Positions 1 through 64,000 of a stretch of DNA of 64,000 nt are shown piece by piece. The stretch lies in the NCBI RefSeq assembly GCF_052425735.1, contig NC_135771.1, positions 3,534,001 to 3,598,000 of the forward strand, written 5' to 3'. Under the pieces are notes generated by a model, which worked only from the letters and a program-made list of their open reading frames with translations, was not told the origin of the DNA and did not search any database. How positions within the stretch are numbered: position 1 is the first letter of the stretch; each line of letters starts with the position of its first letter. The DNA comes from Oculina patagonica (lineage: Eukaryota). The position numbers and the translations under genes are program-made.

Positions 1-1277
1 ATCCACTTACCCACTGCGTATCCACTTATCCACTGTGTATCCACTTACCCACTGTGTATCCACTTACCCACTGCGTATCCACTTATCCACTGTGTATCCA
101 CTTATCCACTGTGTATCCACTTACCCACTGCGTATCCACTTACCCACTGCGTATCCACTTATCCACTGTGTATCCACTTATCCACTGTGTATCCACTTAT
201 CCACTGCGTATCCACTTTTTATCCACTGCGTATCCACTTTTTATCCACTGCGTATCCACTTTTTATCCACTGCGTATCCACTTTTTATCCACTGCGTATC
301 CACTGTTTATCCACTGCGTATCCACTTTTTATCCACTGCGTATCCACTTGTTATCCACTGCGTATCCACTTTTTATCCACTGCGTATTTACTTTTTACCC
401 ACTGCGTCTCCACTTTTTACCCACTGCGTATCGACTTTTATCCACTGCGTATCCACTTTTTACCCACTGCGTCTCCACATATCCACTGCGTATCCACATA
501 ACCACTGCGTATCCACTTATCCACTGCGTATCCTCATATCCACTGCGTATCCACATATCCACTGCGTATCCACTTATCCACTGCGTACCCCATTTTTTAT
601 CCACTGCGTATCCACTTTTTCTCCACTGCGTATCCACTTTTTATCCACTGCGTATCCACATACTCCACTGCGTATCGACTTATCCACTGCGTATCCACAT
701 AACCACTGCGTATCCACTTATCCACTGCGTATCCTCTTATCCACTGCGTATCCACATAACCACTGCGTATCCACTTATCCACTGCGTATCCTCTTATCCA
801 CTGCGTATCCACATATCCACTGCGTATCCACATAACCACTGCGTATCCACTTACCCACTGCGTATCCTCTTAATTATCCACTGCGTATCCACATATCCAC
901 TGCGTATCCACTTATCCACTGCGTACCCATATTTCCACTGCGTATCCACATATCCACTGCATATCCACATACTCCACTGCGTATCGACTTATCCACTGCG
1001 TATCCACATAACCACTGCGTATCCACCTATCCACTGCGTATCCTCTTATCCACTGCGTATCCACATATCCACTGTGTATCCACTTATCCACTGCGTACCC
1101 ATATATCCACTGCGTATCCACATATCCACCGCATATCCACATACTCCACTGCGTATCGACTTATCCACTTCGTATCCACATAACCACTGCGTATCCACCT
1201 ATCCACTGCGTATCCTCTTATCCACTGCGTATCCACATATCCACTGCGTATCCACTGATCCATTGCGTATCCACTTA
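1..1277. repeat. Tandem satellite A, ~19-bp unit (ATCCACTGCGT + ATCCACTT); runs off the window start
   Basis: Dozens of consecutive copies of atccactgcgtatccactt with small variants; gives periodic artefactual ORFs in all frames. Confidence 0.97.
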
Positions 1278-1278
1278 T

Positions 1279-3195
1279 ATCGTGTGGAATGTTTTGAATC
1301 GTAAAAAAAGTTATCTGGATTGTATGGAATGTTTTAAATCGTATCAAAGTTTTCTGGATCGTATATGATGGTTTAGATCGAATGAATGTTTTCTGGATCG
1401 CGTGAGATGTTTTGGATCGTATGGAAGTTTTCTGGATCGTATGGAATGGTTTGGATCGTATGAAAGTTTTCTGGATCGTATGGAATGTTTTGGATCGTAT
1501 GAAAGTTTTCTGGTTCGTATGGAATGTTTTGGATCGTATGAAAGTTTTCTGGATCGTATGGAATGGTTTGGATCGTATGAAAGTTTTCTGGAGCGTATGG
1601 AATGTTTTGGATCGTATGAAAGGTTTCTGGATTGTATGGAATGTTTTGGATCTTATGGAATGGTTTGGATCGTATGAAAGTATTCTGGATCGTATGAAAT
1701 GGTTTGGATCGTATGAAAGTTTTCTGGATCGTATGGAATGGTTTGGATCGTATGAAAGTTGTCTGGATCGTATGGAATGCTTTGGATCGTATGGATGTTT
1801 TCTGGATCGTATGGAATGTTTTGGATCGTATGAAAGTTTTCTGGTTCGTATGGAATGTTTTGGATCGTATGAAAGTTTTCTGGAGCGTATGGAATGGTTT
1901 GGATCGTATGAAAGGTTTCTGGATTGTATGGAATGTTTTGGATCTTATGGAATGGTTTGGATCGTATGAAAGTTTTCTGGATCGTATGGAATGGTTTGGA
2001 TCGTATGAAAGTTTTCTGGATTGTATGGAATGGTTTGGATTGTATAAAAGTTTCCTGGATCTTATGGGATGCTTTGGATCGTATGAAAGTTTTCTGGATC
2101 GTATGGAATGGTTTGGATTGAATGAAAGTTTTCTGGATCGTATGGAATGGTTTGGATCGTATGAACGTTTTCTGGATCGTATGAAAGTTTCCTGGATCTT
2201 ATGGGATGCTTTGGATCGTATGAAAGTTTTCTGGATCGTATAAGATGGTTTTGATCGTATGAAAGTTTTCTGGATCGTATGGAATGGTTTGGATCTTATG
2301 AAAGTTTTCTGTATCGTATAAGATGGTTTTGATCGGATGAAAGTTTTCTGTATCGTATAAGATGGTTTTGATCGGATGAAAGTTTTCTGGATCGTATAAG
2401 ATGGTTTTGATCGTATGAAAGTTTTCTGGATCGTATGGAATGGTTTGGATCTTATGAAAGTTTCCTGGATCTTATGGGATGTTTTGGATCGTATGAAAGT
2501 TTTCTGTATCGTATAAGATGGTTTTGATCGTATGAAAGTTTTCTGTATCGTATAAGATGGTTTTGATCGTATGAAAGTTTTCTGGATCGTATAAGATGGT
2601 TTTGATCGTATGAAAGTTTTCTGGATCGTATGGGATGGTTTTGATCGTATGACAGTTTTCTGGATCGTATAAGATGGTTTTGATCGTATGAAAGTTTTCT
2701 GGATCGTATAAGATGGTTTTGATCGTATGAAAGTTTTCTGGATCGTATAAGATGGTTTTGATCGTATGAAAGTTTTCTGGATCGTATAAGATGGTTTTGA
2801 TCGTATGACAGTTTTCTGGATCGTATAAGATGGTTTGATCGTATGAAAGTTTTCTGTATCGTATAAGATGTTTTATCGTATGACAGTTTCTGGATCGTAT
2901 AAGATGTTTGATCGTACTAAAGTTTTCTGGATCGTATAAGATGGTTTTGATCGTATGACAGTTTTCTGGATCGTATAAGATGGTTTTGATCGTATGACAG
3001 TTTTCTGGATCGTATAAGATGGTTTTGATCGTATGAAAGTTTTCTGTATCGTATAAGATGGTTTTGATCGTATGAAAGTTTTCTGGATGGTATTGGATCT
3101 TTTGGATCGTATGACAGTTTTCTGGATGGTATTGGATCTTTTGGATGGTATGAAAATTTTCTGGACCGTATGGGGTGGTTTGGATCGTATGAAAG
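1279..3195. repeat. Tandem satellite B, ~39-bp unit (GGATCGTATGAAAGTTTTCT + GGATCGTATGGAATGGTTT)
   Basis: Alternating 20- and 19-bp subunits, both starting GGATCGTAT; the variant (T)GATCGTATAAGATGGTTT dominates after ~2230. Confidence 0.97.
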
Positions 3196-3849
3196 CGTTT
3201 TTATTGTCTCAATCAACTTAGTACCATGGCCATGGATGTGTGCTGTTTCGGAAAATATCCACACCCCCTTCCCCCCCCACCCCCCCCCCCCCCCCCGCAG
3301 ATAGATTTTTGGTTCGATACCCCCATGCCTCACTCCCCTTTCCGTTAAAATTATGGCGTTTAAGACCCCTGCCTCCCCCCTCCTGCCCCCTCCTTTCCTT
3401 CCCCATCTATTGGGGGTGGGGTTATCCTCTGGAACCACATATTGCAAGATAAAATGAGATGTTGAACCCTTGGGAATAAAAAGGCAAACAGGGAAACTGC
3501 AGAGAGACAAGAAATCAATGCAAAGTATAAGCACCAATAAAAGTTTATTCAAGACAAAATTCACATAGCTTCCATTTCTATGGTCTGAATGGTAGATAGA
3601 TTTCAAGAAAATGGAAAGGTAACTTACTGATGTAGCAGAAAGATTTCATCAAAATATGACAATTTCACAGAGAAAAATATAAATCACCCAAACTTGTTTG
3701 ACCATTGCAAAGCACCATAAAAGCACCTTGATAGTGTGATTAAGTTTTGCAGTTATAACTTTCTTGAATACCACAAGGCTAAGAAAATTACAACAGTCAG
3801 CTTTCCTGAGTTCACTCGGGTCATAACAGTGTAGTGTCAGAAGCCATGG

Positions 3850-6800
3850 TTAGTGTCCTAGAGCTTTGTTGAGTGCGTCTAAACACTCGACTGCAATCTG
3901 TGCCTTTGCTTTATCTTCCTCACCAGACGCACTTGATAAGCTTTGTTGAGCTTGCTCTAACTGCTGATTAACAGTCTGTTATCAAAGAAAAAAAATTAGG
4001 TTACTACATGTATAATATTATTACCTAACAGAAAACCAAGTGATTTCAATCAAAACAGCTCTAGCATTCCAATCCCAGGGAATATAACTACTGGCAAAAG
4101 AAAAAGTGTGTTGACCCATTTTATTCAAAGGGAACCTTTTTAAATTCTCACGTGTCTGTCGCATGAATGAAATCAACATTCGAGTTTTGAATCAAGTTGC
4201 TGTTTGAACGTTACATTTTTCAACTCAAAAATGGAATATTGAAGCAAAGAATGAAACCAAATTCCCAATAATGAAATCAGAATGCATTAATTTACCCTTG
4301 ATAGTTGCCGAGTAATAAGAGTGAATGTATTTGCAGTCCCTAAACTAAATGTGGGAAAGTCAGGTGAGGGGAAGCTGAAATGTATAGGCCATTGCACCTC
4401 ACAAGTAAGCACCCCGTTTAATCAACCCCAAGTTAAGACCATTTTAGTCCCCATGGTGACTAAAATTTTAGAGCTGGCGACTAATTTGGAACTGAAGTCG
4501 CCAGCCTGGCGACTAAAATTGAGAAGAAGGATTGAAAGCGTGAGCTTTTTAATTTAGAAACTTAAATTTTTCACTGCTGACCAAACTTGAGCAGTCGGTG
4601 GTCAAATGGCCACTAAGGAAAAAATAAACTTGGAGGGTTGGTAATATCCCATTCTCTAATAAGTACTGCTTGGCAAATATGCGAAGAAAATAAATCCAGT
4701 GGAGTCTTACACGGCTTGAGACTTCACAGTCTCTCGGATTACAACAAGGCAGTGCACTAGTGTAATTACATACTTGATGGTCAAATCTATCCAAAGGATG
4801 AGCCTCCTCTGCCAGGATTTGAACTGTAGAGTCAGCATTAATAGTCACTGTACCACTGCTTGCTGTGGAGAGAAACACCTTTATCTTCAGTTACAGTAAT
4901 CAACTGAATCACCTTTTCTGTGAAAATGGCGTATTAAAGGGAAAGGGCATGGACCTTAAGGCATAGCATCACTATCAAATGTTGAGTAGCCCCTCCTCAA
5001 CCACTGCTGTGCAAGCACATGAACCCCAGACCATTTTGATCATGAGGATAGGCAAGGCCACCACATTATCATTATAATTTATTTATTTTTTTTTTTTTTT
5101 TAATTTTTTTTTTTTTTATTATTAAATTAAAATTTTTTATAAGGACCAATACCTCCCTTGAGAGAAGGCGAAAAAAAAAAATAAAATAATATTATATTAA
5201 CATTGTGAGTCATTATGCCCTCCCTCCAGAGCCACTCTGGAAAGTTCTGGTTGGAAATCCAAAACTATCGGACTTCTGGTTGAATTGCACATGCCTAGCT
5301 TTCAAAACCATGACCAACTAACTTTTTGGTGTTCCGGCCATTTTTATTGTTTTAAAATCCAATCAAATTCAATACTGCAACAGAACTTTTGAGAGTTGCT
5401 GATTTCATAAAGCTTGCACAGTAAGAAACAAAGACTCGAGGTACAAGATTGCAGATATACTTACCAAAATATTTATGAGCTCCTGCGTCATCATGCACTG
5501 TGAGAAGCCCTGGTCGAAGTGTTGCTAGAGTAGGAACGTGATTAGGTAGAATACCAAAGCTGCCTGCTGTGGTAGAAACGTCAACTTGCTTCACATCAGT
5601 TTCCGAATAAAACATCTAAACAGCAATAAGTACAGTAAATAATTACTGCTAGTTAAAAGTTTAGTTTTATGTTGAGTATTGCAGTGTGTAGTTAACTCTC
5701 CTTAGCTTAGCATCTGATATGGACAGTGTAACTTTGTTAACAAACAATTTGTTAGTCAGTGTCACCAGCTGCTCATTAAAAAAAAATTCCAAGTTCTCTG
5801 AACAGGAGTTGAACCAGGCTTTAAACCAGGATTTGCAAAGTGGGCTTAAAAAATCTTTATTAGGCTCGACTTCACCTTCCAAAGAGGGTTTCAGGACAAA
5901 ATTTATGCAATGATACATGTAAGGTGTCTGGTGTGTGAAATACTCTTGAAATCTAACGTGTCTAGTAATGATGTTGATAATCAACAGCTGATGAATATTA
6001 GCTTGCTTTAACTGCTACATACCAACCTAAAGAGACTTGCCCCTTGCCCCAGTTTTTTAATTATTACTTACTCACAATACACAGTACACTTACAGAGCCA
6101 TCCATTTTATATTGCCCCCCTCCCCCCTATAGATGAGATTTTCTACAGGGTTTTTTTGAAGTCATTTCTGAGGGGGTAGCCCTGTCACTGCTTTTGATCT
6201 TTTGAATATTTCTGAAGGGGTTAGGAAAAAGTTGGCATTTTTTCAAAAGGGAATTTAAAAATTGGATTATTTCTGAAGGGGGTTATCATGTCGGCACTTT
6301 GATATTTTTTCTAAGGGGGTAAATTTTGACTAACCTCATCAAAAGGGAGGGGGGGGGGGTGGATATAATGCATCAGTCAATTCCAGCAGTGCCCATCCCC
6401 CCCTCCCCGGGCTAACCCCCGGGCATTAGCATTTCTTAAAAAAAAATTGGCAAATTCCCTGGGGTGGGGATGAAGGAACCAGGCAAATGCCTGGGGGAGC
6501 AGGGATGGTGCAGTGGTGAGAGCGCTCGCCTCTCACCAATGTGGCCCGGGTTCGATTCCGGCCCGGTGCCATATATGGGTTGAGTTTGTTGTTGGTTCTC
6601 GCCTTGCTCCGAGGGTTTTTCTCCGGGTTCTCCGGTTTTCCTCCATCCTGAAAAACCAACATTTCCAAATTCCAATTCGACCTGGACAGAGGACCCGCAC
6701 GAAAACCAGCTAGCGCTGATGTGGCTTCCTCTCTAAATATAGTAATGCCCCGCTCCCGGGTTGATTGTTTTCAATCTCTCGATAGGTGATATAAGATTGA

Positions 6801-7671
6801 ATATAATACAAGTTGTTGCTTCTTAGCAATGAAGAAATATCTAAAATTGAGAACATAAACCTTTAAAAACATCCATGAACATCCACGAGCTTCTCTAGTC
6901 CTTCATGAACTAACTAATCTGCAACGTAGTTGTTGTGGTTTAATTTTTTCTTTGGTTAAAAATTTTTCAAACCAGTTTGATTTTTATTTTTCATTGTCTT
7001 ATGTTCATTAACATAATCTCAAACAAAGGGAAATAAAAATCAAACTGGTTTGAAAAATTTTAAACCAAAGAAAAAATTAAACCACAACATAGTCCACGTC
7101 TTGGCCTATAAACGCCTCCATAACGAATACACGACTCACTCCACGGTTTTGAAAGCACGTGTCAAATGCCCGGGGGTCAACCCGAGGTATGCAAATGCCC
7201 CACCCTTGGGACGGGCAATATTAGGAAATGCCCCGCGGTTGCCCGGGGGGGGGGGGGGGGGAAGCACTGCTGGAATTGACTGATGCATAACATGGAATGG
7301 CCCACAATAGCTTATGTACAGTACATTACTTATCAACACTGAATATATAACTTCATATCAGTGTTACGTATGGAGGTCTCAGGATAAATGACTTTGGCTG
7401 ACACTTATACATCTGATCATGACTCCCAAGAGTCTGCTAATGAAAGTTTCGCCGCCTTTATATTAGACACCTATCTCGTGGTAACCCCAGTTGCACGTTT
7501 CCACTCAGTGAATTTTTTTTTTCGTATTAACCTTATTGCCAAACTCACCTCTGATGGAGAGCCAAACGTAAGACCCACGGCAGGGGCACCATCAGCAAAG
7601 CATCTTCTAAATAACAAAGATCCTGGTTGTCTAAGAAGACGAGAAGTTTGACGAGAAACTAAACCCAACAT
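3850..7671 (-). CDS. ATP5F1D: Mitochondrial ATP synthase F1 subunit delta, 4 exons, 162 aa
   Basis: Exons 7549-7671, 5465-5615, 4774-4862, 3850-3975; all GT-AG and phase-consistent (489 nt). Arg-rich transit peptide, then LTFGSP..VKQVDV..GSFGILPNHVPTL..SSGTVTINADSTVQILAEEAHPLD..AKAQIAVE, typical of F1 delta. Confidence 0.96.
4423..4640. mobile_element. Short non-autonomous TIR element (CAACCC(T)CCAAGTT...AACTTGGAGGGTTG) in ATP5F1D intron 3
   Basis: Terminal inverted repeats; flanks TTAAT/GTAAT (near 5-bp TSD); same family as 17367-18618. Confidence 0.7.
6368..7288. mobile_element. Non-autonomous TIR element with a nested SINE, in ATP5F1D intron 1
   Basis: ~25-bp TIRs ATGCATCAGTCAATTCCAGCAGTGC / GCACTGCTGGAATTGACTGATGCAT; internal CAAATGCCC motifs. 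Confidence 0.8.
6493..6746 (+). mobile_element. tRNA-derived SINE (V-SINE-like core)
   Basis: Pol III A box TGGTGCAGTGG and B box GGTTCGATTCC, followed by non-tRNA core GGGTTTTTCTCCGGGTTCTCCGGTTTTCCTCC; second copy at 30495-30744. Confidence 0.85.
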
Positions 7672-7840
7672 CTTGAAGTAATACCGGGTAAGATGGCGGC
7701 GGTAAGAAGATCCCATCAACCTTTGCGCGAAATCATGGTACCCAATGCCCGCGCGCTTAGAAACCTTGTACTGTACTTTTCCAGAGATCGCGCGCGGGAA
7801 TCAATATTTTTCTCGTGCAAATTAAGGTTTTGTGGTAGAA
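7672..7840. promoter_or_regulatory. Bidirectional promoter and 5' UTRs shared by ATP5F1D and UROD
   Basis: Only 169 bp between divergent ATGs; CpG-rich; YY1-type AAGATGGCGGC at 7690-7700; E2F-like GCGCGAAA and GCGCGGGAA. Confidence 0.75.
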
Positions 7841-10800
7841 ATGGCTGATTCTGAAATGCAAAATGGTTTTCCAGAGATGAAAAATGATCTGATTTTGCGG
7901 GCTGCTCGTGGAGAAGGCACTGAGCGTGTTCCTATTTGGGTTATGCGGCAAGCAGGCCGGTATCTCCCAGGTGAGCGAGGCAAGTTGCATGTGATCACGT
8001 AACATTTTTTAGCTGTTCGACAAGCTAGCTTTAAGAGTTTTCCTTCGATATTTCAATTTTATTGTCTGGATGGTTTATAGATCGAGTATACTGAGACATT
8101 GCTGTCTTACATGCTGTTATTTTTGGTAAAATCAAAAGTTACGTAACATCGATCAGACAGCAGTAGCCCAGGGGATCGGGAATCAAGGGAAGGACCGGGA
8201 CGCCCACCCACCCCCTAACTGTTGAAAAGTTTAAAAGGCTCAGTAGGCTAAAAATCCTTTGGTCCTCCCTCCCCTCCCCCATGCCCCATAAGGCCCACCC
8301 CTCCCCTCCATGACTCCATCTTTAATTAGGTCCCCTCTTGGTCACATTAGTATCCCCAGGAAGCAAAAAAAGTGATAATTATAATAAAATAAAATGCTTT
8401 TTTGGGGGCGAAAAAAAAAGTTGCCTGTTAGAAGTATGCATAAAGGACTTGCGGCATGGCCTAGTGGTTAGGGTGCTGGGTTTCAATTTTGGAGGTCTCG
8501 GGTTTAATTCCTTTGTCCTACCACTTGATTGATCCGGTGGTCCCAAATTCAACTCCTCCAAGCTTTGTTAATTACCAGCTAGTCAGCTTCCTGCCAGTTG
8601 GGATTTCAAACAAATCTATGTTCTATTTGCAATATTTGTTTGTTTATTTATAGTGTACACAATTAGCACCGATGTGCTAATTAATAAAATATGAATAAAG
8701 TGATTTGTTTTATTTATTAATTTATTTGTTACATTGTTTCATATGCAATTAATGGTGTGTTTCAGAATTCCTTAAATTGAAGGAAGAAAATAATGCTGAT
8801 TTCTTCAAGTGTGTGCAGACCCCAGAGCTGGCTTGTGAACTGACTCTGCAGGTATTAACCATGAAGGCACATGTGAAATAAATTGCTCTTACCGGTATAT
8901 CCCTTTTGCTAATCATAGCTTTTAACCTTTAAATCTCAAGTGCAGTACCCTTTTTTAGGGTTATGAGTCTTACTTTGACTGACTCATATGAAATCATGGA
9001 CCCCCTTTTATTGTGTGCAAGTTTTGACATGGCAACTGTAAATGTGTCACATGAGACAGTAGCCCAAACCATTCCGCCCTAATCAGCCCTTAACTATAGG
9101 TCATTTTAGGTCCTGAGAAACTTATATTTGATAAAAAATTTTCTTATTTATTTTCAGCCTATAAGAAGATTCCCTCTGGATGCAGCTATTATATTCTCAG
9201 ACATCCTTGTGATTCCTCAGGTATTTTTATATTATTCTACAATGCAAGCAATATCTGGTCAGTTAGCCTGAACTTGTTTTGATCTTATTATAATATTACC
9301 TACTAACAAATTATGTCCCTTTTCGCATTAACCAGGCTCTCGGAATGACAGTTTTGATGATCCCTGGAAAGGTTTGCATACATTGATTACTTGACTTATT
9401 TCATTTGTCAAGCTGTGCAATCAGTGTGAAAAAAGTTAAATGTTGACAAATTTATGAAATTTATTACTGATTGTATGAAATAATTAAAGTAATAATTAAT
9501 TGTCTATAATTTCATATCTTTCTTTTTTTTAGGGTCCAGTGTTTCCAGAGCCCCTTAGGGAACCAAGCGACATTGAGGTCAGGATATACATACAATGTAG
9601 TGTAAGGGCAAAGGGAGAATATTGGTCCTTGCTCTTTGAAGTATTTAATAAAAAACAGTGAGATCTGTGCAGAAAAGACCAAGGCTTTATATTAAATATT
9701 TAGTACAATCCAAAGCAAGCTTCTTTAATACAGTAAATAAAAACGGTAAATAAAAAAAGAGCTGTTAACTCTACCCTGTCCAATATTTCTACTGGCATTA
9801 AAGTATTCTGAATGACAGAGTTTAGTTTAGTTGTGTAATAATAACAGTTGCAGTATGATCTTCACACTCAGTTACTTTTTTACCGACACACTTTATCAAC
9901 ATGTTTTCCTCCATAGAAACTCAAAAAGGAAGTAGATTTAGAAGCGTCTCTGGGATATGTTTTCCGTGCGATAACATTGACGAGACACAAGCTGGAAGGA
10001 AAAGTTCCTCTCATTGGGTTTTCTGGAGCTCCAGTAAGGATGGTGGCATTTTCTTTCTTTTATCCTTTTCCTGTAAATATAGCTATTGGAAATAAACTGT
10101 GCTCCATGATAATAATAATAATTATAATATTGCTTTCATTTGAGTGGAAATACACATGGTTTTCATTGACAGACTTAAATAATAATTATTAAAAGTGTGA
10201 TTACTGACTCTTGTGTAAGCCGTGCGACGCGAGCGGTAAACGTCGCCAACGGCGGAGGCCTAAGCGGAGGCACAACGCGAATTCTTAATGGATGCAAGGA
10301 CTGGACTTACACGAACTTTATTGAAAACATAGAAACCTACGTACAAAACAACGATAACAAGTTAAAAACAGACTATTTAAACGGTACTAAAAAAACGGGA
10401 ATGAGTCACATTCTGCAAAAAGAACGATTACAGCTATAAGTTACAAATAATCAGAAACCATACAGTGATAAACCGAATATTTACATACAGTACAATAAAA
10501 GGAAACGAAAGAACAAACTAAATAACATGAAGAGAACTGACGAATTACACTTTGTAACTGCATGTAGACAAATGAACAGGACTTAATCCTAATACAAGAC
10601 TCAAATACATTGTAGCTGTGCAAAGCAACAAAACGAAGCAAACCTATTGCGATAACGAAACATTAATAATCCAACGAACTCTAGTACAGAGATTCGTACT
10701 GACCTGAACAACGGCACAAACAGCAATCTACCAGAGGTCTAGCAAGCCCCTCTGGGGAGCTAAGCTCCACAGCTAACTCGAATAAACTGCACAAAACTAC

Positions 10801-13800
10801 TTGTATTTATATCCAAACAACAGTACACATTTGTCTATATGACCGGAACTGGAAGTCAATTACATCACAATTACGTACAAGGGGATTAATCAACGCCCTT
10901 GACCAAAGTCTAACTGATAACTAAAAGTGTTGACAACAGAAAACAGAGATTCGGCTAGTAAACCCACACACAGGATTTACCTAAAGGAACTGGGTGTTTA
11001 CCCACTTAACCACTCCTACAGTAAAAGCAACACAAAACTACAAAATACTAAGCGAGTTAAATCCTACAATTACGTGATCTGACCTCTAAAGTAATTTAAA
11101 CAATAACGCAACAACTTTCTAGACGGTGAGAGTAAACTGATCTGCTCACGTCTGCAACACTACGTAACAGGTCACGGACAAAAATAAAACAACAGTACAG
11201 TCGTACTGAGAAACGCACAAGAAAACTATTTCTAAAATAGCTTAGAAAATTATTTAGAAACTTCGTTTAAAAACAAGCAAAGTGACACTGTCACACTTGG
11301 AATGTATAAGGGTTAGACAGATGCCTTTGGGTAAGTCACGACAGTTGATGCTGAACACTTACACACTGTCTCTGGTCTAACCATAAAATTCTTCAGTCAG
11401 GCCTAAGTGACCTGCGTGCTGAAGCTCACCTTAGTTTCAATAGTTTTAAGTGACTACTCCCTCTGGACGAGATACTACCCAGTTTTTACCACAGTTTTTA
11501 CCACAGCCTTCCACCCCCCCCCCTTCTCCTTAGTATACAGCATAGTGTCCCCCACTGGTGTTTGAACCCAGATTGTTTGATCCCAAGTTGACCAGGCCAG
11601 CTATCCCTCAAGCCTTTCACAATAAGGCAGACTTCTTATTTCATTTCTATGGGATTGTATGGGTTTTTGAAAATGCAATCCTGGAAAGTCATGCCATGTC
11701 ATTTCAGTCAGTAGTTCTCAATTATGGTAACGTTTTCCAGAAGTGGAATGTATAGACACTAATGCGATCTTGATTTTTTTTTAGTGGACCCTTTTGTGCT
11801 ACATGATTGAAGGAGAAAGTAGCAAAACATTCAACAAAGCCCGTAAATTTCTGAACCAGCATTTGCAGGTTTCCAGTAGGCTGCTGCAGCAGATGACAGA
11901 TTTAATCGTAGATTACTTGGTGCTACAAGTCCGTGCTGGTGCACAGGTAAAAACAATGTTTCCTTGTAAGGGAAAATACTTTTCACGAGTACTAATTTTC
12001 AAGATTTTTGCGACTTCATAATAACAAATAATCGCGAAATTTAGTATGCGCGAAGAAAACATTGCGCGAAATTTAAACTTGTGAAAATTAATATCATATT
12101 ATACAGTGTATATCTAACGAACAAAAATTTAAATGTTAGAAACTGCAACTATCTACCTTTGAAAATATCTTTCCGTCTTATTTTTGACTAGCTGAGCACC
12201 CCTCCTCTGATTAAATGTCATTTCCAAGCATAAAAGAGTCGAACCAATCGTTTTAAACATAGCTGTTTTCCCTCTATGGCAAATTTTTAATATAGTTATA
12301 ATAGATTTTAATAGTTGTATCATATGTTTTTTTTCTTACATAATTTATCTCTTTGTAAATTTTTATGCAATTCAGTTTTAGACTGTTATGTAAAAATATC
12401 AAATAAACTATCTATTCCTCTATCTATTTATCTTACTGTTTCACTTTTGTAAATTGGCCAAAACCTCTTTAGTATAGTCACCAAAGTTTCCGTTTGCAGG
12501 CTTCTTGTAGTTACATTGAGCCAGACCTTTACAAGTACATTTCTCTAATTTTCCTTGCAATCGCGAAAATTAATACTCACGAAATTTGGTTCTCGAATTT
12601 TCGCAAAATTAGTAAGAATAAGGTAACTCTGACAAGCTATGAAAAAATGTGATGTCAAAATCAAAGTTACCATCAAAAAGATTTATTTGTAGCCCTGAAC
12701 ACAGCATTTGTAATTTTTTCTTGGCCTTTTTATCTCTGCAGATGCTTCAAGTGTTTGAATCTCATGCTGAAGTTGTGGGTTATGATACTTTTACACTGTG
12801 TTCACTGCCTTACCTCAAGCAGATAGCGGAGAAAGTGAAGGAAAAGTTAGGCCCTGATGCTGTCCCAATGGTGAGGATATAAAAAAAGAATGATATAGAG
12901 TCATGGTTTAGATTCTACCAGTGTCTTTAGCAAATGTGAGATGACTTCTAACCAAATATGCATAGTACATACAAACTTGTACATGTAACATTTTTTGCAG
13001 TTGTTGATAACATAGACAAGAGAGATATAAACATCAAGCCTGCTTGAATGTAAATGTGCAAGTTGGTAGCTACTGCTGCTCTTAAAAAGCTAATTACACA
13101 CAATAATATAATTATTTATTTGCTTCCCCTTCAATTAACTCCCTAAACTGAACACCCATTTTGTACAATAAGGAAAAAATATATGCATTCCTCTCACTAA
13201 AGAGTGTAAGAAATGAATGTTTTGATTATAGAGAGGGTGACTGGCTTCAAAAAAGTGTACCCATGTTTGCTACTGCACATTATCGATCTGTTCACTAAAG
13301 ATCACAATTTTCCTCAAGCTTCAGTAAACTGTTTGCTTCCCAGAACAGATATTAATTTCCCCAGACAAATAGCAAACTTGCATATATCAGTGCCAAAAAA
13401 GGTTATTGTTTACATATAATAGTGCTACAAAATCTTTTATCTTATAATTTTCTTTTAGACAATATTTGCTAAGGGTGCCCACTATGCTATTAAAGACTTA
13501 TCACAAATTGGTTATGATGTTGTTAGCTTGGACTGGACAATGTCAGCTAAAGATGCAAGGTACGTACCGGTAACACTTTTTGACTTCAATGCAGTAATTA
13601 AGGCCTGACCCTAACAATGTAGTATGTAAACACTCTTGTATTGTGATAAACGGTGTAAGTTGTCTTGCTTCCAACTGAGAGCACCGGATTTAAAGCTGTG
13701 AAGAACAGGGGGATGGGGTGAGGACAGGGTATCTGTACCCCCTTAACTTCCCATGCCATCAATTTACTCCTGGTTCCAGCTCATTTTCTTTCTGGTTCCT

Positions 13801-14837
13801 GCCTCTTTTTGCTATTTCTATTAAATATTGTGAATTTTCTCTAAATTTCTGCTGGTTCTTATCACCTTGGGAATCTTGCTACCCACCTCCTCTTATCTGC
13901 CTACTGTACCCCCCCCCCCCTGATCCCATCCACAACAAAGTAACAAACAGGAGAGGGGGAGGGGAGAGTTTTTTTTTGTCTCACTTCAAGTTGTCATCTG
14001 TTACACGCACTTTGAAAGGAAATGATGCAGTCTAGCATTTTGTGTTGTACATGTTCGTGCAAACTTGTGGAAGATGTTTGTTTTGACCAATCATCCACAT
14101 TTTTCTTGACAGGATTGTGGCACCTACAGTGACTCTTCAAGGAAATCTTGATCCAGCTTGTCTGTATGGCAGCCATGTAAGTCATTTGTTATCTACTTTA
14201 AAAATTATGGTGTAAAATGGTACTGGGAGCTGGAGCAGTTGTTGGGCATTTAGAGCGATTTTGATTCAATGTCATAAAACCAACATCAAAAGTACATGTA
14301 CTGGTAGTAATTACTCTGGTCAATCACAAAGAACACAGACAATCCATTGAACCAATCAAAACGTAAGCAAATGACATGTATGTGGCATGAAACACAGGGA
14401 AATGTGTGAGTGCATCGTGTTTGGTTTTGGTTTTACTTTTGATAATTATTTGGGTGAGAAAGTGGTGGAAGTTTTTTAACCAATCACTGTAAGCATAGTA
14501 AAAATAAACCAATGCAAATGCAAATTAATTTCAACACTGAACTAAAAATTGCTGTATGCTCAAAGCCAAAGTGATTGCTATACATGAACAAATTGCAACT
14601 AAGACTGCAACAAACCATGATTAATTTGAACTCTCTTTTTGTCAAAAATTGCAGGAGGATTTAATACACGCTGTCAAGAACATGCTGAGGAAGTTTGGTA
14701 CCCAACGGTACATCGCCAATCTGGGCCATGGAATGCATCCAGATCATGACCCAGAAAAACTTGCTACATTTATTGACACTGTTCACTCTTACTCTGAGGC
14801 AATGATTGAAAGAAAGTCATCCTTTCTTGATTCTTGA
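7841..14837 (+). CDS. UROD: Uroporphyrinogen decarboxylase, 11 exons, 371 aa
   Basis: Exons 7841-7970, 8766-8851, 9158-9220, 9336-9371, 9533-9577, 9917-10033, 11785-11946, 12742-12870, 13459-13559, 14113-14176, 14655-14837 (1116 nt, GT-AG). Motifs [53 protein letters not shown]. Confidence 0.97.
8445..8710 (+). mobile_element. Degenerate tRNA-derived SINE in UROD intron 1
   Basis: A-box-like TGGCCTAGTGG, decayed B box GGGTTTAATTCC, non-tRNA body and AT-rich tail; ends approximate. Confidence 0.55.
10214..11295 (-). mobile_element. Probable solo LTR (Gypsy-like) in UROD intron 6
   Basis: 1082 bp bounded by TGT...ACA, with exact 4-bp TSD CTTG (10210-10213, 11296-11299); AATAAA on the minus strand ~100 bp from the 3' end; no gag/pol ORF. 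Confidence 0.7.
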
Positions 14838-15590
14838 TGGCATTTACGTCAGAAGCAATAGCACCAGCCCTCACTTGCCATTAAGTTGTACTGAAAGGGG
14901 GCCTTGGTTCAAGTTGAATTAATTGATTTATTTGTTAGAAAGAGGTAAAGTCTTGAGAAAAAATCTCAAACTTTTCACTTTAACTTAGTAGTAAAACTAA
15001 ACAGCACACAAAAATTTGCCATTTACGGTTTTATGTACCATTGCTTGCATCTAAGCGTAAATATATGCTGCTAAAACATGATCTAATTGGGTATTAAACG
15101 TGGCATGATTGGTTATTTGAAGTTAAGCTGACCGTAACGCAAACTTTTGCACTCAAAATGATCAAAATAAACATTGAGTATGGGTGAAACCCACTGGGAG
15201 CGAAAGGGTAGGCAAGCAAAACTCTACACTAGAAGTGATTCAAGTGAAGCTGCAAATGCATACTGACACAGATGAGGATCTGTTTTTCGGAAGAACTCTA
15301 TATCCAGTCTTTCTACCATTTTGAAACTGGAATGTGTTCAACTTTCGGCGCACAAGTTGCCGTTTCGGTCTGCCAAACTTCAAGCACTTGATGATTAAGT
15401 TCAGGGCTGTTATTAAGGGCTGTAACTCATAACACCTGAGTTTACTCAATGTTACGGGTAAAAATGCTGATTGGTGTTACACTGCACTTGCATACAGAAT
15501 GAAATGCTACGGGTGATAACTTCAATGTTATGGCTGCTTAAAAACTCAATGACAGCTCTGGCCAATCATGCCACGTTTTATATCCAATTA

Positions 15591-15763
15591 CAGTCAACTC
15601 TCTATGAACGGACACCTCTATAAGACAGACACCTGGTGTTGCTCCTGTCCGTGCCGTTTTTCAGTCATTTTACTGTAACTAAACTCCCTATAAGACAGAC
15701 ACCTCTCTAAAATGGACAGTTGGAGCCGGTCCCGACGGTGTCTGTTTTACAGAGAGTAGACTG
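15591..15763. mobile_element. Tc1/mariner-type MITE
   Basis: TA|CAGTCAACTCTCT...AGAGAGTAGACTG termini; related to 17219-18649 and 59773-60313. Confidence 0.75.
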
Positions 15764-16630
15764 TTGTTCATTTTTTCGGCGGCACATGTTCACGCTTAGA
15801 TGCAAGTGACAGTAGTTTTCATATCAATTTTTTGTAGTTATAAAGCCTTTTGCATCAATCAGTCATTTGACCTGTTGAAAAACAACCTTAAGGGATTTTT
15901 TTAATAAATAATAACTGCAACTACATGTATATGAAAAAGTAACTTTTCCTTTTTGGCTTAGTGAGCTGCGAGGTACACATAGTGTTCTTTTTTAAGTTAA
16001 TATACATGTATGCCAAGTCACAAGGTGACCACAAACAATACATAAAAGTAGAGTTGACAACGTTAATAGAAAGGAAGTTACATTGTCTTCTTGGAAAATC
16101 AAATGTGAGTACCGGTAATATTTATTTTCTTGAGAAAATACTTTAAATCTATTTTACTTAAGCTTATAATATTGTGAGATAAATTAAGACAACTAGTATA
16201 ATATCAACTTAATTACAAATAAAATTATTTTCTGTATGTAATTTCTCTTCTTTGTTTTTTGTTCTTAGTTTTCCAGTGGGATGGCAAAGGGTTCAAAGGG
16301 AATAGATTTTCCAGGTTGCCCCTTGGTCAATTAAGTTGTAGCCACCATCTTCTAGCTCAAAGGGTTTTTGTCATTTGCTCAAAAAATATCAAGGCTACAT
16401 GTAGCTTACAGATGTTTCCATCACATGCACAAAGTTGTTTTTTCATCCATACCAAACAGCTAAGTAATCCGCTCAAAATATCTACATCAGATGTGTTTTT
16501 CTATGCAAAAACATGGCTTGAAAAAGACTTGGATTTCAGCTTGGACAAACAGTTTTAATTTGTTTTTTTGGCATGCTTGTCTTGGCAACGTGCACAGGCC
16601 CTGAAAGTTATTTTTCTGGCAGGAAAATCT

Positions 16631-17055
16631 CCCGGGGGGGGGGGGGGTACTCCAAAAAGTTTTATACGGGGAGGCTCCGCCCCAAGTTCTAACCCCTTAC
16701 CCTTTTATATACCATTTTGACAGAAAATGTACCTCTTTCGTATACCTTTAACTGAAAAAATGTACCCCTTTCATATACCTAAGAGACATGGCTGGACTTA
16801 AAATAGGACGTTTTCTTGTCATTTTTATGTAGCGCTTAATAAATTAAAATAATACAGCCATAAATTGCGTCTGTTCGAAATATTTTAATTTAATGCCCTT
16901 TTAAATAGCCAAATGACAGATTTCCATACCCTTTCATATACTTAAACTCGTGAAATACCTACCCTTTTATATACCTGAAGCCTGAAAAAGGTACCCCTTT
17001 CGGGCGGAGCCTCCCCGTATAGGCCGTTATATGGAGTACCCCCCCCCCCCCCGGG
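16631..17055. mobile_element. MITE with CCCGGG(G)n-GTACTCC termini and 8-bp TSD
   Basis: TSD GAAAATCT at 16623-16630 and 17056-17063; TIR includes TATACGGGGAGGCTCCGCCC / GGGCGGAGCCTCCCCGTATA. Confidence 0.85.
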
Positions 17056-17218
17056 GAAAATCTACTTAGGGGCATATTTTAGGTGATGTTGCACTTACAA
17101 TAGGGATGGTACTGTGAATGCTATGTTATGTCTAATTGAAGTGCAGTTTGACCCAATTTGATATCATGTTGACAAGTGCCATCTGAAACCTTCCTTTGCA
17201 ATTCTGTGGTGTGATATA

Positions 17219-18649
17219 CAGTCAAATCTCTCTCAACGGACACCTCAGTCTATAAGATGGCCAGCCGGTGTTGGTCCCGTCCCTACTGTTTTTCAGTCAT
17301 TTTACTGGATTTAACTCCCTGTAAGGAGGACACCTCTAAGACAGACAGTTGGAGCTTGTTACCAAGCAACCCTCCAAGTTTATTTTTTCGACGTTTTTGC
17401 TTGTTTACAAGCAAAAATGGTAGAATAGGGGTTAGTAGACAAAATTTGGATCCACATATTTGTAAACTCTCAAGGGACTTTTTTAATTTCTCAAGGGACT
17501 GTTTTAATTTCTCAAGGGATTACTTTCCGCTGTGGGTGATCACTTGCGATTTCGTGGAAAAAACGTGACTTGTCACATTTACAAACGTTATATAACAATT
17601 TTAAAAGTGACATGTCAGCTTTCTTATCTCAACGCACGTGTGTCTGAAAGGCGATCTATAAAAAGCGTCGCACAAACAATGGATTGCGTAACTAAAACAC
17701 AAATAAATAATCACTAGCACTTACATCGCGTTGAGAGCAAAGTTGCATGAATCGGCTTTACAACATGCGATAGTATCTACGCAGTTCGAGTGGAATTTCA
17801 GTCAAAGACAGCAAAATTCTTTCGTATTTCATCTTCAAATATAATTCGAAAGCATTCACTGTATATGTGGCTTTTGTTTAATCCTGGGTCTTGATATCCG
17901 ACCCTCGCCGAGCCTAGACAAAACGCAGCTTGAATTTGTTTACGCAATGTTTTCTCCGACAGTAGTCGGAAATATCCGTATTTTTTTTTCGTGCTTTTTC
18001 ATGGAGCAATCGTAACGATACGGCCTTGAACACATTGAACGGCGGTCTACCTATAACAATTCAAATATAGCGTCGCAAAAACAAAGCGTCAAACGCATAT
18101 TTTGCTGTTTCATTTGCTAATTTCGCTGCCGTAATCGACTGCCTCGAAAGGTCCTTGCAGTTTTAAAGTATAGAATTGTCAGATCTCGCTGAAATTTGCA
18201 CTGTTTATTTGTGTAATGTTAAGGAATATGTGTATAAATACCCGGCGCGAACGAGCCATTTTTGACAAAATTATATGGCTGCATTTCCTCCGCGAAGATA
18301 GGAAATTGTTAAATTAAACTACAAAGAAACTGTAATGATAAGTTCGAAGAACAATGCACAGGATAAACCTTTGACTCATACTTCATGCAAAAACGTCGAT
18401 ATCTCGAAGAGACTTTGATTTTCCTTAGTGGCCATTTGGCCACTAACTACTCAAGTTTTGGTCGCCAGTGAAAAATTTTAGTCACCAAACTAAGCTGATG
18501 CTTTCAATCCTTCCTCTCAATTTTAGTCGCCAGGCTGGCGACCTTGGTTCAAATTTAGTCGCCAGCTCCAAAATTTTAGTCGCCATGGCGACTAAATTAG
18601 TCTTAACTTGGAGGGTTGCGAAGGTGTCCATTTTAGAGAGAGTTGACTG
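17219..18649. mobile_element. Nested composite: Tc1-like MITE split by TIR element 17367-18618, itself split by a ~1-kb insert (~17389-18418)
   Basis: Outer ends CAGTCAAATCTCTC / GAGAGAGTTGACTG; middle ends CAACCCTCCAAGTT / AACTTGGAGGGTTG; inner inverted motifs CGACGTTTTTGC (17389) / GCAAAAACGTCG (18387). Confidence 0.75.
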
Positions 18650-18696
18650 CACTCTAGGGACGTTAACATCAAGATTAGCTGCTGTTTATAACAACG

Positions 18697-21600
18697 TCAT
18701 GGGTGTTCAGAAGAACCAACATCCTCTACACCAAGCTTGGTATCAGTATCTGTACTCTGAACAGGGACTTTGAGTTTGGGTGACTCCATGACGGGCAGTC
18801 TCTCAGGAGGTCTTTCTTCCTCTGCCCCCACACGATTCACACCCCCCTCTACAGGACCCAAGGCTCCTTCAACTGGCTGATTGCCTCCTTGAATTGCAGG
18901 CTCAGCTCTTCTCATCGTCTCTTCCCATCTCTGCTGCCGTTCATTCATAGCATTCAAAAGCTCAAGAATCTGCTCCTGCTGATTATTGATATTCTCCTGC
19001 TGTGGGGCGTGGTCAATTGCATCTCTCTGCCGTGCATCATTATTTAACTGTTGTATGGCTGCTTGGACGTTTTCAACATGGTTTTCAAGGCGTTGAAGAT
19101 TGCCCTGAAAATTTATAGGGAGGGCTGGGACAGTAGTGATTGTCATAAACGGCAACCTCACTTGTAATCCACTAAGCGTAAACATGGCGATAATGATAAT
19201 GATGATGACTGCCATGAACACAAATGGTTGCCACTGAATTGGGACTTCTCTGAACAATGCACGGAAACTTTTTCCAATGGCTTCAGCGATGTGTTCAAAT
19301 GGCTGTGCAATAATACTGGCTACTGTTGCTGATATTGCCTGAAAAGAGTTTGCAAAAAAATTGGTTTAACTAGAAACTCACAAAATCAAAAATTAACAAT
19401 AATTATTGGACCATGAGCCTGTGTTTTCTGTTCACAAGCAGTCAATGAGGCACAGCCAAGTTGAGTAGTGCTCATAGCAAAACATACAATTTTTTTGCAT
19501 TTTTTTATGCCAAGAATAGAGAATAGTTATATCCTTTTTACACAATGATGTCATACAAATAAACCACTTTTACTGAGCTTTTTGTTGCATAGATTGGTCT
19601 CCGGGTTACACTCAAACAATTAGATGGCTTGCTTTTGATAAAATCTTATAGATTCTAGTGAGGCACCTTTTATAACAACAAGTACATTCTTGTTTACTAC
19701 TGACACTGGGGGAAGATTTTTATCTGACAACAAAAGGGGATTGTGTTTTGTGTCCCACTGGAAATTTCTCAGTAAACTCTCCTCCATTTTTGCCTTTGAG
19801 ACTGCTTCCTAAATTATAGAATTTCCAGTGGCCCTCTTTGGGGTAGACATGAATAATTACTGGAACCACAAAATGAATGGTGTAAATGAAACCATCCCAC
19901 TCATTTTGTAATTTTTGTTAATACAAATGTCACTGTTCAAAACGTATAACATCAAAAAACGTGATAGGTAAAAACTCTTTTTTGGATTTTGGAGTTAAAA
20001 CAGGTGGCAGGGTCAGATAACAATATTTTTATTATGGTAAAAGGGAATCAAATAAAAACTTACTTTTGATGGAGAAATTTCCCAGATTGGGTCAACAAGT
20101 AACATCTCCTGGTACTTCACACACCTGTCATCACTAAACGTAAATGAGTTTCTGAACCAAAGCATAAGAGACTCAAGTGGCCGTAATTCATGATCTGAGC
20201 GACATTCTTTGGGAATATCCTTTTCCATCTTTGCTTGTTTGGCGGCGAATGCTTTTCTGTACAAATGAAACCACTCCCAAGGAATACTGACAATAAAACA
20301 CAGAAACAAAACTCCCCACAGTTGCGTCCGCCAGGTTAACTTTGTACGTGTCTCAAAAACGATTGCGGCGCACATTACCAAAATCAGAGATGCAAAGATG
20401 AGGATTGCTTCTTTAGTTACATAACTTAATGTTGAGTTGTCCCACTGACTAAAGTCATACAAGTCATCTTTGCCTTTGAAATTGGATACGATGCCAATGA
20501 CTACTTCACAGACATCTTGGACATTTCCATCATCTGATTTGACAAATTTTTCTAAAGTTGCGACATCATCTTTCGAAGCAGTAACCACAATGTCATGATC
20601 TCCACGTTCTTCTAAATTCCCCAGTATACTTCTGACTATTTTTTTAAAGTATGGAGTATCACATGGTGATGCATTGGCATTTGTTTTTTCAGCGCAGGCC
20701 TGGCACTGTACAGGTGACTGCTCCAAGTCCTTGTGACACTGTGATAGCTTTGCTTGAAGTCTTTCATAATCAGACTGTTTGTGCATGGTTTCTTTAGCAC
20801 TCCCACTGGTGAAACCCTAATAATTATTATTAAAAGAAAATATTTTATGTACACCTACATATTAACACAGTATTAAGTCTTAGAATGCCTGAATATCTGT
20901 CTTCCCGAGAGTACTTATAATATAGCTAGCAGAGCCGTGCAATCAAATTCAGTATATGTGAGCGTGCACAAAATCCAATAGTGCACGCTGGTAGCATGAG
21001 CAAATGAATTGCTTTGCCAGAAAATTTTTTCTTGCGCAAGTTTTTGTTGTGGATTTTAAAGAAAATTTCCACCAGCAATGTTATAAAATAATTGGTTCAT
21101 GCATTTAGCTGTGCAGTATCAAGTTATGGAGCACTTAGGAAGTTTGGAGAACACTCAAGAAGCTAGAGTTGCGCTCGGCTATTGCCTCGAGCAACTCTTA
21201 TGCTTCTTTCGTGCTCTCTAAACTTCCCGCATGCACCACAACTTAAAAGTGCACACTAAAGCATGAACCAATTGTTAATTAGCATCCTCACATCACAATC
21301 GCAGTCAGGCACACAAAATATCAAAATTGGATATATTACATTATATAATTATTATGTGTCTGATTTTCTGCTGCATGTTACTATCGCAAGAATCCACACA
21401 TGATGATCTTTGCATAGTAACGATTTTTGTCCCTTCTTGATGCTTGCAACAAAGCTCATGTCACCTACGGGGTTCAGGTCTTATGAAACATACAAAAATT
21501 AATGAACCTGAAGTATCTTTACATCTCTTTTAAATCTGATAACTTTTGTGGTATATGGAAAAACACCAATTAATTTAGTACAGTCGAAGCTCTCTTAACG

Positions 21601-22523
21601 GACACTCTCGTAAGCGGACAGCTCTACTTACGGCCACCTTGTTAGAAACCCCGTTTTAACTCCCATACAAACTCTGTATTTTTACATTCTCGTAAGCGGA
21701 CATTCCCGTAAGCGGCCGCGGACACTTTCAGAGATTACGACTTAAACTTTTTCATTGTTTTTAAGCTCCCGTAAGCAGACACCCCAAAGAAAATCCTACT
21801 AACAACCTCTGTATCTTATTTTTATCAGTCAACTTCACATCGCCGTTTGTCACAATGATTTTACAGTATTTACAGTACCATATTTCAGTGTTTGTTTTGC
21901 CGTCATCCACGTCTGGTTACATTTCGAAACACCCCTTACATGCATCCAAGGATGCATATGCTCCCGTAAGCGGCCATCTATCCCCTACACCTCCAGTGGC
22001 CGCTTACAAGAACCATTCTTGTAAGCGGCCAGCTCCAGTTATGGACACTTTTTTCGCGTCCCGAGGGTGTCCGCTTACGAGAGCTTCGACTGTACTTCAT
22101 TTCAATGGCCTTGTCATTTCCGTTGAGGAGGGGGGGGGGGGCATTCAATGTTTCATCCATAACTTCCGGCTTACCCTCAAATAAGGGCCATTAACCTTCT
22201 ATGAAAGTTCGAAAAGAACAGGAAAAATACCAATTTGCAATGTGAGAAAAGAAAGCACAACAATCAAATCGACTATTATGTTCAACGAAGAAAGATTCGG
22301 CCTAAAGTTTGCACGGGAAGCGATGAGATATGCAACAAAACAGAACAAAACTAACCGTCCTGTCGAGAGATTGAACTGTCGCATCATAGTGAATCATGTC
22401 CCAAGGATCCAACCACTCTTGACTGGGAAGAGCTTGCTCGGCTTCATTGTACTTACCCTCCTTTGCAAGCGATAGACGACCAAGACAGGTAAAACTGATT
22501 AAAAGCAATGCAGAAGCTTTCAT
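18697..22523 (-). CDS. CLCC1: Chloride channel CLIC-like protein 1 (MCLC family), 3 exons, ~520 aa
   Basis: Exons 22356-22523, 20064-20816, 18697-19338, all phase 0 and GT-AG. Signal peptide followed by EWLDPWDMIHYD (CLCC1-type WIDPxDMLNYD motif); three hydrophobic TM segments; FIVSIPWEWFHLY..A; DRCVKYQEMLLVDPIWEISPSKAI; EHIAEAIGKSFRAL. A further small exon cannot be excluded. Confidence 0.88.
21581..22092. mobile_element. Tc1/mariner-type MITE in CLCC1 intron 1
   Basis: TA|CAGTCGAAGCTCTC...GAGAGCTTCGACTG|TA; internal GTAAGCGGAC repeats. Confidence 0.88.
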
Positions 22524-22672
22524 TTTGCGAAGTTCAAACGACGGCCTAAATGGCGACCTCGTTGATGTGTTTCCAAGAAAGCCCGCGCGGGAGACTGGGT
22601 TCCACACGTTCGTTACCTACTTATCCCCACACGGGACTTCCCTGCTAGCATTTCAATTACTGGGCCTGTCTT

Positions 22673-23289
22673 TAGGGCTTTCCACAAGTTGCTCGGCAAC
22701 TTTTTGGCAACTTTTCATGTTTCGAGCAACTTTTTCCCCTTCGAGCAACTTTTTCCCTCTCGAGCAACTTGTTGCATTTTGAGCAATTTCTAGACCGAAG
22801 ATCTTCGAAGGTTATCCGAGTGTTGTTCAAAGGCAATACGAACGTTTCCGAAGATTTACGAAGTTTTCCGAAGACTTTCGAGGGAATCGAGGAACATCTG
22901 AAGACGTTTCAACTTTCGGCTCATTCTGCATTAAAACATTACAAAACTCGTCAGCAAACATGACGTCATCGATATCTTCACGATTTTTCTCAGTTAAAGA
23001 AATCCTTGTTATTTAACAAATTTTCCCCTTAATTTGTTACTTAGATACTTCTTTTGCTGTAAAATTGCATAAAACGGCTTAGAAATCTTACCCTCAAAGG
23101 GAAATTAGAATATATTTAGAGAAATTCTCTTGATTAGAAGCAGCGTTTTGGATTTTTTTGGAGCAACTTTCGAGCAACTTTTATTATTAGAAGCAACTTT
23201 TTTGGATTTTTGGAGCAACTTTGGAGCAACTTTTTGAGAAATTACAGGCAACTTTTTGGGAAATCTGGAGCAACTTGTGGAAAGCCCTA
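22673..23289. mobile_element. hAT-like MITE between CLCC1 and the ParB-like/zinc-finger gene
   Basis: TIR TAGGGCTTTCCACAAGTTGCTC / GAGCAACTTGTGGAAAGCCCTA; exact 8-bp TSD CCTGTCTT; many subterminal GAGCAACTT repeats. Confidence 0.9.
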
Positions 23290-23627
23290 CCTGTCTTTAT
23301 GTGGAATTTTTTTTTGAACAATATATATTTTACCCTTGTCAATGCAGGACTTCATATATTTTCCTCTCAATTTTTTTTTCCTATTTCTTTTATGTCTACT
23401 TTTATACTATCATACGCTCCTGACTTTCCCCGTCTTTCAAAACAAAAAAAAAGTTTTTATATTCCTTGTCAGCCCAGGAGAGACATCCCATTCTTTATTT
23501 CTAATTTAAAATCAAACTTGTGGCATAAAATAAAACCTCTAAAGGTTCTTGTCAGGCAGAAAAGGAGACATTTGATTTCCTTTTCCCCTCCCTCCCCCGC
23601 TACGTATAATTTTGTTTGTTTACGGCG

Positions 23628-24731
23628 ATGGCATTCCAACCGACTCCCCTGGGAATATTTCGCGCCAATGTTCGCACGTGGCGCGATTTGTTTATCAGCT
23701 CAGACATCAGCTCGCACTCAGGTCTTCGTGCAAATCAAATATTCAAGATGAATTTTACGTACTTGGTGCTTTTAAGGCCCTCAGAAATACGCTTCACAAA
23801 GAACTCACTCGCTTCGAAATTCGACAACGGTATTCCCCTGCTGGAGACCTTCACCCAGATAAAGAACGGAGAAACTCTTCTTGAGGATATTCCGCTCATT
23901 GAAGTCGTTTTCTACCCTGAGAAGTGGGAATGGTACACTCTAAACAACCGAAGACTCTGGGTGTTAAAAGAGCTCGAAAAGGTCGGAAAATGCCGTTTTG
24001 TCAAGACGAAGAGGATTGAATACGTGGAGAATGTTTTTGACTATCCGACGCTGCTGTATGGCTCGGCAGCGCTCGCTGAAAACAGAGAAAATAGCCGTTC
24101 CTTCTCCTGGAAAGGAGACAGCCTGCAGATTACGACTCGCCGCTCTCCTTGCAAGGAAGTCAGTGTTTACTATGATAAAGATGATGACCGTTTTGCTCGC
24201 CAAGAAGTCACCAAGACATGGAACCGAGCTGAAAATTCACAGCACTATGGCAGAAGCCTACAGCATCGCGGTGGCCGTAAAATGAGGCGCAAACGACTTT
24301 GCAGAAAGCGTTTCCACCCGTTCTATTCCAGACATCACGAAAATCGTCTTCGTGGTAGGTTCCAAGAAAACTTGGATGTTTGCAGACGACGGCAAAGTGT
24401 TGACAGCGTGGATGGCCGTAGAAATTCCGAGTCGTCAGAATATTCTGGGTCTGAATACGGCTTCCATTTCAGTTATACCGTCTGGTACAAGAAGAGGCAA
24501 GCGTTTTTACAGCGAATTTACTGCGTTCGCACTGGGCGCCTGAGAGATCCCTCGCGGTTCATCGATGTGCTATACACTTGTGGAGTTTGCTTCAAGAGCT
24601 TCAGGTCCAAAGTCAGCTTAAACCAGCACAGCGAGGAGCTGTTACACTGGGCTTGTGTGCGCTGTAGAAGATTTTTTGAGAGTCACACTGCTTTAGGACA
24701 ACACAAGCTCGCCTTGAACCATACAGTGTAG
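23628..24731 (+). CDS. Intronless protein with putative ParB/sulfiredoxin-like N-terminal domain, basic linker and two C-terminal C2H2 zinc fingers
   Basis: 367-aa ORF from ATG 23628 (alternative ATG 23748 in AAGATG context). N-terminal PSEIRFT..S..F..G..L.ET..IPLIEV..WYTLNNRRLWVLKEL; C-terminal CGVCFKSFRSKVSLNQHSEELLH and CVRCRRFFESHTALGQHKLALNH. The ParB-like assignment is by motif recall only. Confidence 0.8.
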   Translation: MAFQPTPLGIFRANVRTWRDLFISSDISSHSGLRANQIFKMNFTYLVLLRPSEIRFTKNSLASKFDNGIPLLETFTQIKNGETLLEDIPLIEVVFYPEKWEWYTLNNRRLWVLKELEKVGKCRFVKTKRIEYVENVFDYPTLLYGSAALAENRENSRSFSWKGDSLQITTRRSPCKEVSVYYDKDDDRFARQEVTKTWNRAENSQHYGRSLQHRGGRKMRRKRLCRKRFHPFYSRHHENRLRGRFQENLDVCRRRQSVDSVDGRRNSESSEYSGSEYGFHFSYTVWYKKRQAFLQRIYCVRTGRLRDPSRFIDVLYTCGVCFKSFRSKVSLNQHSEELLHWACVRCRRFFESHTALGQHKLALNHTV

Positions 24732-26632
24732 GCGTGACCATATGGCGTGACACAATGGCGGAACAGTTCGAAGCTGCATAAATATTTGTTTACAAACGTT
24801 AACTAGCCTCTCATGATAGTTCCTTACGTTGTTACTTGGAAAATGTGCAGGCAATATGTGCTAGGTTGTTTAATGTTTATTATTGTTATTGTCACGGGTA
24901 ATTGCGTGACACCCAGTTGCGTGACACTTAGTATTATTGTGTTACATCACCAAGGTAAACATCCGAAGTGATAACATTTGCAATTTAATATAAAGATGGT
25001 GATGAATAATTCTTTATTAGAGCATCAAAGATAATAAGATTAAACACTGTTATGGTAAAAACTATTGCATGTGGTTATTGAGATATCAACGAATCTGTGC
25101 TAATCTTTTTCAGGAAAATCACCCTAGTTTTTCAACTGTAATATGGATTAATGATAGAACAAATTTATGCAATATTGTCGAAGTTTGTGGAAGTTGTAGA
25201 AGTTAAGAAATGATTTTGATAAGTTGTCAAAGAAACAGATATTATTAAAATAATGAAAATAATGGTTAAGTCATAAAATGATTATCGAGATAAGAATATC
25301 TTTGAAATGTAATGACAAGTTTATAAATTATATAATGTTGTTAACTGATCCAGTTGTGAATGTTTTTGAGCTTTGTTTTCTCACTGTAAATCCCTTCCTT
25401 CTCTGCCATCCCTATATAATTAGCCCTCTTTCTTCTCTTTGAAAAAAAAATGTGCCTTTCCTCTCTTCAGCTAAGACCAGCTAAGAGTTATTGCCTTGAT
25501 GTTCCACTAAATCTCAGAATATATATTCAAGGAAATGTGTAGCAACCAGTGGGAAAAGACTTAACTGTTTACCGGTAAGATTTTAAAAGTTAGGAACTGG
25601 AAGGATCATAATTTAGATCAAGAGGATTTACCTGAAATATCCAAACACTTGATTTAAAGTGGCTCTGTCAGTAAAAGGAAGGCCTGGAGTTAGCTCGACA
25701 ATGAGAAATTCAGATATTTTCATAAAATAGTAGCTAAAAACTAGAAACATTCAGTGATTCGATCAGAAAAGTAGTCTTGCGCGCCACCGTTACTCAGGTA
25801 GTCACGCAATACTCTAGAGAAATGCGTTTTGTGACTACTCGACATTCGATCGAGAAACGTAAGCTCATTTTGAACAGTTCATCAATCACACGTTTCATAT
25901 TGCCGGAAACAAAGTATATCGTATTCCCTACAACTTTACCCTTGACGACATAAAGAACAGCGCAAACAGAGAAAGTTCGACTGGTCCATTCTCTGCGATC
26001 TTGGAACAGGTCCCTTTTCAGGGTAAGATTTTTACGTCATTCAAGGAACCAAGAGTAAAAAATATGCCTTTTAGACGAATAGAATAGCATAGCATAGTCG
26101 TTTCAGTCGTTTCGAATCGGACAAAGACGAAGACATGGAAAAGCGAAAAGAGATTCGATTTATTGTCGTTGTTAATTACGTAGTTTTGGAACCATTGGTA
26201 GTCAACTCTGAAACCCAAACCGTTACCCAAACTATTACGTTAGGTGAAAACAACTAAAATAACGAAAGAGGGGATATTTTGCAGATGTTTTTCTTTGCAA
26301 CTGTGCCACGCATGAAACGTCCCAATCGCAAAGTTCCTGCTATCAAGTTTGAGAGCAAAATGTTTGTTATTCAAGTTCATACTCACTAGCTATTTTGTAC
26401 AAGTATTTATTGCACTGCAAAACAGTTCCCCTTTCTCTTAAAACATAGCGGGAAGCAAGCGGGAGGCGCAAGGCCCTCACACCTGCGGGTGAAGCCCGCG
26501 CGTCTCGCGAGGAGGCGGCATATGCTTGATTGCGTCACGTTTTTTTGTCCCGAGTGGAGGGGGCAGGGTGGCCATGCTCCTCTGTCGACCTCTGCGTAAT
26601 TATGTGGATTATATCATAGCTCCGGCCTTAAC

Positions 26633-28456
26633 TATGGCGGCCTTTTACGGACTAAATAACGAATGACTATACATCCATGTTATGTTGCATACATCGATGT
26701 TGTGTCAACTAAAAGATGTTCGATACAACTAAAAGATGTTCGATACAACTAAAAGATGTTCGATACAACTAAAAGATGTTCGATACAACTGAAAGATTTT
26801 TGATACAACTAAAAGATGTTCGTTACAACTAAAAGATACAAAGTATTTGATACAACTAAAAGATGTTTGTTACAACTAAAAGATATTCGAACCAACTAAA
26901 AGATGTTTGTTTCAAATAAAAGATGAGGAAGCGGAAATGAAGTTTGAAAACAGGAAGTGACATTTTACCCAGGTTCCAAGCGATCCAACGAACATTCAAA
27001 ATGGTTTCTGGTGGAGCTGCGATATGGCTGCCAGATTCACTAGATACAGAAAGAGTTTTTTTGGATTTAAGCAGGCGAATAACAAGTGCAGCTACTCAAT
27101 TCGATTCTTCGGAGTTCTTCATTCGTAGACTGGACGAATAGGAAAGAACTTTAAATGTTCTAACTGTAAGAATAGAAGAGTCATACGCACAGGAAACGGA
27201 TCAATTTAGGTTTCTGGGAAACTGCTCACCTACCCCTCCCCAAACCTAACATTTTGCCCAAAGCGATAAGTAAGGGTTAATGTTAGGTTTGGGTTGCTTA
27301 ATCGGGTACTTACACCAACTACTAGGTATCCTAGGCGAGCTACGACTGAAGTCACATCGAGAGAATCGCCGAAGAATCCAAAAGGAATCTTGATCCATTC
27401 GAAGAGTCGGTTACTTAGTCAGTCTATTGTATTGGTAAAAAGGAACGGTGAAGTGGGAAGACCATCCAATAGCAGTTGGAAACATTACATGTAAGTAACC
27501 GACTTCGGCGATTCTCTCGAAGTGACTTCATAGCTCGCCTAGGATATATATCTAGTAGTGATTAAGCTTCCTGTGCGTATGTCCAGTCTACGAATGAAGA
27601 ACTTCGAAGAATCGAATTGAGTGGCTTTGGTGTTTCGTTGTTGCTGTGCACTTGTTATTAGCCTGTTAAAATAAAATGGAAAAAACCTTTCTGTATCTGG
27701 CAGCCATATCGCAGCTCCACCAAAAGCCATTTTGTATGTGCGTTGGATCGCAGGAAACCTGGGTAAAATGTCACTTCCTGTTTTCAAAATTCATTTCCGC
27801 TTCCTCATCTTGGAAACAAACATCTTTTAGTTGGATCGAATATCTTTTAATTGTAACAAACATCTTTTAGGCTACGTTTACACGGACACGGTTATCAATC
27901 GACACGGTTTCATGACCTCGAAACCGCATCGAAAACGACACGGTTTCGAAGTGTTTACACGGAGCCTATTTAACGATTTTCCGACTGTTTTCGAATGTGA
28001 TTGTATAAGCCGAGCGCTGCTGTCTATGCTTGTTTCGCTATGTTTACCCTTCGCAAGCCAGCCAGTTCGTGCCAAAATACATGGCCGTTTTCAAATCGAT
28101 GCGGTTTCGCCGTTTTTGACCGTTTACACGACAACGAAACCGTATCGTTTTGAAAACGCTTCACTTTTGACAGCGTTTTCAAAACGACCCGGTTACAGTA
28201 GTGGTTTCGATCGGTGCCGTGTAAACGAAAGGCGTAACCGCATCGCTTTCGATGCGGTTACAAATGAAACCGTGTCCGTGTAAACGTAGCCTTAGTTGTA
28301 TCGAATACTTTGTATCTTTTAGTTGTAACGAACATCTTTTAGTTGTATCGAACATCTTTTAGTTGTATCGAACATCTTTTAGTTTACACAACATCGATGT
28401 ATGCCATAACATGGATGTATAGTCATTCGTTATTTAGTCCGTAAAAGGCCGCCATA
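26633..28456. mobile_element. Foldback-like non-autonomous DNA transposon with ~500-bp inverted arms and 6-bp TSD
   Basis: Ends TATGGCGGCCTTTTACGGACTAAATAACG / CGTTATTTAGTCCGTAAAAGGCCGCCATA; TSD CTTAAC on both sides; arms carry 20-bp tandem units CAACTAAAAGATGTTCGATA. Confidence 0.9.
27870..28291. mobile_element. PIF/Harbinger-type MITE nested in the right arm of the foldback element
   Basis: 22-bp perfect TIR GGCTACGTTTACACGGACACGG; TTA target duplication on both sides. Confidence 0.9.
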
Positions 28457-28611
28457 CTTAACTGTGAAAGAGGGTTCTAGTTTAGGTGTGAGATATATAG
28501 AGTAAGATGTTTGAGAAAGAAAGAGTAACACATTAAGTATACGTGTTATGTATTTTCCCATTTTACGTTTAAATTTCAGTTCCTAAGAGAATCTGCTCCT
28601 TTACGGTGACC

Positions 28612-31077
28612 ATGCGTGCTGTTGTTGTACAACTGCTGGTTGCCTCGCTTTCGTCCTTGGCACTTACAGAGGGCTCAAGAACAATATGCCAGCGGCCACC
28701 CGCGTGGACGATCAATCAACTGAACCCAATGGCTGAAGCGCGATCAAAAGGTCACGTGGTAATCTTGGGATTGATGCTTGCCAGCTGACGATTTTGTCAG
28801 TGGCAGGCTGAGCGCTTGAACCTCATGTATAAAAAAATTGTTGTGAAGAGGTAAGATGCGAGAAATGCCTTGTCAGTTGCGTGTGTTAAAAAAAAACTGT
28901 CTGATGCCACGACTTTTCTTCAACGCTTTTTGACTTGACCACAGGCAGACCACCCTATGTGTTCGTGGTTAATAATTGTTGCCATAAATAAGATTATGTT
29001 GAAATCAATGGCGCATATAGAAGATATATAGAGAAACATTACGTCGGCTAGTGTGGCACTTTTGTAGAGCTGCGTGCCGCAAATTAAGAAGGAAAGGGGG
29101 GGGGCCGTTAAAAAAATTTTTTTTGGGGGAGGTTTTTTTATAAAAAATTTTTTTTTTTTTTTCTTATTTTTCAAAAAAAAAGGCGAGTTTTTTTTTTTAT
29201 TTTTTTTTTTTTTCGATTTACTACAAAGTCGACGTAATGTTTCTTTATATATCTTCTATATGCGCCATTGATTTCAACATAATCTTATGTCAAAAATTAT
29301 TAACCACGATCACATAGGGTGGTCTGCCGGTGACTTGACTTCCGTTGCTGCAAAAGCCGCACAACGTTTTCAAGCCTCAAACCCCAAACTTGAAATGCCC
29401 CTCTATTCGATTTCAAGTGAAAAATCTTTCGGTTGGCCAGGTTGGGAATTCGAGTTTACTATGAGCTACTTTATTCTTACAATAACAGAAAAGTAATGCT
29501 GGTTTTGAAAAAAGAAAGAAGAGTTTACAATTATTGTTATCCATCGGAAATACACGAGCAATCAGTAGCAGGATACGCCCAACATTTTGTAAAGTAACCG
29601 TAGAGTGAGTAGGTTTAATTTTCTTAAAATTCTGCTGCACTGCGCGTCTGCTGCGAAGCTCTTGTTTAGGCCACCGCGCCTTGCACAAGAAGCAAATGTG
29701 CTAATTTTCTAACACACTATCACTTTAATTTCCTTACTACAGGAATATCACTGATATTTCTTTCATGATTCTGAACATGAAAAAAGCCGCAGCCTCGATC
29801 TCTGAGTTAGAAAGGAGAGTCTCGTTCCCAGTCTACCAAGAGCCAGCCAATCGAGACATCATGGCAATGCTGGGTGGAAAGAAAGACGACATGTTGATCT
29901 ATGATCGATGTGGACTCTTAGTTCATCACTGGAAGATGCCCCTGAGCTATATGGGATATTCATTTGTCTGGTAATTAATTTAACAAGCTCTGCATTTTAC
30001 TTTTTCGGAGATCCGTATGCAACCATCGTCCCAAAATCTACTTCAGGCTAAGATGGCCCCACTTATTATACCAAGGCATGAGAGATGCGTTGGCCTAATG
30101 CATGGTTAGTGCGCTGGACTCTGGATCGAACGGTCTGGGTTCGAGCCCTGGCCGGAGTCATTGTATTTTGTTCTTGGGCAAGACACTTTACTCTCACAGT
30201 ACCTCTCTCCACCCAGGTGTATAAATGGGTACCCCGGCGAATTGTAGGGGCAACTTGACAGAATGCTGCAAAGTAACTTGCGGTGGACTAGCATCCCATC
30301 CAGGGGGGGGGGGGGGAGGGAGGAGCGTAGCAATACTCCTAGCTGCTTCATGTTACAGAAACCGGAGTTACGTGCCGAGAGCTTTGAGTCAGTTGAGCTT
30401 GAAAGGCTTTACGTTTTCGTTGCTAAAGGAACAGACGTAGTAGCGCAAAATATGAGAACTTTATACGTACGTGGAAATTAATTCTTAATTGCCAATCAAA
30501 TCAACTTTGTTTTCGAGGGGCACGAGTCTTCGACGACAACCGTGGCCCCGGATCCCGACGAATTGGAATTTAGAAGTGTTGGTTTTGTGGAGGGAGGAAA
30601 ACCGGAGAACCCGGAGAAAAACCCCGGAGCAAGGACGAGAACCAACAACAAACTCAACCCACATATGGTATCTGGCAGGAATCGAACCCGGACCACATTG
30701 GTGGGAGGCGAGCGCTCTCACCACTGCGCCATCCCTGCTCCCCCAAAATACCATTTTTAGATATTTTCACTTGATATAGGAGAGAATTCGTAAATTCAAA
30801 AAGCTTTGTTTGTGTTCCCAGGAATTCCTTAGTGAACGTTTATAACAACAAGATTCCAAATTGTCAGCCACATTGTCCAACAACCGCCATGACCCAGTCC
30901 CCGACAACCATGCCTATTACGTCACAAGAAGTTTCAACCAATCCCACTTCAGAAAGTGCTACGTCACAGCCTCGACTTGAAACTACGACTAGGTCGTCAC
31001 CCGTGACAACGAAGGAAACATTCAACAGTAACGGAGTAAACCAAAGGAATGTAACAAGCGAAGACGAAACGCCATAA
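28612..31077 (+). CDS. SELENOP: Selenoprotein P-family protein, single Sec (U59 in a URFC motif), 3 coding exons, 240 aa, Thr/Ser/Pro-rich tail
   Basis: Exons 28612-28850, 29743-29970, 30822-31077 (phase 2/2). Signal peptide, CQRPPAW, GHVVILGLMLAS-TGA(28786-28788)-RFCQWQAERL, FPVYQE, LGGKKDDMLIYDRCG: SelP N-terminal domain hallmarks. SECIS downstream. Confidence 0.93.
28940..29332. mobile_element. Palindromic TIR element with 7-bp TSD in SelP-1 intron 1
   Basis: ~110-bp inverted arms (CACAGGCAGACCACCCTATGTG / CACATAGGGTGGTCTGCCGGTG); TSD ACTTGAC; the centre is homopolymer-rich. Confidence 0.8.
30080..30412 (+). mobile_element. tRNA-derived SINE with CORE-like body, SelP-1 intron 2
   Basis: A box TGGCCTAATG..GG, B box GGTTCGAGCCC, then CTTGGGCAAGACACTTTACTCTCAC..CCACCCAGGTGTATAAATGGGTAC. 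Confidence 0.8.
30495..30744 (-). mobile_element. tRNA-derived SINE with the same head and core as 6493-6746 but a different tail
   Basis: Minus strand GGGGAGCAGGGATGGCGCAGTGGTGAGAGCGCTCGCC..GGTTCGATTCC; near-identical to the 6.5-kb copy for ~185 bp. Confidence 0.85.
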
Positions 31078-31307
31078 AATAGATAAATATTTTATTCCTT
31101 AAGATTAATTTTTGAGTGTCGTTTAAGTGTATTTTAATAGCATAGTAATTTTTATTCGCCAGGATAACTTTGGCGCCCAAGTTTTTTAATCTGGAAGCTT
31201 TGTTAAAACATGACAAGCAGACAAAAAAGTGAAAGTTGTTTGTTTCGATGAAAATCGACAAAGTGATAGAAAGAAAAGCGTCACGAAATAATTTTAATTT
31301 TTCTGAC

Positions 31308-31374
31308 AGCTCTTGACTCCTGAATGACGAAGTTGCATGAAACCATTAACGTGCTACTTTTGATGGTTGGAGCT
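31308..31374 (+). promoter_or_regulatory. SECIS element of SelP-1
   Basis: ATGAC (31324) / TGAT (31361) quartet; helix II GAAGTTGCATG / CGTGCTACTTT (11 bp, one mismatch); apical loop AAACCATTAA; helix I AGCTC / GAGCT; ~230 nt after the stop. Confidence 0.9.
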
Positions 31375-34300
31375 AACGCTGTGCAAAAGTTGAAATTATT
31401 TCAATGACTTTCTACGAGATCGTTGCTTCAGTATCTATCTGGCGAGAAATACAGTTTATAAAGAAGTTTTCATAAAGTATTTTGTAATCAAAGATTAAAG
31501 TTTAAAACTGAGTTTTTAGCTGTAGTCTTCTTTCTTAATTAAAAAAAAACCCACACTGTTAAAATTGCCTTATCGTATTCGGGGAAAAAAGTACCTTTTT
31601 CACCAGGACGATATTTTTTGATGACTACAAGGTGACGTGAACTCTAGAAGAGTTTATAAATGTCATAGTCTGGTGAACATTTTACAATATGGAGCTTTTC
31701 AAATTTGCAAATGAAAACCGGTTATTAACTATAAAAGCTGCATACGTTTTTCAGTCCGATAAAATTTTAATCGGTACCCGCTGAAGGTTTCACTGCCGCA
31801 GATATTCTTGGTTTATGGCAACCACAAACTCATTAATTCTACCTCAACAAAGGTCGATGTGAAAAATGGAATTTTGAGTTTAATAGCATGACACAATTAA
31901 GTTTAAAAATTCTAGCGTTTGTTTTGGGAACTTAAAAAGTGAGTATGAATATAAAAATGCAATCAGTACAAAATATGGTTTTCAAACAAAATGACACTTC
32001 CACCTACTTCATGACATAACATCAACTTTATTTTGTTTTGAGTTAAAGTAGCTAACAAATATATATCAGTAGCGAACATCTTCAAGAAGTACACTAAAAT
32101 CGGTTAAAGAGAAAATAAAAATACGATACACACATAAAAAAGAAAAATATATATGTATCATATAAATGTATATATAAGCAGAAGCGTCTAAACGAAGATA
32201 GTGCTTCGATGTTTCTCTTGAACTTTCATAATCTTAAAGTAGAATGCATAGGATTCTTGAAAATTATTTGCAGATTTACCGTATTTCGTGACTAATGCCC
32301 TTAGTTTGTGATAGTTTTGCCCAGTTGTGGCTTGTGTTCATTGTCAACAGACACAATAAACATTAACGAGAAATGCACTCGTTGTTTTCTTACACAAAAG
32401 AAAAAGGCGAAACTTAGTATAACATTTGAGTATACAAATAATTGCGTTGTCGCTATGGTGTCTTAACGGGGTTTGACTGTAATCCATGCTCATTGTTGGT
32501 GGGGGAGGGGGGGGGGGGATGTTTTTGATCATTGAAAAAATATTACATAATTTAGCAGATTGTCGCTGGCACGCATTTAACCAGAGAGACAAATAAAGAG
32601 ACAGCAGGTAGTATAATCCTCTTCGCGGACGCCAGTGAGTTTTCCAGAATGCGACCAGTTTGAGAAGTAAGTATAGTTTCCTTTATTGAGGGGATTTTCA
32701 CGTTTTTCAAGGAACTTAAAATCCGGCATTTCCAATTTTCAAACTGCTTACCATAATTCTGATGTTAGTTACCTTTGTGGAAATCTAAACTCCAATCAAC
32801 ATTGTGATTAGCTGACATTGAAGTTGATGTACAATTTGAATGTGTTTCTGAATGACTTATTTCAATAACAATATAAAAAAGTTAAGAATGATGTAATGTA
32901 TATAATTTTTTTGGGTTTTTTGTTTTTTTTTTTTTTCATTTGTCCTAAGAACATTTTTTGGCTCAAATGGTCTTGAAACTTAGCACGTCTAGCCTAAGCC
33001 AAAAAAAAAAATTTTTCTACAAAATAACGAGAGCGTACGATTATTTCTTGGAAAACTTTTGTTGCTATCTAGTATATAAGTTGACTGTTTCGTAATCTGA
33101 TAATGTTTTCCTCGCGAACTTTTCTCCTAAAACAATCCACCTTCAAATCTCGGATAGATGGGCTTTGTTATAAAAGATAGATGCTTTGGTTAGGAACAGA
33201 TGATATTATTCAATACTAAACATCTTTAAGTTTGTTTGTGCCAAGGTTTTGGCAGCACGTTTGTTTCAACTTTCAGCTTTATCGCTTTCATGGTACCTAA
33301 TACATTGTTTAGGCTTACATCTAAACTGATTGATGCAATATAAGAGATGAGGGAGTTTACAGAAATACAAAAAAGCTTGAATTTATAGCTCACTAGCTTA
33401 TAAGGTTGATAAACAAGTTAAAAATTCTGTTTTGGGAAGTTCCTAACGACTTAAATCTGGGAAACATAAGATTAGGCAAAAAGAGAGTATGAAGATATTA
33501 AAACTCAACACGAGTATGGTTTCCAAACAGTTGTCTCCAAAATGGCATTTCCACTTGTCATAAACTTGTTTGGGATTCTTGGAATTATTCCAAGATTTAA
33601 CATGTTTCGTGACAAATGCCCTTTGTTTGTGGTAGTTTTGCTTCTTTGTGGCTTGCGGGCCATTGTCAACAGTCACAATAAACATTCGAGAAATGCACTC
33701 ATTGTTTTTTTTTACACACAAAGACAGAAGCAAAATCATTTTATTGAATTTTAAAAACCAGAAATATTTAGGTAACAATATAGACTGTTGATCTCCAAGT
33801 CCTCTGTATGTCCCAACAACAAAAAGGAAACTGTATGACTAATAACAAACAAGTCTGCGCTATTTTAGTTAGGTGAGTTTTGCGAGACAAGTGTTAATTA
33901 ATTTTCCTATCGGAAAGTTTGTCAATGCCATAACTATTACAGAAAAGTAAGTATTGAATCAATCTGTTTATTTTTTTCCGGCTTTTTCTTTCAGACTTCT
34001 TTTTCACACCCGTGCAAACATAAATGCCTTTGGGAAGTGCTAAGTTGTGTTGTGGAAACTAGCGAAAAACCTGCGAACAACAAAGAAAAAACCACAACAA
34101 TGAAAACGTTTACAGAAATAGCTACTTTGGGTGCCAGTGGGTTTTTTACGTGACTTGTGCGACAAAGCTTGCAAAGTGCGATCTGTGAGAGGCGAAGCCG
34201 AGCAAAAAAATAGAACGGCTCTGTAAGAAATAGCAGACGATTGATAAAACAAAATGCAAAAATGAGATAAAAATAGTCATGTTTTTAATTTATAAGTGCA

Positions 34301-35717
34301 AACAACTTTTTTGGTTTGTTTACAAACTACAGTTGGAAGCCAATTCAAAATAGAAAAGAAACAAATTCCTATCAAATTTTTGAATGTAGAGATGATCTAT
34401 TTTTATTTATTTATTGTAGTATTGTTTTAATGAATAGTACCACAGGAGACAGCCTGTACATTCAAGTCAATTTAGTCAGCAATTTTCAAAGATCCATTAA
34501 AATTTGAGTGGAAACTCCTGTGGAAAATAACAATATGATCTTATCCGGCGAAAGCAGCTGTTTGTTATTGTGTCTTTTGGTGGATTCCGCAGAATTTTCG
34601 TTTTTGTCAAAACTGCACTTAGAGAGGGCAAACGTGCGCTTAAGTTGCTATAGTTTGTGCCAAGGAAGCAAAAGTATTAAGAATGACGTGCTCTTATTTT
34701 GAAGTTTTTTTTGTACTTTCTCAAATTACCCGCGTTAATCACTCTCAGCGCGAATGAAAATCAATTGAAGGTAAGCCACTATTTTATATCCCATCTTTTC
34801 ACTATGTATATAACGATCTAAATGGAGAATAATACACTTAGTATTCCATGTTAAGAATTTAAGCTGGATGTTCAAAACCATTAATTTGATGTAAAAATAA
34901 ATACTGCCTTTATCCTATGGAAGAGAAGTTTGATATTGCATGTATGGAAAATCTCTGAGCTTTATGGAAAAATATGAACAGATCAAAATATATAAAAACT
35001 TAGATACCTACCCACCCATTGAATTAGAACTATCTCGAACTATAAACCCATAGTCAGTAGAGGCTACATGCCATGAAACAGAACAAGACGCCTAAAGCTT
35101 AATGCTTAAAACCGGGCGGTTGATGTTTAACTACTTCATTAGACAAGTACAGCAAACACTTTTAAAATACCATTTAATTTATATTGAGTAACACGCAAGT
35201 CTGTGGATTGCTTGTCCATGCTTAGACAAATTCCTGCTTAGGCTTTCAAATTTTTATTTTTCTTCCGAATACTGAATAACCTAGGTATTGGAAACGTTTT
35301 GTGTGCAATCTTGAATAAATGAACTCAAACCAGTTAAATGGCAGTACAAATGATCTCCGACCGAAACAAACAAACAATTTCGTTAAAAACTAAGACGTGT
35401 TTTTACATGTAAACATTTTTAAAAATGTACCACACCAAAAAAATGGGAATAAGAACAAGATAAGAAAGCTTTTCAGCTTTCAAACATGATAGCTCCTCAA
35501 GTCAATTTTGGGAAGCAGTCACCCAAAGGCAAGTTCTTGATTGCGTGATTCATTGCAGGTCATTTCTCCATCGCCGTTCGGTTCCGACTGAAACTCAAAA
35601 CCCTTGAATGAAAAACCAAAAATATATATTTTATATTCCTCGCTAAAAAGAGCGAAGTAACCAGAAAATTACAGTATTGGTTCCTGCTCGAATAAAACGA
35701 GTAACATAAATAATAAA

Positions 35718-36526
35718 CATAGGCGTACGGGCACCTTCGGACCTGGGGGGGCGGAGACCTAATTGCCCGAAAAATAAAATGACATGCATTGAAAGCCGAA
35801 TAAAAAGGCATTTTAAATGGATAACGAAACGTGCATTGAAATAGTTGTGTACAAACCTCAACTTGCCTGCTTGCTTTAAGGAAACGATCGTGTTCTTTTA
35901 TTAATCTCGTGGTGTTGCCCGAAGATGTCAATGCACTGTATCTTTTTTCTTCGGAAATATAATTATTATTTATCCACTCCTGAGTTCAGCAAAAATTAAC
36001 GTATTTTCGGGCAGCCAATTTACATTCCCTCACTTGAAAGATATGTAAAAGCGTGCATGTCAGGTAAATGGGTTAAAACATTTCGTTAAAAGTTTTGAGC
36101 TAGGCCTTACAACTTAACATTTGAGTCAAAGCACTAGTTTGTTTCAAGGTCTTAGGCTGGATTCACCGTGCGCAAACGGTCGAGCTACGGAGAATCCTTA
36201 CTTCTGGTTACCCTCGCCAATTTCCTTCTTACTTCAAAATGATTGTAACTGAATCAAACTGTGGAGTAACACAAAATTTGCGAGGAAAATCGAACGAGAT
36301 TATAGCAATTGACATGAGAAATCAGTTAGACTTTTGAACCACAAAGTTATATTTCCAATACTTTTTTCTGTTGATGTAATTCGTTTTGAACGTCCTGTTG
36401 AGATTTGTCGGCTTGTTTTCTATTTTTTCTCTAGGCTTGTTGCCCGAATTCCAAGCATTTTGCCCGAAAAATTTCGGCACTGGGGGGGCTGCAGCCCCCC
36501 TCGCCCCCCCGCCTCGTACGCCTATG
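35718..36526. mobile_element. hAT-like MITE
   Basis: TIR CATAGGCGTACG / CGTACGCCTATG with G/C-run subterminal motifs; imperfect 8-bp flanks ATAATAAA / ATAACAAG. Confidence 0.75.
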
Positions 36527-37728
36527 ATAACAAGAACATTGAGAAGCTTGAGAAGCTTAAAATCGGGCGCTTTGCCTTGAAAGGCAGGGTTCAGTACAGC
36601 AGAAACCACGAAGCAGTTACTTAAGTTAAGCACTCAGTCCGACTGTGTTTGTGTAAGTCACAGGGCTTGCATGAGCTGTATTAGTGTGCATAATATAATG
36701 TCTAGAACGTTGTCGAGATTGCATTATTACTTAAAGACATGATGGTTTCAATTTATAAATGTATCTCACACAATACAAATAAATGATTGAAGTAGACGAA
36801 TAGACAATGTAAAGTTTTAAGACTTAGCAAAGTGCAGTGTATTGGTAATACTGTAAGGTGCGGTTTCACCTGAAGGTCGTGTGCTTTTCGGTATTTTCCA
36901 GGCATTGCACTTTGATGGGACAGTACTACAACTGTTTACCGGGGAACCACTATTGTCAAGAAAATGATCACAACTTGTTGATGAATGATTGAACATTTGT
37001 TTCATACCATTACTGTAATAGCAATTGATGGAGGCTTTTAGTCCTGAACCAAAGTATAAGGACTGGGAAATACTGAAACCCATTATCAGCCACCTTAAAC
37101 GGAAATATCTTGTTGGTGTTTCAAGGAATCCAAGGAAACTTCACTCATCCCATGTATCTATGTATTGCGGTATTTTGTAATTTTTTGAGTGATTTTTGGG
37201 GATGTTTGGCAGGTGATAGTTTTTTTAAAAGAATTAGTAAAATTTAGACAACTAAGAAATATTGAAAATTTAATGTGAATTTAACATTGGAATTTGAAGT
37301 TAGAAATTGGCAGACGGACACCAAACAGCCCCGTGACATCCTGGAGTGTTTTTGCATGGGGGTCAACTGTGTGATGATGTTTCCATTTTTTTCTTCAATC
37401 CCCACTGATAAAGAACTGTTGTTGGTGTTATGTTGGTGTTATCACATGTCAAGCCTTTAACAAGGTATGAAAGAACACAAGGATTTAAATTATTCTGGTG
37501 CTCAATTTTTGCGTAACTAAAATTAATGTTACTCAAATTCCTGATGGATTCTGTCTTAAACTGTTACGAGCTTAGTATTTCCAAATTATTGCATGTCAAT
37601 GTAAGGCAAGACAAGACATGCCTTGGTTCTTATGTAATTCTCTTAAAAACACATAAGATATTGACTATAATTTTGTCTGTGCTATGGCAATTCACAGTGG
37701 GGTGGTCTTGATGTGTCTTTAACTTGTA

Positions 37729-38692
37729 GACTGGACTGGACTAGTAAAACGCGGACTAGTAAAACGCGGACTTGTAAAACGCCTCTAGACACTTCGAATT
37801 CCTTGGCCACAATCATCTTACGGCTCTCTTCAATACATAATGTCTCAAAAAAACAGTAACCTCAGAAAGAAGTCAGAAGCAAATAAGGTCGAAAGACCGA
37901 ATTTGAACATATAACGGCAAATGTTCTAATGTCACGAACGTAGGAGTCGTGTAGGCCCGTCACCTTTATTTACCACATACTGCCCCCAAATTAAAACAGT
38001 ACCCTCAGAAAGAAGTCAGAAGCAAATAAGGTCGAAAGACCGAATTTAAACATTTAACGGCAAATATTCTAATGTCACGAACGTAGGAGTCGTGTAGGCC
38101 CGTCACCTTTATTTACGATTGACTGTTGATTTCTGGACGGGCCCCGTTCTACCTCGTGCGAGCAATAAAAACGACTGCACTCAACAGACGTCAAGTAGTG
38201 GAAAGAAAGAAACATATGCACACAACTCATAGCATCAATCCCGTTGTTTTAGTAGGGGTTTGCAGAACGAACATGTGCTATACTGCAAAAACATCTCCAC
38301 GCTAAAACAGACCATAGAGTGCTCAAAAAAGCTAGAAATATGCCGTCGAAGAAACACACAAGAGCTTCAAACACAAATTGTTTCGCTCGCTAAACCGTTT
38401 AGTTTTATCCGATTTACAAGCGCTTGTTTTACAAGTCCGCGCTCTACAAGTCCGTGCTTAACAAGCCCTCGTTTTACAAGTCCGCGTTTTACAAGTCCGC
38501 GTTTTACTAGTCCGCGTTTTACTAGTCCGCCTTTTACAAGTCCGCGTTTTACCTGAGTCCGCGTTTTACTAGTCCGCGTTTTACAAGTCCGCGTTTTACT
38601 AGTCCGCGTTATACTAGTCCGCGTTTTACAATTCCGCGTTTTACTAGTCCGCGTTTTACTAGTCCAGTCCAGTCCTCAAAATACAGTATGCC
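37729..38692. mobile_element. TIR element whose ends are arrays of the 15-mer AGTCCGCGTTTTACT
   Basis: GACTGGACTGGACTAGTAAAACGCG on the left and ~16 inverted copies on the right (38410-38674); internal direct repeat of ~143-bp period (37850 / 37993). Confidence 0.75.
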
Positions 38693-40509
38693 AAAACTCC
38701 CCGCCCTCTAAAGATAAGTCCTTGACGGTTCTTGTCGTTTTTCGGTGCCTATATATTCATCTTCGGCATCTTTCTCATCCACCTCTCGTTCTGTCCTGTG
38801 TCTGTCATCACACGAAAGAAAAGCTGATTCTCAAAAAATCTGCCACAAAAGGAAATTGACAAAAACAATATGAAAACCATATATCGAAAGTTTCTTATTC
38901 TAAAATTTTATCATACGTCTTAATTCAGAGCTACAAAGAAGTTCCTCCTTTTGAGTTATTGATACTGTTCTTACAGTTTATATTAAAAATTAAATAAAAA
39001 CTTTATTAACCAATTTCTAAAAGAATTACAATGATTTGACTATTCGAATTAGAACTTTATATATATAAACATATTATTTACATAATAATAAAAACAGTGT
39101 CTTTAAAAATGTAGAAAAATAGTAAAAGCGACTTCGAGAGCAATAATAAAAGAAGAACTATATATTAAAAAAAATATTCGATCTAAATTGCAGTACGAGA
39201 ATTCTCTACTTGAAAGTCCATACCTCTTTCCACTAGCGAAATTTTACAAAATTCCTTCGCGGCGAAAAGGTAGCGCGAATCCAGAACAGACTCCAATCGA
39301 GAGTGGGTTAATTCTAGATTACTATTAATTAACTATTACAACATTCATTTTTAAAATAGTTTCCCAAGCCGACTAAGCTAACTAAACGTCGAGTGTATCT
39401 TTCAGTAAACAAAACATGCCGTTGTGACGCCGGAAATCCAGCTCACGCATACTATACCCCGTGACTCACGCAAACCTCCGACTTACGTGCTACTACAGTC
39501 ATTCCTTTCTAAACATTTTTTTTTTGACCACCACCGTACCTTTCTACCCAAAAAACTCATGAAACCGCCCGGTTTTAACCTGTTTTAACCTTTCAAAAAT
39601 TAGAGCGTTCGAAACTAAATAAGATCCGTAATCACAAACAACATACAGCCGTTTACCAGCACTCTTTAAAACTCCTGAAACCCTTCAAAATCAGGCAAAA
39701 TAAATCTTTGAAATAACCTTTATCAAAGTTTCTAATTTTTTATTCAGTTCTATAAAATGCCTTTCATACACTACTGTCAAACAAAAATTTCAATTTCCTC
39801 AAAGTTTCAAGACAAAAGAATAACAAATATTTCGTGCACAATGTAATTTGATTAAGCCAATATTATCACGTCTAAAAATACTTCAAGCAATTCAGTGAAA
39901 ACCCGTTTTTTTTTTTCGTATCAACGAAAACCACTTTCGAATAATCAATACATGAAAATAACAATAAGATCAAAAGGAAGAAAGGAACCTTTCTAATTAT
40001 TTGAAGACTTTCAAAGCCGTGATATTATGCATCCAATCCGAGATAAAATTTAATTACAACAAAATCCAAGTTCTCATTTTGAATTCCATTTTTTTCAGTT
40101 GATACCTTTATCCAACTTGTGAAAAATTCCATTCAAGTTCCTATTAATACTGTACATTCCCAATGTTTTGCTCAGGTCTTCAGAAGCGTCTTACTAACCA
40201 AATCTAAAATAATTCCAAAACATGCTGTACAAACATTCTACTCTTTGTGACAAACGACTTGACGACCAATTGTTCAGAAATGAAAATCGACACAGTTCTT
40301 GCTAAATAAAAAAAAAGTTTTACGGCGGAGTCAGGCTCAAAAAATATACCGCAAGATCACACCCCCATTCATAGTCAGAAACCAGCAAACCATCTAGTTT
40401 GCTAAAAAAAACAAACACTGCGTGACATCAATGACGTTACCTTTTTCATTTACAAAAATAACTTTAACTTGTCAAAGTAAGTGCAATTTCACAATGGTGA
40501 ATATCAGTA

Positions 40510-41926
40510 CAGTATGGGGCCCAGTTCTCGGCCACTTTGTGTTTAACGCGTTTTTTCACACTCCAGTTGAATCAAAAGAAAAAGGTATTTCCTTCAAACG
40601 ATAGACTGATTCATGTGCTTTAAGTATCTTGAGTTTGATCGTTCAATTCGATATAGAAAGCTCACACGTCGAGTTTACGCGGAGGTAGGTGAATTTGCAT
40701 TCCCAAAAAAGTTGTTTGTTTACGGCTCCAAATTCATGGATGTAGTTAAATTCGTATTTTATCCAAAAGCCCCCACCATACGAGCTAATTTTTGGCATGT
40801 GAAACGTAGAATAATTCAGCTTTCTGCTTTAGTTAACTTTTCGTTGAACCGTTGTATTTTTTGGTCTTAATTTACTTCGAAATTTTTTCTTGCGACGTTT
40901 GCGTATTTGCCAGTTCTCGGCCACCCTGCTCGCTATCACAGCTTAGCGCTTGGTTTTTAATATAATTTCATCTGCTGCTGCCAGAATGAAAGAAATAAAT
41001 GTTTTAAAAATAAAGTTCAATCTTATCTCTAAGTTTTGAGCTGACTCTTGTCTTGTCTATTATTTCTACAACACCTAAATCTTTCAAGACCTTTTCATTG
41101 CAAAATAAACCATCTAAATGCACGGGTCACACAATGCGGTTTTGCCAGAACCTGCACATAGGCAACTAGGCGCGTTAAAATCCTTCTTTTCTAAAGTAAA
41201 ACAAAGCATCATAAAAATAATTTGGGATCGATATAGTATAAATAGGTTTACAGAGTGATTTTATGACTGTGAAAATTAATTGAGCATTTTTTACAGATAA
41301 TTATGGACAAGCTTTTTAGTGGCCGAGAACTGGGCCAAGGTTGCCGAGAACTGGGCCCACAAATGGAGCTTTTATTTTTATTATTGCTCGGGCAAATTAA
41401 TTTTTGACCGGTCGATAGCTTTACACCAAAAAGCTGAATAATGTAGCTAGCTCTGGGAGAAATTTCAAGTTCCTGCAGTTCTTCTGAGGTAAGAAATACA
41501 AGTCAAAAGTGGCCGAGAACTGGGCCAAGGTGGCCGAGAACTGGGCCCACAAATGGAGCTTTTATTTTTATTATTGCTCGGGCAAATTAATTTTTGACCG
41601 GTCGATAGCTTTACAACAAAAAGCTGAATAATGTAGCTAGCTCTGGGAGAAATTTCAAGTTCCTGCGGTTCTTCTGAGGTAAGAAATACAAGTTTACGTC
41701 AAAAGTGGCCGAGAACTGGGCCAAGGTGGCCGAGAACTGGGCCCACAAATGGAGCTTTTATTTTTATTATTGCTCGGGCAAATTAATTTTTGACCGGTCG
41801 ATAGCTTTACACCAAAAAGCTGAATAATGTAGCTAGCTCTGGGAGAAATTTTAAGTTCCTGCGATTCTTCTGAGGTAAGAAATACAAGTTTACGTCAAAA
41901 GTGGCCGAGAACTGGGCCCCATACTG
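40510..41926. mobile_element. TA-flanked TIR element containing three tandem ~195-bp units
   Basis: TA|CAGTATGGGGCCCAGTTCTCGGCCACTTT...AAAGTGGCCGAGAACTGGGCCCCATACTG|TA; units start at 41318, 41508, 41704 (190, 196, 196 bp). Confidence 0.88.
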
Positions 41927-42764
41927 TACTTTGCCCCGTAAGCTTTTTTCTCTGTCCTTCCGCCGAAGCAAAAAAACACAACCTGATTACACATTAACCC
42001 AAAAGTCGACCAAGTGTGCCTGCAACGATTTCCTGTCAAAACTAAAATGAAAACCATTGCGGTATGCGTCACCCGTAGCGGTTTTGTAGCAACCCCGAGC
42101 TATCCCCGTCTTTTTGGCCGCGCCAGGAGACTACGCTCTAGGACGACCAAAGGGTAAACCTTAAATCGGCCACGCCCGATTAATAAAAAAAAAAAACGAA
42201 TAAAACGAGTCAAATATCAAGAATAACAGAAAAATTTCTAAACAAAATTACAAAAGAAAATAAAAAGACTAAAAAAGGGCATGCATTAGACCACATGTAT
42301 TAGATAACAGATGCTGTTAAAAATCTCAACTAAATGTGACAAAAAGATTCAAGATGAGACGAAGAAACATTTGAATTGCATTAAAAATTTTGAATCCTTA
42401 AAAGCCGTGAAAATACTGATGCCGTGATAAAATTTAATTAATTATACGCGCCGAAGGGCAAGTTTTCATTTTTGCCGTCTATTATTTCACACGATGGCTT
42501 TACCGATTTACATTCCATTCTAGTTTGAAGAAATTATTATATTATTACTTTGCATTTCCATTTTGTTTTGTGAGTTCTTGAAAAGTGTGCAAGTAAAGTT
42601 TTTACATCAAGAACAAAATAAGGTTCTTTTGTTGTGTAAACATTCAATTCGTCTGTGACACACGACTTTGTCGGCCCAACTGTACACGGATGGAAATAGA
42701 CAAAATGGACACAATTCTTGCTAAATGAAAAGCATCTTCAAAGTAGAGTCTGGAGCCGTTTTTA

Positions 42765-43831
42765 CAGTGCGACTACTCGAACCGGGGCACCCTGAACATT
42801 TTTAACCAATCACAGTGCTAATTGAAAACAAAGGATAGGGACATTTTTTGCAACGGACCAATAACGTTCTAGAACGTAAACAAAAGATTACCTACAAAAT
42901 TTGAACTGTCAACAACGTTTCAAACAGATGCGGACCTCTTAGGAAACTTGCCTTCTATTTGATTGGTTACTTTCGATCCTTAATTTTCACCGAGAGTACG
43001 GAATTTTTAGCGCTCGTTTTATTATTTCATCAAGACCGTGATCAAAAGTCTACATTCACAGGCTAAAAAATTCTTCAGAGTCTTCAGAGGAAATTTTCTG
43101 ATAAAATTAAATCGCTCTTCTTTGGTGTTAGCACAGTAAAGAAAAATGAGGAACGTTTTTAGACTTTTTTATTCACGACAAGCGACGACGCGTAAACGGG
43201 ATGGAATTGCATGTTGTGAGCAGAAATGAATAGAAACGTTCGAGATTTCATGTTTGAAAAGTCAGTTGCCTTCAACTCTTTTTTACATACTTGTGATTAT
43301 TTTTTGTATTTGACGAAAGACAAGACAAGAAAGATTTGGGATGCCGCCGGAGCGACAATTGACCTTGCATATGGGGGCAATTTTGCTATCCCCGCCGCTG
43401 GAAATAAGTTTTCAGTCTGTTGCAATTTTATAAAACCACAGAAAGATTGAAGACTCATTGAAGAAACGGAACAAATTCCTATTTTACGAAAAGCAATTTA
43501 CTTCAAAGTTATAACAGTAGCTAACAGAAAATGAGTCCGTGGACACGCAACAGTAATTCGACATAATGTTTATAAACATTTCACCGCGAGAACTCCATGA
43601 CCTTTGGAAAACTAAGGATCGAAACTAACCAATCAAATAGAAGGCAAGTTTCCTGAGAGGTCCGCATCTGTTTGTAACGTTGTTGACAGTTTAAATTTTG
43701 CAGGTAATCTTTTGTTTACGTTCTAGAACGTTATTGGTCCGTTGCAAAAAAATGTCCCTATCCTTTGTTTTCAATCAACACTGTGATTGGTTAAAAATGT
43801 TCAGGGTGCCCCGGTTCGAGTAGTCGCACTG
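42765..43831. mobile_element. TA-flanked element with ~215-bp TIRs
   Basis: CAGTGCGACTACTCGAACCGGGGCACCCTGAAC... is mirrored at 43612-43831; it interrupts one copy of an ~860-bp tandem unit. Confidence 0.9.
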
Positions 43832-44966
43832 TAAATGCAGGGGCTTGCTGCAAAAACATTGCGTGACTGATGTAAAAAAAGCTTCGACCTCAGCGACCTG
43901 TCGAAACAATCACCGGTTTCGGACTCCAGTACTCGCTTGAGTCGAAAGCTTGAATAAAAACATAAAAATATATCTTTCACGTTTAACAGAAATCGGGGTA
44001 TTAGATAAATTTTAATTGCTCCTGCTGAGTAAATATCAAAAGTGCGGGATCTGAATCCTGGCCAAGAAAGCGGCCGAGTGAACTACTACGACAAATAACG
44101 CAAATATGTAAACATCAGCATGGTGCCTCAATCTATTAATAGATGCCGTGTTCGTTTCAAAAGCCTAAAAAGGCAACTATTAAATACAAACGTGAAAAAA
44201 TAAAAAAGAAACATGAAAACGTTTTAGATGAAATTTTATTCAAGATGGGGTCAAGAAACATTTTAAAAGGCAAAAAGATTTAGAAAATTTCAAAAACGTG
44301 AAATTTTGCATGCCGTGGTAGAATTTAATTACATGTATTAAATTACCCGCGCCAAGATTTCATTTTCATTTTGCAGACCATTTGTTTTACTTGCTGGCTT
44401 TGCGGATCCCTTCACAAATACCATCATAGTTCGTAGAAATACTATACATTACCATTTTGTTGACTGAAGTCGTGGGAAGTGTGTAAGTAAAGCTTTTACA
44501 TCGAGAACAATTATTTCGCTGTGCAAACATTCAATCGTCTCTGATACGCGACATTGCCGGCTCAACTGTACACGGATGAAAATGGACACAATTTTTTCTA
44601 TTAAATGAAGAGCATCTTCAAAGTATTCCGGCTCAAAAATTATCTGGCTACCAGCCCTTTTTTAAAAGCAGTTATGCGTGAAGCTTGCTGCAAAATCATT
44701 GCGTGACGGACGAAGCAGTTTTCAAAAAAAAAAAAAAAAAAAATTGCTTGGACGTGTCAAAAAAATCACCGGTTTCGCAAACCAGTACTCAAACGCTTTA
44801 ATAACACAAAAATATATATTTCACGCTTAAGAGAATTGAGGGTATTAGATAAAATTTAAAATAGGAGAGTGATTTAATAGCTTCTGCCGAGTAAACATCA
44901 AGGGTGCGTGATTTGAATCCTGGCCAAGAAAGTGGCCGAGCGGGTCTGGAACGATCTACCGACAAG

Positions 44967-45022
<56 letters not shown>
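44967..45022. repeat. (ACT)n microsatellite, ~18 units
   Basis: Read directly from the sequence. Confidence 0.95.
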
Positions 45023-46034
45023 GACGAAAAAATTCCGGGCGATTTATGAACCGGGCCGGCCCAGTCTCCCCGCCCGGTTAAAAATCCATTAAAAACAATT
45101 TTGACATCAACGTTACCTAAGGCGAATTCTATTTACATGTTTCTATTTTTGGCGTCATAAAGGCCTATACCAATTTTATTCGCAAAATCCTCATTCGGTG
45201 TGCATGTGATATCAGTTTTATAAAGCAGTTGAAAATCACACTGTATACGTTTTTTTGGTAGCTCAGTACTATATATAGAGAGTGAATATATTTTTTAGTT
45301 GTCTTGGTATATAAGCAGGAAATTACTGTCTTGCCCCGGATGTATTGGCGAGTAAGGACATGCACAGGTCTAATGAATTACCGTCGGGGGTGAAAAGAAA
45401 AGTAATAATGAACATTTAGAGGATTCAACGACCCGGAATAATGAAAAGTTAAGTTCCGATTATGGAAAAATGGATAACACGTATGTTTTCGGAATTAATT
45501 GCATAAACGAAGTTCATGTTTGATTTATTATACATTCTAGCTCCCTAAGCGCTCAGTGGCTTACTTAGAACGTAAAGTAAGTTTGGTTGGAACGCACATG
45601 TTCTTTTTGCAAAACTCATCAAAAAGTGGGGTTGATGTGATAGACTGAGGGCCTAATTTTGCTCATAGAGGGCAGTCCCTCTTCTCTTTGGTTCTCTTGT
45701 TACCCTTGGTGTGAGAGGGGGCCATGCAAAAACTGGGGGCGAGCTTTGAACATCAATCTATCAACTTAGGGTGAAGACAATCTCGCGTTCCTTTTGGTCG
45801 GCACAAAAAATCGAGACCTCTGGTCTAGACTGAGAGCCCGCCAAAAACATGGTCAAAACTGATTGGCTGTTTAACCCTTGTTCATTTCATACACAATCTC
45901 TGGCGTACGCGCACAATCAAACCTGAACCAGGAATTACTGGTTCCGGGTTTTTGAGGCCGTTACGACGAATTTCACAGACGTGTTATGGAGACCTTCAAC
46001 TGAAGGAATGGAGGAGTACCTCTCCCTTGGGTTT

Positions 46035-46542
46035 TACCTTATTATAGGAAATTAACGCTTGTGTTAATTAAGGTGTTTGAAATTAACGTGACTTAAATTA
46101 ACGCCAATTCAAGGAAAAATTACTTCCCAATAAAAGAAATTAACGCGAAAGAGGGGGTTAAATTTCAAAATTAAAGAAATTAAGGCGATGTACACAAAGA
46201 AAAAACTTATTGAGAAAACAGGAAAAAGTTTATTCAACACTAGGTGTATAATCTAGGGTTCAAGTGAATGAATCTGGCTGCTTCGAGCGTTCTTCACAGT
46301 TTCAGTAAAACCGGCAGACTTCCACCCTGTCAAAAATATGCTTTCTCCTTAGAGTCAAGAACGTCTGGACCGTATCGTTAAAATGGGGCCAAAATAATGG
46401 AAATTAAGGTCATGGAAATTAACGCTCCACTTAAATAACGGCGCGGATATTAACGATAAGAAAAATTAACGCGACTTAAATTAACGTAAATTTTTGAAAT
46501 TCGCGTTAATTTCATGTAGCGTTAACTTCCTATAATAAGGTA
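46035..46542. mobile_element. MITE with TACCTTATTATAGGAA TIRs and internal AATTAACG repeats
   Basis: TACCTTATTATAGGAA...TTCCTATAATAAGGTA. Confidence 0.75.
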
Positions 46543-49500
46543 AATCAAAATTGTTTTAAGTGTCCAAATTAGTGTTCTAAAGCTGATCTCGCGAAAACAG
46601 CTATACAAAGGAACTCTGCTAGTTGTCGAAAAAAAACTTATCTTTGGGCTCCTGTGGGAAGCAAGAGCCTGAGACTGCAATTTGGTCATGTACTGTTTTA
46701 CACCAACCGCTGAGACAACACTTCGCAGCACCATTTTTTTTCGTGACACAATGCGTGACCTGCAAGTCTAGATTTTTCGATACGTTCCGTCTTTCCTATC
46801 TCGGAAAATTCGATGCAAATATAGAGTTATTGTTATGTCGTATGATAAGCGCCATTCGACTTTTAACGAGATCTTTCGTTGCCTTACAGGTGCCAGTTTT
46901 AAGTTGCTGTCACTGTAGATCTAAATAGATATCACATTTGATATCAAAGGCTCCAGTGTACTGTTTTCTCATTGCATCTGGTACGATGCAGTGAATGCTT
47001 CAATTGACATCCTTTGTTGGCTGGTAACAAAAAGTGCAACGGTAAGTGCTTATTTCTCGTTTTTTTCTATCCATCGATAACTGACCATGACCACAAAATC
47101 AGTTTCTTTTACCATGTTTACGTTAACGTTTTCGCGCTTTCAAAGTATTAAAATGGTGTATTGGTATTCTTAATTTAAAGGGAACTCTTACTCAGTAAAA
47201 AGATAAGCGTACATTATCGTGTGAAAGGACAGCATGAACATATTCCGCCCTTAACTGACGGTCGAAAATTTAGCGTAACAAAACTGTTACCAGTCGTCAA
47301 GTAGACTTTCAGAGTGCAGTTGCGACGTGAAACAAGGCCCGCGGCAAAAGTTGACATTACTTGGGCCTTTTTCGTTTTACCATGCCCCGGTCTTGGATAC
47401 ATAGACCCTGAAAGGGTTGCCTTTAAAAGAGAATTATTTTATAAGTAACTGCTTGTACGCGAATTGGATTTATGAAAAAAAAAGTAAAAGGACGTATTGC
47501 GTGAGTTTTTGGTTCAATTAAAATCACCAAAATGTTAAATATTAATTAACACTTGTCGCGGCCACAAGTTAACGATCCTTATTTACCCGTGGGAAAATAT
47601 CACTTAGTAAACGCTGTATAGGATTTAATCAAAAATTTAGCCAAGAGACCATAAGTCTTCTCGAAACGTCATTCTAAAGACAAGCAGATTCATTTTATCT
47701 AAATTATGCTTTATGTTTTCCTGTCAAAATTGGTTCGTTCTGGAAAAGCCTTGGATATTTTTTTTTTACGCTGGCCTAGTTTTTTTTTTTGTACCTTCTA
47801 GTCTTCTTATAAAAAGCGACCTTTTGTAGATAGAGAAAAATAGTGGTTTGATTGATGAAACGTTTAACGTATTAGCCCATTTGGTCTTGTGACAAATTAA
47901 CATATTTCATTAAAATGTGCTTAGCTAGTAGGTAAAACCCAGATAATAATAAGCAGCTTAGATTTATATGACTGTTTGGAAAAAACTGGGCGATAAACAG
48001 TCCGAGGACTGCCCAATTTAATTGGCAGCACGAAGAATTTTTTGAATCCATTTATTTCCCAAATTAGACGGAGCATAGCCGTATTCGGGACCACAAAATA
48101 ATTGGACGCTGCTTCAATGGCTTTTTTACACTTTCAATATAATTAATGTCCAGGTCTTATAATCGACATTTTAAGCTATAGGAATAACAGAATAATAGTT
48201 TTTCAGCCCTTTTGCAAAATGAATTTTTTTTCACGGTTTTTGGGTACTGCTAATTAACGGAAGAGAAAGATCCTTCGAAAAAACTGTAACGAGTGTAATG
48301 TAACAAAGTGCTTTCTCTTTAAATAATATGTAAAAAAAAAACACACGAAAACCCTTGGTTTATAATAAGCAAAAAGTGTTTAGACTCAGGTGTCTATGCT
48401 GATGACCCAGATTCTTCGCAAACGGATGTAATTTTTCTCAATAACCCATTTCAGAGCCAAAACTACTTCAAAAACAATCATACTCGCCCGAGGGTCTTCC
48501 CCATTTCTTTTTTTGAAACCGTGGCAACCGTACCATTTTAGTCCAAAGCTAGAAACACGAAGTTCTCCTTTTTAACTGCAGTCAAAATTCTGCTAAAAAA
48601 ATTGCGAGAAGCTGTATTACTGACTGATAGTGTCTTTCTCATAACGCTGTGCAATAAAAATATATTCATTCTCCAAGACTCATTTTAATAGGCCTTTAAT
48701 ATCACGGTTTTCAGCCTTTAGTTATGTTTTTAATTTCCCATACATGGTCTGTATTTTCTCTGCAGATTTACGTTCCTGTTCGCTGAGTTGACGCGGTTCG
48801 CGGGAAAAATTATAGCGGCAAATGTATGGGAAATTAAAAACGTAACTGAATGCTTTCTAGCCCCACTAAATCCTTCCTTCTTGGCGAATAAAAACTTTCG
48901 CCTAATATCTTAACTTTACAATTCATAAGTTGTCTAGAATTTAATTTTTGTAAAAGATATTTGCCGTCGGATTCCCATACAAACACTGTAATTTCTATCC
49001 GCTTTGCCTACTCGTCAAGATGGCGTCGAAAACCGTGATGTCCGTGATAAGGCCTATTGGTTTTCTAGTGCTAAGTGATAAATACTGCTGGGTGAGAGAG
49101 AGGCAGGAAGGGAGGGAGGAAGGAAAAGAAAAGTGCTGAATGTACAAACCAGGTTGTCTGAGAGTGTGGAAGATCGATGAATAACACTGAAAAACAAAAC
49201 TACCTTACGATGCAGAACATTATCATATAAATTGGAAAGTTTAATAGGAGACCAACAATTCCCACTTCCTTTAATACCGAATAAAAATTTTAAGTAGGTC
49301 TGATAAAAACACATTAATGGCTAATATGCATTGTTTTTCGTAAGATTAATATCCACCTCACACACTTTAACGACTCACAGATATTGTATTTTTTTTTAAA
49401 AAAAATTGAAAATTTTACATATCAGTCTTTTGCCCTTTATCAGACAAATATCCGTCAGGTTAAATTTTCTTCGCTGCCTTGTCAATCTTCGGACGGTGCG

Positions 49501-49823
49501 TTAAGATTATCGGTTTATTCAGCACACAAGACCCTACTGTGAATTTTACTTGCACCGGTACTGGCTAAACCTCAGAAACAGTTTCACAGATTGTAACAAA
49601 AATAATTTGGACAAGACAAACGCGATCGACCACTTTTACTCTCAGCCGAGGCGTTCCAAAATTTATTTGTAAGGAGACCAAGAAAATGATTGTTCTTTAC
49701 AAGGTTATCGCATATCGCCAGTAAAAAATCTATAAGAGTCACTGGCTTTAAAAATTTTAATTATTATTTTTTCTTTCTTTCTCGTTTTCAAGGACTCAAC
49801 ATTAATATTTAACTGCAAAAAAG

Positions 49824-50813
49824 ATGTCTGACCTCAAAAACAGAAGCGGAGGACTAGAACCTGGGGAAGCCTTCAGCAAGCCGGTTTATTACGTCATCGC
49901 GGGTGTGTACGCGCTTCTCGCTGTCACAGCACTCAGTCTGAACACGCTCGTGCTTGTCGCGTTCGTTAGAGACCGCACTCTTCGCACGCCCTCCAACAGG
50001 CTGATTTTTAGCATAGCCGTCGGTGATTGGCTACATTCAGTGCTGGCATATCCCTTGGGAGTGGTCAGGAATGCGTCACAAAGTTGGCGCATGAGCGGTG
50101 CAACATGCACGTGGTACGCCTTCATTACAAGTTTCCTATCATTCAGCATCATATTACACTACGCTGTATTCTCTGTAGAGCGAGCTATCACCATTAATTA
50201 CTCCGAGACCCGGTTCTCCATTAAACGAAAGCTCAATTTCGTCATTGGCGGACTTTGGACATTCGCCTTGCTTTGGAGCCTTTTCCCACTGTTCGGTTGG
50301 TCAGCGTACGTTCCTGAAGGCGCAGGCGTGTTTTGTTCAATTCGCTGGCAATCTTCCCGCCCACGTGACATTGTTTTTATAGCATGTATATTCTTGTTCT
50401 TCTTTTTCGTACCCATCGTTGTCATGGTCATCGCTTACTCTTCGATTTACCTCAATATGAGGAAAATGACTCGAAATGCGCATGGCATGTGGGGTGAGGA
50501 CGCTGCTCCTACTGTGGAAGCTATTCAAGCAGAAAGAAAGACCGCACGCATGGCATTTATGATGTCAATTTGCTTCTTATTTGCATGGACACCGTATGCC
50601 GTGGTTTCACTGTATGCTATCATACTAATGCCGGAGAATATTTCCCCGGTGGTGGCCACCCTACCCTCACTGTTTGCCAAAACGGCGACGTGTTATAATC
50701 CAGTTATTTACTTCCTGTTGTACAAGAAATTCCGGGATAGCCTGGGGCAGACATTACGATCATTATGTGGACGCTTTATGAAACAAGACTCAAGTGCCTT
50801 AAACTGGCTGTAG
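49824..50813 (+). CDS. Opsin (cnidarian/anthozoan type), intronless CDS, 329 aa
   Basis: 7TM class A GPCR: LRTPSN, YVPEGAGVFCSIRW, FLFAWTPYAVVS, PSLFAK(286)TATCYNPVIY with the retinal-binding Lys (bovine K296 equivalent). A splice acceptor at 49791-49792 suggests a 5' UTR intron. Confidence 0.95.
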   Translation: MSDLKNRSGGLEPGEAFSKPVYYVIAGVYALLAVTALSLNTLVLVAFVRDRTLRTPSNRLIFSIAVGDWLHSVLAYPLGVVRNASQSWRMSGATCTWYAFITSFLSFSIILHYAVFSVERAITINYSETRFSIKRKLNFVIGGLWTFALLWSLFPLFGWSAYVPEGAGVFCSIRWQSSRPRDIVFIACIFLFFFFVPIVVMVIAYSSIYLNMRKMTRNAHGMWGEDAAPTVEAIQAERKTARMAFMMSICFLFAWTPYAVVSLYAIILMPENISPVVATLPSLFAKTATCYNPVIYFLLYKKFRDSLGQTLRSLCGRFMKQDSSALNWL

Positions 50814-50944
50814 CATTCATGTTTCTAGCTCAGAGATTTTTCCCGACAGCTAACTTTCAAATAAAATTAGAATACGATGTATTTAATGTGTACGTACGTA
50901 GGACTACCGGCTTTGAGAGGGACTGCGTACACGTGGTAAGCCTT

Positions 50945-51226
50945 AGCCCCGTCCACACTATAAATACGTTTCCAATGATGCGTTTTCGCCTATCGTTTAA
51001 ACTACAACGATCGAAAACGCTCATTGTTTTCGTTGAAAACGCATACTTTTAAAAACGCTTCTCAGAGTGGACACATTTGAAAACTAAGCCCTATCGTTTC
51101 AGTGTGGACGGTGAAAAAGGAGGCCTTTCGTCTTTGGTTGATCTGATTTATCGCCTTTCGTCGATCCTATCAGTGTGGACGATATGCAAAACGCCGCAAC
51201 GAAAACGCATTAGTGTGGACGGGGCC
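50945..51226. mobile_element. PIF/Harbinger-like MITE 3' of the opsin
   Basis: TIR GCCCCGTCCACACTA / TAGTGTGGACGGGGC. Confidence 0.8.
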
Positions 51227-53816
51227 TCACTTCGTGAGCGCTCGTTGCATAATACTGAAGTAGGAATCTCAGGCAACATATGCTAGCCAGAGCTAATCCA
51301 CGTTTACTTAAAACGTTGTGTTGTTGTTTACTTCTTGTACTTTGTGGACTGCGTATGTGAGGAGAAATGGACAGCATATGTGAGATTTAATAGCTATTTT
51401 TGATACTTTGGGATCAATTTTAAGCCTGTAATTAATGTAAATATACGTTTGTACACAGAATCAGTAAAAATATAACCGCGTCTTTAGGGCGCTTTTATAT
51501 TTTCTTCAGAGCGGCTAAATGCTTCACTAACGACCAAAGATACAGTGAGTATGGAAGTCAGGATCACAAAAGTTTGGGGTTCCAGGGCTGCGAGACTCCA
51601 GCCCCCCCCCCCCCCCCACCCCCCCCCCCCTTTTTAGGACTCTCCATGTGACTTTGAATCCTTGGTGCATACCAGGTATATCCCCTATATCCCATCCAGG
51701 ACAGGTGATAAGTCACACCACATGGAAAAAACTTTGCATACTACTGTAATTGCGATCTTTGCAGAGTTACACCTTTATCCCGATCTTTTCGATTTCCAGT
51801 ACCCTGGGTGCCAGAGGGTTTTTTTTTTCTTTTTTGCAGGAAAAAAAGCTATCATGGCTATTTTGATAATTTTCGCCCCCCACGATCGCAGTTTCGCCGC
51901 GCGCAAACAGCGTCTTTCTTGCAAAAAAGAAAAATTCCCTCTGGCACCCAGGGGAGATTTCCAGCCGCTTTTCGTGAAAATGACTGAGCTCACTGAAGAC
52001 CGAGCTTGCGCAGGGACTCGCGATTGAGAGAGGCGGAAATCGATCCTACTTCTTTTCGTCGGAGTGAGTAAAACCTCTTGGTGGATTTTGTCGTCTAGGA
52101 ACCTTTTTACGACAGCAAAATGAACGATAACACTAAAATTGTCGGCTAGACACCTCAGCAGACATGTGAAGAGAAAAAAAGAAATTGTCACCAAGTTCTC
52201 CTAGCTAACTTTATCGGAAATATATCGCAAACAGAAAGGAGAATCTACATTTTGATCCTGGGACTGTAGACTCTCAACAGGCGTTCTGTGCATGTCCTTG
52301 CCTGTGATTTTACTGAAATCGGATACAGGAAATAACATGACCCCTAAAGCGCAATCGGAGACTCTCGTTACAAGAAACCTGGCAAAGAAAGGCATTGTTA
52401 GTGTACGCCGAGGACAGAGCAGAAATCAAGCTCGGGCGACGCTATAAACCGTAAGTACAACATTGATACAATATTTAAAGGAGATAGCGCAACTCTAGAT
52501 AGATCATATTTTAGTCAGGGTTTTCCCAATACCATAGATTGATCGAAAGTAAGCGAGAATAATCTACTAACAATTTCCTCGAGGCAACATGCATTTACAA
52601 GGATCCCCGTCGTTCGATCAAGTCTTTTCACTCGTTTTCTCTCTTACACAAGAAAGCGTCGGTACAAACCAGCTTTAGGCATTGTAATTAAGCTAAATTT
52701 TGGCTAGTTTAATGCAGGCCTATCCGTAGAGCTCATTAGCAAATCGAATGACCGGCCGCCGAAACTCCAGCTTGACTCTAGTCGTGCCAGGGACGAACGG
52801 AAAGATCACCTTTCTTGTACCTCCGGATTACAAGATTTTCCTAAAAATATCTTGTCAATTGTGTAGATAGTAGTAAAAATATACTGTTTTAACCTCTCGA
52901 TAAGGTAGTGCCAAAGGGATAGCCTTTTCCTCCCACCGTTCGTAATTTGATGTGCTTTGGCGCATAACACATTTTGTAAAAGAAGATTTATTGTGATCAG
53001 TTAACTTTATTATAGTTTTGATTTGGGAACGGGGACTAAATACGCATAAGGGTTTTCTGAAGCCATCAGCAATATCCCATTCCAAAACCCATTTGGTGTA
53101 TACATTCACTACCTTCAACGATGGTTATCTTTATTGAATGCGGATGACTAGAGAAGGGAATTTAATGATGGCAATGTTCCAAAGTAGAGGCACATGATCA
53201 CAAAGTGATGAAATCTGCTCAAACCAAGACCAAGCAAAATTCTGCTCTGACGGAGTTGGAAGGAACAAAGTCCAAGTGTTGGATCCTAAATACGAGCTAA
53301 AATTTCATTTGTCAAGATTGCCCTTATTCCTTATTCGAGCGCGCAACTAGCAAAATGTTTTTCTCAACCATTTTCTTCTAGCTCCTTTACAGCCGTCACA
53401 AAATGTACGGGTGAAAGGTTACGTGACGTTTCAGAGTAAATGCTGCGTGGCAAATGAATGTATTCTGCAACTTCCGGATCGCGTTTACCAACTCGGTAAG
53501 AGCAAATAGCGGCGAATTAGACAATTAATGACTTATTGTTACTTATTTTCACGGTCACTTAATTTCGCGAAGATGGAACGGGCATATTTCGCAGGACTTA
53601 ATTTTCGCGATTTGGCCAAAAAATACGTAATTAACATAAAAAATACAATAGAAAACTTTTGAAATAAATTTTCGCGGGTTTTAGATTTTGCGATTTTTCG
53701 AAAATCGCGAAAATTAAGTCCCGCGAAAATAAGTAACAATAAGGTACAAAGCGATTTTATGCAACAAAAACATCGTTTTAACATCCACATTGTTTTAATA
53801 CCGCAGGAATTTCAGT

Positions 53817-56800
53817 ATGGCGACGGGAATATTGAAATTTCTCGTCGTCGCACTTCTTGCTGTGACGCTGTCGAGTTCGACTTCCACCTGACAGTGACAA
53901 TGACAACTGCCAGACCTGGGTCCAGTCCCCAACGACCGGGCAGATGGGTCCGTGGTAGTCCTGGGGATGATAAACTCCGAATGACAACACAACATCTGAT
54001 GACAGGCCGACTGTCGCGTCCAGGCCACTGAGAAAATGGCTCAGATGCGACAAGTCGCCAGTGACAGGTACAAATATTTTCTTTGCTTGTTTATTAAGTT
54101 ACTGTCTTTCGCACCCACCATTTCGGTCGAATGAGGGCTCTTGTTGGTAGAAGCACGCTTAATAATGCGTGCCATCGCGCATTGTATTCTCACAGTTATC
54201 ACATCTGTTACTTAGCCTAAAGCCGGTAAAGCTGCTTGGTTATTTTTTTAGAAACTTATAAAAGCGAAAGAATCTCACCAAAATGTTTGGAATGAAAACG
54301 ACTTTTTAAATTAACTCAGGGAGTATTTTCTTGAAGAATGAATTTCAAGTTCCAACATGTATTTGAAAAATTGCCGAGGAAGCCAAACCAAACTTGGAAC
54401 AAGAGCTTCATATAATTTTTAGGTTTTCTCATATTGTATTATCACCATCGTTGCTCATCCTCAGTTCCTGACGTGTTTCTGTCATTTGCCCCCGGGGGGG
54501 GGGGGGTACTCCCATAAATTTCGGATAGGGGTGTGCCGCCAAGGTTCTTTAACCCTGACCCTATTTAAGGATAAAGAAAGCGAAAATTGATACCCTTTTA
54601 AAGGCCCAAAACCGAAAAATGACACCCTATTCAAGGGGAGGAGAAGCGTTCCATGACGACCCAAATAACGGCTAACCGCGCACGGCAACATACAAATCTC
54701 TATAAAATCGCTTTACTAATACAGTAGAACCCCGGTAACTCGAACTCGGATAACTTGAACAACCCCGCTAACTCGAACATACTTCCATTTCCCTTGGATT
54801 TGAACTCACTTTTAAGTCATTTTTACTCGGTTAACTCGAACTCGGATAACTCGAAAACCCCGCTAACTCGAACTAAATTTCATTTCCCTTGATCAAAATT
54901 TGGGTCAAATTTACCCCGATAACTCGAATTCCGGTTCTTGCAACTCGCCACGGTTGCCCATTTATTAGAGCAACAAAACAGATCACCTATTTGACAGCCT
55001 TTTTCCACTCTTATCCTAAAAATTTATGATCGTATTAGAGTTTCTGACGAGATAAGTTTAATTTGCACTGTGCTGTATACTGAGGTGCTGGAAAATCAGT
55101 AAGCTATCAATTATTAACTTGGCAAATTAAATATTCAATCTACCCCGATAACTCGAAACTCCGCTAACTCGAACGGTTTTTCGTTTCCCTTCAGAGTTCG
55201 AGTTACCGGGGTTCTACTGTAACTGAACAGTAAATTCAGTTTTAAAATACCTTTTTTTGGTTTAGCTGGGCGTTTATTTTAACTTATAGAATTTAGGTAC
55301 CCTATCTAAGGATCACACCGGGAACTCATTGCCAAAAGGAGCAAAAATGATACCCTATTTAAGGACCGAGAACCTCAAAAACCATACCCTATCGGGCGGC
55401 ACATACCTATATAGGCCACATATGGGAGTACCCCCCCGGGCATTTGCCAAACACATTTTTTGTAAAACTTGGACATTATTAGGTCTCCTAGAGGCCTGCT
55501 TCTTGTTCGAGATCCGATAAAAGGTGATAGAGGGTTCAATTTCTCTTGTATTACGTTTTGTGGAGTTTGAGATTGGTCCAAATCAAAGCTGGAGAACAGA
55601 AAACACCGAAAAACTGAAACATCATAAAACTGAGCAACAACCACTAAAAAGACATCAGCAGCTGGGTCGGTTTGTTCAAAGCACAATTAAGCAAAGCCAG
55701 GTTTAGAATCAATTTTGATTTCACCTTTTTAACTTTTCAGTGATGATTTCTGTTTATATCTTCAGTCCTCCAGTTTAAACGTCAACTAGTCTCAAACTCC
55801 ACAGAACATAAGCAGTGAATAAGGAAAACACTTTTATACAAGAGAAATTGAACCCTCGATCAACTTTTAACCCAGGGTTAGTGCTAATCGGCTTTCGGAC
55901 AACCCGGCCTGTAATCAAAATTTACGCTTATCCTGGATTAACTTAATCGTGCTTCGAACAACCCGGCCCCGATGTTATTTTTTGTGGTCTCTCTCGCATT
56001 TTAGTGTATTAATCCCTGGGAAACTGAGCTTGTCATTGCTGATAATGTTCTAACATGTTTGCATCGTTTCTTTTCACAGCAACATGCCCGACATTGTCTT
56101 CATGACAGTAGTTGGCCAGGGTGTTTTCACGCAGCCATGGAATCAAACTGATGACATGTTTGAGGAGCCTCAGCCAGGTCTGTTGTCTAAAATCTTAGGG
56201 GATAAGACAAGTGGAATGTTTGTTTATAATCGCTGTGGAAGCCTTGCAGGAGAACTTCAGTTGTTCCCGTTGGTGCCGTTAGATCCTTCGGAAGTGACAA
56301 ATGAATGGTAAGTCTGTTTATTAGTTTTTCCGGCTATGTCTAGCAACGGAAAATTCTGCTCTGTTGTCACGGAGATTTCGCAGATTTTTGGCCTAAACCG
56401 CCCTGAAATTAGTGAAAGGCACCTAACCCATAAATCACAATATCTTTGAACATCTGAAGGAAGATATAACCTTAATTTGCGGGTAGAAATCAAGCTACGG
56501 CTATAGATATTGTTTTTTTTAAAGACGTGTGGAAACAATTTGAAAACGTTTGCCGAACGTTTTCATATTGCAATCCGTTTCCATCCGCGCCATCCGCAGC
56601 CAAAGATGCCCGTTAACAGTTTTAGTGCTCTAATATAGCCATTTTTAATAAAAATGGACTATTATTCTAGATTTCATGCGAAACAAACATAAATTTTGGA
56701 TGTTCAAAAATCTGGTAAAATTCGTGACATAGTCCCTTTAAGCAACATATAAAACCAAAATGGCGACATATACCTATAATTGACATTGGCTTGGACCTCC

Positions 56801-57135
56801 ATGAAAGTTGCAATAATAGTTTTGTGTTCTATTAGTTTTAGTTATTCTAGATTTGTCATTGGCCATTTGCTCTTTGTGTTGGTTATTCGTGTAGGTCTGT
56901 TTGTATTCGCTTTCTCAAGTAAGTCTCAGAAGTGTCTCGATTCTTCAAGCGATAATTCGTAACCCAAACATCTCTACACTGGCTGCTCTGGAATCTCTAA
57001 AACTTAATTTTCTTTGTGTTTCTCAACAGGAACATCATCAGAAAAGCCTACAATAAGTGCCCGCAATGCAACAAACCAGCGCCAACCACTCCAACACCTC
57101 AACCTGAAGACGAGACAACTACCAGTCCACAGTAG
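53817..57135 (+). CDS. Divergent selenoprotein P-family paralogue with six in-frame TGA codons (putative Sec), 3 coding exons, 194 aa
   Basis: Exons 53817-54067, 56080-56307, 57030-57135, with the same phases as SelP-1 and an identical 228-nt middle exon. Translation: MATGILKFLVVALLAVTLSSSTSTUQUQUQLPDLGPVPNDRADGSVVVLGMINSEUQHNIUUQADCRVQATEKMAQMRQVASDS NMPDIVFMTVV...LGDKTSGMFVYNRCG...EW NIIRKAYNKCPQCNKPAPTTPTPQPEDETTTSPQ*. TGA at 53889, 53895, 53901, 53982, 53997, 54000. Two SECIS-like elements downstream. Confidence 0.85.
54491..55440. mobile_element. CCCGGG-terminal MITE with 8-bp TSD, SelP-2 intron 1
   Basis: TSD CATTTGCC at 54483-54490 and 55441-55448; same terminal design as 16631-17055. 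Confidence 0.88.
54722..55219. mobile_element. Tc1/mariner-type MITE nested in 54491-55440
   Basis: TA|CAGTAGAACCCCGGTAACTCGAAC...GTTCGAGTTACCGGGGTTCTACTG|TA; many TAACTCGAA subrepeats. Confidence 0.9.
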
Positions 57136-57320
57136 TTCAAAATGCGAAGGAATAAATTTATAGGTTTTGTAGAGTTACATTAATTATGCTAATGATTAAT
57201 TAATCGTATTTTGTTACTGTCATCTCAATTGTAACCGATTCGAAACTTGTGAACACGTCCGTCTTAGAACATAGGAAAAATGTCAAAGGCAACCTGATTT
57301 TCGTGTTAACAAACTTGTTC

Positions 57321-57564
57321 TAGAGCGACTTTCAATTGGCTTTCGTAAATTCAAAACCAGGCTCAACACAACAAACACAAATAACGCTATGAACCAATCA
57401 GAATTCTGAAAAAAATTCATGCAACACGTGCCAAGCGCGGGAAATCGCGCGGGTTGCCAAATGACGATTGGTTTCGTTCCCACTCTTGATTGGTTAACAG
57501 AAATAAAGTCTTTCTCTGATTGGTTAAAGCACTTTTTGTAGATAGTCAATTGAAAACCGTTCTA
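57321..57564. mobile_element. Dispersed palindromic MITE family member in the SelP-2 3' UTR
   Basis: TAGAGCGACTTTCAATTG...CAATTGAAAACCGTTCTA with CCAATCA/TGATTGG motifs; relatives at ~14250-14555 and ~63155-63514. Confidence 0.75.
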
Positions 57565-57732
57565 CTACGGATAGAAACAAATACTCAAGCGAGATTTTTT
57601 ATTCAAATCAAGTAGTTTCTTTCTTTATATTTGACATTATTATATACGCGGAATCGTATTGCCTTTTTAAACGCGTCACGGGTGCGAATATCAGGAGAGA
57701 GAGGGAAAGTCTAAGTTCCAGCACTAGAAACA

Positions 57733-57796
57733 TGATGACTTATGAAGAACAAGCGGCAAAAAGTTTTAACTGTTTGTTTTGATGGTACGGTCATTA
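57733..57796 (+). promoter_or_regulatory. SECIS element 1 of SelP-2
   Basis: Helix I TGATGACT / GGTCATTA; ATGAA (57742) / TGAT (57780) quartet; helix II GAACAAGCGG / CTGTTTGTTT (10 bp); apical AAA at 57758. Confidence 0.85.
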
Positions 57797-57844
57797 ATTT
57801 TCTGCTGAGAGCTAAGAAACAGAACATTTCATTGTGAGTTCTCT

Positions 57845-57912
57845 GACTGGTTTGTATGACGAGCTTACAGTAAAGGTAATTAATTGTAAGTTTTTGAATT
57901 TTTTTACCAGTC
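57845..57912 (+). promoter_or_regulatory. SECIS element 2 of SelP-2
   Basis: Helix I GACTGGT / ACCAGTC (perfect); ATGAC (57856) / TGAA (57895) quartet; helix II GAGCTTACAGT / ATTGTAAGTTT (11 bp plus one extra T); apical AAA at 57872. Confidence 0.85.
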
Positions 57913-58898
57913 TACTCGCACATGAAAGGAGTGAGATTTCAGAACGAATTTTGTGCCCTGGTGTTACGTTGTAAAAGAGGTAATAAAATCGATTCTTATA
58001 AAATACTGAACATTCCTGTATTTGATAGTGTTGTACGAAAAACCCCTTTTCGGCTCTCAGGGGCGTCTATCGATTGGATTCTAGGGTACGTCTGCTTTTG
58101 CAGGCTACTATGAAAGTTGTTAGAAAGAAAATAATAATAAACAGTTACTGAACTATAACATTTCAGTATAGGCATGGAGGATGGAAAAATATCGATAGTT
58201 TTGTTTCATACTTTTCGACATTGGTGGATTAAAAAACCCGCGCGTGCGCGCCGCTCGTGCGATGGCTGTTGATTGACAGACGGCGCCCTTATATCCAATC
58301 AGATTGTGAATAGACTAGTGCCAATAAAATACCCAGTGACCCAAAAGTTAGAAGGCCTGGAAGAATTATACACGCCCGGACTAACTTTAAGTTACTAAGT
58401 CTAGCGATGTGCGCTTTAATTTTAAACACAACAACAGCAGTAAGGTGGACTGCTCTACATAAAATCATTTCAAAGAAACTTAAAAAGGTCTTGCGCAATA
58501 AAAATATTAGTCATGTACTGGGACGCGTTTTCATTGACAAGTAATTAACATGAACAAATTAATTTAAGACAACAGACAAAATCAGTATTTGCCATCGAAA
58601 ATACTACTTTGGTAAACTGTACTTTCGTCCTTTTTGTGTCCAAAGACGTTTAACAGTGGATTTCGGTACATGGTCGTAACGTTGATATGATTGGCTGATT
58701 TATGTAATGGGCCCACTCACAAGCCTCTTGAAAAGAAAAAGTTGCGTTGTCTGAACAGTGAATTTCTCTACACAACATCGATTAACTAAGTGATCACCAA
58801 AATTGAATGGTCTAAATGCTCAAACAAATTCTCTCAACTGGCTTTATAGGAAATGTTTTGAGGCCAGTTAGGAGAATTTCTTCTTTGCCTGTGGAGCA

Positions 58899-59384
58899 TC
58901 AACAGTCGCAAATTCCACCAATACGACCACAACATCGGTGCGGTTCTTTCAAACCACGACACAGACACTTGTCAGTTCGGACATGTTTGACACAAAATCC
59001 TCGACATCTGCGATCTCCTTTGGCAGGGTGATGAACCCAAGACGAAACCAGGTTTATGACGAAGTCCACTTTCTCTTCAAAGCAGGACAGTTTTTGTTCC
59101 AAATTGGAGAAGTATTCTCGAACTTCTCCCCTCATCTCTCGTAGCTTGGTGTCGAGATCTTTGATTTCTTGTTCTTGTCTGTCTAAAGCGTCATGCAGCT
59201 CCCGGATGTAGTCGTCGCGGCGGTCACGTGGTTGGCCTCTCGGCAAAGCGTGGTCACGGAAAAGCGCCGATTCTAGTGAACCATCGCGACTTCTTCGTGG
59301 TCGATCGATATCTTCTCGTACTATAGCTTCGTTACTTGGATAAAAAATCTCTTCATCGGAATCTTCGAATTCGTCGTTGTACAT
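58899..59384 (-). CDS. Uncharacterised intronless 161-aa protein: acidic N-terminus, coiled coil, Cys/His-rich C-terminus
   Basis: ATG with an upstream in-frame stop; GC-richer than its flanks; heptad region IRELHDALDRQEQEIKDLDTKLREMRGEV..LEQKL; eight Cys in the last 35 aa. Confidence 0.7.
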   Translation of the reverse strand: MYNDEFEDSDEEIFYPSNEAIVREDIDRPRRSRDGSLESALFRDHALPRGQPRDRRDDYIRELHDALDRQEQEIKDLDTKLREMRGEVREYFSNLEQKLSCFEEKVDFVINLVSSWVHHPAKGDRRCRGFCVKHVRTDKCLCRGLKEPHRCCGRIGGICDC

Positions 59385-59772
59385 TGCAAACGTCGATGTT
59401 TATCCGGAACTCACTCGCCTTCGTTCACTCACAAGATTTACGAAAAAAAAACTCGAATGCAACCGAAAACTATCAAATAAAAGATCGTAATACACGTTCT
59501 ATGGGCTCTTGGAAACTTAGTTCGAGAAGATAATTATGACGAAATTCGTTTATTCATTAATTTCGAATTTATGAACAAATAGCAATGGCGTCATAAAGGC
59601 TTCAATACTACCGTCATGATCGATTGAGCCAATGATTTCGCTCTTCGCAATCGTTTCACAAATGCAAGTAAAAAAAATCACTATTTACTATGTAATTACA
59701 ATGGATTTTCCCGTCATTAATTAGAAAGCGCGCTCGCTCGCGCGCTTGATGTGTTCACGCTAAAACGCACTA

Positions 59773-60313
59773 CAGTCAACTCTCGCCTTGCGGACACCCC
59801 GCTATTACGGACATAATTCAGATCCCCGGCGAAAGTTATAGAGGTTTGACTGGAAATGACTCCCGCTATTACGGAATTACGGACACTTTCGTGGTACCAA
59901 AAGAACAATTTTATTGTTTTGACTCTCGATAAAGCGGACACCATGAACTTCTCACATAACATTATTACGGAAAATTGCAGTGTGTTGAATACTAGAAGTC
60001 TTCTGCAATAATTATTTTTGCATCAATTGCTTTAGTAGCTGTACACCAGACTTTGCTTTTTTACTTCAGCTTGCGCCCTTTTCTTCCAGACGACTCCTTT
60101 GGAGAAATCAAACCCTCAAACCCTCGACCATTGTCATTCTCCATACCTAACGACTACTGAGTTGTTTCACGACTGTTGATAAGCTCGTCATAGCCCATAC
60201 TATTGAACCTTTGTTAACGCCATTTTTTTCCTCACACCCCGCTATTACGGACTCTCGCTATTACGGACACTAAACGAAGTCCCGAGCGTGTCCGCTATAA
60301 CGAGAGTTGACTG
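59773..60313. mobile_element. Tc1/mariner-type MITE
   Basis: TA|CAGTCAACTCTCG...CGAGAGTTGACTG|TA; internal CGCTATTACGGA repeats. Confidence 0.88.
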
Positions 60314-60679
60314 TAATACGCTATGGGGCCTGGTGTAAAATGGGATTGCGCATATCAAAGTGATGCGCCCGCGATTTATTTTCTTAACAGTGTAACTATG
60401 AGGAAACAATTACTAAATCACATCTGTGGTTGGTCAGTGGTCTCGTTTTGAAACCATTTATTGCAGTCGAGGTTTAAGGCAATTTTCTCTGCCCAGCCTC
60501 CCTCCCTCCCTATTATATTGTTTTCCATTCCACAGAATAAAGGTGCAACATAAGCCTGTGGAGGGGAGGGGTCAGAGAGCTTAGTCATGCGACTCAGAGG
60601 AGAAATGTGGGTGGGCTCATTTCCAACTTCATCGACAAATCCAGTTGTCAATAAACTCATTACAATTATTACAGCAAAA

Positions 60680-63978
<3,299 letters not shown>

Positions 63979-64000
63979 CTAAAAACAATGAAACGCGCTA

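Follow-up and report, generated by a model that had tools for sequence, protein, structure and literature searches.

Two linked selenoprotein P-type genes in the stony coral Oculina patagonica, one with six predicted selenocysteine codons in its N-terminal half

The locus and its neighbours

The window (the whole 64-kb stretch of Oculina patagonica DNA that was analysed) contains two neighbouring genes, here called SelP-1 and SelP-2, both on the + strand as the preliminary description had stated. Their start codons (28612 and 53817) are 25.2 kb apart, and 22.4 kb separate the SelP-1 SECIS from coding exon 1 of SelP-2. A gene for an opsin-like GPCR lies between them.

28612-31078, + strand: SelP-1, whole gene, canonical SelP_N type (direct reading)
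49824-50813, + strand: opsin-like GPCR, single exon, between SelP-1 and SelP-2 (Pfam 7tm_1, 141 bits)
53817-57135, + strand: SelP-2, whole coding span (direct reading)

Parts of this arrangement were seen again in other assemblies, as opsin-SelP-2 and MCLC-SelP-1-opsin adjacencies: orthologues of the opsin gene adjoin SelP-2 in two foreign loci (L019, L020) and SelP-1 in two others (L016, L022). The synteny that had been suggested as a check was recovered for these adjacencies but not for the pair itself, as none of the foreign loci examined, with flanks of at most 10 kb, spans both SelP-1 and SelP-2. Outside this coral, linkage of the two is suggested by contigs of equal length. Scans of the window for bacterial promoters and terminators and for tRNAs were uninformative.

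SelP-1

28612-28850, + strand: coding exon 1, with a signal peptide (read by eye), C-Q-R-P-P-A-W, strand beta1 and U-R-F-C, ending in phase 2 (direct reading; six-frame genome match)
29743-29970, + strand: coding exon 2 of 228 nt, carrying the core KDDMLIYDRCG (Pfam SelP_N, 64.3 bits, E 1.4e-17)
30822-31078, + strand: coding exon 3, with the rest of the W-N Trp codon, C-Q-P-H-C and a T/S/P-rich tail, ending in TAA at 31076-31078 (direct reading)

SelP-1 scores above the gathering score of Pfam SelP_N (PF04592; 23.2 bits), to which even the piece of exon 1 that precedes the Sec codon matches with 23.5 bits. The matches of exons 1 and 2 are collinear (profile positions 4-34 and 60-137), and the six-frame genome search gave 62.5 and 31.5 bits to SelP_N. 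PF04592 is present in all SelP-1 orthologues (P0035-P0045), and the junction of exons 2 and 3 matches that of the Desmophyllum pertusum annotation (P0045). There is one in-frame TGA (28786-28788), which places Sec in LMLAS-U-R-F-C after strand beta1; the U-x-x-C redox motif is also found in orthologue L022. SelP-1 thus has the appearance of a canonical secreted, thioredoxin-like SelP_N protein with one Sec in U-x-x-C.

SelP-2 and its transcripts

52420-52449, + strand: leader exon, non-coding, 3' end only (loose ends of contigs X1 and X6; donor site; joined to 53807)
53807-54067, + strand: first coding exon, ATG at 53817, ending in phase 2 (direct reading; contigs X1 and X2 with 0 differences)
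56080-56307, + strand: coding exon 2 of 228 nt, carrying WNQTDDMFEEP and FVYNRCG (splice joints; orthologues)
57030-57135, + strand: coding part of the last exon, with the rest of the W-N Trp codon, C-P-Q-C and a T/P-rich tail, ending in TAG at 57133-57135 (splice joint; transcript contigs L003-L009)
57136-57987, + strand: 3' UTR, with AATAAA at 57982-57987 (contigs X1, X2 and X6, covering 57029-57987)

Contigs X1, X2 and X6 come from public runs that were taken as RNA because their contigs are spliced. They join 54067 to 56080 and 56307 to 57030 across GT..AG introns, exactly as predicted, and the same structure was found in spliced transcript contigs from six other sources. The acceptor 53806|53807 is used in the run contigs, and a loose end of X2 matching 53466-53495 places the end of a second, alternative leader at about 53495. 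SelP-2 is a real gene, spliced and expressed, with alternative 5' leader exons. No further stops or frameshifts were found in the orthologous transcript contigs, and exon 2 has 17 orthologues with 68-95% identity.

Exon 1 of SelP-2 encodes, in order, a signal peptide (read by eye), U-Q-U-Q-U-Q, strand beta1 (VVVLG) and U-QHNI-U-U-QADC. Its in-frame TGAs lie at 53889, 53895 and 53901 (U-Q-U-Q-U-Q) and at 53982, 53997 and 54000, so that direct reading confirms the count of one Sec codon in SelP-1 and six predicted ones in SelP-2 that had been reported. By eye, the N-termini of SelP-1 and SelP-2 contain hydrophobic stretches (MRAVVVQLLVASLSSLAL and MATGILKFLVVALLAVTL) with a polar region next. 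Past the domain, both tails are free of TGAs and of His runs and stop at TAA or TAG, and Pfam found no family, hence no SelP_C, in either tail exon.

Common origin of the two genes

The architecture of the two genes is the same. Each has three coding exons and two GT..AG introns, both of phase 2, the second of which splits the Trp codon of W-N as TG|G; the middle exon is of equal length in both genes, and both introns fall at aligned codons in a profile-profile alignment. An AG acceptor precedes the ATG by 32 nt in SelP-1 and by 10 nt in SelP-2, and a Cys pair (Cx3C in SelP-1, CxxC in SelP-2) is followed by a T/P/S-rich tail. Of these shared features, the exon number, intron phases, split Trp codon, length of the middle exon, acceptor close to the ATG and Cys pair with its tail had been listed in the preliminary description and were verified by direct reading; the loss of KDD from SelP-2 (GGKKDDMLIYDRCG vs GDKTSGMFVYNRCG) likewise reads as claimed there.

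Comparison of full-length SelP-2 with coral SelP-1 by hhalign (Sec written as Cys) gave 97.7% probability and E 1.4e-12 over 158 columns with 31% identity. For exon 2 against the SelP-1 family the probability was 95.1%, and BLASTP of SelP-2 against SelP-1 gave E 5e-7 and 2e-5, the latter for exon 1 against exon 1. When the SelP-2 profile was searched against the whole 529-Mb genome in six frames, it matched SelP-2 itself and exon 2 of SelP-1 only.

Similarity to SelP_N beyond SelP-1 is fainter. Pfam matched none of the SelP-2 pieces of the window, and orthologue pieces without the N-terminal 60 residues scored 15.8-20.2 bits to SelP_N, below the cut-off; SelP_N was matched below threshold by 7 of 12 SelP-2 members and is the sole Pfam family matched by more than one. 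Among language-model clusters, SelP_N was nearest to SelP-2 (score 0.91). A search of 1.84 billion representative proteins, which covered only 76 exon-2 positions and in which half of the alignment rows were exon-2 fragments, returned SelP-2-like short proteins only and no canonical SelP_N protein; its long matches (PPR, WD40, LRR) were rejected as repeat noise. AlphaFold models of the post-Sec piece, without strand beta1, had pLDDT of 52 and 60 in two runs, and these low-confidence models show the order helix-strand-strand-helix-strand-strand-helix, which fits a Trx fold lacking beta1. The best Foldseek match of this piece to Swiss-Prot models was not significant (E 0.025, TM 0.28), many of the weak matches being Trx-like.

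The sub-threshold Pfam scores, the absence of canonical SelP_N proteins from the large search and the insignificant Foldseek result would be expected if SelP-2 belonged to an unrelated Trx-like selenoprotein family that resembles SelP-1 by convergence and is linked to it by chance. This is very improbable and was rejected: the intron phases, their aligned positions and the length of exon 2 are identical in the two genes, the homology is collinear over the full length, and the twin-SECIS modules (see below) are homologous, including shared helix sequence. Moreover, the genes are neighbours in a syntenic block, and the only other genomic match of the SelP-2 profile is SelP-1. The named relatives of SelP-2 belong to Acropora, Montipora, Desmophyllum and Oculina, and the copy is therefore older than the split of the two main stony-coral clades. 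The old local duplication that had been proposed is supported by the hhalign probability, the aligned introns, the sole genomic match and the occurrence in both clades, and SelP-1 and SelP-2 are regarded, on this comparative evidence, as its likely paralogous products.

Selenocysteine codons and selection in SelP-2

None of the six TGA columns of SelP-2 has changed in any of the 7 sequences compared, that of this coral and those of six transcript contigs (one of them Complexa/Acropora), although dS exceeds 1 (1.0-1.9). A further, seventh column shows Sec/Cys exchange (U, U, C, D or E), and the total is 6 Sec, or 7 in Acropora-type relatives, in about 170 mature residues. Omega is 0.26-0.42 overall, 0.2-0.7 in the Sec-rich stretch and 0.13-0.30 in exon 2. 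The preliminary description had let its reading depend on a match of SelP-2 to the SelP_N profile or fold and on the absence of neutral evolution; SelP-2 falls short of the Pfam cut-off (20.2 against 23.2 bits, in pieces without the N-terminus), whereas the dN/dS analysis that it had called for shows a branch that is not neutral and keeps every TGA. The features that mark a eukaryotic selenoprotein gene (conserved in-frame UGA, U/C exchange, SECIS in the 3' UTR) are all present.

Two readings would deny that the TGAs encode Sec. According to the first, SelP-2 is a decaying duplicate, its TGAs being nonsense mutations and its transcripts noise, for which the lack of a Pfam match above threshold and the strong divergence from SelP-1 (31% identity over aligned columns) could be cited. 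A decaying gene is not expected to show purifying selection on exon 2, orthologues in both major stony-coral clades with the same TGAs in every sequence, a frame free of other stops and frameshifts, or correct splicing in several runs; contradicted by the spliced contigs and by the TGA and omega data, this reading is scarcely credible and was rejected. According to the second, the public annotations are right: the protein begins downstream of the UGAs, with the Met of MAQMRQVAS..., and what precedes it is a small uORF closed by the first TGA. The named public SelP-2 models examined, which include NCBI models (Oculina patagonica, five Acropora species, Montipora, Desmophyllum), all begin after the last TGA and are all "uncharacterized" or "hypothetical". 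However, the amino-acid sequence encoded between the TGAs is conserved, with the omega given above, and the upstream part can be aligned with exon 1 of SelP-1, strand beta1 and redox Sec included; a signal peptide (read by eye) is available from the upstream ATG only. The frame is open through six TGAs in seven sequences, two conserved SECIS follow in the 3' UTR, and Sec/Cys exchange occurs at the seventh position. The annotated start is thus most improbable as the true one, and it too was rejected.

The predicted Secs of SelP-2, all six in the N-terminal half of the protein, occupy the active-site region of the domain and its surroundings. In this coral the sequence is SE-U-QHNI-U-U-QAD-C, in which U-x4-U-U-x3-C replaces U-x-x-C; relatives have U-Q-A-C (L012) or U-Q-A-U (L010, L013), starting from the second U of the U-U pair. 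The statement that SelP-2 has lost an intact UxxC is literally correct for the window, L003, L006 and L009, but other members read UUQAC or UUQAU, and the alignments indicate a redox motif that is remodelled rather than lost. In the alignment, the third Sec of U-x-U-x-U falls on the conserved first Cys of SelP-1. The UGAs span codons 25 to 62 from the start, three of them at codons 25-29, with one adjacent UGA-UGA pair.

SECIS elements

31197-31264 (approximate), + strand: SelP-1 proximal SECIS-like hairpin (counterpart, by alignment, of the proximal SECIS in L022 and L016 and of SelP-2 SECIS 1; folds as helix, internal loop, helix)
31315-31374, + strand: SelP-1 distal SECIS (Rfam SECIS_1, 25.9 bits over the full model; folded)
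57735-57794, + strand: SelP-2 SECIS 1 (Rfam SECIS_1, 19 bits, local scan only; fold z-score -3.7)
57847-57910, + strand: SelP-2 SECIS 2 (Rfam SECIS_1, 27.4 bits; fold z-score -3.4; consensus structure)

In a scan of the whole window, SECIS_1 matched only the SelP-1 distal element and SelP-2 SECIS 2, each downstream of a SelP stop codon. All SECIS scores are below the Rfam gathering threshold (35), at which no SECIS was found in the window; E-value scans, conservation and folding were used because SECIS_1 is an overly stringent model here. The hairpins of SelP-2 are 81-87% identical in six other corals (70% over the matched part in L012), with invariant AUGA, GA and AAA columns, and both were recovered by RNAalifold across 8 species, SECIS 1 with compatible changes. 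SECIS 1 scores 31.8 bits in orthologue L009, and orthologues of SECIS 2 score 21.1-23.8 bits. The proximal hairpin of SelP-1 gave no SECIS_1 score; AUGA, the A-rich loop and an upper helix of 10 bp are retained in it, with CGAU instead of UGAU. Its L022 counterpart scores 25.3 bits, and that of the distal element 34.2 bits.

SelP-1 orthologues in two other corals (L022, L016) carry two SECIS, both of them SECIS_1 matches in L022, and the twin SECIS of SelP-1 and SelP-2 align element by element, with similar spacing and shared helix sequence. Of the numbers first proposed, one SECIS for SelP-1 and two for SelP-2, the second stands, whereas SelP-1 has a further SECIS-shaped hairpin with one core change. 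The associated idea that SECIS number tracks Sec load is contradicted by the one-Sec orthologues with two SECIS and by the homology of the twin modules, from which two SECIS appear to be the inherited state.

That idea formed part of a proposed division of labour, with SelP-1 as a redox enzyme and SelP-2 serving mainly in Se transport or storage like vertebrate SELENOP1, its two SECIS being due to the Sec load. The signal peptide (read by eye) and the 6-7 Sec of mature SelP-2 point in this direction, as do its U-x-U motifs, which mammalian SELENOP likewise has at its receptor-binding C-terminal end, and the core change in the proximal SECIS of this coral's SelP-1, which could reflect a relaxed need. 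Vertebrates themselves own a pair of paralogues, a multi-Sec SELENOP1 and a SELENOP2 (SELENOPb) with a single Sec (PMC13134290). Nevertheless, such a division is doubtful. Besides the one-Sec coral orthologues, amphioxus Bf.SelP_a has one Sec and two SECIS (PMC3473315), so that load does not set the number of SECIS; across dS > 1 none of the six core Sec positions of SelP-2 varies, with a total of only 6 or 7, and its Secs lie at and near the active site rather than in a disposable tail.

Comparison with known systems

The coral genes resemble vertebrate SELENOP1 and SELENOP2 in being of SelP_N type and secreted (presumably so in the coral), with a single-redox-Sec member and a Sec-rich sister, and in that the multi-Sec gene has two SECIS. 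They differ in that the extra Sec of the vertebrate protein is in the C-terminal tail (SelP_C), where coral SelP-2 has none, and in that two SECIS are found in relatives of the single-Sec coral gene too. The hallmarks of a SELENOP1-type transporter, a Sec-rich SelP_C and a His-rich region, are found in neither coral gene. The coral pair is an independent parallel to the vertebrate pair, with Se inside the N-terminal domain.

In amphioxus, Bf.SelP_a and 3NSelP form a tandem SelP cluster of similar exon organisation, and 3NSelP has the whole Trx-like domain repeated three times together with two C-terminal Sec (PMC3473315). The coral locus is similar in having tandem SelP genes of which one gained Sec in the N-terminal region; unlike 3NSelP, SelP-2 keeps one domain, inside which Sec was added (U-x-U-x-U, U-U, U/C). 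With SelP_N proteins in general, SelP-1 shares U-x-x-C, C-Q-R-P-P-A-W and KDDxLIYDRCG, and SelP-2 shares FVYNRCG, strand beta1, the position of the redox Sec and the intron positions, but lacks KDD and PAW, its pieces reaching 15-20 bits against the 23.2-bit cut-off. SELENOL is described as having a pair of closely spaced Sec that can form a diselenide (PMC13134290). Acropora-type and L010-type SelP-2 have the same U-x-x-U spacing (U-Q-A-U) on a predicted Trx-like scaffold; SELENOL belongs to a different, peroxiredoxin-like family, and SelP-2 of this coral has U-Q-A-D-C. A literature search on coral and cnidarian SelP, SECIS and Sec-rich proteins found nothing relevant, any cnidarian entries of the metazoan SelenoP survey of Baclaocos et al. 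2019 being outside its scope.

Proposed history and function

An ancient local duplication in the lineage of stony corals would have given rise to the two selenoprotein P-type genes. In this quite probable account, which is based on sequence comparison, SelP-1 remained canonical and SelP-2 became a functional, strongly diverged and Sec-rich copy, whose six UGAs (seven in the Acropora type) would be read as Sec by means of two SECIS in the 3' UTR. The twin-SECIS 3' UTR would have passed to both copies rather than being acquired with the extra Sec codons. The gain of Se in SelP-2 appears to have taken place inside the N-terminal domain, as a U-x-U-x-U triplet directly after the signal peptide; the ancestral redox Sec would be retained, with an inserted U-U next and Sec or Cys two to three residues on. 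SelP-2 is presumably secreted and would most likely be a Se-dense extracellular protein with a redox or a chalcogen- or metal-binding role, which could also carry Se; strict conservation of every Sec position seems no less compatible with a site under constraint than with cargo.

Since the named SelP-2 models examined begin after the last UGA, a conserved protein with 6-7 predicted Sec is absent from coral proteomes and from the expression and proteomics studies that depend on them. The coral pair repeats the vertebrate split into single-Sec and multi-Sec SELENOP independently, by another way of adding Se, and indicates that a pair of SECIS can be in place long before a high Sec load and persist after it, which bears on why SELENOP genes have two. 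With three UGAs at codons 25-29 and a UGA-UGA pair, SelP-2 offers a hard natural test case for models of how Sec is inserted processively. SelP-2 also points to a Se-dependent, presumably extracellular function in corals.

A bolder and rather unlikely suggestion is that SelP-2 represents a stony-coral-specific class in which a poly-selenol centre (U-x-U-x-U plus U...U-U-x-x-U/C) has been made out of the Trx-like SelP domain, for extracellular metal or metalloid binding or multi-selenide redox chemistry. If so, it would be the first Sec enrichment inside the N-domain of SelP, as opposed to enrichment through a tail or repeated domains, and a natural model for efficient decoding of clustered and adjacent UGAs, with a role perhaps at the calcifying or symbiotic interface.

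The poly-selenol pattern bears some resemblance to the C-x-C, C-C and C-x-x-C clusters of metallothioneins.

Gene structure and expression

SelP-1, which contains one selenocysteine (Sec; U in motifs), and its six-Sec sister gene SelP-2 were read directly from the window as follows.

28612-28850, 29743-29970 and 30822-31078 (+): coding exons of SelP-1
53817-54067, 56080-56307 and 57030-57135 (+): coding exons of SelP-2
53889, 53895, 53901, 53982, 53997 and 54000 (+): the six TGA codons of SelP-2

The N-terminal part of SelP-1, read by eye, consists of a signal-peptide-like start, C-Q-R-P-P-A-W and a VVILG strand; the single in-frame TGA (at 28786) lies within A-S-U-R-F-C and is followed by KKDDMLIYDRCG, C-Q-P-H-C, a T/S/P-rich tail and a TAA stop codon. 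SelP-2 comprises, in order, a signal-peptide-like start, U-Q-U-Q-U-Q, LPDLGPVPNDRADGSVVVLGMINSE and U-QHNI-U-U-QADC, and past this Sec-rich part an exon-2 core with FVYNRCG, C-P-Q-C, a T/P-rich tail and a TAG stop codon. The shared architecture claimed in a preliminary description was borne out by direct reading: both genes have three coding exons with a middle exon of 228 nt, all four coding introns are GT..AG and in phase 2, and in each gene the second intron divides a Trp codon (TG|G) that is followed by Asn (W-N).

A 90-codon open frame (53759-54031, +) overlaps the first coding exon of SelP-2 in a frame other than that of Sec, and stays open because the Sec-frame TGAs are not stops in that frame; it can mislead gene finders, and conservation across species tracks the Sec frame. 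Intron 1 of SelP-1 contains a foldback element (28940-29332) of nested inverted repeats around an A/T-rich core, with arms of 62 nt (97% complementary) and 48 nt (92%), that looks like a MITE.

Contigs from four public sequencing runs, presumed to be RNA on the argument that they include intron-less contigs, were aligned to positions 53700-58000. The joints 54067|56080 and 56307|57030, with GT..AG ends, were found in contigs of three runs, the fourth showing the second joint, and the same spliced contigs use an acceptor (53806|53807) ten bases 5' of the SelP-2 ATG. Loose contig ends, each spliced to 53807, mark two alternative non-coding leader exons.

52420-52449 (+): 3' end of one leader exon of SelP-2
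53466 to about 53495 (+): 3' end of the other leader exon of SelP-2

These appear in different runs, which suggests alternative promoters. Contigs of the 3' UTR cover both SelP-2 SECIS elements and reach 57987, just beyond an AATAAA signal. The two runs labelled with the window's own species match the first coding exon without a single difference, and thus the TGAs are not assembly errors. Spliced transcript contigs of other corals (L003-L014) have the same exon order. The NCBI entry "hypothetical protein ACROYT_G042984 [Oculina patagonica]" agrees fully with SelP-2 in every part present, but this model begins downstream of the last TGA and lacks 31 residues of exon 2.

Homology of SelP-1 and SelP-2

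SelP-1 is clearly a member of the SelP_N family (Pfam PF04592, cut-off 23.2 bits), with scores of 64.3 bits for exon 2 and 23.5 bits for exon 1, and is the only match to PF04592 in the 529-Mb genome. Whether SelP-2 also matches SelP_N had been proposed as a test, and the outcome was divided. Its pieces in the window had no match in Pfam and those of its orthologues scored 15.8-20.2 bits, below the cut-off; SelP_N was the only Pfam family matched by more than one SelP-2 member (7 of 12). BLASTP aligned SelP-1 with SelP-2 at E-values of 5e-7 (exon 2) and 2e-5 (exon 1), and hhalign of the two coral families gave a probability of 95.1% for exon 2 and, with Sec written as Cys by a local script, 97.7% at full length (E 1.4e-12, 158 collinear columns). 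In the full-length alignment the codons interrupted by the two introns line up, the fourth Sec of SelP-2 pairs with the redox Sec of SelP-1, and the third (U-Q-L-P) pairs with the Cys of C-Q-R-P, which is the conserved first Cys in SelP-1. When the entire genome was searched in six frames with the SelP-2 profile, only exon 2 of SelP-2 and exon 2 of SelP-1 were returned. In a protein-language-model search with SelP-2, SelP_N clusters ranked top (score 0.91), ahead of further thioredoxin-like families; no canonical SelP_N protein was retrieved in a large HMM search that used the exon-2 profile. On these comparisons SelP-2 is described as a diverged derivative of the SelP_N family and not as a member by Pfam's criterion.

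SECIS elements

No SECIS element was found in the window at the Rfam gathering score (35 for SECIS_1). In an E-value scan of both strands of the whole window, the only SECIS_1 matches were 57847-57910 (27.4 bits) and 31315-31374 (25.9 bits), both on the + strand and a few hundred bases 3' of a stop codon; a local scan gave a third match at 57735-57794 (19 bits). Orthologous SelP-2 transcripts carry the same pair (31.8 and 21.1 bits in L009), the distal element scoring 21-24 bits in L003, L006 and L012. Over the 200-nt twin-SECIS region of SelP-2, six other corals show 81-87% identity; for L012 the figure is 70% over the matched 151 nt. Across eight species no change occurs in the columns for AUGA, GA and the apical AAA, and changes within the hairpins are mostly compatible (e.g., G-U to A-U or G-C); RNAalifold, run independently, predicted two SECIS-shaped hairpins, and single-sequence folds have z-scores of -3.7 and -3.4.

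SelP-1 had been described as having one SECIS. This holds for elements scored by Rfam (31315-31374 only), but a second hairpin, which has no Rfam score, is kept with a change in its core.

About 31197-31264 (+): proximal SECIS-like hairpin of SelP-1, with AUGA, a 10-bp upper helix, an A-rich loop and a 3' core of CGAU, not UGAU

The SelP-1 orthologue of coral locus L022 has two SECIS_1 matches (25.3 and 34.2 bits), and in that of L016 there are two hairpins with this shape and AUGA/UGAU cores. When the twin modules of SelP-1 and SelP-2 were aligned, proximal paired with proximal and distal with distal, the AUGA-to-AUGA spacing being about 117 and 113 nt, respectively, and the helix sequence GTTTGTT... 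GA being common to both proximal elements. Since the modules align and one-Sec orthologues have two SECIS, both gene copies inherited two, and this state is no adaptation to six Sec. The earlier proposal that SECIS number tracks Sec load is therefore rejected; at most, the SelP-1 of the window may be losing its first SECIS. Amphioxus Bf.SelP_a is like the coral SelP-1 orthologues in having two SECIS despite one Sec (PMC3473315).

Selenocysteine codons and selection

Seven full coding sequences of SelP-2 were aligned: the window, L003, L006, L009, L010, L012 and L013, the last identical to P0025, a protein that clusters with Acropora proteins at 90% identity. Each of the six TGA columns is invariant across the seven, at synonymous divergences of 0.9 to 1.6 between the window and distant members and up to 1.9 among other pairs. 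The spacer residues vary (UQUQUQ, URURUQ, URUPUQ, USUQUQ) while the U's are constant. A seventh column is TGA in L010 and L013, Cys in L012, and Asp/Glu in the window's lineage; such Sec/Cys exchange classically marks a Sec codon. Pairwise dN/dS, computed by the Nei-Gojobori method with a custom script, is 0.26-0.42 overall, 0.13-0.30 in exon 2 and 0.2-0.7 in the Sec-rich part of exon 1. SelP-2 thus survives the test of neutral evolution that had been set for it beforehand: with invariant TGA columns and U's and low dN/dS, its branch is non-neutral. The SelP-2 mRNA is spliced, carries six conserved in-frame UGAs and two conserved SECIS, and evolves under purifying selection.

Age and genomic context

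Named relatives of SelP-2 are found in five Acropora species, Montipora capricornis, M. foliosa, Desmophyllum pertusum and Oculina patagonica, all "uncharacterized" or "hypothetical" and all 5'-truncated models. These genera together cover both main stony-coral clades, and so the duplication predates the split between them, in agreement with the old origin first suggested. There are no anemones or octocorals among the named matches, which is weak evidence because gene callers easily miss such genes. A 2012 survey did not find SelP in Nematostella (PMC3473315).

Two neighbouring genes were compared with those of other corals.

20013-20786 (-): exon of an MCLC/CLCC1-like chloride-channel gene (Pfam PF05934, 97.7 bits)
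49824-50813 (+): single-exon opsin-like GPCR between SelP-1 and SelP-2 (Pfam 7tm_1, 141 bits)

TM7 of the GPCR is FAKTATCYNPVIY, with the Lys that is expected of a retinal-binding opsin. The SelP-opsin-SelP order was recovered in part: in L019 and L020 an opsin orthologue precedes the first coding exon of SelP-2 by 2.5-3.6 kb, and in L016 and L022 a 56-68% identical opsin follows closely downstream of SelP-1 on the opposite strand. The MCLC-like exon is upstream of SelP-1 in L022 as in the window, and therefore synteny extends to that side. Homologues of SelP-1 and SelP-2 are on equal-sized contigs in three other assemblies (146,046, 468,164 and 1,955,195 nt), which suggests linkage, short of proof. 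The gene pair itself is firmly supported.

A single Logan contig from another coral (L015, about 252-485) carries a SelP-1 orthologue in which, six codons past Sec, TAG replaces the CAG (Gln) of the window, with exon 2 still open; polymorphism, misassembly or recent pseudogenization may account for it.

Related systems and possible function

The nearest known systems are vertebrate SELENOP1/SELENOP2 and the amphioxus tandem Bf.SelP_a/3NSelP. The vertebrate duplication is independent of the coral one, and its extra Sec are in the C-terminal tail (PMC13134290), whereas amphioxus gained extra Sec via domain triplication (PMC3473315); those of coral SelP-2 are inside one N-terminal domain. Such an arrangement is undescribed in these two papers and in the other literature searched, a set without Baclaocos et al. 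2019, the main metazoan SelenoP survey.

By established selenoprotein biology, SECIS-bound SBP2 would bring eEFSec and Sec-tRNA, so that each UGA would be recoded; two SECIS may aid the decoding of many UGAs, as proposed for SELENOP, and the hydrophobic N-terminus of SelP-2 would imply secretion. SelP-2 has a total of only six or seven Sec, six core positions being invariant, placed where the mature protein begins and around the active-site position of a putative thioredoxin-like domain, with spacings that resemble C-x-C, C-C and C-x-x-C (U-x-x-U in relatives). Passive cargo would explain this pattern no better than a constrained centre for redox chemistry or metal/chalcogen binding. By analogy with SELENOP, SelP-2 may also be a carrier, a role that could coexist with such a centre.

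Repeats and other elements

In the SelP-2 introns (54420-55430 and 56430-56740), hundreds of contigs with very high summed depth and many internal "skips" were found in all four runs. These pile-ups belong to abundant families of interspersed repeats whose arms are inverted (…CCCCGGTAACTCGAACTCGGATAACTCGAA…) and which seem to be either transcribed or present in very many copies. At 6950-7070 lies a palindromic hairpin, about 115 nt long, that matched precursor models of several plant microRNAs on both strands, far under their gathering scores; it is probably no known miRNA but a perfect hairpin of transposon origin.

Follow-up and report, generated by a model that had tools for sequence, protein, structure and literature searches.

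A putative selenoprotein P paralogue of stony corals with six in-frame UGA codons in its N-terminal domain

Results

A four-exon coral gene downstream of SelP-1

The window analysed here, a 64,000-nucleotide stretch of the Oculina patagonica genome (contig NC_135771.1, positions 3,534,001 to 3,598,000), harbors a selenoprotein P gene with a single selenocysteine (Sec), SelP-1, which lies 22.7 kb upstream of, and in the same orientation as, a gene with six in-frame TGA codons (Table 1). The six-UGA gene as a whole comprises four exons, one non-coding and three coding, is expressed in stony coral, and is present as a single copy in the genome. Its coding exons specify a 194-residue putative secreted protein. 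In other corals, the six-UGA gene and the SelP_N gene are found on equally long contigs, which hints at linkage.

Exon 1 was placed by the 5′ ends of an orthologous transcript (L003) and by 40 letters of contig X13 record 1 that had remained unmatched; the initial annotation, which had taken 53817-54067 as the first exon, was wrong in this respect. The start of exon 2 is backed by two contig records (X2 record 6 with 0 differences, X13 record 1 with 1 difference in 257 nt). This exon contains the putative signal peptide, the U-x-U-x-U cluster, strand β1, U56, the UU pair, and Cys66, while exon 3 contributes a conserved N-x-T sequon (WNQTDD) and the motif FVYNRCG. Toward the 3′ end, contigs X13 and X27 reach 57927 and 57952, respectively, and an orthologous transcript (L007) stops just past the corresponding AAUAAA.

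Spliced contigs from public runs bear both junctions, 54067/56080 and 56307/57030, the latter in three coral species, and one contig of 1460 nt covers the TGA exon through both SECIS candidates of the 3′UTR. Moreover, spliced mRNA is abundant among the contigs of several species. The joined frame and the spliced contigs thus confirm the earlier predictions that the TGA exon is part of the mature mRNA, that its GT donor has the right phase for the two downstream exons, and that the exons are joined at these sites. As the contigs are spliced, the public runs are taken to represent RNA, for which the records alone gave a guess. A processed retrocopy as the source of these contigs is unlikely, since the middle coding exon occurs only once in the genome.

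Table 1. Features of the six-UGA gene and of its neighbor SelP-1 in the window.
Feature	Position	Strand	Remarks
Paralogue SelP-1	28612..31374	+	three exons, single Sec (ASURFC), one SECIS 31315-31374 (25.9 bits)
Non-coding exon 1 (5′UTR)	52389..52450	+	start is a lower bound; donor GT 52451-52452
Joined coding frame	53817..57136	+	53817-54067 + 56080-56307 + 57030-57136; 195 codons, TAG end
Exon 2	53807..54067	+	ATG 53817; acceptor 53806/53807, after AG
First predicted Sec cluster	53889..53903	+	TGA 53889, 53895, 53901 (codons 25, 27, 29), C after each
Candidate recoding hairpin 1	53906..53959	+	begins 3 nt past third UGA
Second predicted Sec cluster	53982..54002	+	TGA 53982 (codon 56, canonical SelP Sec position), 53997, 54000 (codons 61, 62)
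Candidate recoding hairpin 2	54005..54059	+	begins 3 nt past UGA-UGA pair
Exon 3	56080..56307	+	228 nt; core of predicted thioredoxin-like domain
Last coding segment	57030..57136	+	CPQC motif, Pro/Thr-rich tail; TAG 57134-57136
3′UTR	57137..58000	+	3′ end approximate; AATAAA ~57982-57987
SECIS 1	57735..57794	+	AUGA ... AAA apical loop ... GA; Rfam SECIS_1 19.0 bits, E 1.4
SECIS 2	57847..57910	+	Rfam SECIS_1 27.4 bits, E 0.007; conserved, canonical consensus fold

The UGA codons are conserved across corals

Translation from ATG 53817 confirms the initial reading of a hydrophobic, signal-like N-terminus followed by six TGAs, with no TAA or TAG in the 53817-54067 frame. The TGAs are held at the same positions in 13 orthologues from transcript and genome assemblies (among them Oculina, Orbicella, and Montipora), while the flanking residues vary and exon-3 identity to the window ranges from 95% down to about 45%. 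None of the 13 orthologues shows TAA or TAG, a frameshift, or decay at the TGA positions, and all of them terminate with TAA or TAG without exception. As had been expected of a genuine selenoprotein, TGA is either kept or swapped with TGY: the fourth Sec site (codon 56) is Cys in one lineage (TGT in L010, Cys in L012), and a seventh TGA occurs in two lineages (L015/L016 and L018/L019) at a site where L017 has TGC. The Sec count spans 5-7 across the 13 orthologues read.

The pattern of TGAs is far beyond chance. Seven orthologues share 152 codon columns without gaps; no more than 14 of these columns are invariant, and the TGAs make up six of them (hypergeometric P about 2e-7). The ratio dN/dS is below 1 both in the TGA exon (0.25-0.85) and elsewhere (0.17-0.55), and the TGA exon reaches about half the dS of the remaining CDS. 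Further, in 39 of 40 cases a C directly follows the UGA, although the next amino acid varies among Q, R, P, and H. Together with the 3′UTR comparison below, these data show purifying selection on the UGAs, exchange between Sec and Cys, and conservation of the SECIS elements.

SECIS elements, candidate recoding hairpins, and tRNA-Sec

SECIS 1 is kept in four orthologous UTRs with a canonical consensus fold, and in five species both SECIS elements adopt the AUGA/AAA/GA consensus fold, while the UTR around them diverges. At gathering thresholds, Rfam gives no match within the window; the elements were found in E-value mode, and both score below the gathering score of 35, for which the SECIS of the single-Sec neighbor (25.9 bits) serves as calibration. 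The genome contains four strong tRNA-Sec matches, which score 77-81 bits against a cut-off of 47.

In the coding region, each UGA cluster is followed by a candidate hairpin. In the RNAalifold consensus of 10 orthologues, 93% of the hairpin 1 cells are paired vs 33-47% in slid controls (SCI 0.76). For hairpin 2, which forms the top peak of the CDS (SCI 0.82-0.90), 89% of the cells are paired vs 30-44% in slid controls; it is also predicted singly in 10 of 10 orthologues (z -2.2 to -4.5), and six of its pairs vary on both sides. The two hairpins are the main peaks of conserved structure in a scan of the whole CDS, next to a weaker third peak at the start codon. Since they lie in coding sequence and were scored on the sequences used to derive them, this support is only suggestive. 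Howard et al. and Mariotti et al. reportedly found stem-loops called selenocysteine redefinition elements (SREs) a few nucleotides 3′ of the UGA in the coding regions of SELENON and SELENOP. The coral hairpins are placed like these SREs, a few nucleotides 3′ of a UGA within the coding region, but they are two in number, one per UGA cluster, and are predicted from conservation and covariation only.

Relationship to selenoprotein P

By tblastn, DLGPVPNDRADGSVVVLGMI matches QLNPMAEARSKGHVVILGLM in the gene at 28612-31074 with E 0.01. The alignment to SelP-1 originally made by eye thus holds: U56 falls exactly on the Sec of SelP-1, i.e., at the canonical position (VVVLGMINSEU vs VVILGLMLASU), and U29 lies near the cysteine of CQRP. 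UxxC is absent, as the +3 partner is missing and U-x4-8-UU-x2-3-C/U is found instead; which residue matches the Cys of UxxC is assigned tentatively.

SelP-1 reaches 64.3 and 23.5 bits with Pfam SelP_N and is the only SelP_N match genome-wide. The Sec-free pieces of the six-UGA gene and of five orthologues give either no match or 12.8-18.2 bits (E 0.0017-0.078), below the curated PF04592 cut-off of 23.2 bits. Single exon pieces show no Pfam match, while longer orthologous pieces yield these sub-threshold SelP_N matches, which fall on the correct profile positions 100-168. Profile-profile comparison by hhalign of the exon-3 families of the six-UGA gene vs its SelP_N neighbor gives a probability of 94.2% (E 1.2e-7, 36 columns), and the middle exon has 228 nt and identical phases in both genes. 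This profile comparison and the identical exon structure support the six-UGA gene as a divergent paralogue of the neighboring single-Sec SelP_N gene. As a duplicate of a SelP_N gene, it is older than the split of robust and complex corals, and it is plausible that the selenoprotein, as initially proposed, evolved independently.

In all orthologues, a short N-region precedes the hydrophobic core FLVVALLAVTL, and the N-x-T sequon is invariant. The tail past CPQC is, as predicted, short and Sec-free, with about 19 Pro/Thr-rich residues, no TGA, and no His run. AlphaFold gave a poor model of the Sec-free 118-residue part (pLDDT 53), for which Foldseek returned weak matches (E 0.02-0.2, TM 0.33-0.44), all to thioredoxin-like domains and none to SELENOP. 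A PDB sequence search with both coral genes retrieved no SelP-family structure; the sole match with E below 0.01 hits PPR repeats by chance. A profile search of 1.84 billion representatives gave 19 matches, canonical SELENOP not among them; the long matches P0030 and P0031 are spurious, being WD40 and PPR repeat proteins.

Discussion

Comparison with known selenoproteins

In SELENOP, a single Sec resides in the N-domain, and all others are found in a C-terminal tail that is modular and variable (PMC13134290, PMC3473315). The coral gene resembles vertebrate and mollusc multi-Sec SELENOP in its homologous predicted thioredoxin-like N-domain, the Sec past strand β1, several UGAs, two 3′UTR SECIS elements (PMC13134290), and putative secretion. 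Unlike in SELENOP, the first 38 residues of its mature N-domain hold all predicted Sec, an inverted arrangement that had been recognized from the start, while the tail is neither Sec-bearing nor His-rich, the Sec count is fixed at 5-7, and U-x4-8-UU stands in for UxxC. Like fish SelPb (PMC2397514) and the coral gene at 28612-31074, it is short and consists of the SelP N-domain only; with the latter it also shares the three coding exons, their phases, and the neighboring locus. These single-Sec genes have one Sec in UxxC, one SECIS, and a clear SelP_N score, whereas the six-UGA gene has six Sec, two SECIS, and sub-threshold pieces.

Amphioxus 3NSelP likewise raised its Sec count on the N-terminal side without a long tail (PMC3473315), but it did so by triplication of the whole N-domain with one Sec each, plus two C-terminal Sec, while the coral gene places six in a single domain. 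Selenoprotein L is similar as a thioredoxin-fold selenoprotein of aquatic animals with Sec at both redox residues, which form a diselenide UxxU (PMC2397514). However, SelL is unrelated in family and has just two Sec, which are spaced as in CxxC, and paralogy to it was not seen.

A probable poly-Sec protein of corals

We consider it highly probable that the locus is a real expressed coral gene, that its UGAs are read as Sec via the SECIS elements, and that it is a divergent paralogue of the SelP N-domain in which a fixed Sec centre is the favored role. The product would be secreted, comprise roughly 170 residues, and adopt a thioredoxin-like fold; it is predicted to be translated in full. The six UGAs would be decoded by the standard eukaryotic route, involving tRNA-Sec and SECIS-binding factors, with the two SECIS elements near the 3′UTR end recruiting the decoding factors. 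The UGA-C context, the hairpin 3 nt past each UGA cluster, and the lower synonymous change in the TGA exon may reflect aids to recoding. In the protein, U-x-U-x-U would form the start of the mature chain, with its third Sec taking the place of the conserved Cys in the SelP CxxPPxW, and U-x4-8-UU, followed by Cys or a seventh Sec, would replace the classic UxxC redox motif. Selenoprotein mRNAs are sensitive to nonsense-mediated decay (NMD) at low selenium. With two exon junctions downstream of each UGA, the coral mRNA should also be NMD-sensitive under selenium scarcity.

Since the Sec positions are all retained throughout the coral radiation, a fixed poly-selenol or diselenide centre, probably for redox or metal-binding functions, is favored over exchangeable selenium cargo. 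A more specific model is put forward tentatively: the single-Sec site of the SelP domain may have become a fixed six- to seven-selenium centre, in which three Sec of the N-terminal arm would face three active-site Sec and form up to three diselenides or a metal cage, not cargo, and the mRNA would carry its own co-evolved recoding kit (UGA-C, one hairpin per cluster, twin SECIS) for dense 5′-proximal insertion.

Alternative explanations

The strongest competitor, which we regard as rather unlikely, is that the Sec residues serve mainly as selenium cargo, making the protein a coral carrier or store comparable to the C-terminal tail of vertebrate SELENOP, without a fixed catalytic or metal centre. 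The U-x-U spacing, which recalls the end of human SELENOP, is in line with this role, as are putative secretion, the relation to SelP, and a genome without any further multi-Sec SelP_N gene. Two SECIS elements are also typical of multi-Sec SELENOP genes (PMC13134290). Yet, between lineages the cargo tails of SELENOP vary over two orders of magnitude (PMC13134290, PMC2397514), whereas the 13 orthologues read have a fixed Sec number (5-7) and fixed Sec positions, and it is the redox motif of the fold that three of these Sec replace.

It is highly improbable that the UGAs are read by near-cognate tRNAs (Trp, Cys, Arg) instead of tRNA-Sec, which would leave little or no selenium in the product. 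The leaky UGA-C context, the weakest termination context in eukaryotes, is nearly universal here and would permit such read-through. However, next to no product would result from six such events in a row, two appropriately placed SECIS elements are preserved amid a diverging UTR, swaps occur only with Cys codons, which is the signature of Sec, and one UGA lies exactly on the Sec of the paralogue.

Only marginally credible is the view that a short Sec-free ORF from Met73 represents the true product, with the TGA part as an untranslated leader or regulatory uORF. This ORF matches the NCBI models of Oculina, Orbicella, and Montipora as well as gene callers on the transcript contigs, but it would be devoid of the putative signal peptide, the first strand, and the active site of the predicted thioredoxin-like fold, and would leave two conserved SECIS elements without a role. 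The upstream part, in turn, evolves as coding sequence in frame (dN/dS below 1), can be aligned with the N-terminal portion of the SelP paralogue, and is free of TAA/TAG and frameshifts in 13 orthologues. A decaying duplicate of the neighboring SelP gene with the TGAs as nonsense mutations, as six stops within 62 codons and the loss of a significant SelP_N score from the Sec-free pieces might indicate, is extremely improbable, given that the same stop codon recurs at the same sites in corals between which more than half of the remaining residues differ. Stops of another kind and frameshifts do not occur, dN/dS is below 1, and spliced mRNA is abundant in the contigs of several species.

Implications and annotation

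Nearly all known selenoproteins contain one Sec (PMC8557442), and multi-Sec exceptions are few, with the extra Sec of SELENOP residing in a variable tail (PMC13134290). Within a catalytic-type domain, the coral gene would have a dense cluster of Sec at conserved positions. If true, a fixed six- to seven-selenium centre would represent a chemistry not known from other protein domains. The Sec cluster bears on what poly-selenol or diselenide centres do beyond UxxC, as well as on how corals handle selenium and oxidative or metal stress. UGA-UGA and U-x-U-x-U with their adjacent hairpins further offer a compact natural test of back-to-back Sec insertion and of the signals needed, only 25 codons from the start.

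In the literature on selenoprotein P with cnidarians or corals, the gene is not described; the metazoan SelenoP survey of Baclaocos et al. (2019), which may list cnidarian entries, was outside this scope. The expectation that standard gene callers would truncate the gene is confirmed by the NCBI models of Oculina, Orbicella, and Montipora, which begin past the last TGA and are named hypothetical or uncharacterized, as the TGAs are taken as stops. At least three coral genomes thus carry the gene as a truncated hypothetical protein, a mis-annotation that causes it to be missed by transcriptomic and proteomic studies of corals.

Gene structure and transcription

Translation from the ATG at 53817 gives MATGILKFLVVALLAVTLSSSTST, followed by six in-frame TGAs (codons 25, 27, 29, 56, 61, and 62) without any TAA or TAG and with a GT donor at the exon end, in line with the initial annotation. 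Together with two further coding exons, this TGA exon forms one 195-codon frame terminated by TAG. It had been taken for exon 1 but is exon 2 of a four-exon gene, as contigs open at 53807 after AG, with upstream letters matching an exon at ~52389-52450 that ends at GT.

The mRNA of this gene exists. Four public runs, whose RNA nature was guessed from the records and is indicated by spliced contigs, were aligned to 53500-58300. The predicted joint 54067/56080 occurs in contigs of organisms A and B (with short overhangs only in C), and 56307/57030 in contigs of all three species labels; both carry GT..AG ends. Depth is zero over unique intron stretches (54144-54465) in the four runs. A 1460-nt contig of organism B (53807-54063, 56076-56306, 57029-57318, 57370-57927) contains the entire coding region and the 3′UTR past both SECIS elements. 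An AATAAA at ~57982 likely marks the 3′ end. The middle exon is single-copy in the 529-Mb genome, which makes a retrocopy an unlikely source of the spliced contigs. The organism A contig shows 0 differences over 53807-54063; the TGAs are thus no assembly slip. Between A and B, no part of the mRNA is better conserved than the TGA exon (1 difference in 257 nt versus 6 in 231).

Two side observations concern the flanks of these exons. The intron after the TGA exon contains a ~1 kb segment with inverted termini and G/C runs (...cccccgggggggggggggtactcccata... and ...tatgggagtacccccccggg...), whose internal repeats draw multi-copy contig coverage to great depth; the segment resembles a foldback or MITE-type transposon insertion. 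Downstream lies a convergent 161-aa ORF outside any Pfam family, and minus-strand ORFs of 162-171 aa occupy the equivalent place in three orthologous loci (L010, L012, L014). Considering this ORF together with a 1086-nt contig of run X2 that covers 57765-58300 and continues, the 3′ ends of the two genes may overlap across SECIS 2.

Positions of features in the window, and of tRNA-Sec matches in the coral genome G000
Feature	Position	Strand	Description
SelP_N gene (SelP-1)	28612-31374 (gene to 31074)	+	three exons, Thr/Ser-rich Sec-free tail, one SECIS at 31315-31374
SelP_N gene, intron 1	28940-29330		long near-perfect inverted repeat around poly-A/T core
SelP_N gene, intron 2	30090-30750		two tRNA-like SINE heads, opposite orientation
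Rhodopsin-family GPCR	49824-50813	+	single exon, 7tm_1 141 bits
Six-UGA gene, coding exons	53817-54067, 56080-56307, 57030-57136	+	
In-frame TGAs	53889, 53895, 53901, 53982, 53997, 54000	+	
Start-codon structure peak	53817-53870		CDS nt 1-54
Hairpin 1	53906-53959		3 nt past third UGA; RNAalifold, ten orthologues
Hairpin 2	54005-54059		3 nt past UGA-UGA pair; RNAalifold, ten orthologues
Transposon-like segment	54478-55445		
SECIS 1	57735-57794		Rfam SECIS_1, 19.0 bits, E-value mode, not at gathering threshold
SECIS 2	57847-57910		Rfam SECIS_1, 27.4 bits, E-value mode, not at gathering threshold
Convergent ORF	58899-59384	-	
tRNA-Sec matches	C3:14180605, C1:41886200, C1:44241195, C1:41904558		

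Conservation of the UGA codons among stony corals

As the initial annotation had expected of gene callers, all database models of the family begin after the last TGA. From Met73, the window product is identical to KAL9950486.1 ("hypothetical protein ACROYT_G042984 [Oculina patagonica]"), apart from an internal model gap. Querying with the Sec-free middle exon retrieved 17 close proteins, and 32 by profile among 5.8 billion, none bearing a Pfam label. Orbicella faveolata, Montipora capricornis, and M. foliosa supply further named relatives, recorded as "uncharacterized" proteins; thus, the family covers the robust and complex clades of stony corals. Two distinct truncated members are on record for M. 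capricornis (P0021, P0068), pointing to a possible duplication of the family in Acroporidae.

Contigs encoding truncated relatives were read upstream in frame (transcripts L001-L009 and L015-L019; genomic L010-L014, L021, and L022). All 13 distinct orthologues, the window counted, display the same pattern: a signal peptide, U-x-U-x-U-Q, ~25 residues, U, 4-8 residues, and U-U-Q. Every internal stop checked is TGA, while all terminators checked are TAA or TAG. The TGAs are either kept or swapped for TGY, as predicted for genuine Sec codons, with Sec/Cys exchange at two positions. At the fourth Sec site, Cys stands in place of Sec in L010 (TGT) and L012, which are independent assemblies; clustering at 90% groups the L010 protein with the Orbicella protein. 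Three residues past UU, L017 encodes Cys (TGC) at a position where L015/L016 and L018/L019 carry a seventh TGA. In contrast, the residues around Sec vary freely (UQUQUQ, URURUQ, URUPUQ, USUQUQ), as does the insert before UU (4 to 8 residues).

At the nucleotide level, 14 of 152 ungapped codon columns are invariant among seven orthologues, and six of these 14 are the TGAs (P ~2e-7). Pairwise dN/dS is 0.25-0.85 for the TGA exon and 0.17-0.55 for the remainder, with dS >1 between distant orthologue pairs; the TGA exon has roughly half the dS of the other exons. Selection maintains the UGAs as Sec codons, and the SECIS elements support this role. Taken together, the comparisons exclude both a pseudogene and a non-coding leader.

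SECIS elements and local recoding context

At gathering thresholds, Rfam gives no match in the window; its E-value mode places two SECIS_1 matches in the 3′UTR. The sole SECIS of the single-Sec neighbour reaches 25.9 bits, so scores of this order are ordinary here. Among four species, the final 230 nt of the 3′UTR share 77% identity, whereas the rest has diverged in sequence and length. Both elements adopt a consensus fold of helix I, AUGA/GA core, 11-bp helix II, and AAA apical loop; most substitutions in the stems are compatible, and both-sided changes affect one and two pairs. The genome contains four strong tRNA-Sec matches (77-81 bits). Two of them lie ~18 kb apart, and weaker matches are grouped on contig C2 near 29.05 Mb.

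C directly follows UGA in 39 of 40 cases, against a background of 24% C at first codon positions. The next residue can be Q, R, P, or H while C stays, so the constraint acts on the nucleotide. Further, two predicted hairpins follow UGAs, with 93% (hairpin 1) and 89% (hairpin 2) of cells paired versus 30-47% with slid partners; by the script's count, four and six pairs, respectively, are changed on both sides. Hairpin 2 folds in each species singly (z -2.2 to -4.5). In a 60-nt sliding scan over the whole CDS alignment, which serves as internal control, the hairpin windows are the main structure-conservation peaks (SCI 0.76 and 0.82-0.90), and SCI is ≤0.13 from CDS nt 283 onward. Both may represent SRE-like recoding hairpins, with one set of sequences serving to derive the structures and to score them. 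The +4 C, the low dS in the TGA exon, and the paired hairpins are new observations. At the start codon, a weaker peak (SCI 0.48, mean z -2.4) recalls initiation-region structures reported for SELENOP mRNAs.

Relation to selenoprotein P

SelP-1 (...TICQRPPAW...GHVVILGLMLASURFCQWQA...) has a single Sec (ASURFC) and no Sec-rich tail. It scores 64.3 and 23.5 bits against Pfam SelP_N, which is matched nowhere else in the genome; one close relative carries the label "selenium binding [Desmophyllum pertusum]". The six-UGA gene follows 22.7 kb downstream in the same orientation and shares three coding exons, a 228-nt middle exon, and phase 2 for both introns. Profile-profile comparison links the two middle-exon families (94% probability, E 1.2e-7), and tblastn aligns the strand preceding Sec (E 0.01). 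This alignment bears out the pairings made by eye: U56 falls on the SelP-1 Sec, and U29 (UQLP; UQRP in other corals) at the CQRP cysteine, with six residues deleted.

Still, the Sec-free pieces score only 12.8-18.2 bits against Pfam SelP_N, under the 23.2 cut-off. The six-UGA protein has neither the UxxC spacing nor a Sec-rich tail. Given these features, we call the gene a divergent paralogue of the SelP N-domain and not a SELENOP in the strict sense. Searching the PDB with both coral genes gave no SelP-family structure, and a partial structure model is poor, with weak matches to generic thioredoxin-like domains only. As a further observation, a GPCR gene lies upstream of the first exon, at a distance of ~1.6 kb. 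This neighbourhood is conserved, since the L010, L014, and L021 orthologues likewise have a 7tm_1 gene beside them.

No SelP was reported in Nematostella, and amphioxus 3NSelP multiplies whole N-domains (Jiang et al, 2012; PMC3473315); for the same species, Lobanov et al (2008) list only a Cys homologue. A 2026 paper places the vast majority of SELENOP Sec in the C-terminal region. No published description of the six-UGA architecture was found in the literature searched, which does not include the key survey, Baclaocos 2019; that others have seen the gene before is rather doubtful. In a transcriptome comparison, Pfam SelP_N occurs in Seriatopora and Favites only, not in Montipora or Acropora (PMC11639872), and complex corals may keep the six-UGA gene while lacking a canonical SelP_N gene.

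Possible mechanism and function

The first UGA would be met only 25 codons in, making failed recoding cheap, and the UGA-C context, adjacent hairpins, and twin SECIS would promote Sec insertion. Under selenium shortage, selenoprotein mRNAs are subject to nonsense-mediated decay. With every UGA ahead of two exon junctions, this mRNA should be sensitive to such decay and would drop at low selenium.

Judged from the encoded protein, the Sec residues may well constitute a fixed poly-selenol/diselenide redox or metal-binding centre. A carrier with Sec as exchangeable cargo appears less probable, and some other role still less probable. The Sec count of SELENOP tails varies by two orders of magnitude (PMC13134290, PMC2397514), whereas the six-UGA protein has 5-7, with every position kept in 13 of 13 orthologues, and three of its Sec replace the redox motif itself; both features fit a fixed centre better than cargo. 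U-x-U-x-U would lie within a few residues of the mature N-terminus; the protein also has an invariant N-x-T sequon, and a CPQC motif.

Follow-up and report, generated by a model that had tools for sequence, protein, structure and literature searches.

A pair of probable SECIS elements in the 3′UTR of a six-UGA gene of the stony coral Oculina patagonica has a counterpart behind a one-Sec SelP neighbour

Results

The window (by which we mean the whole 64,000-nt stretch of Oculina patagonica DNA that was analysed) contains, on its + strand, a gene of three exons and 195 codons in which six TGAs lie in frame, all of them in exon 1. Exon 1 (53817-54067) encodes a signal peptide and the six TGAs in the arrangement UQUQUQ ... 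U....UU, as read from its translation and from the spliced joint to 56080; exon 2 (56080-56307; 228 nt) encodes a diverged SelP N-domain core (..FVYNRCGSLAGELQL..), and exon 3 (57030-57135) closes with the stop codon TAG at 57133-57135. Exons 2 and 3 are without TGA, and thus the gene has no Sec-rich C-terminal domain. The 3′UTR (57136-58011, + strand; about 850-875 nt) is covered continuously by RNA contigs. An AAUAAA poly(A) signal, which an earlier note on this DNA had located at 57982, was found at 57982-57987 and is present in all five of the species with sequence that far.

Splicing of this gene was seen in public sequencing runs, which we took as RNA from their records: the exon 1/exon 2 joint (GT..AG) was found in two runs and the 56307/57030 joint (also GT..AG) in three. 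Because both joints are present in the public contigs, which come from three organisms, we consider these contigs to be cDNA. Past 58011, contig depth fell from 1724 to 11.5 in run X5 and from 2882 to 2.4 in run X7; continuous cover up to ~58011 followed by this drop indicates that the message ends just 3′ of the AAUAAA, with the two hairpins described below inside it, while the contigs do not pin its exact 3′ end. Unlike X5 and X7, run X1 yielded, over 57641-58300 and beyond, a contig (1210 nt) that passes the poly(A) site and leaves the stretch; read-through could account for it, as could genomic DNA present in that run or a next gene that overlaps this one. In run X7, 13-A loose ends also follow 57415, where the UTR has an A-run upstream of both hairpins; they may reflect a longer A-tract in the species of that run, or else early polyadenylation at a minor site, which would yield SECIS-less transcripts. 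The same part of the UTR carries a CCAAT-box-like cluster (57395-57530, + strand), with one CCAATCAG and three TGATTGGTT in ~135 nt and a low identity across species (0.52-0.65).

The product of the six-UGA gene is matched by the NCBI protein ACROYT_G042984 (Oculina patagonica), whose first residue is the Met that follows the last TGA and which lacks part of exon 2, suggesting that a probable six-UGA selenoprotein has been mis-annotated as a 97-aa hypothetical protein. A second gene, a canonical one-Sec SelP, lies 22.7 kb upstream on the + strand (exon 1 from 28612, stop codon at 31076-31078, UTR to ~31500). It reads CQRPPAW ... LASURFC, with its single Sec in LASURFC and without a Sec-rich tail, and it is the sole match to Pfam SelP_N in the genome (E 1.4e-17). 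Pieces of the six-UGA gene and of its orthologues gave E 0.08-0.2 with SelP_N (PF04592), below the cut-off. Exon 2 of the six-UGA gene shares 37% identity over 30 aa with the one-Sec SelP (E 0.007) and has the same length (228 nt). A genome-wide protein search with exon 2 returned only the six-UGA gene itself, the paralogue being too diverged for the first-look filter. The 37% identity, the equal length of exon 2, the tandem position and the homologous SECIS elements are in favour of a descent of the six-UGA gene from SelP.

Two + strand hairpins, A (57733-57796) and B (57845-57912), lie in the 3′UTR of the six-UGA gene with a gap of 48 nt between them (57797-57844). In hairpin A, helix I (57733-57740 with 57789-57796) has 8 bp; the AUGA at 57742-57745 and the 3′ GA at 57781-57782 flank a helix II of 11 bp (57746-57756 with 57770-57780), three of which are G-U pairs, and the apical loop (CAAAAAGUUUUAA; 13 nt) starts with CAAAAA and has its AAA at 57758-57760. 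Hairpin B is built from a helix I of 7 bp (57845-57851 with 57906-57912), an AUGA at 57856-57859, a helix II of 11 bp (57861-57871 with 57883-57893), a 3′ GA at 57896-57897 and an apical loop (AAAGGUAAUUA) with AAA at 57872-57874. The spacing from AUGA to the apical AAA is 12 nt in both. These observations bear out, position by position, the earlier description of twin hairpins 48 nt apart with AUGA, a helix II of 10-11 bp, an apical AAA, a 3′ GA and helix I. Both hairpins have the attributes of a eukaryotic SECIS, namely an AUGA/GA quartet, a helix II of ~9-12 bp, an unpaired AAR in the apical loop or bulge, ~10-13 nt past the AUGA, and a helix I below the internal loop. Their placement, in the 3′UTR of an mRNA with in-frame UGA, is also that of a SECIS, as judged from the spliced contigs, the UTR cover and two contigs (L010 and L013) that are single transcripts with the six-TGA CDS and both hairpins.

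Predicted fold energies were -18.3 kcal/mol for A (z -3.7) and -19.1 kcal/mol for B (z -3.4), the z values being relative to dinucleotide shuffles. RNAalifold, given seven species and no structure, recovered both hairpins, and its consensus extends each of them by a basal stem. The stem under A (~57715-57730 with 57798-57812, + strand) is also present in the single-sequence fold, and some of its pairs survive two-sided changes (alignment columns 31/126 and 41/118); the stem under B pairs 57828-57839 with 57914-57926 (+ strand). Basal stems longer than helix I appear under each hairpin in the fold of a 241-nt context as well. The apical loops are 11-13 nt long in the window and 10-15 nt in orthologues, and with such an open loop and no conserved third helix, A and B look, on our reading of the loop sequences, like form 1 SECIS elements. 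A covariance model made from hairpin B gave hairpin A just 14.3 bits, and the stem sequences of the two differ.

We then scored the region with the Rfam model SECIS_1 (RF00031), whose 64 positions were matched end to end by both hairpins, at 27.4 bits for B (57847-57910) and 19.0 bits for A (57735-57794), with AUGA, helix II, AAA and GA all in register. Both scores are under the gathering score of this model (35 bits); an Rfam scan at the gathering threshold gave no match in the 64-kb window, and A and B surfaced only at E-value thresholds. SECIS scoring, which had been proposed as a check on the hairpins, thus returned matches to the expected family at scores short of its cut-off. Since the reported E-values are multiplied by 4227 families, we divided this factor out ourselves; for a single family the values are ~9e-5 for B, with the whole window searched, and ~3e-4 for A, with 1.2 kb searched. 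No Rfam family other than SECIS_1 fitted the hairpins better in the Rfam scan. Over the whole window, SECIS_1 had two matches of at least ~23 bits, hairpin B and 31315-31374, both on the + strand and both directly behind genes with in-frame TGA.

To place these scores, we considered the SECIS_1 matches found outside the window in the same genome, among the 129 of ~10,600 first-look candidates that were scored in a genome-wide search. A SELENOF/Sep15-like gene has matches of 35.4 and 28.8 bits and a SelW/Rdx-like gene one of 25.6 bits; because the matches behind this genome's other selenoprotein genes range from 25 to 35 bits, the Rfam cut-off of 35 is not a useful divider here. Related copies score higher than those in the window: the A-type element reaches 31.8 bits in the orthologue L018, and the B-type element 34.2 bits in L025, which is of the paralogue type. 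B-type copies in the six-UGA orthologues have 21.1-23.8 bits (Rfam), and in L018 the B element, at 21.1 bits, is below the A element. As a side observation, the two matches of the SELENOF-like gene, at G000:C1:34711250-34711315 (L008 7751-7816; 28.8 bits) and 34712052-34712115 (L008 8553-8616; 35.4 bits), lie ~740 nt apart on the same strand, and could mark a second two-SECIS gene or two neighbouring genes.

A second, simpler search used a descriptor with five requirements: ATGA; one base further on, the start of a helix II in which 9 or more of 10 positions pair; an apical AAR; a GA that follows the helix after 1-2 nt; and a helix I in which 6 or more of 7 positions pair. On both strands of the window it found exactly four sites (31210, 31324, 57742 and 57856), all of them in the 3′UTRs of the two SelP-like genes, which both have in-frame TGAs; 30 dinucleotide shuffles gave a mean of 0.07 sites. 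The descriptor was composed once the candidates were known, which weakens this result somewhat, and its rules are the canonical ones. We also built two covariance models, R1 and R2; with an effective sequence number < 2 they are narrow, and since they produced modest cross-matches together with several spurious palindromes, we count them as minor support only.

Next, we examined conservation in other corals. Exon 2, used as a protein query, identified 17 relatives, and their contigs supplied transcripts or genomic loci of six or more further taxa. Every orthologous transcript that reaches exon 1 has the six TGAs at the same places, with variation in the adjacent codons (UQUQUQ versus URURUQ, and an in-frame insertion in L016), and the six TGAs together with the downstream frame are maintained in at least four other species. 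In six corals the best conserved block of the last exon is 57701-57981. Mean identity to the window was 0.60-0.68 in the proximal UTR, 0.73 in the coding part of exon 3, 0.84 in hairpin A, 0.80 in the spacer, 0.86 in hairpin B, 0.81 in the 3′ flank and 0.45 downstream of the poly(A) site. The basal stems explain a large part of the conservation in the spacer and at the start of the 3′ flank. The AUGA, GA and AAA of both hairpins are invariant in the seven-species alignment and also in three paralogue-type copies. A repeat or transposon origin was considered for the hairpin block and rejected, as the genome has just one copy of it.

The stems are kept as well. In the seven orthologues, 94% of stem cells were paired, compared with 31-46% when the partners were slid. 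Covariation among these seven was no higher than in column shuffles, as the taxa are closely related, and this set therefore speaks for conservation and not for covariation. We then counted helix II pairing in motif-anchored tables of 10 sequences drawn from both paralogue groups. In the A type, 98 of 100 helix II cells formed a pair; position 10 had GC or AU, and positions 1 and 9 had GU, AU or GC. In the B type, 99 of 100 did so; here position 4 had CG or GC, position 10 GU or UG, and position 7 AU, GU or GC. Such two-sided, pair-keeping changes between the paralogues imply that the stems have been maintained as stems since the gene duplication. The covariation that had been suggested as a check is thus at shuffle level within the orthologues, and the pair-keeping changes are those between the paralogue groups. 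Hairpins A and B are both taken as probable SECIS elements on their SECIS_1 matches, their folds, the core motifs kept across species and the kept pairing of helix II. The unlike stems (cross-score 14.3 bits) and the separate preservation of each element support the view that A and B are old, separate elements and not a recent duplicate, in agreement with what had been proposed for them.

The one-Sec SelP gene carries a pair of its own in its 3′UTR (31210-31374, + strand), with the core of the first element at 31210-31248 and the second element at 31315-31374. Both match the descriptor; the second has 25.9 bits with Rfam, and the first has 20.6 bits with model R2, no Rfam match and a weak fold (z -1.7). 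Orthologues of this gene in other corals likewise have one Sec, no Sec tail and paired elements (L025: 25.3 and 34.2 bits, with ~72-73 nt between the matches; L024: 23.1 bits with our own model and 28.0 bits with Rfam). Between the two genes, the A elements are homologous, and the B elements likewise. The pair had been regarded as characteristic of multi-Sec SELENOP mRNAs and thus as tied to the six UGAs. This part of the earlier proposal has to be given up: since the one-Sec neighbour and its coral orthologues share the pair, it is a family trait rather than a mark of six UGAs, and since the neighbour's pair is homologous, the pair predates the six-UGA state.

Discussion

Our results lead us to conclude, with a probability of about 0.88, that hairpins A and B are functional eukaryotic SECIS elements in the 3′UTR of a three-exon, secreted, SelP-derived gene of a stony coral. 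If they are, as is very probable, real selenocysteine-insertion signals, the six UGA "stops" of this gene are read as selenocysteine. With all six TGAs conserved in frame among the orthologous transcripts, the hairpins provide good, independent support for recoding; the idea that they testify to it independently of the coding sequence has stood up well, as they obey the SECIS rules, lie inside a spliced mRNA and are kept in at least six other corals. The genome also carries tRNA-Sec(TCA) and SepSecS. In this reading the pair was inherited from the ancestral coral SelP gene. From what is known of SECIS function, the AUGA/GA kink-turn core of each element would bind SECIS-binding protein 2 (SBP2). 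SBP2 would in turn deliver eEFSec, loaded with Sec-tRNA(Sec), to ribosomes that have paused at the exon 1 UGAs, which lie 1.0-1.1 kb 5′ of the hairpins in the mRNA, and these six codons would be decoded as selenocysteine rather than as stop. In this scheme, we infer from the known systems that SBP2 binds and that Sec is inserted, and so too any sharing of tasks between A and B.

Other explanations of the pair have to be weighed. It is unlikely, in our estimate, that only one of the hairpins, the likelier being B, acts as a SECIS and that the other has begun to decay or has taken on a new role, such as binding a different kink-turn protein or stabilising the mRNA. A single SECIS suffices for most selenoprotein mRNAs, hairpin A has 19.0 bits to the 27.4 bits of B in the window, and the A-type element of the paralogue is the one without an Rfam match and with a fold z of -1.7. 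Against a loss of function in A stand its conservation, which is about that of B (0.84 versus 0.86), the invariance of its AUGA, GA and AAA in seven species and three paralogue-type copies, and a helix II that stays paired through GC/AU and GU/AU/GC changes; in L018, moreover, the ranking is reversed, with A (31.8 bits) outscoring B (21.1 bits).

Still less probable is that both are conserved 3′UTR structures with a non-selenocysteine role, such as localisation, stability or a small-RNA precursor, and resemble a SECIS by coincidence. Conservation does span the whole 57701-57981 block, beyond the hairpins, yet the conserved flanks partly pair as basal stems; and although A and B both score below the Rfam cut-off, no other Rfam family fits them better, the positions that never vary coincide exactly with the SECIS core motifs, and the four descriptor sites of the window all lie behind the two genes with in-frame TGAs. 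We give hardly any credence to the idea that A and B arose by chance in AT-rich DNA and that the TGAs belong to a dead gene. Beyond the sub-threshold Rfam scores nothing points that way, whereas four sites were found where shuffles predict 0.07, the gene is spliced and expressed, and no fewer than four other species retain the six TGAs and the frame downstream of them.

Two SECIS elements on one 3′UTR are the classic pattern of SelP mRNAs, and mRNAs of single-Sec selenoproteins usually have one; in human SELENOP, SECIS 1 is of form 2. The coral gene resembles vertebrate SELENOP in having two distinct tandem SECIS elements on one 3′UTR, which are old and not recent duplicates, and in encoding a secreted, probably SelP-derived protein with several UGAs. 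It differs in that it has no Sec-rich C-terminal tail and its six UGAs lie in the N-terminal exon, in that its elements are just 48 nt apart (12 nt with the basal stems) and both form 1-like, and in that its product is a diverged paralogue barely recognised by Pfam SelP_N. With respect to Rfam SECIS_1, the full model is matched, but 19.0 and 27.4 bits are below its gathering score of 35, as is also the case with other selenoprotein genes of this genome.

The closest precedent is in amphioxus, where Bf.SelP_a (one Sec, two SECIS) stands in tandem with 3NSelP (extra N-terminal Sec, two SECIS) (Jiang et al., 2012; PMC3473315), that is, a one-Sec SelP beside a copy with extra N-terminal Sec, each with two SECIS elements. 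In 3NSelP, however, Sec was gained by triplication of the whole Trx-like domain and two C-terminal Sec are also present, whereas the coral gene has one domain, with a UxUxUx cluster directly behind the signal peptide and a U....UU where the redox motif lies. For the anthozoan Nematostella, one study found no SelP (PMC3473315), and another described a SelP homologue in which Cys replaces Sec (Lobanov et al., 2008; PMC2397514); it is an anthozoan SelP N-domain homologue, as the coral genes probably are too, and the coral genes use Sec and paired SECIS elements. A search for two SECIS elements on one 3′UTR has already been used to find SelP genes (PMC2397514), and it is possible that coral SelP SECIS pairs have been described earlier.

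The pair matters as the non-coding half of the case for a six-selenocysteine protein from a mis-annotated coral gene. In corals, two SECIS elements accompany SelP genes at any Sec count, and the number of SECIS elements should therefore not serve to predict multi-Sec decoding; as a signature, the pair helps annotators to locate such genes in cnidarian genomes. It is also a compact natural system for the role of the second SECIS, with two distinct elements in ~210 nt and with UGAs that either adjoin or have a single codon between them. A wider reading, which we put forward tentatively and regard as rather doubtful, is that stony corals have an old, separately kept form-1 SECIS pair on SelP genes without a Sec-rich tail, the one-Sec gene included, so that the role of the pair would be other than serving a C-terminal Sec run, and that in the diverged paralogue it was co-opted for the processive decoding of packed N-terminal UGAs (UGA-N-UGA-N-UGA after the signal peptide, UGA-UGA at the redox motif). 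If true, such co-option would amount to a second, independent route to a multi-Sec SelP.

Some further features were seen in and near these loci. On both strands of 6950-7070, a long near-perfect hairpin matched several plant and animal miRNA precursor models at up to 48 bits, all far under their cut-offs, and is probably an inverted repeat or MITE. In another coral, a Pistol ribozyme model gave 30.7 bits (cut-off 34.5) at L025 704-740 (+ strand), upstream of the SelP gene. An intronless ORF of 329 aa at 49824-50813 (+ strand) of the window resembles a rhodopsin-type receptor, and a 7tm_1 gene lies near the SelP orthologue in L025, which together suggests conserved synteny.
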